From positions 1-64,000 of the IMG/VR virus record IMGVR_UViG_3300035698_019437: DNA of 64,000 bases. One strand, 5' to 3'. The DNA comes from a virus. Position numbers and translations under genes: made by a program. The stretch's first letter is position 1; the number at the start of each line of letters is the position of its first letter. The notes beneath the pieces were generated by a model. It made no database searches and was not told the origin of the DNA. It was given only the letters and a program-made list of their open reading frames with translations. This document shows, one piece after another, positions 1 through 64,000 of the stretch.

Positions 1-82
1 GCGGTCGAGGACGCGCCAATCGTAGAGGTCGCGGGCGAGGTCGCAGATCAAGCGACGATTAAATGACGATTAAAGTAAGGTA

Positions 83-156
83 GGGCGCATAACTCAGCGG
101 CTAGAGTGCCTGCTCGACGCGCAGGAAGTCCGTAGGTTCGAATCCTACTGCGCCCA
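83..156 (+). tRNA. tRNA-Val(GAC)
   Basis: Acceptor GGGCGCA/TGCGCCC, anticodon arm CCTGC-TCGACGC-GCAGG, T arm GTAGG-TTCGAAT-CCTAC; C at position 33; no encoded CCA. Confidence 0.92.
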
Positions 157-365
157 TTTTATTTGCATTATTCATCTTTTTGTTGGGATTTTTTATTAAT
201 TTCTTCCTTTTTAAGCCATCCGTGCTTAATACCTATGCGTTCCCAATCTCTCTTAGACATGAATAGCAAATTTTTGTCTGATCTGCGTAGGATTTTCATT
301 GTTTTTTCTCCATTAATATATTATACACTAATACAACATTCCCTTGTTGAGATTGGAAGTGAAAA

Positions 366-599
366 ATGGCTAAAAATAATTTATATAAGCAATGTACTTT
401 ACGTCTTGATGATGCTAAAATGGTTGCGTGGCTACCCATGAAGTTTGCCAAGAAGCACCTGTTTTTAAGATTAAAAGAAAATGGTGAGTGGAAGAATGGT
501 TGGGAAGTTGTGGAAGTCTATGATGATATACTTCCAGAAGATGTTGTTGTTGCTAACAAAAACAGTTACAGAGATGCAAGAGGAACGACAGACATTTAA
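366..599 (+). CDS. hypothetical phage protein
   Basis: 77-aa ORF between tRNAs with GGAAG upstream. Confidence 0.7.
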   Translation: MAKNNLYKQCTLRLDDAKMVAWLPMKFAKKHLFLRLKENGEWKNGWEVVEVYDDILPEDVVVANKNSYRDARGTTDI

Positions 600-605
600 A
601 TGCAA

Positions 606-681
606 GGGCAGATGGTGTAATTGTGGTATGTCTCATTGGATCGAAAATCCAGAGGTCTCGGTTCGATTCCGGGTCTGCCCA
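606..681 (+). tRNA. tRNA-Phe(GAA), atypical D arm
   Basis: Acceptor GGGCAGA/TCTGCCC, anticodon arm TTGGA-TCGAAAA-TCCAG, T arm CTCGG-TTCGATT-CCGGG; D arm pairs poorly. Confidence 0.8.
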
Positions 682-693
682 TTGGAGAATACA

Positions 694-1038
694 ATGATAA
701 TAGATGTTATTGAATATTTTGACTATGAAGGTTACTCTCTTTACAGTTTCGATACAGAAATTGATAAGAATGACATGTCTCGATTAGCTAATAAAATAGC
801 TAATGGAGAAGCCTATGTTATACGAGTACTTGACAATTCTTCTGATATGATTGGTGAAGAGCTATATGCCATGATCCAAGCCAATAAGGAAAGAGCAGAA
901 CGAGTTAAGAAGAATCGTAGTGCATCAGCTAAGAAGGGTTGGGAAACTCGCAAAGCAAATAAAAAGAAGTCAACTTGCCCGCCCACAGGTCATGGGTTAC
1001 GTAGCGATTGGCAAGAAGGCGATATGACAGACAAATAG
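694..1038 (+). CDS. hypothetical protein with basic C-terminus
   Basis: ATG 694 after GGAG; the longer 481 start in the track would run through tRNA-Phe. Confidence 0.7.
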   Translation: MIIDVIEYFDYEGYSLYSFDTEIDKNDMSRLANKIANGEAYVIRVLDNSSDMIGEELYAMIQANKERAERVKKNRSASAKKGWETRKANKKKSTCPPTGHGLRSDWQEGDMTDK

Positions 1039-1044
1039 AATTAC

Positions 1045-1117
1045 TCGCCCGAAGCTCAACAGGATGAGTACCGCTCTCCTAAAGCGGAGGTTTTGGGTTC
1101 GATCCCCAACGGGCGAA
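1045..1117 (+). tRNA. tRNA-Arg(CCT)
   Basis: Acceptor TCGCCCG/CGGGCGA, anticodon arm CCGCT-CTCCTAA-AGCGG, T arm TTGGG-TTCGATC-CCCAA. Confidence 0.92.
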
Positions 1118-1133
1118 TTAGAAGGAGAAAACG

Positions 1134-1373
1134 ATGCTGACAGATTATATTGAAGAATGCGAAAAATGTGGAAAACCCGGAAGTGTTTCTTATCCTTCGG
1201 ACGAACCAAAACCTGATGTTTGCGATTTATGTATAACGATAGGAGATAATACTGAAAAGGCCCAATACCTTATGGCTTTGAAGAATCTTCCTTTAGAAGA
1301 AAGAATTGCAAAGATTGAAGAATGGATTTATGATGGGAACAGACATTGTGATCCACTTAAGCTAAATCTATAA
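1134..1373 (+). CDS. small zinc-ribbon protein
   Basis: AAGGAG RBS; CEKC...CDLC. Confidence 0.75.
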   Translation: MLTDYIEECEKCGKPGSVSYPSDEPKPDVCDLCITIGDNTEKAQYLMALKNLPLEERIAKIEEWIYDGNRHCDPLKLNL

Positions 1374-1380
1374 AATAGTT

Positions 1381-1453
1381 CCCGCGCAAGTGTAAGGGTT
1401 AGCACGTCTCCCTGTCAAGGAGATAGAGTCGAGTTCGAGTCTCGCGCGCGGGG
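1381..1453 (+). tRNA. tRNA-Asp(GTC)
   Basis: Acceptor CCCGCGC/GCGCGGG, anticodon arm TCTCC-CTGTCAA-GGAGA, G73. Confidence 0.9.
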
Positions 1454-1474
1454 TTAATAAATAATTATTCTACA

Positions 1475-1534
1475 AGGAGCGAACTCCTAAAATCCGAATA
1501 CACGATTATAAGGCTGTGTTCATATAATAGGAGT
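1475..1534 (+). promoter_or_regulatory. AGGA-N17-GAAT promoter overlapped by an RBS-sequestering hairpin
   Basis: AGGA 1475, GAAT 1496; ACTCCTA (1483-1489) pairs with TAGGAGT (1528-1534). Confidence 0.6.
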
Positions 1535-1539
1535 CTGTA

Positions 1540-2235
1540 ATGTCTAAGAAACTAGCAGCAAAAAAAGAAAAAGCAATTTACTACAGGAAACAAATTGGAT
1601 TGTCGTACAGTGAGATATCAGAAAAACTGGGCGGAATATCAAAAAGCACTTTAAGTGGATGGTTACATAACGTATATTTGTCCAAGAAGATAAAAAAAAG
1701 GTTGAATAACCTAAATCCGGCGATAAACAATTCTAATGCAAAAGTAAAAGCAGGGAACGCTTGGAGAAAAAAGAATCAAAAACGTCGTCTTACTTTTCAA
1801 GAACACGGTAAAGAAGAAACCCATGATTTTGATTTGCATCTAGCTGGATGTATGTTGTATTGGGCTGAAGGAAGCAAAGACAAAAATTCCGTTATTTTTG
1901 CAAACACGAACAAATATATGATTAAATTGTTCATGAGATTTTTAAGAGAGTGCTATGATATACAAGATTCAAACATATCATTGTGTTGTCACTCTCATCT
2001 TTTGTCAGATAAATCTCTTTCTGAAGTAGAAGATTTTTGGGTTAAGTTGCTTAAATTGCCCAAAAGCTGTCTTCGAAAAGGGTATGTAGAAAAAAGAATA
2101 CCAAAACGAAAAAAAGTAAAATATCCTAATGGTATATGTTCTATAAAGCTTAACAATACTAATGTTTCTCAAAGAATATTTGGTTCTATCAAACATTACG
2201 CTGGTATTCAGGATAAACAGTTGTGGATCGGATAA
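1540..2235 (+). CDS. HTH plus LAGLIDADG-like putative homing endonuclease
   Basis: N-terminal HTH (LSYSEISEKLGGISKSTLSGWL); LAGCMLYWAEGSK helix, FANTN..MIKLFMRFL, YPNGIC. Confidence 0.7.
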   Translation: MSKKLAAKKEKAIYYRKQIGLSYSEISEKLGGISKSTLSGWLHNVYLSKKIKKRLNNLNPAINNSNAKVKAGNAWRKKNQKRRLTFQEHGKEETHDFDLHLAGCMLYWAEGSKDKNSVIFANTNKYMIKLFMRFLRECYDIQDSNISLCCHSHLLSDKSLSEVEDFWVKLLKLPKSCLRKGYVEKRIPKRKKVKYPNGICSIKLNNTNVSQRIFGSIKHYAGIQDKQLWIG

Positions 2236-2251
2236 AAGGAAATAGTATGTT

Positions 2252-2405
2252 ATGCAAAATGGAAAAATGATGTGTCGTGTTTGCAAAAAAACCTATTCAA
2301 AATAGATTTAAAGGTAAAAGAATTAGGTTCAAAAAAAAAGGCCAACCAGATGAAATTTTCCATATCTGTGGTCAATGCATGGAACAAAAATCCAGAAGAC
2401 AATGA
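2252..2405 (+). pseudogene. frameshifted small zinc-finger gene
   Basis: CRVC in one frame and ICGQC in another, joined if the A7 run at 2285-2291 were A6. Confidence 0.5.
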
Positions 2406-2725
2406 ACCAAATATCGTATGATAAACTTGTTAATTGCACATTTCTAGAAAGAGATAGAATGATACATAAGCTTTTCGATTTCTATCTATATTCTGGTTAT
2501 ATTGTAAACGAGATTAAACTCTGTACAAAGGCTTGGCTGCTTTTAAAGCGTTTCATGAGCAATGGCCTAGACATTGAAACTAATAAAAAGATGTTAGACT
2601 TGGGTATACACGGTTATTTATATGGCTCTAATTTAATTATAGATGATAAAATAGATGGAATAAAAGTAGCTATATTTAGCAGGCAGTTTAATAGTTATTT
2701 CTTTTGGAAGAAGATGGAAACGTAA
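2402..2725 (+). CDS. C-terminal W-tag protein (FFWKKMET)
   Basis: ATGA overlap start; terminal motif. Confidence 0.75.
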   Translation: MNQISYDKLVNCTFLERDRMIHKLFDFYLYSGYIVNEIKLCTKAWLLLKRFMSNGLDIETNKKMLDLGIHGYLYGSNLIIDDKIDGIKVAIFSRQFNSYFFWKKMET

Positions 2726-2726
2726 C

Positions 2727-3074
2727 ATGTTTAGTGGCGTTATGCAAACAATAAGAGTTGAAACAAAACTGCCTACGTTAAGAGACGTACACGGTATATT
2801 TCCTATTGTACATGAAGATTTTGGTAAAATACTGCATTTTATATATTACAATAAACCTCTCAAACGTAGTGGATGCAGAATTGTTATTGAAGCATTGAGA
2901 GAAAAGCCTATTACTTGGAGAGGATCACCCTCTAATATAAGATATGCAATGGACTTTTCAACGACTGCTTTATCAGATGTCTGGGTTGACCATTTTTGTA
3001 AACTATTCAGCAAATCTGACTACAGTTTTGTGTGTAGATTATCAAGGCTTGTTTGGATAGATATGGAGATTTGA
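2727..3074 (+). CDS. C-terminal W-tag protein (LVWIDMEI)
   Basis: ORF abutting neighbours; terminal motif. Confidence 0.75.
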   Translation: MFSGVMQTIRVETKLPTLRDVHGIFPIVHEDFGKILHFIYYNKPLKRSGCRIVIEALREKPITWRGSPSNIRYAMDFSTTALSDVWVDHFCKLFSKSDYSFVCRLSRLVWIDMEI

Positions 3075-3493
3075 TGAGTAATGGATGTTCTTTAAATATC
3101 GAAAACACTGATTGGCCTAAAAACATAATGGAGGTGGTCAGGATATTCAGAAACTCTACAACTACTCATGGTTTAGGAAGAATCATAGGATTTAACTTTG
3201 TTAAATTTACAGAAATAAGTTATCATCATGCCGAGCATGATTATTCTCTTATATTGTTCCCTATAAGAGAAGACACTCCAATATTTAGCGGTAAAGTTCC
3301 TAGTGTATTAGATAACTTTGCTTTCTATTTTAGGACTGCTAAACTTGCTATTCGATGGCTTAACAGAATCAACATCTTGTTGATATCAAAAGGATATAGT
3401 TTTAACGACCATACTGCTTACAATAACTTTTGGAGTAATCTGGCGAATCCTTGGGGAGAACTCCCGTTTATATGGAGGCCCATGAAAATATGA
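3074..3493 (+). CDS. C-terminal W-tag protein (FIWRPMKI)
   Basis: TGATG overlap start; terminal motif. Confidence 0.75.
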   Translation: MSNGCSLNIENTDWPKNIMEVVRIFRNSTTTHGLGRIIGFNFVKFTEISYHHAEHDYSLILFPIREDTPIFSGKVPSVLDNFAFYFRTAKLAIRWLNRINILLISKGYSFNDHTAYNNFWSNLANPWGELPFIWRPMKI

Positions 3494-3729
3494 TTCCTAG
3501 AGTAGGACAATCAATTTAGTTTCTTGAAAAACCGCGTTTAATCCGTAAAGTAACGAAAATAGGAACCAGTAAATATTTGATTCGAATTGGAAATTGTCAA
3601 CAGCAGTATGAACTTGATTTTGTATATAACGACCAAGTATTTAAGCGGCTGTCAAGCGATTTATTTATACCTGTTGAATGTGATATAACCTGTAATTCAA
3701 TGTTTTTATGGCACAACATAACAATATGA
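3490..3729 (+). pseudogene. W-tag gene with in-frame TAG at codon 10 (MIPRVGQSI*...FLWHNITI)
   Basis: ATGA overlaps at both ends; MIPxxGQ start like the next two genes; TAG at 3517-3519. Confidence 0.75.
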
Positions 3730-3932
3730 TTCCTGAAATTGGACAAATAATACGACGGTCAGATGGTCAAATTGGCATAGCAACTAAAATTACTATTGTC
3801 AACAAAGTTTCTAAATACAAGGTAATATTAGAAGATACTAAAGGCAATGAACTTGATTGTACTGTTATCCCTATGTATTATACTAATAGTTTAACAGCAA
3901 CAATGTTCTTCTGGAAAACAATGAAATTATGA
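3726..3932 (+). CDS. W-tag protein, MIPxxGQ family (FFWKTMKL)
   Basis: ATGA overlap; terminal motif. Confidence 0.78.
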   Translation: MIPEIGQIIRRSDGQIGIATKITIVNKVSKYKVILEDTKGNELDCTVIPMYYTNSLTATMFFWKTMKL

Positions 3933-4180
3933 TCCCAAGAACAGGACAACATATTGTCTATGGTGGTGGAGAATGCCTTATAATCGAAGTAAAGTCGCTA
4001 GGACGAAGTAAGTTGGTTAATAAATATGGTAGGAATTGCCAAGAAGACTTCGAAATTGCATTTATTTACAAAGGGATTACTTACCTAACAAAGGTAAACG
4101 ATTTGTTTTATCCAGTAGGGTACAAGATACCAGAAAATTGTCCAAGCTGGATGTTCCTTTGGAAACCTATGGAGATATAG
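3929..4180 (+). CDS. W-tag protein, MIPxxGQ family (FLWKPMEI)
   Basis: ATGA overlap; terminal motif. Confidence 0.78.
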   Translation: MIPRTGQHIVYGGGECLIIEVKSLGRSKLVNKYGRNCQEDFEIAFIYKGITYLTKVNDLFYPVGYKIPENCPSWMFLWKPMEI

Positions 4181-4186
4181 AAAGCT

Positions 4187-4429
4187 ATGTTTGACAAAAA
4201 AACATTAGACAGACTATTAGATAACCGAGTATACATCAAGCCCGAAACATTCGTTCTGCGGCAGTTTGGACCTGATTATGGAGGAGATGCGACTAAGTTT
4301 CTTGGAGAGGACGATACGTGGACAGACAAAGAACATGCCATCACATTTGACAACGCAAGAGACATGAAATTTGTCGCTAGAAAATTTTGGAAAGAACAGG
4401 ATTTGTTGCTGATTCCAGTTATAATATAG
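4187..4429 (+). CDS. hypothetical protein
   Basis: 80-aa ORF within operon. Confidence 0.7.
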   Translation: MFDKKTLDRLLDNRVYIKPETFVLRQFGPDYGGDATKFLGEDDTWTDKEHAITFDNARDMKFVARKFWKEQDLLLIPVII

Positions 4430-4443
4430 TGGAAGGTAAATCT

Positions 4444-4524
4444 GGGAACGTGGCAGACCGGAATGCATCCGACTCTTAATCGGTGGGCAATTGCCCTATG
4501 AGGGTTCGACTCCCTTCGTTCCTA
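4444..4524 (+). tRNA. tRNA with CTT (Lys) anticodon and long variable arm
   Basis: Acceptor GGGAACG/CGTTCCT, anticodon loop CTCTTAA, V-arm GGGC-AATT-GCCC, T arm GAGGG-TTCGACT-CCCTT. Confidence 0.88.
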
Positions 4525-4552
4525 TTGGTTCAACTTTTTTGACATTTTAACA

Positions 4553-4600
4553 AGGATTTCGAACCCATAATGTCGAATAACTCTATGTAAGGAGTTATTC
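4553..4600 (+). promoter_or_regulatory. AGGA-N18-GAAT promoter with RBS-sequestering hairpin
   Basis: GAATAACTC (4575-4583) is the perfect reverse complement of GAGTTATTC (4592-4600), covering the SD. Confidence 0.65.
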
Positions 4601-4601
4601 T

Positions 4602-5123
4602 ATGGGTAATGTAAAATCTATTAAAAATTGTCAAAGAAGAAAAAAAGAACTAGCGGTGGAGAGATTTGGCGGCAAATGCTGCATATGTGGATATAAAAAA
4701 TGCGTAGGATCATTAGTATTCCATCATTTAGAAGATAAAAAAGAAAATCCATCTTATATCGTTGCAAGATGGAGTTGGGAAAGAGCAAAAAAAGAATTAG
4801 ATAAATGCATTCTGGTTTGTGCGAATTGTCATGGTGAAATCCACTATAACAACGAAATAGACACAAGATTGTTGAAATACTATAAACCGTTTTTGAAAAA
4901 GAAATGTATCGTATGTCATAAGAAATTTGAAACTAAGAAATACGAACAGAAGTTTTGTTCTCATGAATGTTCAGGATTTTCACAAAGAGTTGCAAAAAGA
5001 CCTTCGAAAAAAGACTTGAAATTTTTATTAGAACAAGAAACAAGTTGGGTCAAACTGGGTAGAATGTTTGGTGTATCTGATAATGCTGTAAGAAAATGGG
5101 CTAGGAAATACGGTTTATTATAA
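4602..5123 (+). CDS. HNH homing endonuclease with zinc finger and HTH
   Basis: GGKCCICGY..FHH..KCILVCANCHGEIH; KFCSHEC; GVSDNAVRKW. Confidence 0.9.
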   Translation: MGNVKSIKNCQRRKKELAVERFGGKCCICGYKKCVGSLVFHHLEDKKENPSYIVARWSWERAKKELDKCILVCANCHGEIHYNNEIDTRLLKYYKPFLKKKCIVCHKKFETKKYEQKFCSHECSGFSQRVAKRPSKKDLKFLLEQETSWVKLGRMFGVSDNAVRKWARKYGLL

Positions 5124-5135
5124 AAGAGTATTCGG

Positions 5136-5450
5136 ATGGCTATAATTTATATGGATGACAAAGAAATAACTTTACATAAATTGCCCTTTAATGAAGGCGA
5201 TGAATTTGTTTGCAACCATTGCAAAAAAGGCGATGCAACGATACGAAAATATGTTGGTAGTGCGTCTCAGCATGACTTTGTTTATTATCTAGGTGGACCT
5301 GTAAAATGGGGACGAACTGCCGAGGCCGAATTTAAAAACGGCATTTTCGATTTGATTGTTGCTTGTACAGGATGCGGACAAAAAATGGATAAACGAGAGT
5401 TTCTTCTTCTTCCTGAAGATACTTTTAAGTGGAGACAGATGTGCCTCTAG
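5136..5450 (+). CDS. W-tag zinc-ribbon protein (FKWRQMCL)
   Basis: CNHC..CTGC; paralog of next gene (PExTFxW ending). Confidence 0.78.
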   Translation: MAIIYMDDKEITLHKLPFNEGDEFVCNHCKKGDATIRKYVGSASQHDFVYYLGGPVKWGRTAEAEFKNGIFDLIVACTGCGQKMDKREFLLLPEDTFKWRQMCL

Positions 5451-5740
5451 TATGCCTTTATGATAATGCTTCAGTAGAATTTTACGATATAATTGATGGT
5501 CCTTATAAACCAAATTTAAGATTCACAATAGGTGATATTTTTAAGTGCAAACGATGTGGAACTTCTAGCGCAGAAGTATTCCCGTGTACCCACGAAACGG
5601 CTGAAGCCTATATAGTTTTTAATGAGCGTTTAATTGTTAATCCATCACATATTAGAATAATATGTGTATGCGGATATGAAATGACTAAATGGGGACTTTT
5701 TCCTGAAGAAACGTTTGAGTGGCAGTATATGTATATATAA
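5441..5740 (+). CDS. W-tag zinc-ribbon protein (FEWQYMYI)
   Basis: CKRC..CVC; probable GTG start after GGAG (start uncertain). Confidence 0.72.
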   Translation: MPLVCLYDNASVEFYDIIDGPYKPNLRFTIGDIFKCKRCGTSSAEVFPCTHETAEAYIVFNERLIVNPSHIRIICVCGYEMTKWGLFPEETFEWQYMYI

Positions 5741-5747
5741 TTAAAGT

Positions 5748-5818
5748 GCTTCGGTAGCTCAGTTTGGCCAGAGCGGCTGTTAACCGCTAGGTTCTGGGTT
5801 CAAGTCCCAGTCGGGCCT
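5748..5818 (+). tRNA. tRNA-Asn(GTT), probably degenerate
   Basis: AGCGG-CTGTTAA-CCGCT arm and intact T arm, but the D-stem 3' strand and anticodon stem share the same AGC; acceptor stem mismatched. Confidence 0.65.
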
Positions 5819-5831
5819 TTATATTTTCATA

Positions 5832-5887
5832 AGGATTCCGAACAGATATTCCGAATATTAACTAGAGGCGTTAATATAAGGAGTATC
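5832..5887 (+). promoter_or_regulatory. AGGA-N17-GAAT promoter with RBS-sequestering hairpin
   Basis: GATATTCC-GA-ATATTAAC pairs with GTTAATAT-AA-GGAGTATC. Confidence 0.62.
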
Positions 5888-5889
5888 AA

Positions 5890-6426
5890 ATGGCTACATC
5901 TTCTGAACATGTAATGAATTGGCGAAATCGCACAAAGCAAAGATTAATTGAATACAAAGGTGGTAAATGCGAAAGATGCGGTTATGATAAAATACAATAT
6001 CCAAGAGCATTTGTCTTTCACCATAACGATCCATCAAAAAAAGAGATGTCTTTAAGTAAGGTTTGTAGAGCATTAGAAAAACTTAAAAAAGAAGTGGATA
6101 AATGCACTCTTTTATGCGCCAGATGTCATGCAGAAATACACGATGAGGCTGATGAAAAAAAACGCCAATTTAGATTAGACATAAAACCAAGGACTCCAAG
6201 GAAACTAAAACTTTGCAAATATTGTGGAACTGGATTTAAGACTTATCACAGAAAACAGAAGTTTTGTTCTGTCAAATGTAAAGCTATAGGAACAAGAAAA
6301 GTTTTGAACAGACCTAGTAAACATGTTTTAAAAAACATGAGAAAATCTATGTCACTAACTTCTATTGGCAAAAAATTTGGTGTTACTCATGGTACTATTC
6401 AAAAATGGTTAAATGTTAAATGTTAA
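5890..6426 (+). CDS. HNH homing endonuclease, paralog of 4602..5123
   Basis: GGKCERCGY..FHH..KCTLLCARCHAEIH; KFCSVKC; C-terminal HTH. Confidence 0.9.
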   Translation: MATSSEHVMNWRNRTKQRLIEYKGGKCERCGYDKIQYPRAFVFHHNDPSKKEMSLSKVCRALEKLKKEVDKCTLLCARCHAEIHDEADEKKRQFRLDIKPRTPRKLKLCKYCGTGFKTYHRKQKFCSVKCKAIGTRKVLNRPSKHVLKNMRKSMSLTSIGKKFGVTHGTIQKWLNVKC

Positions 6427-6602
6427 ATACATTGCAAGACATATTGGCTTTTGTAATTTATGTTGTTATTACGTTGGTGTTATTACCATCTTTTGCATTA
6501 ATATGGCTTGTAGGACTACCTATAATTGGCTTCAACTTAGAAGATACCAGGGATTATTGGGTATCTATTTTGACATGGGAATTTATGGAGTATGCGGTAT
6601 GA
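6420..6602 (+). CDS. small membrane protein
   Basis: Long hydrophobic stretch; ATGA overlap with next gene. Confidence 0.6.
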   Translation: MLNTLQDILAFVIYVVITLVLLPSFALIWLVGLPIIGFNLEDTRDYWVSILTWEFMEYAV

Positions 6603-7033
6603 AAACTGAAAAAGAGAAAAACACTATAGTTGTTCTGTTTGACGAACATAGAGAAATCACTGACGTTGCTGATCCTAATGATAGTTGGGACAGGGATAAT
6701 GATAGTATAGATGTAGAATTCAAAGAGTTGAGAACTGAACATCCAAAAAGAACTCCGCGAGGATGTTGGCCTCATGAAATTGAAGTTGACTTTGATCCCG
6801 AGAAATACGTTAATAAAGAATTAGGAATGGTTGTTGTTCGCTATTCCACTGGTGATACTTTTGGAAGTACTGAAGGTGCTTGGACTATAGTTGGCATTTT
6901 CACTGATTTGGTAAAAGCAGAAAAGATTGCCGTTGATATTGAAAATGATAACTATGGCAATAATAATGCTTGGCAAGGTTATTTTGAATCGCTAGAATGT
7001 GCAGATGTTAAGTACCTGACTTTAAGGAGATAA
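6599..7033 (+). CDS. hypothetical phage protein (YSTGDTFG motif)
   Basis: VVRYSTGDTFG...WQGYFESLE. Confidence 0.75.
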   Translation: MKTEKEKNTIVVLFDEHREITDVADPNDSWDRDNDSIDVEFKELRTEHPKRTPRGCWPHEIEVDFDPEKYVNKELGMVVVRYSTGDTFGSTEGAWTIVGIFTDLVKAEKIAVDIENDNYGNNNAWQGYFESLECADVKYLTLRR

Positions 7034-7034
7034 G

Positions 7035-7292
7035 ATGCCTGATCCGATTAAAAGAACTATCATTTGTAAAAACTGTAATCAGAGGGTTCAAGTTACATAT
7101 TTTGAAGATATGGGACAACCAACTCATTGTCTTGATTGTGGCGATGAAGAGATGGATAAAGACAAAGCAGAGTTTGTAAAGGTTTTTATGCAGATGTCTG
7201 AAAAAGAAAGATGGAAAATGCTTGCAGAATTTATGGTTGAAGAGAAGTGTAGGATGAATTTTGCAGAATATATGAGAAAATGCAAAGCTTAA
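7035..7292 (+). CDS. zinc-ribbon protein
   Basis: CKNC...CLDC; AAGGAG RBS. Confidence 0.72.
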   Translation: MPDPIKRTIICKNCNQRVQVTYFEDMGQPTHCLDCGDEEMDKDKAEFVKVFMQMSEKERWKMLAEFMVEEKCRMNFAEYMRKCKA

Positions 7293-7309
7293 TTTTAATT
7301 GGAAAACAT

Positions 7310-7394
7310 GCGGGCGTGACCAGAATTGGATATTGGAGCGGTCTTCTAAATCGCCGGGCTTGACCCATTGTAGGTTCGAATCCTACCGTCCGTG
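7310..7394 (+). tRNA. tRNA-Arg(TCT) with long variable arm
   Basis: Acceptor GCGGGCG/CGTCCGT, anticodon arm GCGGT-CTTCTAA-ATCGC, V-arm GGG-CTTGA-CCC, T arm GTAGG-TTCGAAT-CCTAC. Confidence 0.87.
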
Positions 7395-7398
7395 TTAT

Positions 7399-7575
7399 AT
7401 GTCAACTCCTTATAAATGTCGAAGATGTTGGTGGAGAGAAGGCAATTGTTGTTTCAACGAAGAATTCGCATTTACTAGTTTTGATAAGAAAGGTCTACGT
7501 GAAGGTGAGTTAATAGAAGAAGCAACTGTTGAAGCATGTCGCAAAAATATTGCTTCAAAAAATATACCCGCATAG
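7399..7575 (+). CDS. small Cys-rich protein
   Basis: CRRC..CC; lies between tRNAs, stop overlaps the 5' end of the next tRNA. Confidence 0.5.
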   Translation: MSTPYKCRRCWWREGNCCFNEEFAFTSFDKKGLREGELIEEATVEACRKNIASKNIPA

Positions 7576-7677
7576 CTCAACTGGATAGAGCAACGCTCTT
7601 CTTGTTCATCCTCCGTTAGAACGGAAACAGGGTTAACAAGAAAGCGTAGGTTAGAGGTTCGAATCCTCTTGTGGGTA
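7566..7677 (+). tRNA. tRNA-Arg(TCT) with 38-nt insertion in anticodon loop
   Basis: Acceptor ACCCGCA/TGTGGGT, D arm GCTC-AACTGGATA-GAGC, stem ACGCT/AGCGT enclosing CTTCT[7603-7640]AA, T arm AGAGG-TTCGAAT-CCTCT. Confidence 0.85.
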
Positions 7678-7691
7678 TTTGGAGATATAAA

Positions 7692-7880
7692 ATGAAATGT
7701 CCTAACTGTGATATGGAGTTGGAACTTATAAGCGAATCTGGCGAGCATAACGGTCCCAACGGCGGGAACATCTTCGTAGCCGAAGATATGGAAACCTGTA
7801 TCGAAGAATACGACAATAACATTACAACATATAAATGTCCCTTCTGTCGTACAGGTGTATACGTATCAGAACCTAAATGA
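7692..7880 (+). CDS. zinc-ribbon protein
   Basis: MKCPNC...CPFC; GGAG RBS. Confidence 0.72.
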   Translation: MKCPNCDMELELISESGEHNGPNGGNIFVAEDMETCIEEYDNNITTYKCPFCRTGVYVSEPK

Positions 7881-8047
7881 GTTCGACGTACAAAATCTTG
7901 TTTGTTTGTTGCAAATGTGGTTATGTAACAGAGCTAGAATTATATACCTGCGTTTCTCCTCCTAAAACATGGATATGTATGGACTGTACTCTCGAAACCA
8001 AAAGGTTTGAGGCTGGCGAATTCAATTGGCAAAATATAACCGTGTAA
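7877..8047 (+). CDS. W-tag zinc-finger protein (FNWQNITV), not in ORF track
   Basis: 56 aa, CKC..ICMDC; ATGA overlap; terminal motif. Confidence 0.72.
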   Translation: MSSTYKILFVCCKCGYVTELELYTCVSPPKTWICMDCTLETKRFEAGEFNWQNITV

Positions 8048-8226
8048 AAATTAAAGACTATTGCAGATATTGCGGATTCCAGATTACTTATAAATCCTAT
8101 AGTAGCTACAATAAAGATTATAGTCTCCTGCGCGATGAAGAATCTGGAGGCATTTTTTTCGCATGCAAAATCTGTGCTTTTAAACTAGGACATACTGGAT
8201 TTGCATGGAAAAATATGACGGTATAG
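8026..8226 (+). CDS. W-tag zinc-finger protein (FAWKNMTV)
   Basis: CRYC..CKIC; start uncertain. Confidence 0.68.
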   Translation: MAKYNRVKIKDYCRYCGFQITYKSYSSYNKDYSLLRDEESGGIFFACKICAFKLGHTGFAWKNMTV

Positions 8227-8228
8227 AC

Positions 8229-8405
8229 ATGGGAATTAATATTTGTCATTTTTGTAAGAATCCTATAAAACATTGTAGGTTAATGACAATAGTTAAACTT
8301 AAGACAAAAACTTCGTCCGTCTGGATATGCAACAAATGTGTTTCAATCGTTGCAAAAAGTAAAGATTCGAAGTTTGTATTTGTATGGAAAGAAATCGTTT
8401 TATGA
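8229..8405 (+). CDS. W-tag zinc-finger protein (FVWKEIVL)
   Basis: CHFC..ICNKC; terminal motif. Confidence 0.72.
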   Translation: MGINICHFCKNPIKHCRLMTIVKLKTKTSSVWICNKCVSIVAKSKDSKFVFVWKEIVL

Positions 8406-8788
8406 AGACCAAACGTTACTACCGTGTATTCGAAGTCAAGAAAGATGCCCCACATAGCATCTTTCATGGAACTCAAGGCTCTCGGATGTTGCCACTGAAT
8501 AAGTGGATAGAAGCTGATGTCAAAGACGTAACAGACGGAAGCGGTACGAGAGTTTACAAGTCTGGCTTCCATGTGATGAAAGACTTGCAGGCGACAACCG
8601 ACTTCTTCTTGAAGATGTTCAAGAAGTTCGAGAATCGAGTGATTGTTCCAGTAACGGTTGATGAGTCGGCAGGAATCTGGCGCAAAGAAAGAGCAAGAGG
8701 CGAAGTATTTTTGGCAAAGAAGATACGAATTGACAAGAGACAATGGAAAAAACGGATATACTTAGATAGTATAAATACACGCTCGTAG
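8402..8788 (+). CDS. hypothetical phage protein
   Basis: ATGA overlap; IFHG..LPLNKWIEA..SGFH. Confidence 0.75.
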   Translation: MKTKRYYRVFEVKKDAPHSIFHGTQGSRMLPLNKWIEADVKDVTDGSGTRVYKSGFHVMKDLQATTDFFLKMFKKFENRVIVPVTVDESAGIWRKERARGEVFLAKKIRIDKRQWKKRIYLDSINTRS

Positions 8789-8850
8789 TGAAATGGATAT
8801 CACGGGACGCTTCGAACGTCTCATTCTGGGTTCGATTCCTAGCGGGCGTA
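8779..8850 (+). tRNA. tRNA-Arg(TCG)
   Basis: Acceptor ACGCTCG/CGGGCGT, anticodon arm GGACG-CTTCGAA-CGTCT, T arm CTGGG-TTCGATT-CCTAG. Confidence 0.9.
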
Positions 8851-8852
8851 TT

Positions 8853-9203
8853 ATGGATAATCAGATGCCAAGGCCACATGGTAGATATCTTCATATCTAC
8901 GACGATTACGATAGCGTATATTTTCTTGATTTTCCTTTGATAGACAATAGAGCTTGTGTGGTTGTAGATTTACATACTAGTACGGTTGAACATATCTTCT
9001 GTAGCCACATTCAAAAGCAGTATAGATATCTTTGCGTTTATCAGAATAGTATTTCTGGAGGTTTCGAGAGCATGTGGCACGAAGCATTGTCTCTAACAAC
9101 GAAATTTAATATGTTAGTTATTATAGACAGGTTCGAAGGTAGAGTAACTAAAAACGTATATGGTCATGAACTCCTGTTTGTTTGGAAAGAGATAACAATA
9201 TGA
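8853..9203 (+). CDS. W-tag protein (FVWKEITI)
   Basis: First ATG after the tRNA; terminal motif. Confidence 0.72.
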   Translation: MDNQMPRPHGRYLHIYDDYDSVYFLDFPLIDNRACVVVDLHTSTVEHIFCSHIQKQYRYLCVYQNSISGGFESMWHEALSLTTKFNMLVIIDRFEGRVTKNVYGHELLFVWKEITI

Positions 9204-9727
9204 TGGAAATAGAAATCAAGATTCAGATTGGCGAGTTTGTTGAGATTGAAAAGATTGTTGAAGAGCATGCGTCTGTATGTCGTTCTGACTCTTACATAGA
9301 AGATATTTATTTTGACAACGGGACTTTAGCAGATCAAAGGAAATGTCTTCGTATTAGAAATGTAACAGGCAAATTCTGGGATGGGTTTTCTGTTCTGTCT
9401 TGCAAAGGTCCACCGTCAACAGAAGATGGTATCAAAAGCAGAAAAGAAACAGAAATTCCAGTACTCCCAAGAGATAAAGACGATTTCTTACATATCCTTG
9501 GAACTATGGGATTTGAAGAAACCGTACGTGTTAAAAAGCATCGTAGAGAATATACCTATGAATATTGCACAGTCTGCTTAGATGAAGTAGAGGGACTTGG
9601 GAATTTCATAGAGATAGAAGGAAACAGTATAGAAGAAGTTAATAAAGCAAAAGAAGTTCTTATTCCTAAAGATGATTTTGTTTGGGTAGTTGAAAGAAGC
9701 TATCCGGAATTGATGATGGAGAAATGA
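9200..9727 (+). CDS. CYTH-domain protein (class IV adenylate cyclase / triphosphate tunnel metalloenzyme family)
   Basis: N-terminal EIEIK (ExExK), DIYFD, LRIR, KGP..SRKETE, VKKHR, LDEVEGLGNFIEIE, SYPEL. Confidence 0.9.
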   Translation: MMEIEIKIQIGEFVEIEKIVEEHASVCRSDSYIEDIYFDNGTLADQRKCLRIRNVTGKFWDGFSVLSCKGPPSTEDGIKSRKETEIPVLPRDKDDFLHILGTMGFEETVRVKKHRREYTYEYCTVCLDEVEGLGNFIEIEGNSIEEVNKAKEVLIPKDDFVWVVERSYPELMMEK

Positions 9728-10032
9728 AAAGATATTACGTAATAGCTCCGCCAGATATAGCATGGGAATCGGATTGTGTTGATGCTGCTGATAGATGCCA
9801 TGCTTGGATGATTATAGATACTGAAGAAGAGACAGTACTTGAACTCAAATATCTGCCGAATCGGCCGGGGAGTAGATATTTTTGTATTAAGAATGACAGA
9901 TTCTGCTGGCGTTCATCAGTAAGTACAGTAAATCAACATCTGTTACCTTATGATTTTATCTTTGATTTTAATGATAGCATTGTTGTAAAAAACAATAGGA
10001 AATACTTATCATGGAAAACGATAAAGATATAG
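9724..10032 (+). CDS. W-tag protein (LSWKTIKI)
   Basis: ATGA overlap; terminal motif. Confidence 0.72.
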   Translation: MKRYYVIAPPDIAWESDCVDAADRCHAWMIIDTEEETVLELKYLPNRPGSRYFCIKNDRFCWRSSVSTVNQHLLPYDFIFDFNDSIVVKNNRKYLSWKTIKI

Positions 10033-10301
10033 AATTTGCTCCGCAAGATAGAATCAACTATCTTGAACCGTATATCAAAACGGTTTTAGAAGCTGTTGGT
10101 CACCCAGAGGCTTGGGTAAGCGATGAATCTAAAATGCATGATTTCATGGATATCTTCAATTGGATAAGAGATGAAAATGATTATCCGATAGGGTTAACAG
10201 AAGAAGGAAAGAAGTGGCATGCTGATGTAAAAGAAACTCTAGGGATAGATTTCGAATTAAATGAGTTGGTTTGGGAAGTAGCTAAAAGGCTTGCAACATG
10301 A
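10011..10301 (+). CDS. hypothetical protein
   Basis: 96-aa acidic ORF. Confidence 0.7.
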   Translation: MENDKDIEFAPQDRINYLEPYIKTVLEAVGHPEAWVSDESKMHDFMDIFNWIRDENDYPIGLTEEGKKWHADVKETLGIDFELNELVWEVAKRLAT

Positions 10302-10471
10302 AAAAAGGCAAGATGTCTGAAGAAGAATGGCACGATGAGCTTGACGGCTTTAGAATAGATTTCTTGTATAGCTGTCTTAAAGATCACAGAGTACCTACTG
10401 TCATTATGCCAGATTTAATAAGCTACTTAAGTCTTAGAAAAGAATTTTGCTGGATCGACATAATCAAATAA
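10298..10471 (+). CDS. W-tag protein (FCWIDIIK), not in ORF track
   Basis: 57-aa ORF with ATGA overlap. Confidence 0.65.
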   Translation: MKKGKMSEEEWHDELDGFRIDFLYSCLKDHRVPTVIMPDLISYLSLRKEFCWIDIIK

Positions 10472-10477
10472 ACCCAT

Positions 10478-10681
10478 ATGGAAGAAAAAGGCACAATAAA
10501 AGTAGATAATCTGGTTAAACAGACGATTCATGTTGTCGATATTATAGATACAACGTTCAATGATGCGATGCAGAAGGCGATAGAACATCAAGAGCCAGGT
10601 TGCATAGTTGTCATTGAAGGAGAAAATTTTAAAATTAAACTAGACAATGGCAAATTTTATGGTATATATAAACGTAAGTAA
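10478..10681 (+). CDS. hypothetical protein
   Basis: 67-aa ORF. Confidence 0.6.
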   Translation: MEEKGTIKVDNLVKQTIHVVDIIDTTFNDAMQKAIEHQEPGCIVVIEGENFKIKLDNGKFYGIYKRK

Positions 10682-10683
10682 TC

Positions 10684-10757
10684 GCGCCGTTGGTGTTTAA
10701 CGGCTAGCACGTCAGCCTTCCAAGCTGAAAGTACCAGTTCGAATCTGGTACGGCGCT
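10684..10757 (+). tRNA. tRNA-Gly(TCC)
   Basis: Acceptor GCGCCGT/ACGGCGC, anticodon arm TCAGC-CTTCCAA-GCTGA, U73. Confidence 0.93.
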
Positions 10758-10762
10758 TTAAA

Positions 10763-10969
10763 ATGTGGTATGTGTATTATATTCTGATTGGGTTGTTTTG
10801 CGGTCTTCTTTCTTATCTATTCGATAAAGAAGATTCTCCGGGTGAAAGAAGAGTATCTATCCTATTCTCTATTTTTGGATGGCCGGTGATTCTTTTTGCC
10901 ATTATATTTATGCTAACTATAGCTTTCTTTATAAGAATTTTCGAAGAATTCAAAGTATATTGGTCTTAA
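10763..10969 (+). CDS. small membrane protein
   Basis: Two hydrophobic segments, SIFGWP. Confidence 0.7.
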   Translation: MWYVYYILIGLFCGLLSYLFDKEDSPGERRVSILFSIFGWPVILFAIIFMLTIAFFIRIFEEFKVYWS

Positions 10970-10972
10970 AAC

Positions 10973-11215
10973 ATGCCATCTAAAGAATACATCCAAAGAA
11001 TCAGAGACAGATTCCAAAGAAAAGTAATGGCTTATCCTGAGCCTATTATTACGCATCATGGGGATTGCGAAATTTATCGCACAGATGCACCTGTATGCAA
11101 CTGTGGACTTTTGCATGATTTACTACCGATAGAAGAAGCTGAAATGTTGTATCCTGATTTTGTAAAAGATTTGGATAAGCACTATGCTACAATAGACAAG
11201 GCTTCTGATAGATAG
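10973..11215 (+). CDS. hypothetical protein, possible Zn-binding
   Basis: HHGDC...CNCGLLH. Confidence 0.7.
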   Translation: MPSKEYIQRIRDRFQRKVMAYPEPIITHHGDCEIYRTDAPVCNCGLLHDLLPIEEAEMLYPDFVKDLDKHYATIDKASDR

Positions 11216-11221
11216 TTTATT

Positions 11222-12391
11222 TTATAGTCCTTCTTCTTCTCTACGCCATTCCTTGCCAGTAACTAGACCTTTGAATTGAAGAAGTCCAGATAGGTCGTCA
11301 TTTATGATTAATCTAAGCTCGTCGGCATCTTCAGATTTTAGTACGATAGGCTCTGTAAATGTGCTAACAAGTTTAAGATAAGTGTTTGTGCCATCACATA
11401 CCACGCTGTCAATAGTTGCATCTGCCCCATTAAGGACATCTCCCAGACTATGGATAACACTTGCTTGTTTAACGATATTATCCTGTACCCTCTGATATGT
11501 TACGCCGTTACCTAGATAATCTGCACCAAGCAGTTTGTCATATGATAATCCAGGTGCTGTGCCATCAGCAACACTTATGTCGAGAATATCTGCAAGAGTC
11601 CAGACCAGTTTATACACATAATACCAAGTTCCTTTTGCTGGTTTAATAGTAAATGTAGTAGGATCATCTCCAACCTGTTGTATCTCAACATAATCCAAAT
11701 AGAAATTGATGTTTTTATCTAATAGTGTTATTCGCAAACCGTCAAATGTACTAGGCAATCCTGCTATTCCAAGATCAGATAATGATATACTAAATTGTTG
11801 CCATGTATTCAGACTTCCTACATCTATGTAATTACCTATGGCAACTGAATTCCCAAGTGTTGTCAATGCTCCAACATCCCACCCCTGGAGTGTCAACCCC
11901 TTGTTTTTCCATTTTGTGAGATAAATCCATCCTGTCACAGTGGTATAGCCGGTTAAATCTAGATCACCACCTCTAGCGAATTGCATAACATCATTTTTAT
12001 CGGCACTCACTGTCTCAACCGACCTAGCAGAAACTGTAATGTCTGCTACTGCTCCTGTAGTCGTTAAATTATCAATGTCGTATCCAACATCTGCTATAAT
12101 AGTTACTACAGCAGCCGTTGCAGATGCTGAAACACCGGTGATACCATCGAGAGCAGTAGCGATATTTGTAGCACAGACATCGTTAGTGGCTGCACCTGGA
12201 CCTACCCAATCCCCTGGCTCGCTTTTAGTAGTCGCAGAGCCGTTAATCGATATTACAATATCATCTCCACCAAGGTCGTCTTTATCGAGAACGGTAATGG
12301 TAGCTTCTTTCGCGTGTGTATTTGCATCATTAAAAGTAAAATCTGTACCAACAATGGATGATGCCGTCCACTGTTTCTGATTCGTAACCAT
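11222..12391 (-). CDS. beta-rich putative virion protein, N-terminus possibly lost
   Basis: 389 aa, T/G/D-rich; overlaps the end of the upstream gene out of frame. Confidence 0.7.
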   Translation of the reverse strand: MVTNQKQWTASSIVGTDFTFNDANTHAKEATITVLDKDDLGGDDIVISINGSATTKSEPGDWVGPGAATNDVCATNIATALDGITGVSASATAAVVTIIADVGYDIDNLTTTGAVADITVSARSVETVSADKNDVMQFARGGDLDLTGYTTVTGWIYLTKWKNKGLTLQGWDVGALTTLGNSVAIGNYIDVGSLNTWQQFSISLSDLGIAGLPSTFDGLRITLLDKNINFYLDYVEIQQVGDDPTTFTIKPAKGTWYYVYKLVWTLADILDISVADGTAPGLSYDKLLGADYLGNGVTYQRVQDNIVKQASVIHSLGDVLNGADATIDSVVCDGTNTYLKLVSTFTEPIVLKSEDADELRLIINDDLSGLLQFKGLVTGKEWRREEEGL

Positions 12392-12902
12392 CTAATATAA
12401 CAGAATTAGCAGATGCGTCTGTTTTTTTGATATAATAGTACTTACCTTCATATTCTGATGCTTCTGGTAAATTAATTGTAACGTCGCCGCCAGATGCATT
12501 TACTAAAATTACGTCTTCTTGATCTGGTGTATAATCAACAGATGTTGAAGATGAAACATATACATTGGCTTCATCCGTAATAAGAGCATTTACTTCTGAC
12601 TTTGTATAATAGTTGTCAAGTTGATCATCTTTTGTTAAGACTACGCCAGTATCTGCATCTTTTTTATTGAATTTCTTTCTTTTGCTGTCTTTTTTACGTG
12701 TGAATTTCAGCCATCCTCGTCGCAAAAGGGATGCCAGATTCTTAGATTGTGATGCTTTTTGCTGCGTTGTAAATAGCAACAAGTCTATAGACTGCCCCGA
12801 TGCTATAGTAGGAATATTCAAGTCACCTATACTTAGTTCTTGACTTGTAGTATTTTTGACTATATATTGTTCTCTCTGGTTTTGGTCTGTACGGATAGCC
12901 AT
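12330..12902 (-). CDS. putative virion protein, C-terminus possibly truncated
   Basis: VILVNASGGDVTINLP..YYIKKTD..NSVILDG..ETVDG tail-fibre-type segment ending abruptly. Confidence 0.7.
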   Translation of the reverse strand: MAIRTDQNQREQYIVKNTTSQELSIGDLNIPTIASGQSIDLLLFTTQQKASQSKNLASLLRRGWLKFTRKKDSKRKKFNKKDADTGVVLTKDDQLDNYYTKSEVNALITDEANVYVSSSTSVDYTPDQEDVILVNASGGDVTINLPEASEYEGKYYYIKKTDASANSVILDGYESETVDGIIHCWYRFYF

Positions 12903-12983
12903 ATTGATATAGTTACGTCATTAAACTTATTTTCCTTGAAAATTTGTAGAAAGATATTGACGATTTATAGAGTATAGAATTAT

Positions 12984-14222
12984 ATGAATTGGAACCACTA
13001 CATACATGTACTCTCTCAACAGCAAATGGTAGAAGAGGAAGTAGATGCTCCTCAACTTGATGATGGAGATATCGGTTTGCCTCCAATTGATAATGATAAT
13101 GATGATTTTGGTGGCGATGACTTCCAACCAGATAAAGATATGATTATAAGAATAAGTACTTGGGCTAGTGAAGTTGGAGTCGAAGAAGTAGGACAAAATA
13201 TATTGCCTATAGTATTAGATACTCCACCAGAATCTGTAACTGTTAATACAATTTATAATCCCAACAATATCTCTATATTCAGAACAACTGGACATGTAAG
13301 AGTAACGTTTAAAATTCCTTTTGAAGACAATACTCCTCAACGTTTCTTAATAGAAAACGAAATAAAGAATCATCTTTTAGAATCAAGCATATGGGATTAT
13401 ATCAAGATTCCTCGCGAAAGAGGATTCTTCTATATGCAAAGTGAATATTTCATGAGTGCTGTAATCAACATTCTTACTTGGAATGTTTTGGTAAAGAAAG
13501 AAAAAGATATATCCTTTTGGACTTACGAAAATGCAGATCAGCATATGTCTGAAATAGAACAATCCATATCGCAAAGAATTCCTAATATGGATTTACAGAA
13601 TATGCAACTAAAAAAAGATGCAAAATCTGCAAAAAGTACTGTTCAATTACAGGGTTTGGGTGGAAGGAAGATTACTGTCACTTCTAAAATTGACTATGTA
13701 TTTACTGCTTCTCCGTGGAAACCAGAACAGAAACATGGTGAAGGAGCATTTATGGCATTATCTCCAAATCAGCAATATAGAATAATGGAAGATTTGGCTC
13801 AGGCCGTAGAGAACGTGCAGTATAGAATAGAAGAAGGTGGAGGATTGACAGCAACAGTTAATTTGTTAGGTAGACACCAAATGTCTTATTTCCCAGATGA
13901 GGATAACGATGAGCCAGAAGTTAATTCCGTAGATTTTGATCCAGAGCCATTTATAATTGATTTGCCTTTAGATAGTTTTGAATACATAAACGCTATAGAT
14001 GCCATGACTTTAAAAAAAGCATTACCCTCAATACCTGTTAGACTTTTACATTTAGTTAGAGAACAGATAGAAGTTAGAGGCGATGTTTATAGTAGAGATG
14101 AAAGATCACACGAGGGAGAAGTAGTTAATATCAATGCTATTTTACTTTTAGATCATGTTGATTTCGAAGGTGATTCTGTAAAACTAACAGTAGTTCCTAT
14201 AGAACAAAGCATAGATTGGTGA
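12984..14222 (+). CDS. acidic hypothetical protein with MNW N-terminus
   Basis: 412-aa ORF. Confidence 0.8.
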   Translation: MNWNHYIHVLSQQQMVEEEVDAPQLDDGDIGLPPIDNDNDDFGGDDFQPDKDMIIRISTWASEVGVEEVGQNILPIVLDTPPESVTVNTIYNPNNISIFRTTGHVRVTFKIPFEDNTPQRFLIENEIKNHLLESSIWDYIKIPRERGFFYMQSEYFMSAVINILTWNVLVKKEKDISFWTYENADQHMSEIEQSISQRIPNMDLQNMQLKKDAKSAKSTVQLQGLGGRKITVTSKIDYVFTASPWKPEQKHGEGAFMALSPNQQYRIMEDLAQAVENVQYRIEEGGGLTATVNLLGRHQMSYFPDEDNDEPEVNSVDFDPEPFIIDLPLDSFEYINAIDAMTLKKALPSIPVRLLHLVREQIEVRGDVYSRDERSHEGEVVNINAILLLDHVDFEGDSVKLTVVPIEQSIDW

Positions 14223-14272
14223 TATCATGAAAGTGGTATCTTACTGATAATATAAATTGTTAGGATAATCGT

Positions 14273-15282
14273 ATGAAAAAATGTGGAGTTTATGTTATAA
14301 AAAACATAGTAAATGATAAATTGTATGTGGGAAGCAGTATAGACATTGATCATCGATATCGAGTACATATTTCAAACTTGAACAATAATAAACATGAGAA
14401 TTGCCATTTACAATATTCTTTTAATAAATATGGAAAAGCAAATTTTATCTTTTATATTATAGAACAATGTAAAGAACCGATTTTAAGAAAACGAGAACAA
14501 TATTATATAGATACATTAAATACCTTAGATAGAGTAATCGGCTATAACATTAGACCGGATACATATTGCAAAACATTTTCTGAAGAAACAAGAAAAAAAC
14601 TTAGCATTGCTGCAAAAAATAGACCTGCATCTTATTGGAAAAAGTTAAGCGATACAAGAAAAGGGTGGTCTCCTACAAAAGAACAAAGAAAAAGAATGTC
14701 TCTTTCACATAAAGGTAAACCACTATCGCAAAAACACAAGGACAGTATAAGTAGGGCATTATTAGGTAGAGTACCTTCTAAAGAGACTATAGAAAAACAG
14801 TCGAAAGCGAGAAAGGGACGTAAAGTTCCAGACTATATAAAACGAAAAATAAGTAATGCTTTAAGAGGAAGAAAACTAAGTGATGTAACTCGAAAAAAGA
14901 TGAGTGATTACTGGAAAATCTTTCTATGGTAGAACAAAAAGAACGCAATAAAAAAATATCTAAATCCTTGTTGGGACATAAACATTCGGAAGAAACAAAA
15001 ATAAAAATATCTAAAAGAAAGAAATCATATTATACTAATTTGAGGAAAAAAGGAATTTCCATAAAAAATATATCATGGTCTGAAAAAGCAAAAGCAAAAG
15101 GACGAGAACGAAGAAAACAAAATCCAATACTATATAAAAAATATGGTAAAGAAGTGATAGAGTCTTTTATAGGTGAATATGGTAATGGTATGCATATCTG
15201 TGAGGCTATACATAAATATAATATTCCTTCAATTGGAATAGGATATTATATAATAAGACAAAGAAAAAAGGGTAATATATGA
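14273..15282 (+). CDS. GIY-YIG homing endonuclease with NUMOD3-like repeats, split by an apparent frameshift (14273..14932 + 14926..15282)
   Basis: GVYVIKN..LYVGSS..R..H..HEN..LQ..REQ..GYN; SEETRKKLS and HSEETKIKIS repeats. Confidence 0.85.
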
Positions 15283-15605
15283 AACTAATAATATCGGATA
15301 AGATTGTGGATATACTTGGTGAAGGTGGAAAATCTAGGGGAAAGGACAATAAACAATATGATGAAGAGCAGCTTTTACTTGGTAAAGATATTGAACAAGA
15401 GCATGTAGCATATAATCCAAATTTGACTCAAGAAGAAAAAGATGAAATAGCAGAAAAAATTACACGAGACCATTTAGAAGAAGCAGGTGATGTTAAAAGT
15501 AATGAAGGAACCGATAAAGGCGCGAAGTATTATGATTTGCTTGAGGACATGGAAAAGAAAATAAACAAAAGATTGGGCAAAAGTAAAGAAAACCAAAAAG
15601 ATTAG
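15279..15605 (+). CDS. DUF5661-like protein
   Basis: G.DIEQEH..AEKITRDHLEE..YYDLL. Confidence 0.65.
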   Translation: MKLIISDKIVDILGEGGKSRGKDNKQYDEEQLLLGKDIEQEHVAYNPNLTQEEKDEIAEKITRDHLEEAGDVKSNEGTDKGAKYYDLLEDMEKKINKRLGKSKENQKD

Positions 15606-15685
15606 AAGAGTGAAAGAGATATTTATATACTAAGAACAAAGAATTATATCATTTTAGCGTGTCGGGAGTAGACACGAACGGAGGG

Positions 15686-15722
15686 AGCGCCTTGGTTTGC
15701 AAAAGCCGAGGCGCTTTTTTTT
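15686..15722 (+). terminator. Rho-independent terminator
   Basis: AGCGCCTTGGTTT-GCAA-AAGCCGAGGCGCT followed by a T run. Confidence 0.85.
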
Positions 15723-15735
15723 CGATAATTAAAGT

Positions 15736-17127
15736 ATGAGATTCGTCAATACAACTCGAAATACCGTATACATACAAGACATCGATAAAAGCATTCCTTT
15801 CGATGGTGAAAACTCTCAAGAAATCGATATAGATGATGTCAAAAAATCTCGCGGATTTAGAAAGATGATCCAACTTGGGCAGTTTCATATTACAAAATGT
15901 GGAAGCAGCGTTTTTGAGAAGAACCTATTACGTATACAGAGTGCTTCTTCAGATTTTGTTGAACCACTAAAAAAGGCTAAACCAGAACATAAGAAACCAG
16001 ATGCAGGTGAAACTATGGAAGTAAGAATCAAAGGACATTTCTATGATGCTGGCGGATATGCTAAAGTAAACAGAAATTTAGCATTGGCTTTGAAGAATGT
16101 AGGAGTAAAAATACAGATTGATTCAGTGTGTGATTATCTGAATGACTTGAACGAGCTAGAAATAAGACAGCTAGCTCCTATGAAGCAACCACTCAGTAAT
16201 AAAGCAATCAATATAGATAGTATGGTTCCAAGTTTCGGTAACCAGAGTTTCGGTAAATATAACATCCTATATACAACTATAGAATCCTGTACAATACCTC
16301 AACAATTTATAGATGCTACTAATGGGTACAATGAGATATGGGTAACATCTGATTTCTGTAAGAAGATTCTTAAAGACTATATCGACAGAGATATATTTGT
16401 GTTACCTGATTCTATAAACACGAACATGTATAAATGCGGAATAGAGCCTCATGAGTTTCGGCCTCAATTAAGAGACTTTGTGTTTGTTAGTGTATTTGGA
16501 TGGAGTTACCGCAAAGGTTACGATGTTTTATTAAGAAGCTACTTGGAAGAATTCTCCGGTGATGATCCGGTATCTTTGTTAATATTTAGCAGGTATCAGT
16601 CTAATACTGGAAGAAGCGGAGTCATCAAGAAAACTATAGAAGAGTACGTCAAAAAATATGGTGGTTCGAATCCTCCTCATATTTCAAGATGCACCAAGGT
16701 TATACCAGAGTCTCAGATGCCTAACATCTATGCCGCATGTAATGCTTTTGTCCTATTCTCAAGAGGAGAAGGTTTCGGTATTCCTTACTGCGAAGCTAGC
16801 CTATGTGGATTACCTGTTATCGGAGTTGAACATAGCGGGCATACTATGTTTTTGGATCATGATAACTCAACGCTAATAAAACCAGATAAATTTTCTGAAA
16901 TGGCACCAGGAACAATGCATGTTCATTATTGGGATAATCAAGTATTTCCAGAACTCAAAAATGAAAGAGTTATTGAAGATGCAAAGAAGGCAATGAGAAA
17001 AGTTTACAACAATTATGATAATGCTGTCGATAAAAATAAGAAGCTTAAGGAGTTCATCAAAACTCATTACAGCATTGATAAAATAGCGTCTGAGGCAAAA
17101 GCTCGCCTTGAGAAAGCTTGGAGATAA
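15736..17127 (+). CDS. GT4 (GT-B) glycosyltransferase with extra N-terminal domain
   Basis: GGYA, NEIWVTS, RKGYDVLL, SRGEGFGIPYCEA (E-x7-E), GLPVI. Confidence 0.9.
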   Translation: MRFVNTTRNTVYIQDIDKSIPFDGENSQEIDIDDVKKSRGFRKMIQLGQFHITKCGSSVFEKNLLRIQSASSDFVEPLKKAKPEHKKPDAGETMEVRIKGHFYDAGGYAKVNRNLALALKNVGVKIQIDSVCDYLNDLNELEIRQLAPMKQPLSNKAINIDSMVPSFGNQSFGKYNILYTTIESCTIPQQFIDATNGYNEIWVTSDFCKKILKDYIDRDIFVLPDSINTNMYKCGIEPHEFRPQLRDFVFVSVFGWSYRKGYDVLLRSYLEEFSGDDPVSLLIFSRYQSNTGRSGVIKKTIEEYVKKYGGSNPPHISRCTKVIPESQMPNIYAACNAFVLFSRGEGFGIPYCEASLCGLPVIGVEHSGHTMFLDHDNSTLIKPDKFSEMAPGTMHVHYWDNQVFPELKNERVIEDAKKAMRKVYNNYDNAVDKNKKLKEFIKTHYSIDKIASEAKARLEKAWR

Positions 17128-17129
17128 AC

Positions 17130-17762
17130 ATGATAGTAGTATTCGCTGATATGGAAGAAAAGACATTTAGTATTTATACAGATAAAGGGCGTACGTCAAT
17201 TGGATTTGTACAGGCCGATATACTTAGAAAGATAATAGGATTCGAAGATGTTCTATATGTTACATCAGCAACATATACTACAGCAGAAAATCTTATTCAA
17301 TTAGCCGAATCTGTGTTGGTAGAAAATTTAGGTGGAGATGTTGGACCATATTATATTCACTCAATGAAACCAGGATGTCTCTATTTGTCAGATTTAGATG
17401 TATCTTTCAACGGACCAGAAGATTTCAAGATGTTAGAAGATTTAGGCGTAGAAGATATTAACCAGTCTCCTGTCTTAGCAAAACTACTTAGAGATGGTAA
17501 TATAGAAATAGTTTCAGGAGCTAGAGCCAAAATAATGCAACAGAAGTATGCATCACAGAAGAATGCTTTGGAACAGCATTATGAAGCTGAAAGACAGAGA
17601 AGAAAAAGCGGAGAACAAACCAGAACGTCAGATGGACAGATGGTTTCTTCAGAAGATGGAAGCATATCTGTAGATGCTTTACCAATTGATCTAAACAAAC
17701 GAGGCGGAGGTGCTTCGGCTGAAAACGAAGCAAGGATGTTGCCAGAGGACTTATTGCCGTAA
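17130..17762 (+). CDS. hypothetical protein
   Basis: ATG after GGAG; internal segment resembles the GT N-terminal domain. Confidence 0.75.
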   Translation: MIVVFADMEEKTFSIYTDKGRTSIGFVQADILRKIIGFEDVLYVTSATYTTAENLIQLAESVLVENLGGDVGPYYIHSMKPGCLYLSDLDVSFNGPEDFKMLEDLGVEDINQSPVLAKLLRDGNIEIVSGARAKIMQQKYASQKNALEQHYEAERQRRKSGEQTRTSDGQMVSSEDGSISVDALPIDLNKRGGGASAENEARMLPEDLLP

Positions 17763-18484
17763 TGAATATTTTGATTATACAACTAGGAACAATGGTAGAA
17801 TGCTTGGTATCTACTTGTCTTTTTCGTGGATTGGCAAAGAAGTATGGTGGGTTTGACAATTGCAAAATTTATGCAATAACTGCCAATAAAGAATGCAAAG
17901 TAATATTCGAACATAATCAAAGCATAGAGAAGGTATATAGTCTAGATGAAAACGTAATGCCTTCAGAAATAGATTTAGTTATTAACTTAAGTCCTGGGTT
18001 CAAAGTACATTCTGATGCAGATGTTGTTGGGTTTAGCCCAGATAATAGCAAATACTACGAAGTGTTGTTTGGTAAGCAAAACGTCAACAAGAACATATTT
18101 CAAGTTTATTATGATTTAGCTGGATTAACCTGGAAGGGTGAAGGATATAACTTCAACTATTATCCAAGAACCCGTAGTAACAAAAAGAAAACAGGTCTAA
18201 CTTTAGCAAATGCTAATTTAAGAGATTATGTAGTAGATAGACTGCATCTGGAGGAATCAAAACTGTGGCATGTTCCGTTCAAAAAGAACTTCTTAAAGAA
18301 GGTTGATGAAATCAATAAATGTCAAAATATTATAACAGATAATTTTACAAGTATGCATATTGCTGTGTCTTTAAGAAAGAACGTATATTTCTTGCAGTTG
18401 GCTGAACATCATACAATGGATTTAGAATTTTTTGGAAAGGGAACGTGCATTCAAGTGCCGGTTAATATTTTAAGATGGACATAA
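17762..18484 (+). CDS. GT9 (heptosyltransferase)-like protein, degenerate
   Basis: MNILIIQLG.M.ECLVST, DLVINL, INKCQNIITDNFTSMHIAVSL. Confidence 0.7.
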   Translation: MNILIIQLGTMVECLVSTCLFRGLAKKYGGFDNCKIYAITANKECKVIFEHNQSIEKVYSLDENVMPSEIDLVINLSPGFKVHSDADVVGFSPDNSKYYEVLFGKQNVNKNIFQVYYDLAGLTWKGEGYNFNYYPRTRSNKKKTGLTLANANLRDYVVDRLHLEESKLWHVPFKKNFLKKVDEINKCQNIITDNFTSMHIAVSLRKNVYFLQLAEHHTMDLEFFGKGTCIQVPVNILRWT

Positions 18485-19272
18485 CATCAATTACATTTCC
18501 TAAAAATAGGAAAGCTCCTATAAATACCGTTCCTCATGCTCCTTGTTTTTATACTCCATTCAATTTTGGTGTAGATGAAGATTTATATGCCTTGGGAGGT
18601 AAAAATGTTAAGGTCGCTGTAGTTGGGACTGGTTCTCCTGTACATAAAGATTTGTCAGATTCCACTGTATCTGAAGTAGCTGTTGGAGGTATAGACGGTG
18701 ACGATATCCACGGATACTCAACAATGATTTCTGGGATACTTTGTGGTCATGGAGAAATTTTAGGCATGGTCCCAGATATAGAGCTTTTGTCTATACGAGC
18801 AGTAGACAATTCTGGTAAAACGGATTACAAGATGCTTACAGCTTCTGTCCTTCTTGCTACGGTAAAAAGAGCAGATGTTGTTATACTACCTCCTATTTCA
18901 GATCACATGAATGAGACTTTGAAAAATGCTATCGATAAAGCATACAAGATGAACATCATTATGCTTTCTTGCGTTGAAAATAAAATGTCAGATTTTTGTG
19001 ATAGTAATCCAGAAGTATTTTTCTTAAAGCCACCATACAAACGTAAAAAGGTTTTTTATAATATAAAAAGATCAGATAACAGGGTTGATCTTAAAACGCT
19101 TAGTAGAAATGCATATACTACATTTTTGAACAACCAGTATATAGCTCCACCATCTTGTATAGAAGCTATGGGCGTGCTTGCTGGTGTAATATCTATATAC
19201 TTGCCAGAAATACAGCAAAAGAAGTATACACCCTATGATGCTTTAGATTATATTATAAAGCATTCAAAATAG
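18475..19272 (+). CDS. subtilisin (S8)-like protein lacking the catalytic triad
   Basis: GKNVKVAVVGTG, DIHGYSTMISG, GMVPDIELLSIRAVD, no GTSMA. Confidence 0.72.
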   Translation: MDITSITFPKNRKAPINTVPHAPCFYTPFNFGVDEDLYALGGKNVKVAVVGTGSPVHKDLSDSTVSEVAVGGIDGDDIHGYSTMISGILCGHGEILGMVPDIELLSIRAVDNSGKTDYKMLTASVLLATVKRADVVILPPISDHMNETLKNAIDKAYKMNIIMLSCVENKMSDFCDSNPEVFFLKPPYKRKKVFYNIKRSDNRVDLKTLSRNAYTTFLNNQYIAPPSCIEAMGVLAGVISIYLPEIQQKKYTPYDALDYIIKHSK

Positions 19273-19344
19273 AGGGATTTTTAATCGATCATAGAAAATA
19301 GATACAGCACTATCGCTGTACTAAATAACTTCAAGGAGAAGATA

Positions 19345-19539
19345 ATGTCCACAGAAAATGAAACCCCCAAAGAAGACGTAAAGAAGAATGAAAATACTGA
19401 AGCAATTCAACTGCTTAAGGCTGAAGTTTATGATATTTTGAAAAAGATGGATTTGCATAAAATGGCTGTGCAACAGCTTGAACAAGCAAAGAACGAAAAA
19501 GTTAAAGAGATTCAAGAGTTGGAGAATTCAGGAGCTTAA
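19345..19539 (+). CDS. small coiled-coil protein
   Basis: AAGGAG RBS; heptad-like. Confidence 0.7.
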   Translation: MSTENETPKEDVKKNENTEAIQLLKAEVYDILKKMDLHKMAVQQLEQAKNEKVKEIQELENSGA

Positions 19540-19547
19540 TTTAGCAA

Positions 19548-21758
19548 ATGCCCAACATATTAGCCATATTTGATACGCTTACATCTTTAAGCGATACTAC
19601 GATTGTAGGTCTTGCAGATGGTGATACTTTACAGTATGATTTTGCTACCAGTAAATGGAAGAATATCCCAGTTGGCGGAGGAGCCGGTGTTCTTTGGCAA
19701 AGAGACATTCCGACGACTACTCTTTCCCCTTTTTTTGCTGGCGATAACATTCTCACAACTGGTAACGTTACTATTGACTCTGATACTGCTGGTTTAGTCC
19801 TTGGCGAAAGTCAATACACTCTCTTGTCGTCTAGCGGAGCAGGTATGTTGCAGTTCTCTACTGCATATGCTGACACAGATATAACATTATTGTTTATAGG
19901 TACTACCAACTCAGGTCAGTTTAGTTGGCTTGAAGATGAAGATAGGTTTGAATTTGCAGATGCTGTAAAAGCATTAAGTCTCTACTCAGCAGCTACTATA
20001 ACTTCAGAAGCTGAGATGTGGGTAAAATCTGATTTACTTGGTATAAATTTTGGTGCTTCACAAGATGCAACTATTTACTTCGATGGCTCAGACCTGATTA
20101 TCAATAATAATGGCATAACTGCTAATGTTGAGTTGGTTGTTTCAAACTTTACTGGTGTTGATTTTTGGAATTCATGGCTTAAAACTACTGGTAATGTAAC
20201 TATAGATTCAAATGCTAACGGTTTAGTCCTTGGCGATGGACAAGAAGTGTCTATGCTGTATAACGGCACGGACACCGTTATTACTCCGCCCGCCACTTCA
20301 AGTTTAGAGTATGCTACTGCTACCGCTGGTGAAGGCATCATTTCTGGTGTTGCGTTTGTTGGCCGGTATGTTTCTGCTGCTGCAAATGCTGTGTTTAGCC
20401 ATACTGCCATGCAAGCCGATGCAACTGGCTACTCTGTAATGCAGTCTACTGCTGGTAGGACATATCTTAATTCAGAAGCAGGACAAACCACTGCATTCCA
20501 AATTGGCGCTTCTATTGAAGCAACAATGTCAAGTACTACATTTGACTTTACAAATTTAGACCTAACTACTTCAGGCGACGTTACCATAGACTCAGATGTT
20601 AGCGGTTTAATTCTTGGCGAAAGCCAAGACTCAACTATATACTTCGATAACACAGACCTGAATATTGCTGGTGAAGCAACGCATGATGTTGCATTGTTCA
20701 AAGACGCAGACGTTGGTGTAGGTGTAGATGGTCATAGCTTATATATACACAGAAAAGGTACTGATCCTGGAGATGACTATTGCAGGATATTTGTTGGACA
20801 TACTTCTGGCTATACTCAGATACGTGGTAGCGACAATATTCAATTTTGGCCTGATAATACGTATGTAGGCCAATGGTATTCTAATGGCTTCATTATGACC
20901 GACGAGAAGGCTTTCCAGTTTGGTGGAAGTACAGATGTGTCTATACACTGGGAGTCTTCAGGAGCTATAGATTATCTATCTATTGCAACACATGTTAATG
21001 CTGCTTTACAGAGTGGGTATATATCTATTCTTGAAGATGGAGACCGTGGCATAGCAAACAGAGTGCCAGCAGGTGTATCTCTTAACCCAGTGTTAAGGAT
21101 ATATAGTTCTGATGGAACATCTGCTGTTTCATATATGGAATCTTTTCACGATCAGACGGATGCAAATATAACAGTTGGCTTAGGCGATCTTCAGATAAAT
21201 TGTCCAACAGATAAAACTCTTGAACTTACCGAAACTGTTTATAAAGATATTAACATGGGTGCTGCGCAGTTGTCAAGACCTGCTTCGTCTCAACCTGATA
21301 TAGATGAATTTGTAGATGAAGTTGGTGCAGACACTGGAATAGAGACATATGCATTTGCTCCTAGCGAAAAAGTATCCGGCAGTTTTGAGATGCAACACGA
21401 TTATAAGGAAGGAACAGATATCGTTTTTCATGTTCATTTCCAGATTATTGCTGCGCCGGGAGGTGGAACAGACAACGTAAAATGGCAACTTATATATACT
21501 TTTGGCAAAAATGGGGATACGCTTGATGCAGTAACTACAATTGTTATCGAAGATGCTGTAACTACTCAATACGCATTTTATCAATTTAATTTTCCAACTA
21601 TTTCCGATGCCACAATTGATATAGGAGACCAGTTCTTGTTTCAGTTATCAAGAGTAGCTGCAAGTACTGACGAATTTGCTGGAGATTGCTTGATAGCTAC
21701 TGCTGGAATCCACTATCAATGCAATACTATCGGTTCAAGACAAATAGGAACAAAATAA
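19548..21758 (+). CDS. tail fibre-like protein
   Basis: DGDTLQYD..KWKN; repeats of TTGNVTIDS..GLVLG.SQ; C-terminal beta domain (MQHDYKEGT..HVH..GIHYQ). Confidence 0.72.
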   Translation: MPNILAIFDTLTSLSDTTIVGLADGDTLQYDFATSKWKNIPVGGGAGVLWQRDIPTTTLSPFFAGDNILTTGNVTIDSDTAGLVLGESQYTLLSSSGAGMLQFSTAYADTDITLLFIGTTNSGQFSWLEDEDRFEFADAVKALSLYSAATITSEAEMWVKSDLLGINFGASQDATIYFDGSDLIINNNGITANVELVVSNFTGVDFWNSWLKTTGNVTIDSNANGLVLGDGQEVSMLYNGTDTVITPPATSSLEYATATAGEGIISGVAFVGRYVSAAANAVFSHTAMQADATGYSVMQSTAGRTYLNSEAGQTTAFQIGASIEATMSSTTFDFTNLDLTTSGDVTIDSDVSGLILGESQDSTIYFDNTDLNIAGEATHDVALFKDADVGVGVDGHSLYIHRKGTDPGDDYCRIFVGHTSGYTQIRGSDNIQFWPDNTYVGQWYSNGFIMTDEKAFQFGGSTDVSIHWESSGAIDYLSIATHVNAALQSGYISILEDGDRGIANRVPAGVSLNPVLRIYSSDGTSAVSYMESFHDQTDANITVGLGDLQINCPTDKTLELTETVYKDINMGAAQLSRPASSQPDIDEFVDEVGADTGIETYAFAPSEKVSGSFEMQHDYKEGTDIVFHVHFQIIAAPGGGTDNVKWQLIYTFGKNGDTLDAVTTIVIEDAVTTQYAFYQFNFPTISDATIDIGDQFLFQLSRVAASTDEFAGDCLIATAGIHYQCNTIGSRQIGTK

Positions 21759-21770
21759 AGGAATAACTCA

Positions 21771-22019
21771 ATGGAATTAACATTTACAATACCTGATAAT
21801 CAAGTATCTCGTCTAGTCGAAGCCATCAATGGGATATACGATATTCCAAAAACAATGGACCCCTATACCCAAGAGTGGGTACCCGATTATACACCTGGCA
21901 CGTGGGCTAAAGAAAGAGTTAGACAATTTATGATTGATACTATTAGACGATACGAGAGGAAGGTAGCTATGGATACGGCTAGAGATACCGTATCTGTTAA
22001 TGATAATTTGGTGATATAA
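21771..22019 (+). CDS. tail fibre-associated small protein
   Basis: Follows the fibre gene, AAGGA RBS. Confidence 0.65.
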   Translation: MELTFTIPDNQVSRLVEAINGIYDIPKTMDPYTQEWVPDYTPGTWAKERVRQFMIDTIRRYERKVAMDTARDTVSVNDNLVI

Positions 22020-22369
22020 TGGCATATACTTTAAACTTTACAATTGGACTTGGATCAGCACAAACTGGTCTTACGCTACGCGCTCAGCTACTAGACAATG
22101 TAGGTGCTGATAGCGGCGCTGAGATTACTACAGGTTTTGTTGAGCTAGGTGATGGTTATTACTTATGGCATTACGAAGCATTTACAGATGATTTTCGTGG
22201 TGGCGTTAAGTTTTATGAAAATGGAGTTCCCGGTACAGTATTAGCTGTATCGTCTATTAACCCAGAAGAAGCAGAAAATCTAGACGAGAAGGTATCGGAT
22301 ATCATTGCTGAATTAGATGGAAAAGTTATCATCAGCGTCAATGATTTAAGAAGAATAATTTTTGGATAG
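22019..22369 (+). CDS. putative virion protein
   Basis: GFVELGDGYYLW, Ig-like pattern. Confidence 0.65.
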   Translation: MAYTLNFTIGLGSAQTGLTLRAQLLDNVGADSGAEITTGFVELGDGYYLWHYEAFTDDFRGGVKFYENGVPGTVLAVSSINPEEAENLDEKVSDIIAELDGKVIISVNDLRRIIFG

Positions 22370-22518
22370 AATTCTTAATTTTAGTTTCTTCTCTGAAACT
22401 TTATATAAATATTTTTTCATATAGATAGTATCGGTCTAGCCATAATATAGAGGAAACTTTATCAGAAACGTTGAAACTAGTATAAATACAGTAAATGTAT
22501 CTAAGTAGGAGTCTATAA

Positions 22519-22848
22519 ATGGGAGTAAAAAGTAAACCAACAAGATATGTTCCAGTTCTACTCGCCGCCGCGTCAACAAATGGCTGGACATCTGACGACG
22601 TTGAAGCATTATCTTATGGTGCAACTGCATCTGCATGTAAAGTGACTGTTAGCGAAGGAAGAACCCCAGATGACTTCTTCTATGGGGACATAAAAATCCA
22701 TGCCGTTAATAAACTTCGCCAAGCGGAAGAAGAAACTGCTCTAGCTATAAAAATTGCAGAATTTGAGACAAAACTCAAGACTTCAACACTAGGAACAAAT
22801 GCAGTAGTCACTAGGGACGGGACTGGTTTTAGAATAGAGGGCGTGTAA
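22519..22848 (+). CDS. hypothetical protein
   Basis: AGGAG RBS; 109 aa. Confidence 0.75.
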   Translation: MGVKSKPTRYVPVLLAAASTNGWTSDDVEALSYGATASACKVTVSEGRTPDDFFYGDIKIHAVNKLRQAEEETALAIKIAEFETKLKTSTLGTNAVVTRDGTGFRIEGV

Positions 22849-24207
22849 ATGGCAACCTATACAGAATTCTTTGTTTGGAACGATACAGATTATGCTGATG
22901 CTAGTGACGCCAATGGTGGTGGTCCATTGTCTGCTATTACTGCTACTGGTGGACCGCATTATGTCATCGCCGCTGGTGCAGGAACCGGATGTGACTCTGA
23001 TGGTGCTGGCACAACACTAACCGATGATTCTGGCAATAACTGGCTAGGTGTATTAGTCGATGATTGGCTCTGTTTTGACCCGACTGGAACTGCCAATCTT
23101 ACGCGAGCTACTTCGGCAGGTGGTGGAGCAACGATTACTGTTAGTCCTGCTGTGGCTCTTGGGGCTTCTGACAAGGCATGCAATGTCGGTGGAGCTTGGG
23201 CTTTACCACAAAAAGCTGCTACCGTTATGACAACAAGCTTTGTTAATTCTGCTAGTAGTGTTCCTCGTTGCAATATACGAAATAGTACAACAGCATTTGC
23301 TGGTGCTGGCGAGGGCGAAGTTGACATGGCGAACAGCGGAACACTACCTATTCCACTGACCTTCCAGGGCTATACCACTACCGCAGGCGACGGCGGCATG
23401 GCTGAGATCGACGGGGATGGGCTGAGTAACCACAGCGGGACGTGGGATACGAACAATCAAGAACACTGGGTCGTCAAAGACTTGTATATTCACGGGGATC
23501 AGGCCGGTGTTGAGGGCATCTACGCACTGAATGGACACCACAGCAGGATTGAGAGATGCAAGGTCAAGGTCACTGGCGCGGGTTCTGATGCTATTTACGC
23601 CGCGAACAGCAGCGGCATGTGGATTCATGGATGCTGGGTAACGGATGCTAGTGATGATGGGATAGTTGGGGGTTATTACGGGGCCGTGACTCATAATTTC
23701 GTTGAGAGTGCTGGTGGGAATGGCATTGAAATCGTGTCCCCATCTCGCGTGTCTGTTCGGCACAACATTATTAACGGTGCTGGTGCTTACGGGATATGGA
23801 TAGCGAATGACTACATGGACGTTTCGTATAACTACGTCTACAACACGACCGATTCCGGCATCTACTTCGATGACCTTGATGGTGAATATCAGGGGGCTTG
23901 CGAAGGCAACATCCTCGACAACTGCGGCTCAACCAGCTCGCACTGGGGCATTGAGGCTGAGGACGCAGACAAGTATCTGAAGATGGTTACAAACAACGCT
24001 TTTTGGAACTGTGGAGGCGATGGTGGTGGGTCTTCGCAACAAACTCGTAATGTTTTAGAGGCATTATATTCTGTCACTTTATCGGCCTCTCCTGCAATGG
24101 ATGCCCTCAACGGCGATTTCCGTCTCAACGATATTGCTGGTGCTGGTCTATCTTGTCAGAATTCAGGATTCCCATCAGATGCAAGTCAGGCTATTTGGTC
24201 TGGATAA
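22849..24207 (+). CDS. right-handed parallel beta-helix (pectin lyase-like) receptor-binding/depolymerase protein
   Basis: PLTFQGYTTTAGDGG; repeated GI.. and N-ladder motifs; NNAFWNC; GDFRLN. Confidence 0.78.
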   Translation: MATYTEFFVWNDTDYADASDANGGGPLSAITATGGPHYVIAAGAGTGCDSDGAGTTLTDDSGNNWLGVLVDDWLCFDPTGTANLTRATSAGGGATITVSPAVALGASDKACNVGGAWALPQKAATVMTTSFVNSASSVPRCNIRNSTTAFAGAGEGEVDMANSGTLPIPLTFQGYTTTAGDGGMAEIDGDGLSNHSGTWDTNNQEHWVVKDLYIHGDQAGVEGIYALNGHHSRIERCKVKVTGAGSDAIYAANSSGMWIHGCWVTDASDDGIVGGYYGAVTHNFVESAGGNGIEIVSPSRVSVRHNIINGAGAYGIWIANDYMDVSYNYVYNTTDSGIYFDDLDGEYQGACEGNILDNCGSTSSHWGIEAEDADKYLKMVTNNAFWNCGGDGGGSSQQTRNVLEALYSVTLSASPAMDALNGDFRLNDIAGAGLSCQNSGFPSDASQAIWSG

Positions 24208-24223
24208 TAAAGGAATATGAAAT

Positions 24224-24709
24224 ATGGCTAATATCAAACGAGGTAATTGGAGTTTTAAAGACCCTGGAGATGATGTTCCCAGTAACTCTACTATATATGG
24301 CGGCAACTTCTCTCAATTGACTCCAAGTACAGAAATTCTTAAAGGAAAAACACTTACAATTCATGGCGGAAACTTTACAAATGTAAAGATTCAACCTGAA
24401 TGGACTGTAATTGGCGGAAACTTCTGCCAAGTATCACGTTGCTCCCATGAGCATCCTGAGTGGGTGGCCAGAGGTCTTCCAGAATGTGCAGAAGATTGCA
24501 TACACAGGGTTGGAGCAGAAAAGCAATGGGTTAATGTTGAAGAACAAGAATATCGAGAAGAGAAGAATAGCCTATCTGCTGAAAAAGCTGTGGTTAAGGT
24601 AATTAATTCTACTGATGCCGACAACATCATAACTCAAAAATTGCAGAAAGAGGTTTATGTCTATCAAGATTGCGAACCTCCTAAAGAGCAACCCAAGGAG
24701 ATTAAATAA
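24224..24709 (+). CDS. small protein with GGNF repeats and Cys/His cluster
   Basis: GGNFSQ, GGNFTN, GGNFCQ; CSHEHP..CAEDCIH. Confidence 0.72.
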   Translation: MANIKRGNWSFKDPGDDVPSNSTIYGGNFSQLTPSTEILKGKTLTIHGGNFTNVKIQPEWTVIGGNFCQVSRCSHEHPEWVARGLPECAEDCIHRVGAEKQWVNVEEQEYREEKNSLSAEKAVVKVINSTDADNIITQKLQKEVYVYQDCEPPKEQPKEIK

Positions 24710-26067
24710 TGGCCGGTCAATATTATATAGACCCTAGTGCAGATTTTGTAGCCGGTAGAGACGGGACAGACCATGCCGGTGAAGAACTAACCGGCCCCGG
24801 TGGACTGCAAATCGCCATTCTAGGTGGTGGTGGCGCAGCAGGAGAGTTCAAAGCAGGAGGGTTAGTTGCCGGTGATACCCTTTATGTGAAAGCATCAATT
24901 TGTGTCTTGGATACTCTTGTTGTCATTAATATGAATGCTACAGACGGCTCTGCTTGGGAAATAGGTGATGTTGTACGAGACAATGGTGGTGGGGCAGTTA
25001 TTTGGCAAGGTAAAGTTGTACAAGAACGAGATAATGTTGCTACAGGGTTAACTACAGACCAGCACATATTAGTCCAACTCGACAGTGGTTATGATTATAC
25101 GATTGTTAATGCTAACTTAGCGAACGGTGTTAATAATACAGCTAAAGCCGAAACAGATGCGACGATTGATGATGTCGATACACCTAATGTCCGTATAGAT
25201 TATGGTAATGATGGTTCGGCTGCGGCTGGATTTATATCACTTACTGGTGTAAAATCTGACTGGTCTATTGCCAGTCCAGACGCAGGTAATTCAACTGACT
25301 ACCAATCAATTTTAGACGGCACCGGGTGTGTTAATAATGTCCACATCATGACGATGAGCGGGAATGGCTACTGGAAGCTTGAGAACCTTACTCTACAGAA
25401 CGCGCAGGGTAGTGGCAATGGACTAAACGCCTCTGCAACGGCTTGCACCCTGTGCCATATCAAGCACTGCAAATTCGACAGCAACGGAAATTATGGCGTC
25501 TACGCGTACCGCCTTACTGATGCCATGTTTGAGTCCTGCATCTTTTCCTCTAATGGCGGTGATGGCATTTTCTGGCCCTACTCAGCCCTCTTGTGGGCAT
25601 GCGTGTTTGCCGACAATACAGACAATGGTGTCGAGTGCTTCATTGACACGACCATATCTAAGTGCCTGTTTTACGGAAACGACGATAACCTGTTCTCGAC
25701 TTACGGGTGTATGAAAATCCTCGATTGTGTTTTTGACGACCCAGACGTTGACAACATCGACATTGCGGCTGGCGAGGTTGCCAACTACATCTTCGGATGC
25801 CGTCTGGTCAATGGGGCTGGGTATGGAATCCAACACGCCAGCGCACAAGTCAACCCATCCACCATCGAGAACTGGAATGTCTTCTTCGGCAACGCGACTT
25901 CCGACTTGTCAAACGTAGTAAGCGGAACGCGGTCTTACGGCGACGGGACGAACCACATCTCCGACCCGACAACAGATGGAATGTATGATTCAGCAAATGG
26001 AAATTATAATATAAAACGAGGTACAGAACACCATAGCACAAAATTAGTCCTTAACTGGGACAAATAA
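24709..26067 (+). CDS. parallel beta-helix receptor-binding/depolymerase protein
   Basis: YYIDP, AGDTLYVK, CxF..N...GV repeats. Confidence 0.78.
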   Translation: MAGQYYIDPSADFVAGRDGTDHAGEELTGPGGLQIAILGGGGAAGEFKAGGLVAGDTLYVKASICVLDTLVVINMNATDGSAWEIGDVVRDNGGGAVIWQGKVVQERDNVATGLTTDQHILVQLDSGYDYTIVNANLANGVNNTAKAETDATIDDVDTPNVRIDYGNDGSAAAGFISLTGVKSDWSIASPDAGNSTDYQSILDGTGCVNNVHIMTMSGNGYWKLENLTLQNAQGSGNGLNASATACTLCHIKHCKFDSNGNYGVYAYRLTDAMFESCIFSSNGGDGIFWPYSALLWACVFADNTDNGVECFIDTTISKCLFYGNDDNLFSTYGCMKILDCVFDDPDVDNIDIAAGEVANYIFGCRLVNGAGYGIQHASAQVNPSTIENWNVFFGNATSDLSNVVSGTRSYGDGTNHISDPTTDGMYDSANGNYNIKRGTEHHSTKLVLNWDK

Positions 26068-26079
26068 GGAGAAACATAA

Positions 26080-26451
26080 ATGTCAGATATACATGTACTT
26101 GAAGGAAACGACAATGGAGAATTCCAAGTCGTATTCCATATTACTATTCCCGATGCCACAAATTCTGTTGGAATAAATTACCGTACCGCACTCGTCAATA
26201 GCGGCTTAGGCGGAACCACTTCACTGGTAGAAGGCACCGCCCCAGGTCAAATTGCAGCAGCAGAAAAGTTACAAGTTGAAGCCGGAGAAATCTACGAGTG
26301 GACTTCTAATTTCACAGTAGAAGGCAATGGAACAACTTCTATTGTAGCCAGAGACCTACTAAGAGCAAAATATACAAGAGAAGCAGCTATAGCAATATCA
26401 AAGCTTCAGAATCAACTGAAGTACTTCGGCTACACCGAATCGGAGAACTAA
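26080..26451 (+). CDS. virion-associated protein
   Basis: VFHITIPD..NSVGINYRTAL; AGGAG RBS. Confidence 0.72.
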   Translation: MSDIHVLEGNDNGEFQVVFHITIPDATNSVGINYRTALVNSGLGGTTSLVEGTAPGQIAAAEKLQVEAGEIYEWTSNFTVEGNGTTSIVARDLLRAKYTREAAIAISKLQNQLKYFGYTESEN

Positions 26452-26452
26452 T

Positions 26453-27070
26453 ATGGCAAGTTATACACAATCAGACCACACATTTATAGCCCATGCCCAC
26501 TACACCAATGCTACCAACTACGTTGTTGTAGGAGCATCAGACGACGTAAGAACCTATCTATCAGGGACAATCTATATAGACCATGCCCCCATTGAAGATG
26601 CAACAGCCAATGACCCTGGTATCGAGTACAGAGTTCAAGTCAACCATGACGACTCTGGTGGCGATGAATACTGGCGAACCATTATCACTGTTACCGCCGA
26701 CACCGCTGCATCAACCATGGAAACATTGGACGCAGGGGCGGCGGGTGCGCAGAAAGTAGTTCCAACTGTTGCGACGGGTGATGTGACTCGCGGCGATTGG
26801 GTCTACATCATGGATGATGGTGGTGCTGCCGGTAGCGAATGGGCACAGGTTGCAGATATTGATGCGGCGGTCAGCTTTACTACTGTTGATAATCTAACTA
26901 ATACGTTTACAAGTGGCGAAGATGTATTCATTGATGGAGTTGCACGTTGGGTTATGAACGTAGACCTGTCTGGAATCGCACATCTTAGAGTCATCTGCTT
27001 CAACAGTGATGAATCCGGCTGCAACTGGGCAACCGCCGCATATGCCAAATACGCAGTAAGTATAGGATAA
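26453..27070 (+). CDS. putative virion protein
   Basis: Beta-rich, 205 aa. Confidence 0.72.
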   Translation: MASYTQSDHTFIAHAHYTNATNYVVVGASDDVRTYLSGTIYIDHAPIEDATANDPGIEYRVQVNHDDSGGDEYWRTIITVTADTAASTMETLDAGAAGAQKVVPTVATGDVTRGDWVYIMDDGGAAGSEWAQVADIDAAVSFTTVDNLTNTFTSGEDVFIDGVARWVMNVDLSGIAHLRVICFNSDESGCNWATAAYAKYAVSIG

Positions 27071-27082
27071 GAGTATTAGTAA

Positions 27083-29677
27083 ATGGCTGACCTGATAGTA
27101 AAACCTAATATGTGGTACCCTGGCATCCGCTCGGGCCATCCGCTTGCGCGTGGACTGGTGGCTTACCTCCCAATGTGGGAAGGGACCGGAAGTGGCGTTC
27201 AAGACGTTTCGGCTACCCAAAATAGCGGTAGTATAACCGGCGCATCTTGGTCCGGGTCTAAGTTTGGCAGTTCTCTTGGATTCAGTACCGCCGGGGCCAG
27301 TCAGTTCGCGAGCATTCCAGACCATTCATCGCAGACGGGGATGTCAGAACTTACTATAGAGTCGTGGGTATACTACACGAGCGGCGAAATATATGGTCGC
27401 ATCTTTGACAAGGTGCCTGGCTCGGCCTACGCGGGCTACATTCGGGATGTCACACATTCCATCGGGTTTGCCATTGCCACAGACTTAGGAACGTTGGACG
27501 TGTCAACATTTCGGCAAACAATTTCAGACAACACTTGGACTCATATAATATGGACGTGGAGTTCTGCGGAAGGTGCTTGCAATATCTATATGGATGGGGC
27601 CGTAGGCACCCCAGAAGCAAGGACCGGGAATGTAGTATCCGACGACGCCCAAGCGATACTCCTCGGTGATAATGCAATCGGTGCGCGCGGCTTTGGTGGC
27701 AAGATTGGCAGCTTTGGGGTGTGGAACCGCCGCCTCTCTGCGGGCGAAATAGTTGAACGATGTCAAGACCCTTGGGGCCTCATCACCCCGCCAAGTACTA
27801 AGACTCATGTTATTTTCTCATCAGGCGATATTCCATCCACTAACGATGTCTATATTACTGCTGGCTTGCCGGTTTATAAAGATACTGACCAGGTTCCAAC
27901 TGGCAATAGTGTATTCATTACCGCAGGTCTTCCTCCTGCCGTAGAAATTACTCCATACAACTATGGATATGTTGATATTGGGCCGTTACAACATGGTGGA
28001 AGTGCTGCTAATGAAGGTGCCGCTGATATAGGGCCATTACAAACTGAATATGATGAAGCGGCTTCAAGTTCTAGCCATAGCAGTTCTAGCCATTCATCAA
28101 GTAGTAGTCATAGCAGTTCAAGTCATTCAAGTTCTAGCCATTCTTCAAGTAGCCATTCATCTAGTTCTAGCCATTCAAGTTCTAGCCATTCGAGTTCAAG
28201 CCATTCATCGAGTAGTAGTCATAGTAGCAGTAGTAGCCACTCTAGTTCTAGTCATAGTAGTTTAAGCAGTAGCCATAGCAGTTCAAGCCATTCTAGCAGT
28301 AGTAGTCATTCTAGTAGCAGTAGTCATTCTAGCAGTAGTCATAGCAGCAGTAGCCATTCATCAAGCAGTAGCCATTCATCAAGCAGTAGCCATTCATCAA
28401 GCAGTAGTCATTCTAGCAGTAGTCATTCAAGTTCAAGTCATTCTTCAAGCAGTAGTCACAGCAGTAGCAGCCATTCTAGTTCTAGCCATAGTTCAAGTAG
28501 TAGCCACAGCAGTAGTAGTCATTCAAGTTCAAGTCATTCATCGAGTAGTAGTCATAGCAGTAGCAGCCATTCATCTAGTTCTAGCCATTCATCTAGTTCT
28601 AGTCATAGTAGCAGTAGTCATTCTAGTAGTAGCCATTCATCAAGTAGTAGTCATTCAAGTAGCAGTCACAGTAGTAGTAGCCATTCATCAAGTAGTCACA
28701 GTAGCAGTAGTCATTCTTCTAGTTCCAGTCATAGCAGTTCTAGTCATTCAAGTTCTAGCCATTCAAGTTCTAGCCATTCATCTAGCAGTAGTCATAGCAG
28801 TTCTAGTCATTCAAGTTCTAGTCATTCAAGTTCTAGCCATTCTTCTAGCAGTAGCCATTCAAGTTCTAGCCATTCTTCAAGCAGTAGCCATTCATCGAGT
28901 AGTAGTCATAGTAGCAGTAGTAGCCACTCTAGTTCTAGTCATAGTAGTTTAAGCAGTAGCCATAGCAGTTCAAGCCATTCTTCTAGCAGTAGTCATTCAT
29001 CAAGCAGTCACAGTAGTAGTAGCCATTCTTCTAGTTCTAGTCATAGTAGCAGTAGTCATTCTTCTAGTAGCCATAGTTCAAGTTCAAGCCATTCATCAAG
29101 TAGTAGTCATTCAAGTTCTAGTCATAGTAGCAGTAGTCATTCTTCTAGTTCCAGTCATAGCAGTTCTAGTCATTCTTCTAGTTCTAGCCATAGCAGTTCT
29201 AGTCATTCAAGTTCTAGCCATAGCAGTTCTAGTCATTCAAGTTCAAGTCATTCATCTAGCAGTAGCCATTCAAGTTCTAGCCATTCAAGTTCTAGCCATT
29301 CTAGTTCAAGTCATTCATCTAGTTCTAGCCATTCATCTAGTTCTAGTCATAGTAGTAGCAGCCATTCTTCTAGTAGCCATAGTTCTAGTTCAAGCCATTC
29401 ATCAAGTAGTAGTCATTCTAGTTCAAGCCATTCAAGTTCAAGTCATTCTTCAAGCAGTAGTCATTCATCAAGCAGTCACAGTAGTACTACTTCTAGTAGT
29501 CACAGTAGTTCAAGCCATTCAAGTTCAAGTCATTCTTCAAGCAGTAAACATATTAGACCTGTAAAACAAAATATTAAAACATCATATGAACAATTAACAC
29601 CAAGTAAACAAATTAGTGTTAACTCTAAAAGATTACAGAATCCTAAAGGAATAAAAACAGGATATCAGAATCTATAA
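27083..29677 (+). CDS. LamG/concanavalin-like domain protein with long His-Ser repeat
   Basis: HPLARGLVAYLPMWEGTG, LTIESWV, WTHI, IYMDG, WNRRLS; then ~495 aa of H-S4/5 units. Confidence 0.85.
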   Translation: MADLIVKPNMWYPGIRSGHPLARGLVAYLPMWEGTGSGVQDVSATQNSGSITGASWSGSKFGSSLGFSTAGASQFASIPDHSSQTGMSELTIESWVYYTSGEIYGRIFDKVPGSAYAGYIRDVTHSIGFAIATDLGTLDVSTFRQTISDNTWTHIIWTWSSAEGACNIYMDGAVGTPEARTGNVVSDDAQAILLGDNAIGARGFGGKIGSFGVWNRRLSAGEIVERCQDPWGLITPPSTKTHVIFSSGDIPSTNDVYITAGLPVYKDTDQVPTGNSVFITAGLPPAVEITPYNYGYVDIGPLQHGGSAANEGAADIGPLQTEYDEAASSSSHSSSSHSSSSSHSSSSHSSSSHSSSSHSSSSSHSSSSHSSSSHSSSSSHSSSSSHSSSSHSSLSSSHSSSSHSSSSSHSSSSSHSSSSHSSSSHSSSSSHSSSSSHSSSSSHSSSSHSSSSHSSSSSHSSSSHSSSSHSSSSSHSSSSHSSSSHSSSSSHSSSSHSSSSSHSSSSSHSSSSHSSSSHSSSSSHSSSSHSSSSHSSSSHSSSSHSSSSSHSSSSHSSSSHSSSSHSSSSSHSSSSHSSSSHSSSSHSSSSSHSSSSHSSSSSHSSSSSHSSSSSHSSSSHSSLSSSHSSSSHSSSSSHSSSSHSSSSHSSSSSHSSSSHSSSSHSSSSSHSSSSSHSSSSHSSSSHSSSSSHSSSSHSSSSSHSSSSHSSSSHSSSSHSSSSHSSSSSHSSSSHSSSSHSSSSHSSSSSHSSSSSHSSSSHSSSSHSSSSSHSSSSSHSSSSHSSSSHSSSSSHSSSSHSSTTSSSHSSSSHSSSSHSSSSKHIRPVKQNIKTSYEQLTPSKQISVNSKRLQNPKGIKTGYQNL
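28063..29547 (+). repeat. coding (HSSSS/HSSSSS)n repeat, roughly 90 units
   Basis: All six Ser codons used; exact 96-nt internal duplication 28199-28294 = 28886-28981. Confidence 0.95.
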
Positions 29678-29689
29678 TAGGTACAAAAA

Positions 29690-30961
29690 ATGGATATTAG
29701 AGTATTTATAAATATTACAGATTGTCTTACAGAGGATAACAGTGATCCTAATTCTATACTTCTGTCTATAGAAAATCTATCTACTGGGGTTTTCCCGGTA
29801 CCCGAATGGACCGCTCCAACAAAAACAGGTAATGGACAATATGAGTACACGTTTGAAGCAGATACCAATGTTGTTTATTTAGTTACCTGGCGAATCATAA
29901 TTTCTGTTGGAGATGATGTTCTTCTAAAAACAGAACAAATTGGACCGTTTGAAACAACTTGTGATAATAAAATAAGGGCTGTAGCAAGCTATAAAGGAAC
30001 ATTTGCACAAGATACACTGGCTACACTTTTGTTAAAAATAACAAACTTTGATGGAATTCCCAAAGACCCTGAAGATATATCTGTTACTATATCTACGGAA
30101 GCTGGTAGCGTTGTTAAAACAACAACACCCGATAAAGCTGCCGATGGTTTTTATGCTTTTGATTGGAGTATCGCAGATACAATAACACCAGGAGACTATT
30201 ATGTTACTTGGAGGTATACTGTAGATGATATACCTCATAGCGAATTAGATAAAGTCGTTGTCGCAGAAGTAGGCGACGGTAATTTCTTGTATACTGGATT
30301 TGCATATTACTATAGACTAGTTTTAGAAAGCTATCTTACCTGCGCTCAATCAATTCCTGTTTACTACGAACAAGCAAAACCTACTGTTGATAATCATATA
30401 TATCGGTTTACGTTTCCTAGATGGAACCAAGTAACAGGAATTAAACTTTATAGAAATACTCAACCTCTTATAGACAATTATGAAGTTAATTATTTTAAAG
30501 GTGAAATTGCATTTGATAACACAATGACTGATTACGATGTTATCAATGCAGATTATAACTTTGCATGGTTCAGCGATATGGATTTGAACCAGTTCTTAGA
30601 AAATGCAATACAGGTATTAAATCAATTCCCGCCTCATAGCGGCTATTCGTTTACTAATCTTCCTTCTCGTTATGTTCCTGCTATGATCTACAAAGCCGCA
30701 GCAGATGCTTTGAGGAAGCTTATGCTTTGTTTGCAGTTCCAACAGTCGCAACAGGTATTTGGCGGTTCTGAAGCTGCTCAGAGGGCATTCGCAAACCTTG
30801 AGACACTTAAGAAGAACTACGAAGAGGAATGGAAACTTCTACTTGAACAGAAGAAGTACGGTCCTTACGTTGGGCTTACCAGAGCAGTCGTAACACCAGA
30901 ATTTACTTTACCAGGTGGTCGGTCGCGTTGGTTTCGCTACCTCTTCAAATCGGGAACCTAA
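29690..30961 (+). CDS. putative virion structural (neck/adaptor-like) protein with Ig-like N-terminus
   Basis: GQYEYTF, GDYYVTW; FSDMDLNQFL..LNQFPP. Confidence 0.65.
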   Translation: MDIRVFINITDCLTEDNSDPNSILLSIENLSTGVFPVPEWTAPTKTGNGQYEYTFEADTNVVYLVTWRIIISVGDDVLLKTEQIGPFETTCDNKIRAVASYKGTFAQDTLATLLLKITNFDGIPKDPEDISVTISTEAGSVVKTTTPDKAADGFYAFDWSIADTITPGDYYVTWRYTVDDIPHSELDKVVVAEVGDGNFLYTGFAYYYRLVLESYLTCAQSIPVYYEQAKPTVDNHIYRFTFPRWNQVTGIKLYRNTQPLIDNYEVNYFKGEIAFDNTMTDYDVINADYNFAWFSDMDLNQFLENAIQVLNQFPPHSGYSFTNLPSRYVPAMIYKAAADALRKLMLCLQFQQSQQVFGGSEAAQRAFANLETLKKNYEEEWKLLLEQKKYGPYVGLTRAVVTPEFTLPGGRSRWFRYLFKSGT

Positions 30962-31044
30962 TGGCCCACAAGGACTTATATCAATTCTGCTTTATGGTTC
31001 AGTTATTGTTGTATTTGTGAGTTGTTTATGCCGATAATAAAGGC

Positions 31045-32013
31045 ATGAACAAGCATTATGAAGCAATCCATCGTTACGATTTTCTAACCAAAGAATTGCT
31101 AGAGAAAGAGTATGTACAGGATGGATTAACGGATAAGCAAATAGCTGAAAAACATGATATGCCTTCTAAAACAGTGGTATGGCGAAAACGCAAAAAATAT
31201 GGGATTCCAAACAAGTGTCCCGGCAAGTCTAACAAAAACGCGACAAAGAATAGGCGATTTCATATCAGCTTAGAAAGAGCTAAGGAACTCAAATCCAAAG
31301 GCTATACCATAAAACAAATAGCAGCTACTATTGGTTGCGGTGAGTTAGTAGCCAAAAGAAGACTAGAAGAACTTGGTTTAACCAATAAACACAAATCAAC
31401 CGAAAAGTATTCTTGTTGGGATGTAGAACTATCTGATATCCAGAAAGATTCTATCCTTGGTATGGTATTGGGAGATGGATATTTAACTAATAGTAACGCT
31501 ATATCTTTTTCTCATTCTATTAAACAGTCAGAGTATATCAAACACAAACATAGTCTTTTGCATAATCTTAGGCCGGGGAGCATAACCCTAAATCCGGTCA
31601 AGTTAAAATATAAAGATGATATAAAAATACATGATACGTTGCATTTTACAACATGCACAAACAAACATCTCGCTTATCTAAAAAGTATCTTTTATAACGA
31701 GGCTGGTAAAAAGATATTTCCTTACTATTACCTTATGGAACATCTAGGAAATATCGGTTTGGCATATTGGTTTATGGATGACGGGAATTTACATTACAAA
31801 AGTGCTAGATTATTTACATGCAACTTTACCCTACTAGAACATTTTATGATACAGAAGTTGTTCAAAGAAAAGTTTGGATTGTGTTGCAAAATACTGTATC
31901 ACAACCAAAAAAGGAATTACTATGTTGCTTTCTCTGTTGAAGAAACTAAAAAGTTGTTTTCTCTAATCCGTCCTCACATCATCGAAAGCATGAAATATAA
32001 AGTAGAAATGTAG
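31045..32013 (+). CDS. LAGLIDADG homing endonuclease with N-terminal HTH
   Basis: ILGMVLGDGYL, HSIKQSEYIKHK, LAYWFMDDG; start codon inside hairpin TTGTTTATGCC/GGCATGAACAA. Confidence 0.9.
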   Translation: MNKHYEAIHRYDFLTKELLEKEYVQDGLTDKQIAEKHDMPSKTVVWRKRKKYGIPNKCPGKSNKNATKNRRFHISLERAKELKSKGYTIKQIAATIGCGELVAKRRLEELGLTNKHKSTEKYSCWDVELSDIQKDSILGMVLGDGYLTNSNAISFSHSIKQSEYIKHKHSLLHNLRPGSITLNPVKLKYKDDIKIHDTLHFTTCTNKHLAYLKSIFYNEAGKKIFPYYYLMEHLGNIGLAYWFMDDGNLHYKSARLFTCNFTLLEHFMIQKLFKEKFGLCCKILYHNQKRNYYVAFSVEETKKLFSLIRPHIIESMKYKVEM

Positions 32014-32373
32014 ATGACCCTCGACCTTAGAAAATGGGAAACTAACGAAGAATGGGAAGTAACCAAGAAGGCTATTTTTAAGAATCTTCCTGGTGGCTTT
32101 GAATTTTTCGTGCAAGGAACTATGTTTAGTTGTGATCTACGTGCTGATGCATGTGGAAAAGACAAATTAGTATATACTGTATACGAAATAGATGATGATT
32201 ATAATTTTGTTATGACGATAACATGTGATTTATATACTGGTGGTTGGAGCCGCACAAACACTTCGGCAAAAAGAGGGAATGAAAGCTATCATAGCATTTG
32301 GTTAGCGGTTATAGACGTTTTTTATGATTGCGTGTTGGATTATCATTTTTCTTGGAGAGCCATGCGAATATGA
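32014..32373 (+). CDS. W-tag paralog family (FSWRAMRI)
   Basis: LPGGFEF N-motif; terminal motif. Confidence 0.78.
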   Translation: MTLDLRKWETNEEWEVTKKAIFKNLPGGFEFFVQGTMFSCDLRADACGKDKLVYTVYEIDDDYNFVMTITCDLYTGGWSRTNTSAKRGNESYHSIWLAVIDVFYDCVLDYHFSWRAMRI

Positions 32374-32678
32374 AATACTATCCTCATCAAATCAGAACTT
32401 TTGAGTTCTATCATGATGGCAGACATTATTTGGCTTATCAGCGTTTGAGTGAGTATCAGCAGTATTACTATTACACATCTTTTCGAAACAGTTCTGGAAT
32501 GAAGATCAATTTTGTTGGTATTAGATGGAAAGAACCGGGAAGATTATTTATACTCATAGAAGATTATTATTCTACGCGATCACCCGACTTTGATACAATG
32601 GGATTTTTAGATTCTGCAACAGATGCGTTTAAAACAAAGGTTTATTCTGCGTTTTTCTGGGAACAGATGGAAATATGA
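32370..32678 (+). CDS. W-tag paralog family (FFWEQMEI)
   Basis: ATGA overlap; terminal motif. Confidence 0.78.
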   Translation: MKYYPHQIRTFEFYHDGRHYLAYQRLSEYQQYYYYTSFRNSSGMKINFVGIRWKEPGRLFILIEDYYSTRSPDFDTMGFLDSATDAFKTKVYSAFFWEQMEI

Positions 32679-32715
32679 ATAGGTATTACCTGTTTTTTGT
32701 TGTAATATAATTCTT

Positions 32716-33333
32716 ATGAATTGGTATAAGCAAGCACAACCTATCAAGCAACCGTGGGAAATGACTCGTAGAGAGTTCATGGATTACCACAAAACAGGCC
32801 ACATATCAGAAGGTACATACGATATGTACAGCACTCGCGAGGGTATTGACTGGTTGGGGCCAAAAGAAAAACAACCAATGGTTCATAGTAAAAAGACTTT
32901 TGGAGATGTTGAAGTAGAGTTCCGGCAGACCGGCAAAAAAAACAAATACGTACGCACAGATGAAAACAATGAAATAGTACGAGACCCAGCAGGTACCGCA
33001 TTATATTTAACCGATGAAGAAATAGTTGAAAGGGGCTATTCGCCTTACGACACAGGTATTACAGCATACGATTCAGGAGGCCCGATTGGTTGGGTTGCCA
33101 ATAGTTTCGGCGTACCCGAAGTTTTTGTTATCAAAGAACGACAACGACTAGGTATCGGTACATATCTTTTATCTGAGTGGATGAAGCTTCGTAAACCAGA
33201 CCAACATTTCGGTCAAATGACAACTTCTGGCGAGAATATGTCTCTCTCTTATCACAAGCAACAAATTGCCGATGCTATTCGTGAAGGTAAATCCGTTCCT
33301 GATGAAGTGTTAAATGAGTATCCAGAGTTGTGA
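32716..33333 (+). CDS. MNWYK-tag protein with GNAT-like domain
   Basis: MNWYKQAQ; VFVIKERQRLGIGTYL resembles acetyl-CoA motif A. Confidence 0.72.
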   Translation: MNWYKQAQPIKQPWEMTRREFMDYHKTGHISEGTYDMYSTREGIDWLGPKEKQPMVHSKKTFGDVEVEFRQTGKKNKYVRTDENNEIVRDPAGTALYLTDEEIVERGYSPYDTGITAYDSGGPIGWVANSFGVPEVFVIKERQRLGIGTYLLSEWMKLRKPDQHFGQMTTSGENMSLSYHKQQIADAIREGKSVPDEVLNEYPEL

Positions 33334-33387
33334 AATCTTGTTCGTTACAGGATGCCTTTTCTAGTGAAAAACCATTTCTTTAAATCG

Positions 33388-33415
33388 TTGATATTTGGTA
33401 TTTCTGCGTTATAAT
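33388..33415 (+). promoter_or_regulatory. sigma70-like promoter, leaderless start at 33422
   Basis: TTGATA-N16-TATAAT, 6 nt before ATG. Confidence 0.5.
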
Positions 33416-33421
33416 GTGACT

Positions 33422-33769
33422 ATGAGTGGCGATAGAAATGTATTTGAATTTCCTTCTGAGGAGATAATATACTTCAGCTTCATTTTTGATGATGTGAAAT
33501 ATAGCTGTCATGCTTGTTATTGCAACTATGCATCTAGGTATGCCATTTATACCAAGTCTTTAATTAAGGGTATACATGTTCGTGTATCAGATGTCGAGTG
33601 GGTTCCCGCATATAATGGTTGCAAAGACAGATATTTTAGATGCGTCGATACTCATGGATATGTTTTTCCTGCATTTACGAGTTTAGACGACTTTTTTGCT
33701 ACTATCACAAGAACGATGAGGAAGCTTCTTGGGCTTCATCTTTTTAGTTGGAAAGAGATGACACTATGA
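33422..33769 (+). CDS. W-tag paralog family (FSWKEMTL)
   Basis: Terminal motif. Confidence 0.78.
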   Translation: MSGDRNVFEFPSEEIIYFSFIFDDVKYSCHACYCNYASRYAIYTKSLIKGIHVRVSDVEWVPAYNGCKDRYFRCVDTHGYVFPAFTSLDDFFATITRTMRKLLGLHLFSWKEMTL

Positions 33770-34080
33770 ATAAAGACATATTACCTCCGCGTACATTCCA
33801 TGTGATTTGTAGAAATACTACATATAGATTCTTTTTTTATACTATAGAAAATAAAATGATGTACGGGATTCATACGACAAATCTTCCTATAGACCCTATA
33901 ATGGAAGCAGAGCTTTACATCCATAAAGATTTTAAGAAGAATTTTGATGTTCACATGAACGTACATAGAGCTTACTGTAATTTAGGACCAAGGTTTTTTG
34001 CAGACTTATTTGAAAGGGCGTATAAAACTATCAAATTCATTATGTCGAATAGTTTTCGTTGGGAAGAAATTACAATATGA
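33766..34080 (+). CDS. W-tag paralog family (FRWEEITI)
   Basis: ATGA overlap; terminal motif. Confidence 0.78.
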   Translation: MNKDILPPRTFHVICRNTTYRFFFYTIENKMMYGIHTTNLPIDPIMEAELYIHKDFKKNFDVHMNVHRAYCNLGPRFFADLFERAYKTIKFIMSNSFRWEEITI

Positions 34081-34397
34081 CTCATAGACATGAAATGGAA
34101 ATAAGATTACCGGAGCCTATAGAGATTTTTGGATTTGGGTTAGACGGTAATAATTTCATGGCAATATTGGAGAAGACTACAGAAGAATATTGGTTATATC
34201 GTGTTCATCTTGGTAATAAACATGTTTTTTCTTTTATGTTCCGTCTTTACTATTTAAAATTTGCTTTCTTCCATAACGAGGTACATAAATGTGCTGCAAT
34301 GCATTTAGATTATAGGAAGATTGCAGGAGCGGCTGACAAAAGCTTTGACAAATTTATTCTTTCCCAGATTTTTGTTTGGCAAGAGATACAGATATGA
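34077..34397 (+). CDS. W-tag paralog family (FVWQEIQI)
   Basis: ATGA overlap; terminal motif. Confidence 0.78.
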   Translation: MTHRHEMEIRLPEPIEIFGFGLDGNNFMAILEKTTEEYWLYRVHLGNKHVFSFMFRLYYLKFAFFHNEVHKCAAMHLDYRKIAGAADKSFDKFILSQIFVWQEIQI

Positions 34398-34681
34398 TAC
34401 CAGAACTTCCGGAACAATTTGAATTGTTTTTTGAAGAAAAGTTTTTTAGCTTCACCATGAAGCGTCAATGGACGAAGAACATACAGTTCCCTGTGATTTA
34501 TTTTATAAATAGCATTCCTTTTAACAGTAGCAAAAGCTATGTATCATCTTTACATCTCGATGTCCTTCACGGAGATTTATGTTTTAGTATTGCGAATAAC
34601 AGTAACATGGGTGAAGAGGCATGCATCTTGTTAGAAAAAATGAATGGTTTATGGTTTAAGTGGAGTTGGATGACGCGATGA
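34394..34681 (+). CDS. W-tag paralog family (FKWSWMTR)
   Basis: ATGA overlap; terminal motif. Confidence 0.78.
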   Translation: MIPELPEQFELFFEEKFFSFTMKRQWTKNIQFPVIYFINSIPFNSSKSYVSSLHLDVLHGDLCFSIANNSNMGEEACILLEKMNGLWFKWSWMTR

Positions 34682-35076
34682 CAAGGGCACTTGAACAAAC
34701 AAGAGCTTCTTTAAGATATGCCTATCATATAAAAGGACATTACCCTAAAGAATTCAGATTCTACGCGAATGGACTACCTTTTAGATGTGTTGCTAATCGC
34801 CGTCTAACGAGCGGAATGTATTATGCTTTGTATTATGAATTGTATTATGCTGGACCTTTTGCTGATGGTAAAATAGTTGACACGTTGATTGTAGATGTTT
34901 GTGATAGTATGACTTTTGATTGTGGGAGTAATCAGTATATACCTCATGCTTCTGATAGGTTTAAAGGAAATCAATTTAACATAGAAAAATGGTTTGTTAT
35001 ACAAGAAGCTCACGCCGTATTCGTTGATATTATGACTGATCCTTTTCATCTTTGTTGGGTGGATATAATAGTATGA
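34678..35076 (+). CDS. W-tag paralog family (LCWVDIIV)
   Basis: ATGA overlap; terminal motif. Confidence 0.78.
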   Translation: MTRALEQTRASLRYAYHIKGHYPKEFRFYANGLPFRCVANRRLTSGMYYALYYELYYAGPFADGKIVDTLIVDVCDSMTFDCGSNQYIPHASDRFKGNQFNIEKWFVIQEAHAVFVDIMTDPFHLCWVDIIV

Positions 35077-35408
35077 TACCTATGAACCCAAATCTTCTTC
35101 CTCTTGAGGTAAATTTTTGTATTGAAGGAATTGAATTCAGGTGTTGTTTAACAAAAACAAAAACGGATACTGGTTTTTCTTATAGTTATAGAGTAATAGA
35201 AGACTTACATTTTCTTCCCGGTAAAGTATATTCCGTTCATTGTTTTTCTATAGAATATGGAGTTGATGAATCAAAAAGAGTCTACTTGCGAGCTGTCATA
35301 GACGGCAGAACGCCGTGTGATAAAGATTTTGTTATTAAACCCACCTGTAAATTACATGACATTCTTGCTGATGAGGGGTATTTTCATTGGAAACAGATAA
35401 TGATATGA
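35073..35408 (+). CDS. W-tag paralog family (FHWKQIMI)
   Basis: ATGA overlap; terminal motif. Confidence 0.78.
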   Translation: MIPMNPNLLPLEVNFCIEGIEFRCCLTKTKTDTGFSYSYRVIEDLHFLPGKVYSVHCFSIEYGVDESKRVYLRAVIDGRTPCDKDFVIKPTCKLHDILADEGYFHWKQIMI

Positions 35409-35683
35409 AAGACTTTACTCCTCCTAGATTATTATCTTTTCATTTTGGATTTACGCACTATACTTGTCAAGTAGACTCCAAGAAAAAGACATGTACTGTT
35501 TATAAGACTTTTGGTATGGTTCCTGTTTTTATGGCTGAATTCTTTATAGATAATGAATATCTAGTTACAATGCGAGCGACACGCCGCTATGAGGAATATT
35601 GCTATACTTTAACAAAAAAGGTTGAAAGAGAATTTCGAGATTATATGATTAACAAGTTTATGTGGAAGAACATGAAAACATGA
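35405..35683 (+). CDS. W-tag paralog family (FMWKNMKT)
   Basis: ATGA overlap; terminal motif. Confidence 0.78.
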   Translation: MKDFTPPRLLSFHFGFTHYTCQVDSKKKTCTVYKTFGMVPVFMAEFFIDNEYLVTMRATRRYEEYCYTLTKKVEREFRDYMINKFMWKNMKT

Positions 35684-35967
35684 TAGATGAAGATTACAGA
35701 CTTCCGAGTTTTTTTGGAGTTAGAATCTCTGATCGTCTATTTGTCTGTACTATCCGTAAACTCAGAAATAGTTACAGGTATGTGGTTCATACTTCAATTG
35801 ATGGTGAGACTTTGAAGATTGGTTCTTTTTCGGTAGTTTTACGAAAAAATGGCAAGTATGGTATTATTAACTTTGAGAAAGAATATGTAGAACTTGTTAG
35901 CGTTATGACTAAAGAACTAAATCATGTTGTTAGCAACAGATTCTATTGGATAGAGATGGAAATATGA
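35680..35967 (+). CDS. W-tag paralog family (FYWIEMEI)
   Basis: ATGA overlap; terminal motif. Confidence 0.78.
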   Translation: MIDEDYRLPSFFGVRISDRLFVCTIRKLRNSYRYVVHTSIDGETLKIGSFSVVLRKNGKYGIINFEKEYVELVSVMTKELNHVVSNRFYWIEMEI

Positions 35968-36233
35968 ATTTATGTAGTAATACTTTACCTGTATTTTTTA
36001 AATTCGAGGTCGAGGATGAAGTGTGGACATGTTCAATTGCACAGGAACGTGGTCCTTATTATGTTGTAAGTTGTGGCTCATCAAGCGCAGGAGCTAATTT
36101 GTCTTTTTCCGATTCAGGGGATTACATTATATCATTATATACGGGAACAGATAGATGGGATAAAGTGTTTAAGAAAGCTTCTGATATATTGAACGAGTTA
36201 TGTTATTTTTGTTGGCAAGAAATGGAAATATGA
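35964..36233 (+). CDS. W-tag paralog family (FCWQEMEI)
   Basis: ATGA overlap; terminal motif. Confidence 0.78.
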   Translation: MNLCSNTLPVFFKFEVEDEVWTCSIAQERGPYYVVSCGSSSAGANLSFSDSGDYIISLYTGTDRWDKVFKKASDILNELCYFCWQEMEI

Positions 36234-36511
36234 ACGCAGATTTTCCAGATACATTTTGTTTTACCTACAGGATGGAGAGGATTGAAGCTATAAATAAGAG
36301 GGGAACTGGGCCGTTCTTATATGATTTAACCGGACTTTGTGGAAGAAGTATAGCAACCCTTGAAGTACGAAAATCTCATCTTGAAGGCGTAGTCGCGTTT
36401 AATATTTTAGACAAACTCGATTATCATGCTTTTGAAATTGGAAGAATAGCGTGTTGTTTATTGGAAAACATGTTAGGATTTTGGTTCGGATGGAAATGGA
36501 TGACTTTATGA
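36230..36511 (+). CDS. W-tag paralog family (FGWKWMTL)
   Basis: ATGA overlap; terminal motif. Confidence 0.78.
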   Translation: MNADFPDTFCFTYRMERIEAINKRGTGPFLYDLTGLCGRSIATLEVRKSHLEGVVAFNILDKLDYHAFEIGRIACCLLENMLGFWFGWKWMTL

Positions 36512-36837
36512 GTGATTGGTTTATAACTCGCGTTTCTTTGGGGAACAGGGCTATCAATTTCCCTCGTTTATTTGAATTTCGATTAAGTAATAAAATATAT
36601 CAATGTGAGTTAGTTTTTAAAGATTCGAAGCCTTATTATCTTATGTTTTGTATGGGGAAAGATGGGTTGCATTTTGAATGGGGTTCTTGTTCTAAAATGA
36701 CTATTTCTAGTAATGGTGAATATACTTTATCTGTTAGTCGTTTTGCGGATGAAAATAGTACACTTTCTGTAGCAGCCTCGGAAGTACTGAACGATCTTTG
36801 TTATAAATATTTTCATTGGATTCCTATGACAAGTTAA
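36508..36837 (+). CDS. W-tag paralog family (FHWIPMTS)
   Basis: ATGA overlap; terminal motif. Confidence 0.78.
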   Translation: MSDWFITRVSLGNRAINFPRLFEFRLSNKIYQCELVFKDSKPYYLMFCMGKDGLHFEWGSCSKMTISSNGEYTLSVSRFADENSTLSVAASEVLNDLCYKYFHWIPMTS

Positions 36838-36887
36838 GTGAAAAACAAATCTGTATAATAGTGTTATTCACATTATAGGAGATTCTA

Positions 36888-37079
36888 ATGAAACCTGCTA
36901 AGAAGATAGAAGTCAATCATTCAATTTGGACGCTTCCTAAATGGGCTAAAGAAGATTCGAAGTACAAAGACAAACCAGCAGAGTACTATAAAGAGTATAT
37001 TGACTACGTAAAGTCTTTTAATGCTGGTGTTGATGCAGCTAAAAAGGAACAGAAGAATGATGAAAGCAAAGAAGCGTGA
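36888..37079 (+). CDS. hypothetical protein
   Basis: AGGAG RBS. Confidence 0.7.
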   Translation: MKPAKKIEVNHSIWTLPKWAKEDSKYKDKPAEYYKEYIDYVKSFNAGVDAAKKEQKNDESKEA

Positions 37080-37371
37080 TAGAATTCTCACTGGTGCAGA
37101 TTTTCATCCGGACCTTTTAGAAAAACTCTGGCCCATACTTGAAGGCGGTATGGTAGAGTTTTTAGCTAATACTACGGATGTTTTAAGAGTCAAAGTAATT
37201 CCCATGTGGGAATCTGGTGATCCTGTCGTAAAGAATTCACTCGATTTTGAACTTGGTTTAAAAAGATGGCAAGAGGCTCAAGTTAAAATGTGTGGGCATT
37301 ATCTTATTCCTGAAAGTTTCCGTGTTGGTAAAGGAATTGCCGTTGAGTGTGTTATATCTAAAAAGGGTTAA
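37057..37371 (+). CDS. hypothetical protein
   Basis: ORF within operon. Confidence 0.65.
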   Translation: MMKAKKRDRILTGADFHPDLLEKLWPILEGGMVEFLANTTDVLRVKVIPMWESGDPVVKNSLDFELGLKRWQEAQVKMCGHYLIPESFRVGKGIAVECVISKKG

Positions 37372-37373
37372 CT

Positions 37374-37832
37374 ATGAAAGATGTGACTCAACCAACTATC
37401 ATAATAGAATCTGTTTGGTGTACTCCTGAGATTAATGATGAAAGCTTTACATTTGGAGCAAAAGAAGAAAATGCAGGGAATACTATACTAATTCCTCATT
37501 TCTTTTTTAATGAAGATGGAGCAGTTATAGGTGGAAGAGGTGCTTTGACTATACATAAAACCAGGTATAATACTCGTGAATCTGTTCCAGATGATGCTTG
37601 TGAAATCAAACAAGAGTGGGTAAATAAGCAAATTAAAGCTGCTGTAAAAATGCACCTTTCTTTGGGTGGTACTGAACAGGATAATTTGACTGAATTATAT
37701 GTTTATGTTTTTAGAAGAAGCGACATTCCTTGTCTTGGCATATTTGTAAATAAAACTCCATATATACCTTACATCGTATCTTTTAGAAAAGTAGACAGAC
37801 GAAACATGCCTTGGAAAGAGATTTTCATATAA
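37374..37832 (+). CDS. W-tag protein (MPWKEIFI)
   Basis: Trp at -6, Ile at -3. Confidence 0.72.
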   Translation: MKDVTQPTIIIESVWCTPEINDESFTFGAKEENAGNTILIPHFFFNEDGAVIGGRGALTIHKTRYNTRESVPDDACEIKQEWVNKQIKAAVKMHLSLGGTEQDNLTELYVYVFRRSDIPCLGIFVNKTPYIPYIVSFRKVDRRNMPWKEIFI

Positions 37833-37870
37833 GCTGGTAGGATTGTTTCGTCTATTGTCGTATATTATTT

Positions 37871-38083
37871 ATGGCAACTACACTTACAATGAATGATCTT
37901 ATTGTTGGAAAAACCTATAAATGGACTTTACAATCTAGTGCAAACGTTATAGGAATTTATAGGGGAAGAACATCTAAATTAGACGATGGGTACTACTTCT
38001 ATGTGAAAACCGTTAGTAAAAATGGAGAAGGGTTTTCTTCTGCTTATAATGAGAGAGAAATTGGTACTATCAAAGCAGTATGA
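37871..38083 (+). CDS. small SH3-like hypothetical protein
   Basis: LIVGKTY; after AGGA-N17-GTAT motif. Confidence 0.6.
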   Translation: MATTLTMNDLIVGKTYKWTLQSSANVIGIYRGRTSKLDDGYYFYVKTVSKNGEGFSSAYNEREIGTIKAV

Positions 38084-38463
38084 ACTGGTTAAAAAAGATA
38101 AAATTAGGACAGATAATCATAGAAGAGGATTCTCCTCATGCAGAAGAATATACGGGAATAGGGCATTCCGAGTATACTTTTAAGCCTGAAACCAAAATTA
38201 AAAATGAAACAGATGAGATATGGTCGTGGCAGAATGGGAAAATACTTTCTGTATCATCGCCTGGTCAAATGATACATGATGATTATTGGCCCGGTACTGC
38301 TGATGAAGATTATCATGGAAGATATGACGAGAAAGATGGATCAAAAAGGGTTTCGGTAGTACCTCCGTATGATAAAAGGATTCGCAATATCCCAAATCCT
38401 TTGTTGACTGCTATTCGCGAAAGATGGGGAAGCAACGTCTATGTGTACTACTATAATACGTAA
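38080..38463 (+). CDS. MNW-tag protein, paralog of 39399..39791
   Basis: MNWLKKIK; IGH..W.W..G..H..W..GRYD..VSV. Confidence 0.75.
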   Translation: MNWLKKIKLGQIIIEEDSPHAEEYTGIGHSEYTFKPETKIKNETDEIWSWQNGKILSVSSPGQMIHDDYWPGTADEDYHGRYDEKDGSKRVSVVPPYDKRIRNIPNPLLTAIRERWGSNVYVYYYNT

Positions 38464-38486
38464 TAACATCCGATAATATTAGTACT

Positions 38487-38708
38487 ATGGATATTAAAGT
38501 AGGATCAAAAGTAAGCTATCATGGCTATTTAGGAACAGTTGTTTGTATCAATTCTATCCCTCAAAGATGCCCTTGTGAAGAATATCGTGGACAACAAGGC
38601 GCACTTGTAAACTGGTATTATATGGATAATGAGAATGTAATTCAGAAATTCAGAAGTAATGATGAAGAACCAGATTTACAGTGGATTCCTTTAGATAAGT
38701 TATCCTAA
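38487..38708 (+). CDS. small SH3/KOW-like protein
   Basis: IKVGSKV..GTV. Confidence 0.62.
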   Translation: MDIKVGSKVSYHGYLGTVVCINSIPQRCPCEEYRGQQGALVNWYYMDNENVIQKFRSNDEEPDLQWIPLDKLS

Positions 38709-38742
38709 AGGGAATTACATCATATTTGAGTAAGATGTAATT

Positions 38743-39399
38743 ATGAATTGGTACCACACAGCGTCTGTCAACAGTGCGGAGAAAATCACTGCACTTATCG
38801 TCCCTCAAGTCTTTGAACGGATAAAAGCAGGGGAAGAAGCTTTCGTTTTATCAACCAATTTAGAAGAAACTGGAATAGAAACCGTAAGGGTTCATGTTGA
38901 TAAAGAAAATCTTGCATATCAAAATTCCAAAGCTACAGACGTTAAAGCTCAATATATGGCAATGGCTGGTGGAACTAAACCTCTTATAGGGCTTCTTGTA
39001 TTGGTTCCTCCTGATTTTGGACCCGAACTATATTCACAATTATATTCAGAACTACAGAAATCAGTTCGTCATGAATTAGAACACAATACTCAATCGTTTA
39101 CCGATATTCTGGAAGAGGGCAAAAAGCAACAGATGGGGGGAGGCCCAGAATCTTTAACTATAGAATCTATTGAAAGATATCTTACAGCACCTTTAGAAGT
39201 TGAGGCGTATGTTTCGTCTTTATACTATCAAGCAAAAAAGAGTAAAATCCCATTCTATCAAACTATAGACAACTTTTTCAATAGAATCAAGAAGACGTAC
39301 TTCCCTAAGTATTCTCTTCGAATAGAAAAATCTTTCGATAGGATAAGACAATCGTGGTTCGCATATGCTAAAGACCGATATCCAAAGGCAGTCATATAA
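38743..39399 (+). CDS. MNWY-tag protein with zincin-like HExxH motif
   Basis: MNWYHTAS; VRHELEH..YL..PLEVEAY. Confidence 0.78.
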   Translation: MNWYHTASVNSAEKITALIVPQVFERIKAGEEAFVLSTNLEETGIETVRVHVDKENLAYQNSKATDVKAQYMAMAGGTKPLIGLLVLVPPDFGPELYSQLYSELQKSVRHELEHNTQSFTDILEEGKKQQMGGGPESLTIESIERYLTAPLEVEAYVSSLYYQAKKSKIPFYQTIDNFFNRIKKTYFPKYSLRIEKSFDRIRQSWFAYAKDRYPKAVI

Positions 39400-39791
39400 T
39401 GAATTGGTATAGATATAGCCAAAGCTTTGTAGCTCCTTATGATAGGAGCAACTTTAAAACCATAATGGAAGTCGGTCATAATGCTTATTTTGGCGAAGAA
39501 GAAGAATGTACTGAAATGGTTTGGGTTTGGAAAGATGGAGTAATAGAAACACACGATGCTAGACCTGACAAACGAACTAAAATGACGCATCACGATTTTT
39601 GGGCTAGACCTAGTTTGTTTTTTCGCGGAAGATATGACGATTGTGGAGGGACTAAGAAAGTAAGCGTCAGCGTCTCAGAGGAAAAGTATAATGTTTATAG
39701 GTTTGATTTACCTCAAGATTTACTGAAGGCATTAGAATCTAAGTTTGGAAATGATATAACTGTATATCCGATGAGTGGAGACCCTAGTTAA
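39399..39791 (+). CDS. MNWY-tag protein, paralog of 38080..38463
   Basis: MNWYRYSQ; VGH..WVW..HHDFW..GRYD. Confidence 0.78.
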   Translation: MNWYRYSQSFVAPYDRSNFKTIMEVGHNAYFGEEEECTEMVWVWKDGVIETHDARPDKRTKMTHHDFWARPSLFFRGRYDDCGGTKKVSVSVSEEKYNVYRFDLPQDLLKALESKFGNDITVYPMSGDPS

Positions 39792-40126
39792 TGAGTCCTA
39801 AAAAAGAAACGATGTTAGAGGCTTTCCTCCGACAGTCAAACATAGACGATGGTGCTGCTGATAGAAGAAATGAAGCTATTGAAGAATCCAGTAAGAAGAA
39901 TGTACAGGAAGCTGGTAAACAGTTGTTTTCGGATCAGTCTATTAGTAAAGCCATGGATATCCCGACACAATTCCCAGACCCTGTAATTAAAGAATCTGAT
40001 ATTCCTAAAGAAGGCGAGAAGGGCTTTACAGAAATTAACCGTTGGACCCACGTTGGAGGCAAAACACCCGTAGAAGGCGGCGACGTAGAAATGGGCGATG
40101 TTGGACCAGAGACAGAGGTATTATGA
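39791..40126 (+). CDS. hypothetical acidic protein
   Basis: Coupled to both neighbours. Confidence 0.7.
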   Translation: MSPKKETMLEAFLRQSNIDDGAADRRNEAIEESSKKNVQEAGKQLFSDQSISKAMDIPTQFPDPVIKESDIPKEGEKGFTEINRWTHVGGKTPVEGGDVEMGDVGPETEVL

Positions 40127-42090
40127 ATTGGTATAGAACATCTCAAACTCTTGACAGTCAAGGATTGATGTTTTACCCTTGGTCAAAACCTTATAATGAG
40201 GTAGAACAAAGAAGACCTCCATCTTATACAGATGAAAAAGGTACAAATTATTATAAATGTCATGAGTGTGGAGAAATTATTCCAGAATATAGAATAGAGG
40301 AGTGGGGTGTATTCCCAGATGAATTTGAATCTTATGCATATCCTGTATTTAACATAGACCCAGATGCTTTGCGTAGCGAACTTTCGCGAATAGCACATTT
40401 GTTAGAAAATTATGTAAGAGAATATGAACGTGCTGAACAAGAAAATAAAGACTCTGGTAAAGATAATTATTTTTTTGATTCTACTTATAAATTAGAAGCA
40501 CCCGAAATAAACTCTTTTATTAAAAGTCTTCCGACTTTAAAATTATTTCTTAACTACAAAGCTGCTACCAGCATGTATGGATATACTGGTGCATTATCTC
40601 AACTTGTAAATGGTTTTAGTGGCGAAAGAGTTTCTGGTTATACTTTAAATAATGTTTCGGAATTTGTAAAAAATCCAGAACCAACTATCCAAGAAGCTGT
40701 TGACTCTTTATCCGGAAAAAATCAATTTAGCATAAAAGTAGTTTCACCTGTTTGTAAAGAATGTATGGATGATATACATACATGTGAATTTTGCAATACG
40801 CCGATTTTTAATAAAGATGAAGCGTATACTACTACTTGGAGTGACACCGACTTCATATGTAGAGATTGTATCGAAAGCGGAGAAGCAGAAATATGTCCTG
40901 ATTGTGGCAAAGCCGACGCCGCAAGCGATATGCATTATATAGAGGATGAAGGCGATTTTTGCGATGAGTGTTGGGGAAAAAGGAGACAGGATTATGATTC
41001 TTTAACTCCTGAAATAGAATCCCGTGGCGAGTCAAATACAAGACCATTTGACGATTGGTTTGACGGTGACGAAAAAGTATTTATACCGTTTTTAGATTCT
41101 TTGGAACAACCTGATGATACGGATCAAAAAGTTATGGTATTTTTAGAAGAACAGGGTTGGAATACTACTCCATTAGAGTATAAAAAAGGATATGCTAAAA
41201 AAGGCAAACGTAGTATGAAAATTGGGAAAATTCTTAGTAACATAAAAAAGAATATAGAAAAAAATGGCAAGATGTCTGGAATTACTCCTGAACAAATAGA
41301 AGAAACTAAAAAAGAAGCTTCCGAAGCACTTGAAATTTTCTCTCAGTCTAGGTTTAGAAAAATCAAAAATACTTCTGACTTAGAAATAGTTATTTCTCAA
41401 AATCCTCATGATGTAGCAAAAATGTCTACTAGAAGAGATTGGACATCTTGTATGAATCTAGAATCAGGATCAAGACAAGATGATGTTTTTTGTGAAATAG
41501 GAGAAGGCGGTCTTATTGCCTACATTATAAGAAAAGAAGATGAAGAAATAGAAAATCCTCTTGCAAGGGTTCTTGTAAGAAGATATGACAACAACAATGG
41601 TAAATCTGCTGCTGTTGTAGAAGAAACATATTATGGTAATGCTCCTCAAGGATTTATAGATCAGGTAAAAGATTGGGTTGAAGAAAAACAAGGTAAAATA
41701 ACACCTGGCTCATACAACATTAGAGGAATGAGTTGGATAGATTCTTTAGATTCTTCTATGACCGTGGCGAAACTTATCTCTTTAATGAAGAAACTTGGAA
41801 TGTCCACAAATTGGTATAAAATATCGCAGCAATTATCGTTGTTCGATCAGGACAAGGATAAACCTAAAGAAGAACCGAAGAAACCTGGATTGGATATCCG
41901 AGTTTTGTTTTCAAATAGTTACGGTGAACTGGAACTATTGATAAACGGCAAAAAATATACATATCAGCTTCCTTGGTCTGCTGTAGAAACAGGTCAGGAA
42001 ATAACTGATGCTATGAGAAAAGGTCACGGGAAACAAGTAAAAAGACTTATGGATGGTCTAGATAGGTATAAGAAGAATGAATTGGTATAA
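40123..42090 (+). CDS. MNWY-tag multidomain protein (zinc ribbons, PcfJ-like domain)
   Basis: Likely start MNWYRTSQ at ATGA overlap; several CxxC; IVISQNPHDVAKMST..WTSCM..ARVL. Confidence 0.8.
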   Translation: MNWYRTSQTLDSQGLMFYPWSKPYNEVEQRRPPSYTDEKGTNYYKCHECGEIIPEYRIEEWGVFPDEFESYAYPVFNIDPDALRSELSRIAHLLENYVREYERAEQENKDSGKDNYFFDSTYKLEAPEINSFIKSLPTLKLFLNYKAATSMYGYTGALSQLVNGFSGERVSGYTLNNVSEFVKNPEPTIQEAVDSLSGKNQFSIKVVSPVCKECMDDIHTCEFCNTPIFNKDEAYTTTWSDTDFICRDCIESGEAEICPDCGKADAASDMHYIEDEGDFCDECWGKRRQDYDSLTPEIESRGESNTRPFDDWFDGDEKVFIPFLDSLEQPDDTDQKVMVFLEEQGWNTTPLEYKKGYAKKGKRSMKIGKILSNIKKNIEKNGKMSGITPEQIEETKKEASEALEIFSQSRFRKIKNTSDLEIVISQNPHDVAKMSTRRDWTSCMNLESGSRQDDVFCEIGEGGLIAYIIRKEDEEIENPLARVLVRRYDNNNGKSAAVVEETYYGNAPQGFIDQVKDWVEEKQGKITPGSYNIRGMSWIDSLDSSMTVAKLISLMKKLGMSTNWYKISQQLSLFDQDKDKPKEEPKKPGLDIRVLFSNSYGELELLINGKKYTYQLPWSAVETGQEITDAMRKGHGKQVKRLMDGLDRYKKNELV

Positions 42091-42514
42091 ACATAGCGGC
42101 GAAAAGAAAGAAGTTACCGTATTTTCAGCAGAGTTGAAATTACATGATGGATTCTATTATCTAGATATCCCTCAATCTTTTATCACTGGCCTTTGGAAGA
42201 TGATGAAGCCAAATGCAGATGAGACTCCTTACAAACAAAAGAGTTACGGAGGAATGGGCGCTCATGTATCTGTTATAAGCGAAGAAGAATTTGAAGAAAA
42301 AACTAAAATCAAAGAGGTTGGCGAACGGTTTGACTTTACATTGATAGGTGCTAAAGAAGTTAATCCTGCTAGTTGGGATGAAATGAAGATGGTCTACTTT
42401 CTCGAAATAGATTCTCCTCAATTAAAAGAATTGAGACAGAAGTATGGGTTGCCTAAAACCTATAAAGCAATGGGATATGATTTTCATATAACTTTTGCTT
42501 TGGAAAAGAAGTAG
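42077..42514 (+). CDS. MNWYK-tag 2H phosphoesterase
   Basis: AHVSVI and FHITF (two HxS/T motifs). Confidence 0.82.
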   Translation: MNWYKHSGEKKEVTVFSAELKLHDGFYYLDIPQSFITGLWKMMKPNADETPYKQKSYGGMGAHVSVISEEEFEEKTKIKEVGERFDFTLIGAKEVNPASWDEMKMVYFLEIDSPQLKELRQKYGLPKTYKAMGYDFHITFALEKK

Positions 42515-42578
42515 GATAATAGCTTTTTATATAGTATCTTAATATGTCTTATCTCCTTTTGGGTTAGTTTCATGGAAG

Positions 42579-42612
42579 GTGCGACAGGGTTTCGATCTTG
42601 TCGCACTTTTTT
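42579..42612 (+). terminator. Rho-independent terminator
   Basis: GTGCGACAGGGT-TTCG-ATCTTGTCGCAC followed by TTTTTT. Confidence 0.82.
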
Positions 42613-42684
42613 ATGTACAAAATAAAGGAGAGAACCGTATAAAGCCGAACTTTATTATAAGGAAGTCTACAAACAGGCAGTAAT

Positions 42685-42903
42685 ATGGAAACTATAGAAC
42701 CAGAAGAACCTGAGCCTAAAACGTATGAAAAGACTAGCCACAATTTGTTTAATGGCAGCGACGTTTTTCTGCCCTCTTGGATACGATATTATGTTCAAAA
42801 GCATAATGGTGTTGACAGGTGGTTACTGGATTACTGTTGCAGTTTTCTATTGCCTATCTGCTTTGTTCTTTGGACTTTTTTTCTGGTTGTCACGTTTATC
42901 TAA
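42685..42903 (+). CDS. small membrane-anchored protein
   Basis: C-terminal hydrophobic helix. Confidence 0.55.
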   Translation: METIEPEEPEPKTYEKTSHNLFNGSDVFLPSWIRYYVQKHNGVDRWLLDYCCSFLLPICFVLWTFFLVVTFI

Positions 42904-42915
42904 AAAGGCGAAATC

Positions 42916-43857
42916 ATGAAAAAGTATTTTGATCTTATAAAAGAAGCCGCCCCAAATCTTATTGGAAGAAATATAAATCCTCAAACAGGAAGACGACAGC
43001 AACTGCAACAAAGAGTTGCCCCTGGAACACAACAGACAGTCGTTAATAGACCTCCACCCGGCGAGATACCTCTCGCGCCCGCAGGCGATCCTATACCGAC
43101 TAACGCAGTACCTACTGTTAATTCTGGAATCCAATCAAGAGAAGAGTCTATGGAACAAGCTGCCGCTGGTTGGGCCGGTGGAACATTAAACCCAGCAGCA
43201 TCGCCAGCAACAGCCGCGCCAGCAACAGCCGCGCCAGCAGCAGTTGCACCTACCGATACTTCTGCTCCTATTGCAACTCCTACTACTCCGGTTGCAGGAA
43301 CTACTGGTACAGAATCTGGTGCTTCGTTTGCACAACAATTTAACAATTCTTTGACTCAAGCACAACAACAAGCTTCTAACGGGATAACTCAATTAACAGG
43401 TGCTCTTGGTCAATTATCATCGATGGGTGGTAACAGAACTATAAATAAAAAAGTATCAAAAGTAAATAAATTAGTGCAGCAACTAAAACAACGAATAGAT
43501 AATCTACAATCTCTTGGAGTTCCTATTCCAGCGGCGGGTATCGATTCTCGCATGGCAGGTAACTACTTCGATCTTATTAAAAATGCTAATGATATGTCAC
43601 CAGAACAGATGCAAGAATTTCAAGATTTTCAGCAGTTTCAAGAATTAAGACAAGAGCGTCGTCAACGACAACGGCCTCCAACAGCAAATCCTATGCAATA
43701 TCTTGAAAAAACCATAAATGGTGGTTTGTTAGAACTACAAAAATCTATGGATATTTTAAATAGAGCCGCTGCAACAAATCCCAATGTCTTAAAAGAAGTT
43801 AGAGAAGTAGGTAAACTTATAGGCCGGATAAGAATGATACTAGTAGGTCAAGGCTAA
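42916..43857 (+). CDS. Gln/Ala/Pro-rich protein with duplicated YFDLIKxA motif
   Basis: MKKYFDLIKEAA at start and MAGNYFDLIKNAN internally. Confidence 0.78.
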   Translation: MKKYFDLIKEAAPNLIGRNINPQTGRRQQLQQRVAPGTQQTVVNRPPPGEIPLAPAGDPIPTNAVPTVNSGIQSREESMEQAAAGWAGGTLNPAASPATAAPATAAPAAVAPTDTSAPIATPTTPVAGTTGTESGASFAQQFNNSLTQAQQQASNGITQLTGALGQLSSMGGNRTINKKVSKVNKLVQQLKQRIDNLQSLGVPIPAAGIDSRMAGNYFDLIKNANDMSPEQMQEFQDFQQFQELRQERRQRQRPPTANPMQYLEKTINGGLLELQKSMDILNRAAATNPNVLKEVREVGKLIGRIRMILVGQG

Positions 43858-43858
43858 T

Positions 43859-44425
43859 ATGAGTTGGTATAAACAAGCACAACAAAGCGAAAAAGCATTT
43901 TTTGCAAAGAATAAGGCGGTAGATTATAATGCGTCTCCGTCTCCTGATCAAGTGGGTCAATACTATACTATGTTTGATGTACAGCGATACGTTATGGATA
44001 GCTATAGTATGAAAGTTGCAATAAGCAAAACGAAAACCAAATATGCTGTTTCTTTTTTGTGTAATCACGACTTCCTCGGTTCTGTAGCTTGGTCTGCTTA
44101 CTGGGCTTATGATGTAGATCAGTTCAAAGAAGCTGTAACTACGTATGAAAAAGTAAAAGTAGGTGTTGGAGAAGTTGTAACTAAATTTGTTGAAGAGGAG
44201 ATACCGACTTCTATTTTTTGGCCTTTTATGAGACATAAGCTTTATAAAATTGACAACATGGCTCGTTCGAAGAAAAATATCCCCTATGTTAATTATACCA
44301 GAGATTTGGAATATAGTCCCGATTGGCGAGAAAATATCTATGGAACCAGATATCCAACATATGAAGAAAAAAGTTACGCACAGTACCTGAATAGCGGTAA
44401 ATGCTATAACGAAGCCCGAAAGTAG
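43859..44425 (+). CDS. MSWYK-tag hypothetical protein
   Basis: MSWYKQAQ. Confidence 0.78.
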   Translation: MSWYKQAQQSEKAFFAKNKAVDYNASPSPDQVGQYYTMFDVQRYVMDSYSMKVAISKTKTKYAVSFLCNHDFLGSVAWSAYWAYDVDQFKEAVTTYEKVKVGVGEVVTKFVEEEIPTSIFWPFMRHKLYKIDNMARSKKNIPYVNYTRDLEYSPDWRENIYGTRYPTYEEKSYAQYLNSGKCYNEARK

Positions 44426-44598
44426 TAAATGATTGTCTACACAGGGGCTATAGAAGCCCTTGTGATGACTAAGGATCAACTCTAACGCAGTTTCTTTGTA
44501 TAAACAACCCTATCCTCCAAATGTATTGTTGAATGCCTTGTAATCAATCTACGTTTTCTTACGTAATGTGTGAAAGATGACGCGGTATACTCTCCGTC

Positions 44599-45258
44599 AT
44601 GGCTACGTATTATGAAAGACGCAACTGGAATATAAAATATTTAGGTTATATCTCTTGGGACGAATATTTATCATCAGATTTGTGGAAAAATATACGTAGT
44701 AAGGTTTTTAGCAGAGATAAAAACATGTGTTGTATTTGTAGTTTTACCGCTAATGCTGTACATCATTTAGATTATGATATAAAGACTCTTAAGGGAGAGA
44801 ATAGATATAATCTAATTGCAATTTGTGATAAGTGTCACAACAAAATAGAATTTACGGATAGTGGTAAAAAAAGATTTAGTCGCAAACGTATATTACAGGC
44901 TAAAAAAAGGTTAATTCAACAGTACTCTAAGACTAATAAAATAAACGATCAATTTGTGGAAGTTAAGAAGAAAATTGAAGATAAGCGATTTAGCCACAAA
45001 TTGTCTAAGAAGAAAAAATCTGAAAAAATTCGCTTAAAAATCAGGAAACAACAAAAACTAGAAAATAAGAAAAAATGGCAAAAAGAAGAACAAAAAAAGC
45101 TTAAAGCATTCTTATCTAGACAAAAAGAAGAATATAATAGAATATCTGAATATATTTTGAATCATCCTAGTCTAAATGTGTCTGAATATTGCAATATATT
45201 GCATATAAGAAAACATAAATTACATTTAATTAGAAGAAAAATGCTTTCAAATAGATAA
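44599..45258 (+). CDS. HNH endonuclease with Lys-rich tail
   Basis: YL.S..W..IR..VF.RD..CCIC..VHHLDY..LIAICDKCH. Confidence 0.82.
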   Translation: MATYYERRNWNIKYLGYISWDEYLSSDLWKNIRSKVFSRDKNMCCICSFTANAVHHLDYDIKTLKGENRYNLIAICDKCHNKIEFTDSGKKRFSRKRILQAKKRLIQQYSKTNKINDQFVEVKKKIEDKRFSHKLSKKKKSEKIRLKIRKQQKLENKKKWQKEEQKKLKAFLSRQKEEYNRISEYILNHPSLNVSEYCNILHIRKHKLHLIRRKMLSNR

Positions 45259-45760
45259 AGTTGTTGTTTAGGTTTCTCCTTGCCGGAATGCGATCCAACT
45301 ATAAAATCAAAAATCAAAAGGGAGATAGAGTACTGTCCTTTATTCACAGGCAGTCGTATAGGTATCGCGTATAGTATATCTGTTTCAATATTTAAGCAGC
45401 TAAACAATGTGGCTGCTTTGTTAACTATCAAAAAGTATTGTCGGGTAGAACAACCGCACAAGGCAATATAAAAGGATATTTTCCTTATTGATCGAGCTAG
45501 ATTGGGGCTTCAGCGTATAAGGTCCGCTCGTTAAACTCTACTACCTGTTTGTAATGGTTTCAGTTATCGGTATAAAACTCTTTATATCGCTCTTTCTGTT
45601 GTGACGCTGGTTGAGACTCGCTCGACTATACTGCTAAGGCATGTCTTTCCCTTCAACCCCTGAGCTATTAAGCTTGGGGGTTGTCTGCGCTGACTTCCTG
45701 CTTGGCATATATGTCTTTCGGTAAAATGCCGAAAAAGAAGTATATAGTTGGGAGATAAAC

Positions 45761-46132
45761 ATGGATAACTCATTTAACGTTAACGATCCTTTGGTACAAC
45801 AGAATAAGAAGAAAATCAAGCATCTATTGGATGATCCAGATATCATTCTTTATTTTGTTGCATCAAACAAGTTGAAACAGATTATATCTGAAGGTAAGCA
45901 TCCTCTTATACAGGGTATTACTACTTGGATGAAGTATCATATTCTAGAGGGTTCTTGTATTGTCATACAAAAGAGAATTGTTTGGGAGATGATTAATAAG
46001 ACTCTTGATAAGAAGAATACATTTGTATTTAGTAATGGTGATATCCGTTTAAAATGGGAGAACCAGATTATTACAGATACCGGTGTAGGTCATAGTGACT
46101 TAAGCCTAATGAACGATTGGGTAAAAAAGTAA
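45761..46132 (+). CDS. hypothetical protein
   Basis: GGAG RBS. Confidence 0.7.
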   Translation: MDNSFNVNDPLVQQNKKKIKHLLDDPDIILYFVASNKLKQIISEGKHPLIQGITTWMKYHILEGSCIVIQKRIVWEMINKTLDKKNTFVFSNGDIRLKWENQIITDTGVGHSDLSLMNDWVKK

Positions 46133-46140
46133 AGGAATAA

Positions 46141-46458
46141 ATGATGGTAAAGAAAGAAGAAAAGAAGCCTAAGAAAAGACTAAAGGTTGTTTCCAGTAAA
46201 GGCACAGGGGCTAAGAGAGGTCGTCCAGCAAAGAATACTGTTACGGAAGAACAGCAAGTAGATATAGAAAAGAAAATCGAGTTCAAAGAGTTAGAAGGCG
46301 CTTTTATGCTTGTTCGTGTGGGAAGTCAATCTAAGCCTTCATCAGATGAAGAGATTCAACAGGTTACATCCACCTTGTTACAGTTGATAGAAGGAAATGA
46401 TGTCAATTGCATGATATACATATGTCATCATGATATTGATATTAAAATAATCCGGTAG
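46141..46458 (+). CDS. hypothetical protein
   Basis: AAGGA RBS; LVRVGS. Confidence 0.72.
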   Translation: MMVKKEEKKPKKRLKVVSSKGTGAKRGRPAKNTVTEEQQVDIEKKIEFKELEGAFMLVRVGSQSKPSSDEEIQQVTSTLLQLIEGNDVNCMIYICHHDIDIKIIR

Positions 46459-46515
46459 TAGGTTGCGGTTGATATTTTATGGAATAAGAATGTATAAATT
46501 AGTAAGGAGTTTCAT

Positions 46516-46923
46516 ATGAAATCGCAACATGTTATATTTAAAAACTTCCCTGAGTTCTGGTACTACACCAAGAATTTATCAGAGGAACAGAGAGACGTGA
46601 TTTTCCATAGTCTTCCAGAAGAGCAACAGACTAAGCTACAACGCTCTTATAAGGTAGGCGGCTGGGAAGACTTGTTTATCAGGAACAATGTTGACGAGAT
46701 AGTAAACCATATCAAAGAAGACACTGAAGTTGACATGATATACGTCAGATGTCGTGTAATGATGGGTAGAAGTTATTATATGAAGAAAAGTCTATGGACT
46801 TATATCATAGACACTTTTGGGGATTTCCCAGAAGAGCATATATCTCATATTCTGGGTGGGATTACTTATAAATCAGTGAATAAACAGACTGTATTATTAT
46901 TGAAAAACAGTAAAAGCATATAA
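46516..46923 (+). CDS. hypothetical protein
   Basis: AAGGAG RBS; TTGATA..TATAAA upstream. Confidence 0.78.
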   Translation: MKSQHVIFKNFPEFWYYTKNLSEEQRDVIFHSLPEEQQTKLQRSYKVGGWEDLFIRNNVDEIVNHIKEDTEVDMIYVRCRVMMGRSYYMKKSLWTYIIDTFGDFPEEHISHILGGITYKSVNKQTVLLLKNSKSI

Positions 46924-46995
46924 AGGTTTTTCCGCCGTTTATAAGAAATATCATAATAATAGTTTGTACTCACTAAATGCTACTAGGAGATTATA

Positions 46996-49617
46996 GTGTC
47001 CTTTTATAGAAGTATAAAGAAACAATTAAGTGATTGGGTTTTTTCGAATAAACCTAATCCTAAAGTAATAAAACTACAGCAAACTCTATATGATGTTCTT
47101 GCGCCTGATCAAGTAACTCAACTTATGGGTGCGATTCAAGAAGCTCATTTAGATACTATGCAAAACGAAGAACTCATGAAGTTTATTGAAGAAACAAGAA
47201 GACCCCCAGAAGAATTGTTCCCTTATTTACTAGAACACCTTAGAGGTCTTAAAGACGAAAACGCTAGAAGAGATCAAGTATATCAAGAAAGACAACAAGA
47301 GATTGAACATGTAAGTCCAGAAGCTAAGCAACAGATGGTGGAATACATTGAAGCTAATGGAATTTTCAATCAGATGGGTCAACTTGTAGGTGCAAAAGAA
47401 CCCGTTACTCAATCTCCTCCTGAGTCGGTTCCGGGTAATTTCCCATTCTTCACTCAGTTAGTTAATGAAAGAGCCACAAGTCAAGAGGGAGTTACAGACG
47501 AAGCGGCTGCTAGTAGATTTATTAATGCTGTTATGCAGTTGTATGAAAGTGGTGGAACTGCTAAAGAAGATCAGGAATCTGCACGTGTACCATCAGAGAT
47601 AGAAACTAGAATGTCACCGGAAGAGTTGCAACAGTTCGTTGGTCAACTAAATGCAGAGAACGCTCCTTGGGTTATAGAAAATCCAATCGCTGTTACCACT
47701 AAAACAGGTAAAGTAGTAGAACATTATCCAATATCGTTTATGTCTGAACAATCCTCTCAATTGATTGAGCAGTTTGTAACTACTAAAGGAGGTATGGATA
47801 GTTTTTTAAATCAATCTCCGGTTACAAGAAGAATTAGCGCGATCTTATCTGATTTGCAGAAGAAAAAAGGAATCAATGCAACTCGTGAGGAGATTTCTGG
47901 AAGATTTGCAAGTAGACTTATTAATTCACTGTCTCCCAGTAAAGCATATAGTGTTAACTCAGGTTCATTATATGATACTAAAGAACCAAGATTTGAGTTC
48001 TTTGCTAGACATCCAGAATACTTACCAGACGATTTGAAAAATGTCGTAGGTGGTACTCCACAAGGTAAAGCTGGCGCTAAGCCAAGAAGAGAACTACTTG
48101 GTGATAGAAAAGGTGAACTTTCTGGTATTGTTAGCGGTCTTGTAGCCGAAGGAAACGAAGAAATATTTAATTATGCAATGTCTCAAGCTCAATGGGCTGC
48201 TTTTAATGACATTGTAAGAGACAGAACTGATGAAGAAAATTTAGAAATAGGTGAAGAAGGCTCTGAAATGGAAAGGGCTGATTTCAAAGGTAGGCAAGAT
48301 GGTAATGGTAAGAGACAAGTCGCTCATGATTTTGGAACAGCTATAACACCAGAAGAAAAAGAAAGACAATCAGTAGCAATTGCTAATTATTTCAGAAATG
48401 TATTCAAGGATGTTGAGATTATATCAAACAAGATTGTTGAATATTTTAAAGCCAAAGGAAAGTACGGATACGCAGATGCCGTAAAATCCTATTTTGATCT
48501 AGCAGTTGATCAACTAGAACAAGTAATTAATCCAGATAATGACAAGCTTACTGAAGACTTGGCTAAGGCTGGTGTTGTTGCACATTATAAAACAGATACA
48601 GGACAAGTCCGTATATCAACTGATTCAGGAACTGTTGATTTAAGTAAACTAGTTAGTAGAAAACTTGTTTTGAAGCATCTTGATGAACTTGGAAGAAACA
48701 AATTAGAACTAAAAAAGGAAGTTGATAGGCGAGCTAGTTATGGAGAAAGCGATGAAAATATTGCTGTTATTCTTGAACAACAAATCAAATCTATTTTTGG
48801 AGAAAAAGCTGATCCTATTCAAGAAGTAAATGCTTTGAGAAGCCAGTCATCTGAAGATATCCAAGCAGAATATTTGATTCCATCAGAAAACGATGTACAG
48901 CAATGGCAGAGAGAAGAAGGTGAACTTATGTTGAAAGTTGTTAACTTCTACGCCGATCATCCAGATATGGATTCTTCAAAAATTACGACTGAACTTGGAT
49001 TTAAAAGGACAGGCGGAAAGGGATATGCTGGTACTCATAGATTCTTTCCATTCTCCAATGCTCAGGTTAAGAATGTTATAGGCTTGGTTGAATCTCTTGG
49101 AGTAGATGGTGCTAGACAAGATATTACTAATAGGTATATTGAGCAGGTCGATCCTAAGTTCAATAAAGTATATAATAGACAAGTTCAAAGAAGACATACA
49201 GTTAAGCTTACGGAATATCCCGGCCAAACTCATGCAGGCGGTTGGATTCCAGAGATTATTCCTCTTATAGCCTCTACAGACCCGATGGCTAGAAAATTTG
49301 TATTTGATATGATTAGGATTCATACTAATATTTCTGGTGGTCGTGCTTGGGGAAGACCTACTACGGCTGCTTATTATGAACTTCTAGGTAAAGAAGTTCC
49401 ACCGGAAGCTGCTGCTGGTGTAGCCGAATACAATAGTAAGAGAAAAAAAGCATCTATGATATATCAATCTTATCTAATTGCTGAAAAAAGAATAGAGCAG
49501 CTTAAAGAAGAGAAAGAATCTCTTAACAAGTTGGCATCGACAGATGCTATCGATTACATGATAGATAGTGTAGTATCGAATACTTTAACTGAAATGGGTA
49601 TTTTTAGGATGTTATAA
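46996..49617 (+). CDS. large hypothetical protein, possible internal virion protein
   Basis: GTG start after AGGAG; 873 aa, helical. Confidence 0.8.
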   Translation: MSFYRSIKKQLSDWVFSNKPNPKVIKLQQTLYDVLAPDQVTQLMGAIQEAHLDTMQNEELMKFIEETRRPPEELFPYLLEHLRGLKDENARRDQVYQERQQEIEHVSPEAKQQMVEYIEANGIFNQMGQLVGAKEPVTQSPPESVPGNFPFFTQLVNERATSQEGVTDEAAASRFINAVMQLYESGGTAKEDQESARVPSEIETRMSPEELQQFVGQLNAENAPWVIENPIAVTTKTGKVVEHYPISFMSEQSSQLIEQFVTTKGGMDSFLNQSPVTRRISAILSDLQKKKGINATREEISGRFASRLINSLSPSKAYSVNSGSLYDTKEPRFEFFARHPEYLPDDLKNVVGGTPQGKAGAKPRRELLGDRKGELSGIVSGLVAEGNEEIFNYAMSQAQWAAFNDIVRDRTDEENLEIGEEGSEMERADFKGRQDGNGKRQVAHDFGTAITPEEKERQSVAIANYFRNVFKDVEIISNKIVEYFKAKGKYGYADAVKSYFDLAVDQLEQVINPDNDKLTEDLAKAGVVAHYKTDTGQVRISTDSGTVDLSKLVSRKLVLKHLDELGRNKLELKKEVDRRASYGESDENIAVILEQQIKSIFGEKADPIQEVNALRSQSSEDIQAEYLIPSENDVQQWQREEGELMLKVVNFYADHPDMDSSKITTELGFKRTGGKGYAGTHRFFPFSNAQVKNVIGLVESLGVDGARQDITNRYIEQVDPKFNKVYNRQVQRRHTVKLTEYPGQTHAGGWIPEIIPLIASTDPMARKFVFDMIRIHTNISGGRAWGRPTTAAYYELLGKEVPPEAAAGVAEYNSKRKKASMIYQSYLIAEKRIEQLKEEKESLNKLASTDAIDYMIDSVVSNTLTEMGIFRML

Positions 49618-49618
49618 T

Positions 49619-49789
49619 ATGAGAATATATTGTGTATGTGAATGCGGTGAACACTCTGAAGATGAAGCTACAATAGAAATAAATTTTGGCGAAGAATGTA
49701 TGTATTTTGTATGTCCAAAATGCAAAAAAGAAAACAAGATTATTCTTAGACCGCCAGATAATTCACTTCCAAGAGTAAGAATGAGATAA
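49619..49789 (+). CDS. small zinc-ribbon protein, not in ORF track
   Basis: 56 aa, CEC..CPKCKKEN; fills the gap exactly. Confidence 0.7.
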   Translation: MRIYCVCECGEHSEDEATIEINFGEECMYFVCPKCKKENKIILRPPDNSLPRVRMR

Positions 49790-50382
49790 TGTATCTTGTA
49801 ACCAATAAAAGTGGTAGCGAATTAGTAATAGCCGATCTTGGTATATCAATATCACCAAGACAAGCTATGGATTTAGATAAAGTGTGCAAAAACCCACCAG
49901 AGTCATCTAAGGATTTAAAACTAAGTATAAAATTAGGTATGCTTAAAGTAGTTAAAAGTGATAGAAAGAAAAAAAGAAAAGACGTAACCAAGAAGATAAC
50001 TAAAGAAATACATAAAGTAGACAAGTCTATGCTTGGGGATATCAAAGATATTATTCGCGATGAGTTAAAGAAACTACAACCAACGCAACAAACAGAAGAC
50101 CCAAGGATGTCTCAAGTATTGAAAGCTTTAGGAACATTGTTACAACAAAAGCAGAATGTATCTAAAGAAACTATAAGAGAAGTTATTATAAACCATAATC
50201 CAGAAGATGAAGATGAAGATAAAGACCTTAATATTGATGAAGATATTCTTACTGAGATTCATGCTAGAACAGTTAATAGGATAGCTAAAGAAACTACAAC
50301 AGGGGTCATTACATATAAGAATGAACAAGTTAAATCTGATATTGATAAAAAGGTGTCAGAGTTAGATGATCTACTCGGATAG
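49789..50382 (+). CDS. hypothetical protein with shared N-terminal domain
   Basis: YLVTNKSGSELVIADLG..SKDLK..LGMLKV. Confidence 0.78.
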   Translation: MYLVTNKSGSELVIADLGISISPRQAMDLDKVCKNPPESSKDLKLSIKLGMLKVVKSDRKKKRKDVTKKITKEIHKVDKSMLGDIKDIIRDELKKLQPTQQTEDPRMSQVLKALGTLLQQKQNVSKETIREVIINHNPEDEDEDKDLNIDEDILTEIHARTVNRIAKETTTGVITYKNEQVKSDIDKKVSELDDLLG

Positions 50383-50426
50383 AAGACAAATTCCGATATT
50401 ATAAAAGTAAATTTAGGAGACAATTT

Positions 50427-51542
50427 ATGTCTAATTCAGCTATACGAGGTGTTGACCTTGGAACGATGTTTTTTCAAGTTGCAGAGTCGGCAGAAGATAA
50501 ACAGATAAACATCAAAACAACTAGAAATGCATTTGTAGAGTTGGCAGAGTCTGAAGATATTGAAGACGTTCTTAGTCAAAACAAATGGCAATATGTGAAA
50601 GATGGTAAGAAATATTATGTTATAGGCGAAGACTCTTTAAGAGTAGCTAAGATGTTCCCTGGAAAAGTCGAACTTAGGAGACCTCTTAGAGATGGTGTTT
50701 TGAACAAAGGCGAAGAAAAGAAGATGCTTATTCTAGCAGAACTTATTGAGTCATCAATTGGTATCGCACCAGATGATAACTCTTTAGTCTGCTTTTGTGT
50801 TTCATCTCAATCCGTTGATGGTTCTGCCGACAGTACGTTCCACAAGGCTAGACTTTCAGGTATGTTTAAAAGACTTAAGTGGAATACAAAAGTCATTGAA
50901 GAAGGAATGGCAATAATTTTATCTGAGAGACCAACTGTTATAGAACCAGATGGTGAAGAATCTCCATACAGCGGCATAGGTATATCTTTTGGCGCAGGTA
51001 GAGTAAACTGTGTTTTAGCCTACAAGGGTTTACAAGTTATAGGGATGTCTTGTGCTAGAAGTGGAGACTGGATTGATAAGAAGGTTTCTGAACAGACGGA
51101 TACGCCTATTTCTCAAGTAACGTCTAAGAAAGAAAAATCTTTAGATTTTAATAACATAGATTATGATGATGACGTTTTGTTTGCGTTAGATGCATACTAT
51201 GGTTCTATGATAGAGTTTGTTTTCGGTCATTTTTCCAAGAAATTCTCTGAAGTTAAAAGCCAATTTGATGCTCCTCTTGATATTGTTGTTGCTGGAGGCA
51301 CCTCAATGCCTAAAGGATTTTGCGACAAAATTGAGGAAGTAATAAGAGGACTAGACTTGCCGTTTGAGGTAAAGTCAATTAGAAGAGCATCGGACCCAGT
51401 GAATACCGTAGTTAAGGGTTGTTTGACTCAAGCTATGGTTTCACAGAAGAAATTGGCTAAAGACAAAATAGAAACCAAAGAAGAAAAACCGGTTTCTCTT
51501 GAGAAAAAGGCAGATGATTTGTCTGACATTCTTGGAGAATAA
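50427..51542 (+). CDS. actin-like ATPase (ParM/MreB superfamily)
   Basis: Phosphate-1 GVDLGT, phosphate-2 GISFGAG, adenosine VVAGGTS, connect motif EG. Confidence 0.85.
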   Translation: MSNSAIRGVDLGTMFFQVAESAEDKQINIKTTRNAFVELAESEDIEDVLSQNKWQYVKDGKKYYVIGEDSLRVAKMFPGKVELRRPLRDGVLNKGEEKKMLILAELIESSIGIAPDDNSLVCFCVSSQSVDGSADSTFHKARLSGMFKRLKWNTKVIEEGMAIILSERPTVIEPDGEESPYSGIGISFGAGRVNCVLAYKGLQVIGMSCARSGDWIDKKVSEQTDTPISQVTSKKEKSLDFNNIDYDDDVLFALDAYYGSMIEFVFGHFSKKFSEVKSQFDAPLDIVVAGGTSMPKGFCDKIEEVIRGLDLPFEVKSIRRASDPVNTVVKGCLTQAMVSQKKLAKDKIETKEEKPVSLEKKADDLSDILGE

Positions 51543-51547
51543 AAAGA

Positions 51548-52282
51548 ATGGGTTATTGTACCCAAACTCATATTGAAAGAATAATTGCTCAATCGTTAAC
51601 TACTGCATCTCCTGATGACTTGGATACGCCTGTAGATTTGCTTAAGATTGGCAACACATTCGATACTAACGTAATTCCAGAAAGCACAGTTGATCAATAC
51701 ATTACATGGGCTGATGAAGAGATTAACGCATTTCTTAGCGAATTATATATTACTCCATTCTGTGAATTATCAGATTTTGAGACTCCTCTATTAGCAGATA
51801 TCAACGAATATAACCCATATATTATTACATGTAAACGATGTCCATTCAATATTGGGGATATTATTGTTCTAATAGACGGAAAAATTCAAGAAAGACATAT
51901 TATAGATGAGGTTGTTAACAGCGTAGATAGAAACGTATTTGGAACGGAAGAAGCAATTGTTAACGATTTTAGTTCAAGCACTACCAGAGTTGTTCGCGTA
52001 AAGTTTCCCGAACCAATTACTCTAATGTCAGCTAGATTAGCCGCTGCTAATATATACGATAAGTATTTCGCATCTCAGTCAGACCCTAATGAATCTAAGT
52101 TTGGACAATATCTTAGACTTCAGGTCAGACAAGAAGTAAATAATATATTAACTGGAAGAACTATATTACATGGTCAACATCGAATAGGAAGAAGATTCTA
52201 CAATCCAACACTGGTTGATAGATACGGATTACCGGGTTCTGTTGGAGACGATAGTAATATAGATGATTTAGGCAAAGCATGA
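51548..52282 (+). CDS. head-tail adaptor-like protein
   Basis: MGYCT..I.WADEEINAFLS..Y..P..ARLAA (Mu gp36-like pattern). Confidence 0.65.
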   Translation: MGYCTQTHIERIIAQSLTTASPDDLDTPVDLLKIGNTFDTNVIPESTVDQYITWADEEINAFLSELYITPFCELSDFETPLLADINEYNPYIITCKRCPFNIGDIIVLIDGKIQERHIIDEVVNSVDRNVFGTEEAIVNDFSSSTTRVVRVKFPEPITLMSARLAAANIYDKYFASQSDPNESKFGQYLRLQVRQEVNNILTGRTILHGQHRIGRRFYNPTLVDRYGLPGSVGDDSNIDDLGKA

Positions 52283-52596
52283 TAAACATAAAATCTACAG
52301 GCGGAAAAGAAATCATAAGCTCTTTGACCAATCTCGAAGAAGGATTGGATGCTATGCCTAAAACTCAAACAGAAGAGATTGTCAAAGATTCTCAGTTTAC
52401 AGAAGGTAAAAATATAATCAACGAAAATGTTCTTAGTCCAACAAACAAAAGTGCAAGATATGAAGCTAGATATTTATCTGCTAGAAAACAAAAGGGTTTT
52501 GATGAAAGTAAAACTGAAGATAGTGAATTAGCGGAGGCAGAAGAAGAGGTTATAAACAGATTTTTCAGGGATTACTTTGATAATTTGCTTTTTTAA
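52279..52596 (+). CDS. hypothetical neck-region protein
   Basis: Gene position. Confidence 0.65.
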   Translation: MINIKSTGGKEIISSLTNLEEGLDAMPKTQTEEIVKDSQFTEGKNIINENVLSPTNKSARYEARYLSARKQKGFDESKTEDSELAEAEEEVINRFFRDYFDNLLF

Positions 52597-52599
52597 ACT

Positions 52600-53496
52600 A
52601 TGGAAGATATACTAGACAGTGTTAGAAGAATCATTTCAAGATGGACTGCCACGAGCGTTCCCATCACATCTGACATTTCGCGCGGTGATACTAATGTTCA
52701 ATTAAGATCAACGATACGTCTAAAAGAAAATGACGAAATAATATTTAGGACATCTACTCAAGGTGAAACTCCTGTCATAGTAACTTCAATTGTAGACGAT
52801 ACGAATATTACTATATCATCTCCCGCAAGGTTTGATTGGGCAGTAGCCGATAACGCACTGGTTGAAAAGACATTTAATCAAATGTTTATTCAAGGAATTT
52901 ACGTTGGTGAACCAGAAAATATCCCAAGATATCCAGCTATTACTGTTAATCCTGTAAGCAGAGATTCAGAATGGCTTACGATTGATAGTACAAAAGAAGA
53001 TTACAGGCTCCAAATAACAGTATATGTAGAAGATGCTACGCAAGAATCTGGATATAGATTTCTTCTGAAGGTGGTAAAGGCAATTGAATTCGGCCTTAAA
53101 CAGAATATATATCCATTGGTAGGGGAATATGATACTGTAGCATTGACATCAGATACAGCCAAGGGAGATGTTTTTATTAAAGTAGCGGATACATCTGTTT
53201 TTGAACAGTATAGTAGAATTATGGTAGAAGACCCATATGTTACAGAAGAAAAAACAGTAGATGAAATAATAGATGCTACTACTTTGAAAATATCTCCTAG
53301 TATTTGCGAACCATTTACAGTCAGTTCAAATACGCAAGTTATCAATGTAAACCGATTTATATATAACTCTTGGCCCGAACACATAGATTATGGAAAAGTT
53401 TTCAGAGGCACTATGCTAAAAGCAGCAACAATTGACTGGTTTGCTTGGGAAGAAGAAGTCCAAGGACAGCCGCCAATTGATGTGCATCTGTGGTAA
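52600..53496 (+). CDS. tail completion/terminator-like protein
   Basis: IPRYPAITV..SEW; gene position. Confidence 0.6.
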   Translation: MEDILDSVRRIISRWTATSVPITSDISRGDTNVQLRSTIRLKENDEIIFRTSTQGETPVIVTSIVDDTNITISSPARFDWAVADNALVEKTFNQMFIQGIYVGEPENIPRYPAITVNPVSRDSEWLTIDSTKEDYRLQITVYVEDATQESGYRFLLKVVKAIEFGLKQNIYPLVGEYDTVALTSDTAKGDVFIKVADTSVFEQYSRIMVEDPYVTEEKTVDEIIDATTLKISPSICEPFTVSSNTQVINVNRFIYNSWPEHIDYGKVFRGTMLKAATIDWFAWEEEVQGQPPIDVHLW

Positions 53497-53513
53497 GAAA
53501 GGAAGAGTAAACC

Positions 53514-54710
53514 ATGAAACTACTCACCGTCAGTGCATCTCCGTACCTACTCACACGACTTGGAAAGATGAATTCAGATTTTTTATGCTATCTGAAGGAA
53601 CAAGGTCACGAAGTTTCTTCTGCTGTTTGGCATTTAGACAGAAGTTGGTTTATGCCTAATGAAGAAGGAATTTACTCTTATGAAAAAGATGGCGATAAGA
53701 TATGCGAAATTCATCCATTCAATCATTTGTCTGAACAATCTTCAACAAGTTTGTATGAGATAATGAAGAAAGTTCAACCAGATGTAGTAATTACTATTGG
53801 CGACTATTTTGAGTCAATGTGTGTTGCTCCTATTAAATCCATGTACCCAGAAACATTCAATTGGATTGCGGTATTAACTATTAATGCTGCTCCAATAAAC
53901 GAAACTTTCAAAGAAATATTTGATAATATTGATTTTGCGATATCAACTACCAAAAAAGGGAGCAAGATGGTTAGTGATATTATGCAAGACAAGTGCGAAT
54001 ATATACCTTATGGACCTGACCATAGTATATATAAGCCAACGGATCAGCTAGATGATGATGTTTTTAGGGTAATGAGCTGTGACAAAAACTCTCAATCGAC
54101 TAATTTACCGTGTTTGATAAGTGCTTTGTCTAATCTAAAGGATAAGAAAGTAAAAGCTTATCTTCATACTAACATATATGAATTAGGAGATTATGACTTA
54201 AATATCCTCATTGATAGGCATGATCTTTCTTCTTTGGTAGAATTACCTGGTAGATTTGTGGGTCTAAATGATGGATTTACAACAGAAGAACTTAATGAAC
54301 AATATAACAAATCTGATGTTATTGTTGATGTAGCGGTTAAGTCTTCAACAGGATTGTCGGTTTTGGAAGCGATGTCTACTGGGTGTATCCCAATATGTTC
54401 AGAAACAAATGCTTTGTTAGAAATATTGCAAATGTTGCCAGAAGATATGAGGTTTTTGGCAGTAGGAACGGAATACATAGGTGAAAGAGAAGAATCCTAT
54501 GCCGTAACATCTTGGAGAGACGTTAGTAATTGTATATCTGATATTTATTATACAAAGTTTAACAATCCTGACAAATACAGGATATGGAGACAGAAAAGCA
54601 TTGAAGTGGCTGCAAAATTTTCAAAGGACAAGATTGTAAAAAGAGTAGAAGAAATAATAAAGGAAAGCAAAGATCATAAAAGTAAGATTAGTATAGAAAC
54701 TGTATCGTAG
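53514..54710 (+). CDS. GT4-like glycosyltransferase inside the tail module
   Basis: QPDVVITIGD, IPYGPD, YNKSDV..STGLSVLEAMSTGCIPI. Confidence 0.82.
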   Translation: MKLLTVSASPYLLTRLGKMNSDFLCYLKEQGHEVSSAVWHLDRSWFMPNEEGIYSYEKDGDKICEIHPFNHLSEQSSTSLYEIMKKVQPDVVITIGDYFESMCVAPIKSMYPETFNWIAVLTINAAPINETFKEIFDNIDFAISTTKKGSKMVSDIMQDKCEYIPYGPDHSIYKPTDQLDDDVFRVMSCDKNSQSTNLPCLISALSNLKDKKVKAYLHTNIYELGDYDLNILIDRHDLSSLVELPGRFVGLNDGFTTEELNEQYNKSDVIVDVAVKSSTGLSVLEAMSTGCIPICSETNALLEILQMLPEDMRFLAVGTEYIGEREESYAVTSWRDVSNCISDIYYTKFNNPDKYRIWRQKSIEVAAKFSKDKIVKRVEEIIKESKDHKSKISIETVS

Positions 54711-54803
54711 AAGAATATTTTTTAATGAACAAAGGAAAGATGTAGTTATTTACGAATAATGAACTAATGACATGCTAGTAATAGCATTTACAGGAGAATT
54801 AAA

Positions 54804-55172
54804 ATGGCCGTTATTTCAGGTACTGATTATAGAGCAATCTCTGATGATTACGGAGATGCATATGAAACCGCACAGCAGGTAAAAGACTTTTTGTTTGATG
54901 CCGTTTATAAAGTTGTACTTTTGCAGGTTATTATTCCTGAAGTTGATTTGCTTCAATCATACTGGGACAGCTACTTGGTAAACACCCCAATATATACTTC
55001 ACCAGTTAATTTTACTGCTGCTGTAAAAGCATTGCAATCTCACGTTTTAACTAGAGGCGGATATGCAACTGTTGATGCTTACTTAGCTGCTGAAGGAATC
55101 TTGGTACAAGCATCTTGGGCAGATTTGTCTGCTGATGCGGGTTACCCAATTGGTAGTGCATACATAGAATAA
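54804..55172 (+). CDS. virion protein
   Basis: AGGAG RBS, AGGA-N17-GAAT promoter upstream. Confidence 0.72.
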   Translation: MAVISGTDYRAISDDYGDAYETAQQVKDFLFDAVYKVVLLQVIIPEVDLLQSYWDSYLVNTPIYTSPVNFTAAVKALQSHVLTRGGYATVDAYLAAEGILVQASWADLSADAGYPIGSAYIE

Positions 55173-55200
55173 GCATAGGAAAAGTATAGGAGTAAACTAA

Positions 55201-56136
55201 ATGGCAATATCACCACCATTAGCTAGTCTTGGCTTTGTAGGATATATTGTCTTCGAGAACGCTGCAACATCCGGAGGCAACATAAATGTCAGGTCTACCT
55301 CGTGTGATTTGAAACTCAGCCAAACTATCGACAAACCAGATGTTGTTGACAGTAAATATGACAAAACTGTTTATCAACTTGGTCCGAAGGAAGTTGGAGG
55401 TTCAATCGCATTCCCGGCTGTTCACGAAGATACTGAAGCTTCTATACAAGCTATGTGGAGAAGAGCAGTAGAAAGAGATTCAAACGGAAGACTAAAAGAT
55501 TTTAACGTAGTTGTCAAGTACGCTGATCAAAATTCGTTATTCAGGTACAAAAACTGTATTTGCGATACGTTTGAGTTCAGTGTAACTCAAGGTGATGTTG
55601 TTAATGTAAGTACTGGACTTATTGGTATAAGTAGAGAGACAGTTACTGATAGATTTATTGAATATAACTTCCGTAACTCAAGAATTGTAACTTGGAACGA
55701 TGCTATAGTTGAAATCGGAAACTCAGCAGGATTACTGACTAGTGGTATTCCAAGTTCTCATATACGAGAATTTACTGCAACGTTAGAAAACAACTCAGAT
55801 AGATTCTATACTTTGAACGGCAGATTAGAGCCGCAAGATGTTGCCGCTATGAAGAGAGATATAGATGGTTCTATAGTTGTTATGGGTAGACATCCTAACT
55901 TAGGTGCTTTGGCTCTAGGAAACGAAAATAGATGTACTGAACAAACATACATAGATTTTGGATACACCTTACAAACAGGCGATTGTGTTGGTAGTTGGTT
56001 AATTAGGCTTCCGGGTGTAGTATTCGAAATCGAAGAATTAGCCCTTACTAATGATCTGTTTGAAACTACGATGAACTGGCATGCCCTTACTGGAGCTGTT
56101 TACAGAGAAGGCGAATCAGAGAACTTCGAAATTTAA
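55201..56136 (+). CDS. major tail tube protein
   Basis: Beta-rich; EFTATLENN, KRDIDGSI; precedes chaperones and tape measure. Confidence 0.7.
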   Translation: MAISPPLASLGFVGYIVFENAATSGGNINVRSTSCDLKLSQTIDKPDVVDSKYDKTVYQLGPKEVGGSIAFPAVHEDTEASIQAMWRRAVERDSNGRLKDFNVVVKYADQNSLFRYKNCICDTFEFSVTQGDVVNVSTGLIGISRETVTDRFIEYNFRNSRIVTWNDAIVEIGNSAGLLTSGIPSSHIREFTATLENNSDRFYTLNGRLEPQDVAAMKRDIDGSIVVMGRHPNLGALALGNENRCTEQTYIDFGYTLQTGDCVGSWLIRLPGVVFEIEELALTNDLFETTMNWHALTGAVYREGESENFEI

Positions 56137-56241
56137 TAGACGTATAAAGTCCCTACAGAATATCAATTTTGTTCTAATCCCTGTACTCATCCCATTATCT
56201 TCCGATAATACAGTACAGGAATAATCTATAGGAGTGATAGC

Positions 56242-56685
56242 ATGTCTCTATTTGATACAAGTGAACAACAGATTGAAGTTGTACTGTACTACAAAGAAGT
56301 AAAAACCAAGCATGGGATAAGAAAAATCGTTGTTATTGAAGAAGAAGAAGCAAAAAAGATGGCTAAAGATCATCCTGATGACAAGTCTATTAAGAATATA
56401 ATTACATTCTGGAAAGAACTATCATGGAAAGACGATACCGATCTTGTAAAAGAGGCTACTGTTCGTAATCAAATGACAGGACTTACAGAATTTGATCCGT
56501 TCATGTATAGACAAAATAAGATTAGAAAATGTCTGACAGGTTGGAATATTAAAGATGATAACAATAACAGTATCACGTTTAGCATGGATTTGTTAGATAA
56601 AATGCCAGCAGATGTTGTTTATTCTTTAGTATCCAAGTACGAAGGTATTGTTGGGTTAGAAGAAGAAGAAGAAAAAAAATCATAA
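56242..56685 (+). CDS. tail assembly chaperone (lambda G-like)
   Basis: CLTGWNIKD..LDKMP; ends in slippery A AAA AAA. Confidence 0.75.
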   Translation: MSLFDTSEQQIEVVLYYKEVKTKHGIRKIVVIEEEEAKKMAKDHPDDKSIKNIITFWKELSWKDDTDLVKEATVRNQMTGLTEFDPFMYRQNKIRKCLTGWNIKDDNNNSITFSMDLLDKMPADVVYSLVSKYEGIVGLEEEEEKKS

Positions 56686-56906
56686 TGGCAATGGTTGATC
56701 TGCTGAAAGGCAGGTGGCCTAAAACACAACCATTGCCGGAAGAAATAACAGAGTATTTTTTGGCCGAAAAATTCGGGTGGACATTACATTATATAAGAAA
56801 TGGGATGTCTCCTAGAGATGTACAAGTTACTGTACAGCTATTAAACCTACATCAAAGATTTATAGCAGGTGATTTAGATTCGACTGCTAAAAAGGAGAAG
56901 TCATGA
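56685..56906 (+). CDS. tail chaperone -1 frameshift extension (lambda T-like)
   Basis: -1 frame relative to 56242 ORF; LAEKFGWTL..IR..M. Confidence 0.7.
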   Translation: MAMVDLLKGRWPKTQPLPEEITEYFLAEKFGWTLHYIRNGMSPRDVQVTVQLLNLHQRFIAGDLDSTAKKEKS

Positions 56907-57319
56907 GCGGAATATTTATAGAACCCAATGAAGAAATAGAAATCAACATTTTTGTGGCGATATCGGAAAAGGGAGAAGTATTTTCAGATACAGATTTGAA
57001 ATTAGTAGAAGAAGACTTTGAAGGAAATAAAGAAGATATTGTAACATATACAGTTAAGTTTCGTAAACCAGACTATAAGGCAGAGGTCGAAATATATTCT
57101 GATATACTCAAATCAAACCAAGATGGTGAGAGCAATACAGAGTCTCCTTTGAGTTTAGACTTGGCTGGTGTAACCTATAAGAGATTTGTTACACTTATAA
57201 AAAGTTGGACGTTTAAGGATGATGAAGGTAAGGCTATTCCGCCGACGCAGGAGAATATAGATAAGCTACATCCATCAATTGCAAGAGCTATCACGTCAGA
57301 GTTGGCTGATCATGTTTAA
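56903..57319 (+). CDS. second tail assembly chaperone paralog
   Basis: LIKSWTFKDDEG..NIDKLHP. Confidence 0.7.
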   Translation: MSGIFIEPNEEIEINIFVAISEKGEVFSDTDLKLVEEDFEGNKEDIVTYTVKFRKPDYKAEVEIYSDILKSNQDGESNTESPLSLDLAGVTYKRFVTLIKSWTFKDDEGKAIPPTQENIDKLHPSIARAITSELADHV

Positions 57320-57386
57320 ATAAAAAGGGATATGACGTATAGTTTATTAATGTAATACTAATAATCCCCTGTACTATTCGTGTATT

Positions 57387-60266
57387 ATGGCTAAATCAAA
57401 TCAAGGCATTGTAGGAGAACTCACTAAGCAGTACACGATCTCCGTGGATTTGCAAGGAGGAGATAAGACTGCTCGCCAAACTGCCAAAATAAACAAAAAC
57501 TTCTCCAAGATGGAAAAGTCGGTGAAGCAGCTTAGTAAAGGCTTTAAATCACTTGGTGGAGTAATTAATAAGCTTGGGGCGATTGCTGGTGTTAGTGCTG
57601 GTTTTATCAAAGGTATACAAACGGCGGATAAGCTTAATAAATCTCTCGTTAGATTGTCTAATTCGTATAATAAGTGGGGATTTAACATTAAGCAGGTTCA
57701 AAGTACTATAAATTCCATGGGTAATTCCTTAAAGTTGACTAAGGAAGAAAGCATGGATTTGATGAAGATATATGAAAAAGATTTTCCAATGGCTAGCCTT
57801 AAAGAAGGCGTTGCTATGTTTGTTCACATGAAAAAAGCTGTTGGAGCGAATAAAGAAGCATTGGCTGAGATGGCAGGAGGTATGGCTCAAATAGCTACTG
57901 AATTCCCTGAATTGCAAAAGTTAATGGAGAAGTATGCTAAGGGAGATAAAAAAGCTGGTCAACAATACCGAAGACAATTAAATATGATGACAGCAACTGG
58001 TAAGATATCTAAAGATTTGTTTAGAACAGGCCAAGAGTTTTTGAAAGTTAATAAACAGAATACCGCAGAAGCACAAGCATTACTAGATAAAAAGCAAGCA
58101 GAGATTGATGCAGTTCAGACAATAAAAACTACATTTGAGAAATTAAATCAGACTATAGGAAGTGTGCTTCTTCCATATGTACGACAATTAACTGAATGGA
58201 TAAATAAAAATACCACAAAAATTGAAGGATGGATTAATCTGTTTAAGAAGATTGGCCCCTACATAGTAATGATTGGTGCCGGTATCAAAGCATGGCAAAT
58301 GGGATCAGGTCTTGCAAAAGGCTTAGGTATGCTTACTGGTGGAGGAATTGGGAAGGGTCTTGGAGGCAGCGTAGGAGGTAAAATTGGAGGAGGTATAGGT
58401 GCTGCCGGTGCTGGTCTTGCTGGTGGATATATCGGTGGTAAACTTTCTAAAGGCTTAGCGGCTACAGCAGGTGCAGGTCAAGCGGGTCAAGATTTCTGGG
58501 GCGGCGTGGGTGCGGTTGGTGGTGGAGCAGCAGCAGGTGCTAAAGTCGGCGGCGCTCCCGGCGCTGCAATCGGAGCACTTGCAGCAGGTATTTCTGAAGT
58601 GGGACAAGGTGTTTGGGCTATTCATAAAATCAACTCGCAGACTAAAGACTTAATAGCAAATCAAGATAAGAATATAGCAAATAAACTTGCTACTCTTCCA
58701 GATAGATTTAGTGCAAAAGTTGCGCCTTTGGTAAAAGCACAGTATGAAGCAGGTATGAGGTTAGCAAAAGTAAGAGAAGAAGCTACGAAAGCTTTACAAA
58801 AGAAGAGAGGGGTTAGTCACCAGTTTACAGACGAAGACCTTGCAGCATCTTCATCCGAGTTTTCAATGGCTCAAAGCCAATTCCAGAATGCTAGAAGTGC
58901 CAAAAGACGAGCGCAAGGTTCTGGTAGTATGGGACAACAAGATGCTGCTTCTAAAAGAAGAGCGAAACAACAACAAAGACTTGCTATTGCTCAGAAAGCA
59001 GAAGTTGCTCGAATTGCTCGTATCGCTCAGCTTGATGCTATGCGGTTGAGAAATTATCAAACATTGCAAAAAGTTGTTGCCGCACAAACAGGTTCATTTG
59101 ATGAACAACTTAATTATGTTCAGTCAATAGTGGATGTATGGTCTAGGGCTGGTTTTACAAATGAGGCTGCTGTATTGAATGCTTTAACAGAGGCTCGCGT
59201 TCGTTCTGAAAAAGCGGAAGCTTCTTTAGTGAAGCAAATAAACGAATTGATCGTCCGCAGAAATAAAATGATGGCAGAGGGCACTAAAGACCCTCAAGTA
59301 ATTGCCGAGGCAAATCAAGAGATATCAAAATTATATGCACAACAAGGTCAGATTGTTGCTAAAAGAATGGATATGGAAACTAAAGCTGTTGACATGTATG
59401 AACACAGAAAAACTTTAGCCGGTGCTGAGTTGCAGGTTCAAGAATCTCTTGTTGGTTTGATGGATCAATTTGCTATAGGTATCGGAGCAAGTGCGGAAAT
59501 GAGAATGAAAGCAATTGCTGGCGCACAGAAGCAGGGAGATATAATTGAGAAACAAATTAGTCTTGCCAAAAAGCAGGTAGAGGCCGGTAAGGGCGGCTTA
59601 CCTATGCAGATTAAATTGAAAAACCTTCAAGCTGAAAGATTAGGTTTATTGCAGAAGGAAGCACAGCTTGCCAAGGCTTTGAGAGATGGATGGGTCACGG
59701 CTGTAAAAGCGATGTCTGTTGGTAGCGGAAGAATAACAAAGATCGCCATGACAGCAGATAAAAACCTTGGATTAGCTGTTCAAAACCTTGGAATGGTAAG
59801 AACGTTCTATTCAGGTGCTGTTGGAAGAAAAGGAGAAAAAGAAGTAGGAAGTAGAAAAGGCGAAAGATTTACGGCTTCTGGACCTGGTGGCGGTATAGCA
59901 GGAGTAAGCGGTGGGTTCCAACCTACATATGATACAGATACTGGTGTAGGTGGTATGAACGCAGAAATGGCTATACGAAAAGGCATATCAGGGAAATGGG
60001 CCGGTAAAACAATTACTGCTGCTAGTAAAAGAGCGATGTCTGGTTCTGGTGCTGCTTATGGAGCAGGTACTAAAGCTTTAGCTCCTGCCAGAGCGGCTAT
60101 GAGAGCACGAGGTGGTTTTCAAGCAACTTCTCCTGGCGCTGTTGGAGGTGCTGGTATTAGTGTTAACGTCAATGTTAATGGCTCTATTGCAGAAGTTGCC
60201 AAAAAAGTAGGCGAAAAATCAGCAGCAGCATTCCAAAAATCTATGAAGAGTAGATTAGGCAAATAA
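57387..60266 (+). CDS. tape measure-like protein
   Basis: 959 aa, helical, Ala/Gly/Lys-rich with Gly-zipper segment, after chaperones. Confidence 0.75.
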   Translation: MAKSNQGIVGELTKQYTISVDLQGGDKTARQTAKINKNFSKMEKSVKQLSKGFKSLGGVINKLGAIAGVSAGFIKGIQTADKLNKSLVRLSNSYNKWGFNIKQVQSTINSMGNSLKLTKEESMDLMKIYEKDFPMASLKEGVAMFVHMKKAVGANKEALAEMAGGMAQIATEFPELQKLMEKYAKGDKKAGQQYRRQLNMMTATGKISKDLFRTGQEFLKVNKQNTAEAQALLDKKQAEIDAVQTIKTTFEKLNQTIGSVLLPYVRQLTEWINKNTTKIEGWINLFKKIGPYIVMIGAGIKAWQMGSGLAKGLGMLTGGGIGKGLGGSVGGKIGGGIGAAGAGLAGGYIGGKLSKGLAATAGAGQAGQDFWGGVGAVGGGAAAGAKVGGAPGAAIGALAAGISEVGQGVWAIHKINSQTKDLIANQDKNIANKLATLPDRFSAKVAPLVKAQYEAGMRLAKVREEATKALQKKRGVSHQFTDEDLAASSSEFSMAQSQFQNARSAKRRAQGSGSMGQQDAASKRRAKQQQRLAIAQKAEVARIARIAQLDAMRLRNYQTLQKVVAAQTGSFDEQLNYVQSIVDVWSRAGFTNEAAVLNALTEARVRSEKAEASLVKQINELIVRRNKMMAEGTKDPQVIAEANQEISKLYAQQGQIVAKRMDMETKAVDMYEHRKTLAGAELQVQESLVGLMDQFAIGIGASAEMRMKAIAGAQKQGDIIEKQISLAKKQVEAGKGGLPMQIKLKNLQAERLGLLQKEAQLAKALRDGWVTAVKAMSVGSGRITKIAMTADKNLGLAVQNLGMVRTFYSGAVGRKGEKEVGSRKGERFTASGPGGGIAGVSGGFQPTYDTDTGVGGMNAEMAIRKGISGKWAGKTITAASKRAMSGSGAAYGAGTKALAPARAAMRARGGFQATSPGAVGGAGISVNVNVNGSIAEVAKKVGEKSAAAFQKSMKSRLGK

Positions 60267-60319
60267 CATACCTTCTTTTCTTAGAGTAATTTCCATTATT
60301 CATCCGAATCATATATATA

Positions 60320-63300
60320 ATGGCTGTAAAAATAGACATATTAAATCCTGCTGTACATTCAACAAAACTTTGTTGTTTGTCTGGCAACGGAAACGCATAC
60401 TCTGAAGAAAATCCAGAGATTTGGGGTTTAATTCCTTATCAACTTCAGCCGGTAAAAAGCCTAAGATATGCATTTTCAATAAGTTCTCTTCTAGAACACA
60501 CTAATACAATCCCATATACTGTTAGAGATCAATATCTATCAGACGAATCTAAGTTTTGGCCTCTTGTCAATCAAGGATGTAAAGTTAGATGGGCTTTTGA
60601 TATTAAAGATTCGGACCCTATAAAGGTTTGTGAAGATTGTTTCTTTGTAGAACCAGGATGTGAAGATAAATACAGTGCTGCATTATCAGAGTTAAATGAG
60701 AATCTACAAAGTATAGATGATCTTATTCTATTAGCGGTTGATACCATTGCTGGTTCTAATTTTGAAACTATCTGGACAACAGCAATGGATGAAAGCTCTG
60801 TTATCTTAACAAAAGTTGCTGGGTTTATTTCATCTGCAAAATCAAAAAGAGATACTAATTGCGCAAATGCACTAGTAGACATAAAATCTGCAATAGATAA
60901 GGCTATAGAGGCAGTAGAGGTTCTTTCAAAGTACGTAGTTAGTATTAATGCTAGAGCAGAGCGTTCCCAAGATGATACTCTACCCGCTGAGTTTATAGAT
61001 TTGGCGGATGATTTTGATACCATACAGGTTAATTTGGTTGTTCTTGTTCAATCAATTATTTTAGCTGGAAGACAAGTAGTAGCTTCTGAAGGTATATCCG
61101 GCTGGTTTACATCGTTTTTCAATAATGGATGTTTAGAGCTTTCTTCTGAAAATGAACAACTTTATGAAGCAGAGGTTCCTGCGTGTGCTGTTTTTAATCC
61201 AGTTCCTAACGGAGAAATAAACTATTGTGGAGACCCAGAAGGTTTGCCGGATGACTGTCAGCCTGAATGTTACTATCCGTACGGTTTTTCTACATGGGGA
61301 TTTAGGAATAAGATTGAAGATGTCTTTCCTGTTCATAGTGGAGAAGAAAACGATTGCAATTTTGTCAGAGTTTTAGACAGCAATTGCTTTCCAGAAATTG
61401 CAAGTAGCAGCACTACGAGTAGTACTAGTAGCGTAAGTAGCAGTACTAGTAGCACGGATTGTGTTCCAGGTAAATTTGTTATACAGCTAATTAAAAGAAG
61501 AATCTTAGCTAGTTCTAGTAGTAGCATAAGCAGTGGTAGCAGCAGCAGTAGCCACTCTTCAAGTAGCCATTCTTCAAGTAGCCATAGTAGCTCTAGCCAT
61601 AGTAGCTCTAGCCATAGTAGTAGTAGCCATAGTTCAAGCAGTCATTCTAGTTCTAGCCATAGTTCAAGTAGCCACTCTAGTTCTAGTCATAGTTCTGCAA
61701 GTTCAGGTTGTGATTGTCCTGGCTCGTCGTGTTCAAATTGTGCTGACACAACTCCTGATAAATTCTTATTAGTATTAAGTGGAGTTGATGCTGGTATTTG
61801 TAACTGTATTAATGATACAACAAATGGAGTTAGCGTAGACGTAACGGGTCTTACTATAGATGGAACTTATGTATTACATCAAATAACTCCTTGCTTATGG
61901 CGAGCGGATACTGTAGGAGCATGGTCATTAGACTATGACGACACTGGAATTGGATGTAATGCAGTATCTAAAACTGACTTTGGTTCATTTGATATTAACT
62001 TGCGAAAAACAGATGCTAATACATTTCATTTAGAAGTTTGGGTCTATGGAACATATGGACATAATATTCGCTGTTACGAAGCGACTTGGAGCGATACCGA
62101 CTGCTGTAACGACTATTATAATAAGTCAAATACATTAACTTGTTCCTATAACAGTGCCGTCGGCGGTCGGCTAGATATATCTGACACAGGCGAAGCGGAC
62201 TTATATGTTTGTTTAGAAAGTAGTAGCCATTCAAGTAGTAGCCATAGCAGTGCCTCGTCCGGCGGCGCTCCATTTTTGACAGAATACTCGTTTGAAGATT
62301 TTCTAGAATCAACATACTTTGTTAACGATATATTTGTTAATGACGACCATATTCTTAATCTTGTTAAAACAGAAGATATACAAGATTGCCCGTCAGAAGT
62401 TAAATGTGGTTTAGACGAATGGCTATTAGAACTATTTGTATATTTCGAAATGGATGACAAGTTGGAAGATGGAAGTCGATACAGCTTGTTACTTTTTAGA
62501 GGACAAAGAACATTCCAACCAGAAGAGATTCCAATTACAGGAACGGACGATGGAGGACTAGATATTGATAACATGCTCTTAGAAACATATTGTGGACAAG
62601 AGTACGAATTCGATGGAGAAATAAATAATCTAGGAGAAGTAGAAGAAGAAATTTGTGGATTAAGTTCTGCAAAATGGTCATATAACTTCCTCAACACAAC
62701 GATATTCCAAGCTGGTTTTGGCGGAAGTATAAGAATATATCCAACTATAGAACAAAATGATGGTTTAACTACAGATATTCTTGATGAGTCTCTTAAAGGT
62801 CATGATAGAGATTACAACGGTCTATTTGAATTGAATACTGATAACTACGCTTATATGAGGGCAAATGAATTTAAAATCTATAAAGAATCGTTGGATGACT
62901 ATGTAGAAGCAATCGATCAGAAATGGAGAAACACGGATGAATGCGATAAACCTACTACGCTGTTTACTCCTCCTCTGGTTTCTCATAATACAGTAACAAT
63001 GCATTTATGTGGAGAACAAATTCTATTAAACGAAGAATTCATCGTAGAGAAAGCTGTATATAATCAAGCTGATAATACTACAAGAATATCTTTAAACGGT
63101 ATTATCCCAATATACTGTTATGGCATAACGAAAGAAGAAATCATCGATACCGAAGATGATTTTATGAAGCCATGTCCAGGTAAAGCAAATAATAATATAT
63201 TCGAATGCGTTTATATGGATCAAGAAGTTCAAAAGAACAGCGCAGATTATCCTCTAGATACTTTGGTATACACTAGAGATATTTATAAAAGAAGAGTATC

Positions 63301-64000
63301 AAAATTCCTGTACTACGATGAATTTGGATACGACTTAGATGCAGTAAAACAGCTTCTCAACAATCCAGAAGGGGCCAAAGCGATTGATCCATGTTTGAGA
63401 GACAATTGCAAAGATACTCTGAATACTCATTTTCAGGGTATGAACAACCTCACATCTGATGAAGTTATCGTTCAAGGCGAAATAAAAGCAGGAACATTCT
63501 TATATTATTCTGGGACCGCTGCTCAAGATAGATACCTTAGACAGATAAATATGTTGCACACTAGGATATCTAATGATAGGCCAAGGCTATATAAATATTA
63601 CAACTGGGATGATCTAGATGAATCGATTGATCTATGGGATAAATACAATTGTCTTGATCCCAAGTCTATCGTTGAATCATTTTGCTTCACACTTGTTCCA
63701 TTTACTAAAGAAAGTGGAGAAACTGTAGATGCTTGGAGAATTTCCGAGCTTCTTACGGATGCGCAAAACATTCACAGAAGATTTTTGAAAGTATTCCCAG
63801 AAGATGAGCTTCCGTTTATAATCAAACCACCGGAAGATTTCGATAAAGAAACTGCAAGTTCTACACAGAAAGAACCGTATAGAGAAGCATTCTGTTGGGC
63901 GGCTGATCATAGAGGTATACTAAAGCTATATGTGTGGTTTGATGGATCGTTTGAAGCAGAAATAAAAGTTTCGAAAGCAGAAATCAGAGATCAAGAATGG
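60320..64000 (+). CDS. large acidic Cys-rich tail/baseplate protein (partial, >1227 aa) with HSSSS repeats, not in ORF track
   Basis: ATG 60320 (MAVKIDILNP...); frame reads open to the window end (...AEIRDQEW). Confidence 0.82.
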   Translation, partial: MAVKIDILNPAVHSTKLCCLSGNGNAYSEENPEIWGLIPYQLQPVKSLRYAFSISSLLEHTNTIPYTVRDQYLSDESKFWPLVNQGCKVRWAFDIKDSDPIKVCEDCFFVEPGCEDKYSAALSELNENLQSIDDLILLAVDTIAGSNFETIWTTAMDESSVILTKVAGFISSAKSKRDTNCANALVDIKSAIDKAIEAVEVLSKYVVSINARAERSQDDTLPAEFIDLADDFDTIQVNLVVLVQSIILAGRQVVASEGISGWFTSFFNNGCLELSSENEQLYEAEVPACAVFNPVPNGEINYCGDPEGLPDDCQPECYYPYGFSTWGFRNKIEDVFPVHSGEENDCNFVRVLDSNCFPEIASSSTTSSTSSVSSSTSSTDCVPGKFVIQLIKRRILASSSSSISSGSSSSSHSSSSHSSSSHSSSSHSSSSHSSSSHSSSSHSSSSHSSSSHSSSSHSSASSGCDCPGSSCSNCADTTPDKFLLVLSGVDAGICNCINDTTNGVSVDVTGLTIDGTYVLHQITPCLWRADTVGAWSLDYDDTGIGCNAVSKTDFGSFDINLRKTDANTFHLEVWVYGTYGHNIRCYEATWSDTDCCNDYYNKSNTLTCSYNSAVGGRLDISDTGEADLYVCLESSSHSSSSHSSASSGGAPFLTEYSFEDFLESTYFVNDIFVNDDHILNLVKTEDIQDCPSEVKCGLDEWLLELFVYFEMDDKLEDGSRYSLLLFRGQRTFQPEEIPITGTDDGGLDIDNMLLETYCGQEYEFDGEINNLGEVEEEICGLSSAKWSYNFLNTTIFQAGFGGSIRIYPTIEQNDGLTTDILDESLKGHDRDYNGLFELNTDNYAYMRANEFKIYKESLDDYVEAIDQKWRNTDECDKPTTLFTPPLVSHNTVTMHLCGEQILLNEEFIVEKAVYNQADNTTRISLNGIIPIYCYGITKEEIIDTEDDFMKPCPGKANNNIFECVYMDQEVQKNSADYPLDTLVYTRDIYKRRVSKFLYYDEFGYDLDAVKQLLNNPEGAKAIDPCLRDNCKDTLNTHFQGMNNLTSDEVIVQGEIKAGTFLYYSGTAAQDRYLRQINMLHTRISNDRPRLYKYYNWDDLDESIDLWDKYNCLDPKSIVESFCFTLVPFTKESGETVDAWRISELLTDAQNIHRRFLKVFPEDELPFIIKPPEDFDKETASSTQKEPYREAFCWAADHRGILKLYVWFDGSFEAEIKVSKAEIRDQEW

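Follow-up and report, generated by a model that had tools for sequence, protein, structure and literature searches.

A carboxyl-terminal octapeptide on many small proteins of two phage-G-like phages behaves like an undescribed docking label

About 30 small proteins of an uncultivated giant phage related to Bacillus phage G end in one octapeptide tag with the consensus Phi-x-W-[KQR]-[DEN]-[MI]-x-[IVL]-COOH, and a second such phage (fragment G008) carries about 30 more. The tag behaves like an undescribed address or docking label, and a limited literature search found no published description of it. We favor, with a probability of roughly 0.6, the reading that the octapeptide is a protein-level C-terminal short linear motif, placed on many small, fast-diverging and mostly unrelated proteins and read by one receptor.

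Results

Enrichment of the octapeptide at protein C-termini

The window analysed here is a stretch of 64,000 nt, positions 1 to 64,000 of IMG/VR record IMGVR_UViG_3300035698_019437, whose whole length is 147,268 bp (29% complete). The genes bearing the tag, hereafter carriers, lie in the window as follows.

2375..4180, + strand: carrier block of six consecutive tagged genes
2375-2725, + strand: carrier ending FFWKKMET
2727-3074, + strand: carrier ending LVWIDMEI
3074-3493, + strand: carrier ending FIWRPMKI
3490-3729, + strand: carrier ending FLWHNITI, MIPxxGQ family, in-frame TAG codon at 3517-3519
3726-3932, + strand: carrier ending FFWKTMKL
3929-4180, + strand: carrier ending FLWKPMEI
5136..5740, + strand: two paralogous zinc-ribbon carriers
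5136-5450, + strand: zinc-ribbon carrier ending FKWRQMCL
5441-5740, + strand: zinc-ribbon carrier ending FEWQYMYI, GTG start, followed by tRNA-Asn rather than a gene start
7877..8405, + strand: three small CxxC...CxxC carriers
7877-8047, + strand: CxxC...CxxC carrier ending FNWQNITV
8026-8226, + strand: CxxC...CxxC carrier ending FAWKNMTV
8229-8405, + strand: CxxC...CxxC carrier ending FVWKEIVL
8793..9203, + strand: singleton carrier of 136 aa ending FVWKEITI
9200-9727, + strand: untagged CYTH-domain gene in ATGA overlap with the carrier at 8793-9203
9724..10032, + strand: singleton carrier of 102 aa ending LSWKTIKI, its Trp codon overlapped at offset -21 by the ATG with which the next gene starts
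10298..10471, + strand: singleton carrier of 57 aa ending FCWIDIIK
32014-32373, + strand: beta-plus-helix paralog ending FSWRAMRI
32370-32678, + strand: beta-plus-helix paralog ending FFWEQMEI
33422..36837, + strand: eleven tandem paralogs, ATGA-chained, with gene ends at 33769, 34080, 34397, 34681, 35076, 35408, 35683, 35967, 36233, 36511 and 36837 and the tails FSWKEMTL, FRWEEITI, FVWQEIQI, FKWSWMTR, LCWVDIIV, FHWKQIMI, FMWKNMKT, FYWIEMEI, FCWQEMEI, FGWKWMTL and FHWIPMTS
37374..37832, + strand: singleton carrier of 152 aa ending MPWKEIFI, without an overlapping downstream start

When the regular expression [FLM].W..[MI]..$ was applied to stop-to-stop ORFs of at least 30 aa, it matched 28 of the 362 ORFs on the + strand and 0 of the 631 on the - strand. 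The original prediction had listed 28 ORFs ending in [F/L]-x-W-x-x-[M/I]-x-x, and exactly those tails and ends were recovered. It had also proposed shuffled controls as a check, and the enrichment stands: residue-shuffled ORFs of the window gave a mean of 0.12 matches and a maximum of 2 in 2000 runs, and amino-acid frequencies predict 1.7e-4 per ORF. Internal copies in the window ORFs were at chance level (5 in 30,830 residues). The full record contains 29 tagged ORFs, all of them on the + strand, and one copy thus lies outside the window.

Fragment G008, which is 17% complete, contributed 31 further carriers, with pattern counts of 42 in the forward and 5 in the reverse direction (controls 9 and 7), and short ENA metagenome contigs contributed three (two on L015, one on P0015). 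In all 63 tails from the record, G008 and the ENA contigs, Trp occupies position -6, F/L/M/I position -8 and M/I position -3, as had been predicted for the window, and the tag is at the extreme C-terminus in 63/63. Position -1 is I, V or L in 49 of the 63. Drawn as an extended strand, the tail is hydrophobic on both faces, with F and W on one side and M/I and I/V/L on the other.

Constraint at the peptide level

Exactly two codons separate the motif from the stop of its own gene in all of the 60 carriers. In contrast, the start of the next gene is found at -21, -9, -6, -3, 0 or +2 to +51, or is absent; ATGA overlaps with the next gene occur in only 23 of the 60, and one carrier is followed by a tRNA. 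Searched without anchoring, the DNA pattern TTY-N3-TGG-N6-ATR gave 28 copies on the + strand, of which 22 are followed, after exactly two codons, by an in-frame stop; the remaining 6, like the 4 copies on the - strand, are at chance level. The conserved bases are the first and second positions of three codons. Tag Phe codons (TTT:TTC 35:16, genome 71:29) and Ile codons at -3 (ATA/ATT/ATC 16/6/4, genome 48/37/15) match genome usage, while W and M are single-codon residues, so no synonymous variation can appear there. The constraint on the tag therefore acts at the peptide level, and the earlier claim to this effect is borne out by the lock to the own stop codon, the variable next start and the genome-like Phe and Ile codons.

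A nucleotide-level overlay does exist. When the last residue is Ile, its codon is ATA in 28 of 30 cases, compared with 48% in the genome as a whole; position x(-4) shows a mild enrichment of GAG, and in 8 carriers the Trp codon is also part of the ATG of the next gene. The Shine-Dalgarno sequence of this phage is GGAGAT, 4-7 nt 5' of ATG. That of the next gene shifts among the variable positions of the tag: it falls at x(-5,-4) in ATGA-type junctions, at (-3,-2) in TAA-type junctions, as ATGGAGATATAA, and elsewhere 3' of the stop. Promoter and terminator scans gave nothing above shuffles. TGA or TAG recoding was considered and rejected, as ORFs alternate frames and G008 uses mostly TAA.

From these data one might suppose that a nucleic-acid signal is what is conserved, namely a ribosome-binding or coupling element, a regulator or nuclease site, or a cassette recombination site, and that the peptide is its by-product. 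The consensus TTTnnnTGGAAAGAGATGnnnATATGA indeed holds Shine-Dalgarno-like purines and the ATGA overlap, and the preference for ATA as final codon is strong. However, a coupling element would keep a fixed distance of about 4-10 nt to the downstream start, and the offsets here run from -21 to +51 or do not exist; the motif tracks its own stop instead. Only codon positions 1 and 2 are conserved, with the synonymous usage of the genome, about 7 invariant bases and no more are left, copies in other frames, intergenic DNA or the other strand are at most at chance, and other ATGA-coupled genes are without the motif. We hence regard this explanation as highly improbable.

The strictly fixed distance to the stop codon would also suit a nascent chain acting in the ribosome exit tunnel at termination, where a pause or coupling would tune the next cistron or mRNA stability. 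At 3-8 positions from the P-site, arrest peptides typically carry Met and aromatic residues, and the carrier genes are closely packed in polycistronic arrays. Against this, all three stop codons are used after the tag, tagged genes precede a tRNA, long gaps or nothing, and untagged genes in the same chains (e.g. 8402-8788 and 9200-9727) are equally ATGA-coupled, which makes such an action very unlikely.

Carrier bodies are mostly dissimilar

Thirteen carriers (32014-32678 plus 33422-36837) form one diverged tandem paralog family with about 20% identity. The others comprise zinc ribbons, a MIPxxGQ trio with one member broken by a TAG codon, and many singletons. BLAST of 60 carrier bodies left 56 components. 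A body-only HMM of the paralog family matched its own 13 members only, with E above 0.07 for the 47 others; detectable body homology is thus confined to these 13 and does not extend to all carriers. No body similarity was detectable between the carriers of the two phages.

The AF2 model of the paralog family (pLDDT 76) shows 7-8 strands and a C-terminal helix that ends at residue 101. The tag, residues 102-109, continues beyond the helix as coil with pLDDT of about 58. Foldseek with this model returned no significant match, and AF2 of the zinc-ribbon pair (pLDDT 42) yielded no usable model. Across phages the tag is conserved although the carriers have dissimilar bodies, and in the only confident model it is not part of the fold.

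The description of the carriers as 28 unrelated folds is correct only in part, and was overstated because 13 of them belong to one paralog family and the listed ORF ending FLWHNITI is the 3' part of a nonsense-interrupted gene. The modularity proposed at the same time held up, since zinc ribbons, the beta-plus-helix family, small helical proteins and capsid-protein fragments are all tagged.

It is nevertheless conceivable, if unlikely, that all carriers descend from one hyper-diverged family whose tail is its most conserved structural or oligomerisation element rather than a modular tag. Thirteen carriers do form a single tandem family at about 20% identity, the arrays resemble products of tandem duplication, and detectable similarity fades fast in very small proteins. 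But CxxC...CxxC zinc ribbons, helical proteins of 31-60 aa and two HK97-type capsid fragments cannot share a beta-plus-helix fold, the tail is outside the fold in the model, and the body HMM matches none of the other 47 carriers.

Two carriers resemble the major capsid protein

As judged by sequence comparison, two G008 carriers each consist of a re-coded piece of the major capsid protein (MCP) of that same phage with the tag added, an observation new to this analysis. G008_17009 matches MCP residues 241-283 with 53% identity (E 1e-12; HMM E 6e-11), and G008_11883 matches residues 73-95 (HMM E 4e-4). Identity to the MCP at third codon positions is 29%, and synonymous sites are thus saturated. 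Only these 2 of 60 bodies are demonstrably capsid-derived. Among shorter capsid-like proteins, the best 120 were truncated capsid genes or exons and untagged.

The window carrier at 2375-2725 was also considered, with a Smith-Waterman p of 2.8e-4 against the capsid protein and an HMM score barely above shuffles. It was rejected as capsid-derived when BLASTP against the MCP of a closer relative found nothing.

Distribution among phage-G-like phages

Both tag-bearing phages are phage-G-like, which is likewise new here, and the capsid gene of G008 encodes a phage-G-type MCP. They represent a subset of the uncultivated phage-G-like huge phages. Neither cultured phage G nor five relatives (about 850 kb), found via a conserved 371-aa protein at 50427-51542, showed enrichment of the tag; the tag is thus not essential to the clade. 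This 371-aa protein was rejected as a capsid protein: its start, GLDCGT, is actin-like, and it matched no capsid protein.

Comparison of the window with the phage collection, at the DNA and protein levels and for both near and distant similarity, gave no match, and the search for related loci with the 152-aa carrier (37374-37832) found nothing. A word-indexed protein search with the paralog-family alignment returned the phage's own proteins only. Three junction-pattern scans of viral contigs yielded G008 and chance matches and nothing else, and the same kind of scan in metagenomes gave only chance matches among the matches listed. In a near-identical strain, one carrier has TGG changed to CGG (Trp to Arg), which speaks against the tag reading.

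A proposed handle for one receptor

Because the distance to the free carboxyl end is fixed, a single receptor shared by all carriers would recognise the tag along with the C-terminus itself, as is known for ssrA/ClpX, class II PDZ ligands (Phi-x-Phi-COOH) and cargo-loading peptides. In the mechanism we propose, the variable bodies would serve as heads that bind or mimic targets, at least two of them being re-coded MCP pieces, and the tail would be the constant handle that docks on the common receptor. Such a hub/adaptor arrangement with its predicted docking is plausible.

What might follow docking is a more tentative matter. The carriers may be delivered to an unfoldase/protease or, just as tentatively, sequestered on some other hub of the phage or the host; that they are loaded into the prohead or virion is a slightly fainter possibility. 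A fuller picture, which we consider doubtful, is a 'bait plus handle' system in which at least 30 hypervariable mini-proteins per genome, some of them re-coded mimics of the highly conserved capsid protein, would bind different host targets such as capsid-watching defence sensors, while the octapeptide would connect all of them to one hub, where whatever they hold would be neutralised, degraded or relocated.

No candidate receptor was found in the record (29% complete), from which ClpP, PDZ (PDZ_2, PF13180) and S41 are absent. A Cdc48-like AAA+ protein is present in the record and also in relative G001, where the tag is not enriched; it was rejected as the hub for its failure to co-vary with the tag.

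The tails might instead bind one another, for example by beta-strand pairing, and the carriers co-assemble in a mixed complex or condensate that needs no receptor. While the hydrophobicity of both faces of the extended tail and the absence of a receptor candidate would fit such an assembly, a specific pocket would more typically account for the invariant Trp and the strict register at the C-terminus, and we consider self-association quite unlikely.

Discussion

To our knowledge, phage terminal address peptides are known mainly from the capsid-targeting sequence (CTS) of T4. The tag described here, unlike the T4 CTS, is C-terminal and carboxyl-anchored; each of the two giant phages has it on about 30 mini-proteins that evolve fast. 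A large block of small phage genes that otherwise defy interpretation can thereby be recognised by a simple sequence feature. Should one receptor read the tag, a single pull-down would place dozens of orphan proteins in a common pathway. Its use as a portable targeting peptide is conceivable too. The carriers that mimic capsid protein hint at a connection with capsid assembly, or with the sensing of capsid protein by the host.

No named family was recognised in the original prediction, and our comparison agrees that none fits. The T4 CTS spans about 10 residues and is removed at L/I-x-E. It is N-terminal and is cleaved by the prohead protease (PMC3012670). The likeness lies in a short terminal peptide common to small, polymorphic and otherwise unrelated phage proteins, that is, one address for many cargoes (PMC3012670). 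However, the CTS is N-terminal, cleaved and of other sequence, whereas the present tag is C-terminal and at a fixed distance from the carboxyl end; in position it does not conform to a T4-type CTS.

Diverse cargo is docked inside an HK97-fold shell by encapsulin cargo-loading peptides and by the targeting tail at the C-terminus of the HK97 prohead protease. They too are C-terminal peptides, and the MCP of the tag-bearing phages is HK97-type. The tag, however, bears no resemblance to the GSL-type consensus, and instead of a GSL-type C-terminus beside an encapsulin shell gene, G008 has its phage-G-type capsid gene.

The ssrA degron, read by ClpX, and the C-terminal XB tail of SspB are tags of 8-11 residues read with the free C-terminus, with an upstream aromatic and a terminal hydrophobic part, and the octapeptide has the same two-part layout. 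But ssrA is added by tmRNA and ends in LAA, whereas the present tag is gene-encoded, ends in [MI]-x-[IVL], and shows neither feature of an ssrA-type tag; no Clp component occurs in the available DNA.

Class II PDZ ligands are of the form Phi-x-Phi-COOH, for example the YxF tails of OMPs read by DegS. Although the octapeptide adds an invariant Trp at -6 and Phe at -8, and its carriers are without signal peptides, its [MI]-x-[IVL]-COOH end fits this form in 49 of 63 tails, and the ligand sequence of this class is thus found at its free C-terminus.

Tag counts in the record

The whole record (147,268 bp, 36% G+C, CheckV completeness 29%), of which the window forms the first 64 kb, holds nearly all of its genes on the + strand. 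When [FLM].W..[MI]..$ was applied to stop-to-stop ORFs (30 aa or longer) in the window, 28 of the 362 ORFs on the + strand ended in the motif, against none of the 631 on the - strand. The 28 ORFs and their tails coincide exactly with those listed by the original prediction, and the number is far above that in per-ORF residue shuffles (mean 0.12, maximum 2 in 2000 runs). Internal copies of the motif occurred at the chance rate (5 per 30,830 residues). The whole-record scan gave one further possible copy beyond the window, at 126490-126819, which could be a chance match.

The tag in other phages and contigs

A junction-pattern scan of viral contigs revealed a second tag-bearing phage fragment, G008 (78,189 bp, 17% complete), with 31 carriers of 31-117 aa inside 14 kb of a tRNA island. 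Its pattern counts were 42 forward versus 5 reverse (controls, 9 and 7), and its carriers stop mostly with TAA. No similarity was found between the carrier bodies of the two phages. Searching 1.84 billion representatives with a paralog-family profile returned the phage's own proteins and two new members, P0013 (FHWQEMNI) and P0015 (FEWQWMKP). P0013 lies on a 625-bp ENA contig of three chained genes, the first two ending FRWRKIEL and FHWQEMNI, which showed no nucleotide similarity to this genome. As the negative control, about 20 unrelated viral and 80 metagenome loci among the matches listed gave 0-2 tagged ORF ends each. The tag was not enriched in cultured phage G or in five relatives (~850 kb together).

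Residues in the combined logo of 63 tails (-1 = last residue)
-8: F54 L7 M1 I1
-6: W63
-5: K20 Q14 R7
-4: D15 E15 N9
-3: M36 I27
-2: T19 E15 K8
-1: I31 V10 L8

A contig of a near-identical strain (ENA ERZ27315476) differs at 1 of 1561 bases, at window 35388, where TGG to CGG turns the invariant Trp into Arg in the carrier ending at 35408.

On capsid evidence, both fragments appear to derive from uncultivated phage-G-like huge phages, for the window's genome by way of its relative G003. A 289-aa G008 protein (gene at L020:2184-3053, L020 being a stretch of G008) shares ~55% identity with gp27, the Bacillus phage G major capsid protein (PDB 6wkk, E 4.5e-96; phrog_2522; tblastn to NC_023719), and the same capsid type is found at 80-92% identity on the contig of G003. 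CheckV size estimates of ~0.5 Mb and the strong Shine-Dalgarno (SD) usage are consistent with this affiliation.

Peptide versus nucleic-acid signal

The DNA consensus of the tag, TTT nnn TGG AAA GAG ATG nnA ATA TGA, includes purines resembling an SD as well as the ATGA overlap of stop and start. The possibility that the tag is a by-product of a nucleic-acid signal was thus tested in five ways. Un-anchored TTY-N3-TGG-N6-ATR occurred 28 times on the + strand, 22 of them exactly two codons ahead of an in-frame stop; the other six + strand copies, like the four copies on the - strand, equal the chance expectation. The distance from motif to own stop was constant in 60/60 carriers of the two phages, while the next gene started at -21, -9, -6, -3, 0, +2, +3, +4, +7 to +51, or was missing, and one carrier is followed by tRNA-Asn. 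ATGA overlaps were present at only 23/60 junctions, and the motif is missing from other ATGA-coupled genes of the genome. The SD of this phage is clear (GGAGAT, 4-7 nt ahead of ATG) and its position relative to the invariant residues varies between junction types: within x(-5,-4) at ATGA junctions, within ATG-GAG-ATA-TAA at TAA junctions, and beyond the stop at others. Conservation falls on the first two bases of three codons, and synonymous codons are used as in the genome at large (Phe TTT:TTC 35:16, genome 71:29; Ile(-3) ATA/ATT/ATC 16/6/4, genome 48/37/15).

A nucleotide overlay is present: 28 of 30 terminal Ile residues are encoded by ATA, x(-4) shows some preference for GAG, and the downstream ATG takes part of its sequence from the Trp codon in 8 carriers. 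This overlay acts on the variable positions and does not shape the invariant ones. Constant stop distance, variable next start, genome-like synonymous codons and shifting SD together uphold the peptide-level constraint originally proposed.

Carrier bodies

Thirteen window carriers (32014-32678 and 33422-36837) are diverged members of a single family (~20% identity), with P..F.F......C as a common N-terminal pattern and with a C-terminal helix. The AF2 model (pLDDT 76) combines 7-8 strands with a helix spanning residues 83-101. The tag is predicted to lie outside this fold, because residues 102-109 were modelled as coil with pLDDT about 58. Foldseek gave no significant match to the model, and a body-only HMM of the family gave zero matches to the other 47 carriers. 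These include CxxC...CxxC zinc ribbons, the MIPxxGQ trio and many singletons. By eye, several carriers of G008 appeared helical, and BLAST among 60 bodies left 56 components. "Unrelated folds" thus describes several groups, not all 28 proteins, since 13 are one family. A MIPxxGQ-family gene (3490-3729, 37% identity to 3929-4180) is broken by a single in-frame TAG at 3517-3519; the FLWHNITI ORF represents its 3' portion, and no suppressor tRNA was found in the record.

Comparison of carrier bodies with all ORFs revealed two G008 carriers made of major capsid protein (MCP) pieces followed by the tag.

Capsid-derived carriers (ends on the merged G008 stretch)
17009 (about L021:4848): G008_17009, 67 aa, MCP residues 241-283, 53% identity, E 1e-12, HMM E 6e-11, shuffle p 3e-12
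11883 (L020:11883): G008_11883, 42 aa, MCP residues 73-95, HMM E 4e-4, shuffle p 1e-7

Between the MCP gene and G008_17009, identity is 62% at codon positions 1+2 but falls to 29% at position 3 (dN 0.53; dS saturated). By this sequence comparison the piece is therefore judged old, re-coded and retained at the protein level, which rules out a recent scrap. A third candidate, window carrier 2375-2725, lost its link against a closer capsid sequence. Two mini-ORFs without the tag, of 74 and 55 aa (L006:9602-10005), lie just before the actin-like gene in the relative G001; both resemble the MCP N-terminal arm, the first matching MCP 7-38 at 59% identity.

Neighbouring genes

Untagged genes within the arrays encode enzymes or homing endonucleases (CYTH, NUDIX, UDP-glucose dehydrogenase, radical SAM, HNH, LAGLIDADG). 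tRNA genes, 9 of them in the window and 21 in G008, are interspersed among the tagged genes of both phages (window 1-10757; L020/L021), as are genes for homing endonucleases of the HNH or LAGLIDADG type. An identical 20-nt element, TAATTGACATGGAAAGCATA, follows two adjacent tagged genes (merged G008 11404-11423 and 11604-11623, L020); it includes TTGACA and may be a repeated promoter.

At window 32716-44425, seven otherwise differing genes share an N-terminus that is, judging by sequence, a second, N-terminal tag of the same phage; 0/7 carry the C-terminal tag, and one lies within the tagged array.

Genes with the shared N-terminus (window starts)
32716, 38743, 39399, 40123, 42077, 43859: MNWY[KHR] or MSWYK
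38080: MNWLK

A conserved 371-aa protein (window 50427-51542; 68-71% identity across six huge-phage contigs) had no match in Pfam or PHROG. Its G001 homologue begins with a GLDCGT actin/Hsp70-like phosphate-binding motif, and it may be a phage actin-like protein.

Proposed mechanism and known systems

The data show the tag to be a modular element that is anchored at the C-terminus and acts at the peptide level. We regard the observation as robust and its kind as a terminal address tag; the mechanism is a proposal. Because the register to the free carboxyl end is strict, tail and carboxyl end would be read together by one receptor, with the hypervariable bodies, capsid mimics included, serving as specific heads. 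No receptor was identified among the candidates considered: ClpP, PDZ_2 and S41 were not found in the 29%-complete record. A Cdc48/VCP-like AAA+ ATPase is encoded at 98938-100659 of the record (L002:14938-16659; E 2e-49 to Cdc48 D2), and such a protein also occurs in G001, where the tag is not enriched. Its 280-aa N-terminal region has no fold assignment. The G001 homologue, like the MIPxxGQ-family gene at 3490-3729, contains one in-frame TAG.

By sequence, the tag matches none of the known C-terminal tag families, in line with the original view that it has no named family, and a limited literature search found no description of such a tag. The proposed recognition logic resembles that of ssrA/ClpX, Phi-x-Phi-COOH PDZ ligands and cargo-loading peptides. 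Among published systems, the nearest in logic is the T4 capsid-targeting sequence, which is N-terminal and cleaved (PMC3012670), whereas the tag described here is C-terminal.

Follow-up and report, generated by a model that had tools for sequence, protein, structure and literature searches.

We show that a tRNA-Arg(UCU) gene of a large virus carries, between positions 36 and 37, a hairpin of 38 nt that is predicted to bury the anticodon, and that an unrelated hairpin occupies the same site, in the same pairing register, in the tRNA-Arg(UCU) gene of another large virus (L003). Our preferred reading is that the insert is a hairpin mini-intron, cut out by a nuclease specific for double-stranded RNA and resealed by an RNA ligase. 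We put the probability of this reading at roughly 0.45, slightly under even odds. The window, which is the whole stretch of DNA analyzed here, covers the opening 64 kb of an IMG/VR virus record of 147 kb.

The source virus is a large or huge tailed phage with a bacterial host, judging from the tape-measure protein, DnaB-type helicase and DnaE-type Pol III alpha polymerase that the record encodes. The record is AT-rich (GC ~36%) and ~29% complete (CheckV), with ~70% of the genome missing. DNA of this phage occurs in salt-lake metagenomes. Ten tRNA genes lie within the first 11 kb, interspersed with small same-strand ORFs and with HNH endonuclease genes (4602-5123 and 5890-6426). A protein with a CYTH (triphosphate tunnel) domain is encoded at 9182-9727, inside the tRNA array and 1.5 kb downstream of the interrupted gene. 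A promoter and terminator scan returned nothing exceeding chance. AGA makes up 58% of the arginine codons in the 147-kb record and is the main arginine codon of the phage; a tRNA-Arg(UCU) is thus worth having.

The interrupted gene, at 7566-7677 on the plus strand, forms a full cloverleaf. It matches the Rfam tRNA family (RF00005) end to end, across model positions 1-71, at 55 bits (E 4e-9; gathering threshold, 29 bits), which is the fourth best score among the window's ten tRNAs. The acceptor stem (7566-7572/7670-7676), D arm (7575-7591), anticodon stem (7593-7597/7643-7647), 5-nt variable loop (7648-7652) and T arm (7653-7669) are followed by the discriminator A (A73) at 7677, with no encoded CCA. 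Each of the 21 stem pairs is standard if one G-U is counted as such, and neither the D loop nor the T loop departs from the canonical form. The preliminary description of this DNA, made without database searches, had claimed as much for every arm outside the anticodon region. Neither stem mismatches nor lost conserved loop bases, the marks of a pseudogene, are found in this gene; it may also be too young for decay to be visible.

The extra bases confuse standard annotation. The RF00005 alignment places ~41 of them in the anticodon loop, and ARAGORN detects the gene only with introns enabled, reporting a 38-nt intron and calling the tRNA Leu(AAG). We reject this call: the variable loop is short, position 20 is A, and the anticodon arm is that of Arg(UCU) genes, without a difference. 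The arginine identity proposed at the outset is instead supported by A20, C35, the short class I variable loop and the CUUCUAA loop that is left when the insert is removed. Annotation pipelines for tRNAs can therefore miss or misname genes interrupted by hairpins, as the leucine call illustrates.

The borders of the insert are fixed by comparison with uninterrupted genes. The two strands of the anticodon stem are separated by 45 bases, and 38 of these are therefore extra. A plausible 7-nt loop, with anticodon AAG, UAG, UCG or UCU, can be obtained by several different deletions of 38 nt, but only the deletion of 7603-7640 gives CUUCUAA and reproduces an uninterrupted arm. This uninterrupted stretch, running from the end of the D stem through stem ACGCU, loop CUUCUAA and stem AGCGU to the start of the variable loop, occurs exactly on 109 metagenome contigs, all of which carry it in ordinary tRNA-Arg(UCU) genes (metagenome scan). 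Because no other 38-nt removal reproduces this arm, we conclude that the gene is a tRNA-Arg(UCU) interrupted at 36/37, and the 109 arms bear out the original proposal that excision of 7603-7640 restores CU-UCU-AA. The 5' exon (7566-7602) comprises tRNA positions 1-36, including A20, C32, U33 and the anticodon UCU at 7600-7602, as read from the Rfam alignment, the sequence and the identity to uninterrupted arms. The 3' exon (7641-7677) comprises A37, A38, the 3' strand of the anticodon stem, the variable loop, the T arm and the 3' strand of the acceptor stem. Between them, the candidate mini-intron is delimited by both the unique restoring deletion and its fold. The best full-length uninterrupted homologue is identical at 65/74 positions, with the differences mostly at paired acceptor and T-stem positions.

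The insert is unchanged in DNA contigs from public salt-lake runs, one of which may represent the source sample, and neither the metagenome scan nor the public DNA runs contain an insert-less allele of the gene. Apparent insert-less joints in the public DNA runs proved to be tRNA-Arg genes of other organisms that share the D and T arms. Among the public runs searched for the locus, DNA runs match and no RNA run does. A blastn-short search of the 147-kb record with the insert returned only the self match, so that it is not a MITE- or REP-like repeat.

The insert folds back on the anticodon. In the minimum free energy (MFE) fold, both of the whole gene and of the isolated arm, it extends the anticodon stem into a hairpin of ~22 bp. 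U33, the anticodon and the first four insert bases (7599-7606) form a perfect 8-bp helix with the last six insert bases, A37 and A38 (7635-7642), in the MFE and centroid structures alike; C32 is bulged, and a 1x1 mismatch follows. The distal hairpin (7608-7633) consists of 4 bp (7608-7611/7630-7633) and 5 bp (7612-7616/7621-7625), with a tetraloop at 7617-7620 and a 4-nt bulge at 7626-7629. At -23.3 kcal/mol, the fold of the arm is far more stable than those of shuffled sequences (-9.4 +/- 2.4 kcal/mol; z -5.8), none of which reached this value (0/200). The anticodon is thus fully sequestered in the predicted helix, and the MFE fold reproduces exactly the pairings from which a locked anticodon was first suggested. 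We also considered the hairpin tip as the anticodon loop of a long arm and rejected it, since the loop has 4-6 nt and no counterpart in L003.

The geometry of this helix matches that of an RNase III site. The two exon-insert junctions, between 7602 and 7603 and between 7640 and 7641, lie on opposite strands 2 bp apart in the pairing list. Cleavage there would therefore leave 2-nt 3' overhangs, the signature of RNase III, on both the tRNA and the excised hairpin. Given the register of the helix, the RNase III rule selects exactly the junction pair that yields CUUCUAA, in the window gene as in L003. From the proposed cut to the tetraloop there are 13 bp and one mismatch, including the 4 bp of 7603-7606/7635-7638, and the minimum for E. 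coli RNase III is 11 bp from cut to loop (PMC1540722). By its predicted geometry, the hairpin would qualify as an RNase III site.

What the sequences show is the gene, the borders of its insert, the fold with its geometry and the recurrence of the design; we infer transcription, cleavage and ligation, and with them any regulatory use. In the primary transcript, the insert would stack on the anticodon stem and pair with U33 through U36, and because of this pairing the interrupted RNA would be unable to decode. Arginyl-tRNA synthetase (ArgRS) is expected not to see C35 in such an RNA. An RNase III-type double-strand-specific endonuclease would cut both strands of the helix at the two junctions, so that U36 would end in a 3'-OH and A37 begin with a 5'-phosphate. 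The loop would then be resealed to CUUCUAA by an ATP-dependent RNA ligase of phage or host origin, of the same kind as T4 Rnl1 or Rnl2. RNase III ends (3'-OH, 5'-phosphate) are direct substrates of Rnl1- and Rnl2-type ligases, and T4 Rnl1 seals breaks in anticodon loops. The decoding of AGA would depend on this pair of nuclease and ligase.

The known part of the genome does not supply the enzymes. The preliminary description had named, as a check, a search for RtcB, an RNA ligase or a splicing endonuclease. In the 147-kb fragment, ~29% of the genome, we find no gene for RtcB, the tRNA splicing endonuclease (tRNA_int_endo, PF01974), Rnl1, RNA_ligase or RNase III. Both complete huge phages examined (362 and 455 kb) encode Rnl1- and Rnl2-type ligases, and a ligase in the missing ~70% of this genome is therefore plausible.

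The design recurs in a virus with a different tRNA and a different insert. An IMG/VR scan for Arg-type D arms separated by 41-70 nt from a T loop returned L003:5742-5841(-), a tRNA-Arg(UCU) gene on a 39-kb piece of a second large virus. This gene differs from the window gene in the acceptor stem, anticodon stem and T arm, and the hairpin that interrupts it, likewise at 36/37, has 26 nt and is unrelated. Its pairing register is that of the window gene: C32 is bulged, U33 pairs with A38, U34 with A37, C35 with G and U36 with A, after which the insert continues into its own stem. The arm folds at -23.0 kcal/mol. The junctions show the same 2-nt 3' overhang geometry, with 9 bp and a mismatch to the loop, which is borderline against the 11-bp minimum. 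Without its insert, L003 is identical at 73/74 positions to an uninterrupted viral tRNA-Arg(UCU) (L396) and at 72/74 to another uninterrupted gene, from which it differs by a compensatory pair. It also retains the Leu(UAA)-Arg(UCU) gene order found in other phages. This near-identity of the exons to those of an intact viral gene indicates that L003 has not decayed.

Two further viral genes, both Lys-like, carry inserts in other arrangements. In L061, the tRNA is locked by a 36-nt hairpin whose register is one base off, which would give a 3-nt overhang. The 58-kb, 96%-complete phage that carries L061 has no RNA ligase gene, and a phage ligase is thus not a universal companion of such inserts. 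In L138, from a phage distantly related to the source phage, a Lys-like tRNA has a 70-nt insert of two hairpins; we rejected this insert as an example of the same design, since the anticodon is not locked. Genes for tmRNA lie beside tRNA arrays on the viral or phage-like contigs L138 (1508-1831 and 5977-6121, including the Lys-like tRNA) and L080:929-1344(-), and a GOLLD RNA lies next to a tRNA array at L095:2958-3395(-).

No relative carrying the 7566-7677 locus was found. Searches by blastn against phage records returned no close relatives, and a search of IMG/VR returned no relatives of the neighbor protein. Homologues of the window's neighbor protein (41% identity) lead to phages with tRNA arrays, and the further contigs with such homologues carry no interrupted tRNAs. 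A pattern search for the same anticodon stem with any insert of 20-50 nt gave chance matches only. The 109 contigs with the uninterrupted arm share no synteny with the window, apart from HNH genes.

The presence of a second UCU tRNA counts against splicing. At 7309-7395 on the plus strand, 170 nt upstream of the interrupted gene, ARAGORN and Rfam (41.5 bits) place another UCU tRNA, which has a long variable arm. It is a possible alternative reader of AGA, and the interrupted gene may therefore be dispensable. Long variable arms in the style of class II tRNAs are also present elsewhere. The Lys CUU tRNA at 4443-4525 of the window has one, as do tRNAs elsewhere whose anticodons belong to class I (Arg UCG, Arg ACG, Asn and Gln), including those at L007:4578-4674, L009:7986-8081 and L004/L005. 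On L004/L005, the tRNA with the long arm adjoins one of normal length with the same anticodon.

With an alternative reader nearby, the gene could be one that is never spliced and never decodes. A hairpin insertion, whether by replication slip, fold-back or small palindromic insertion, would recently have disrupted a tRNA-Arg(UCU), leaving either a dead tRNA or a signal for RNase P/RNase Z processing between small early ORFs, which would have the shape of a tRNA but no need of an anticodon. The failure to find splicing genes in the 147-kb fragment is consistent with this, as is that to find relatives that could show selection. A role as punctuation would fit the neighboring ORFs, one of which terminates within the 5' end of the tRNA while another begins 15 nt past its 3' end. 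Yet no stem of the window gene has decayed, its score ranks above those of most tRNAs in the array, and in L003 the site and register recur with an unrelated insert between exons that match a functional-looking gene. Phage genomes are also generally thought to lose dead DNA fast. On balance, we consider a dead or non-decoding gene less likely than a mini-intron, but it is the main rival reading.

Bacteria provide a precedent for such disruption. The same D-arm and T-loop scan, run over one genome per prokaryote species, recovers many interrupted Arg-type tRNAs. In eight Chitinophagales and Sphingobacteriales genomes, a perfect palindrome of 19-20 nt follows position 38 of a tRNA-Arg(UCU) (L167:6138-6231, with an intact copy downstream at 6507-6580; also L187, L189, L190, L200, L243, L185 and L191). 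The interrupted copies have T-stem or acceptor mismatches. An intact tRNA-Arg(UCU) was present in 5/5 of the genomes searched, and lies ~370 nt downstream where both copies are readable. The interrupted copies are decaying pseudogenes, a precedent that calls for caution and favors reading the window gene as dead. The idea that the interrupted copy is the sole one was rejected, since an intact copy accompanies it in every genome searched. However, the insertion differs from that of the window in its site (38/39) and in being a perfect palindrome, and the Chitinophagales case need not be the same phenomenon.

Other bacteria appear to keep their interrupted genes. In three to four genomes of Tepidisphaeraceae (Planctomycetota), a tRNA-Arg(CCU) carries a GC-rich hairpin of 29-31 nt after position 36 (L213:3529-3633(-), L255:7057-7159, L267:3642-3744 and L194). 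The cloverleaf is intact, changes in the acceptor are compensatory and the sequence of the hairpin is variable. A pattern search of four Tepidisphaeraceae genomes found no uninterrupted UCCUAA tRNA. Since the interrupted genes are intact and an uninterrupted copy was not found, bacteria seem to maintain hairpin-interrupted tRNA genes. These hairpins are flanked by single strands and so lack the 2-nt stagger, which L061 also misses.

Many Alphaproteobacteria have an Arg-type tRNA in which a hairpin of 23-40 nt abuts the 3' strand of the anticodon stem (L162, L188, L199, L201, L209, L227, L235, L240, L245, L248, L249, L261 and others). The hairpin follows 4-5 single-stranded nucleotides, 'N-UCU-R' or 'UCCUA', and position 33 is often not U. 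Carriers include the isolates Roseomonas rosea DSM 14916, Aliiroseovarius sp. F20344, Loktanella sp. DJP18 and Aquibium sp. A9E412. The interrupted tRNAs of DPANN archaea and giant-virus contigs have ordinary introns at 37/38.

A broader generalization would be that bacteria and phages possess protein-only tRNA splicing, in which hairpin introns after the anticodon are excised by RNase III-type enzymes and rejoined by Rnl-type ligases, and which huge phages use as a switch to unlock their rare-codon tRNAs once the enzyme pair of phage or host is active. We regard this generalization as doubtful.

A different possibility is that the RNA is functional but never spliced. It would be a stable tRNA-like scaffold whose long hairpin acts as decoy or sponge, with an anticodon nuclease of the host, a tRNA-modifying enzyme and a double-stranded RNA-binding defense protein among the conceivable targets; alternatively, the insertion would shield the DNA of the gene from a homing endonuclease. 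HNH endonuclease genes do lie among the window's tRNAs, and on other contigs (L283, L314, L322, L325, L331 and L360) their homologues lie no more than ~200 nt from a tRNA-Arg(UCU) gene that has the identical arm and no insert. This proximity suggests that the HNH genes may be homing endonucleases associated with tRNA genes. Many viral tRNA-shaped genes, moreover, have conserved structured modules in place of the anticodon region, with several per phage. Against a decoy or shield, the hairpin of the window gene is tied to no protein, and the insert has no conserved motif. The bases that flank it also join into a perfect canonical loop; a decoy has no use for this, but a recent insertion would have left the flanks that way as well. 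Furthermore, an anticodon nuclease requires an open loop. We therefore consider a decoy or a shield improbable, though still a serious rival.

Two conserved modules of this kind were seen in the course of the scan. The first is an insert family of ~41-50 nt that is present in several different tRNAs per phage contig, as well as in Lachnospiraceae and Clostridia metagenome-assembled genomes (L019:710-820, 1052-1166 and 1253-1367; L113:3833-4185(-); L093; L056; L023; L071; L254; L221 and others). From an A-rich lead it runs through a covarying hairpin and the invariant AC[AU]GCAA into a U-rich tail, and at least one member is inserted not into the loop but into the 5' strand of the anticodon stem. 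In Rfam, tRNA is the sole family that covers this insert. A covariance model built on 41 members did not match the window gene (7566-7677) at E values up to 10 with filters off, and the window insert lies outside this family. The second module, 'CCCUCAUGG(U/C)GAAGG(A/G)CC..AAA.GC.GGGA', stands in place of the anticodon loop, or fills it, in tRNA-shaped genes whose viral contigs are unrelated to one another, namely in long tRNAs of L040, L075, L078, L080, L095, L098, L111, L121 and L129.

Established splicing routes do not account for the insert. Its place in the anticodon loop is one that introns of both bulge-helix-bulge (BHB) and group I type could occupy, the former being removed by an archaeal/eukaryote-type endonuclease with RtcB and the latter, here in degenerate form, by self-splicing. 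The site, 36/37, is presumably also where group I introns interrupt tRNA-Ile(CAU) and tRNA-Arg(CCU) of bacteria, and the exon ends in U and the insert in G. The preliminary description took these junctions to follow group I rules; they are better explained by the pairing needs of the insert, which ends in AG because it must pair with C35-U36. A group I intron has a P3-P9 core, usually of at least 200 nt, and matches RF00028, whereas 38 nt is too small for such a core and only the tRNA family matches the window at gathering score. With no Rfam intron or ribozyme match, the earlier statement that 38 nt cannot self-splice stands. A BHB consists of two 3-nt bulges 4 bp apart, with cuts that restore a 7-nt loop, in a host that has the splicing endonuclease. 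The sole BHB-like drawing returned by a brute-force search (bulges 7599-7601 and 7633-7635) would leave a loop of ~11 nt, in agreement with the earlier failure to see a clear BHB. EndA and RtcB are moreover absent from the 147-kb fragment, and the source is a tailed phage with a bacterial DnaE-type polymerase. Both BHB splicing and group I self-splicing are thus contradicted by our tests and effectively excluded.

The hairpin mini-intron that we favor can be compared with several known systems. Group I introns interrupt tRNA-Ile(CAU) of Azoarcus, tRNA-Arg(CCU) of Agrobacterium and tRNA-Leu(UAA) of cyanobacteria; they follow the anticodon, with an exon that ends in U and an insert that ends in G. 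These bacterial introns are ribozymes of ~200 nt or more, whereas the window insert has 38 nt and no catalytic core. Archaeal and eukaryotic tRNA introns resemble the window insert in being short and pairing with the anticodon, and they are spliced by proteins. However, they have a BHB and usually lie at 37/38, while the window insert lies at 36/37, in a phage of a bacterial host, with no usable BHB and no endonuclease found.

Parallels exist for the separate steps. In T4, Pnkp and Rnl1 act on nicked tRNA-Lys, which is likewise a case of a phage ligase sealing a break in the anticodon loop, although there it repairs damage by a host nuclease and is not splicing, and the 147-kb fragment has no ligase gene. 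The pieces of bacterial 23S rRNA stay separate after RNase III cleavage, whereas a tRNA with a nick in the anticodon loop would depend on a ligase. The intervening sequences of 23S rRNA and the T7 R1.1/uR1.1 sites, which are RNase III substrates, share with the window insert an extra hairpin on a conserved helix, the stagger of 2-nt 3' overhangs and at least 11 bp to the loop (PMC1540722).

The nearest known inserts are those of other huge phages. Lak megaphage tRNA genes have 'enigmatic' introns in the anticodon region, which are conserved across samples and were described without a mechanism (Devoto et al. 2019, PMC6784885). Both the Lak introns and the window insert lie in the anticodon region of huge bacteriophage tRNAs and are unfit for known splicing routes. 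The Lak introns differ in that one example has ~93 nt and one may encode a tRNA, whereas the window insert is simply a hairpin of 38 nt, paired with the anticodon. The phages themselves are unrelated, with a GC content of 26% and a gut habitat for Lak, compared with 36% and a salt lake here. The literature searched contains no description of a class of hairpin mini-introns. If the inserts are not spliced, they show that stable hairpins colonize the anticodon loop of tRNA-Arg genes. To our knowledge, self-splicing ribozymes of group I are the one kind of tRNA intron established in bacteria, and protein-catalyzed tRNA splicing is regarded as an archaeal and eukaryotic trait. If the inserts are spliced, they would represent an undescribed tRNA splicing pathway in bacteria and phages, with a new class of substrate for RNase III and for phage or bacterial RNA ligases, and a gate on the dominant arginine codon.
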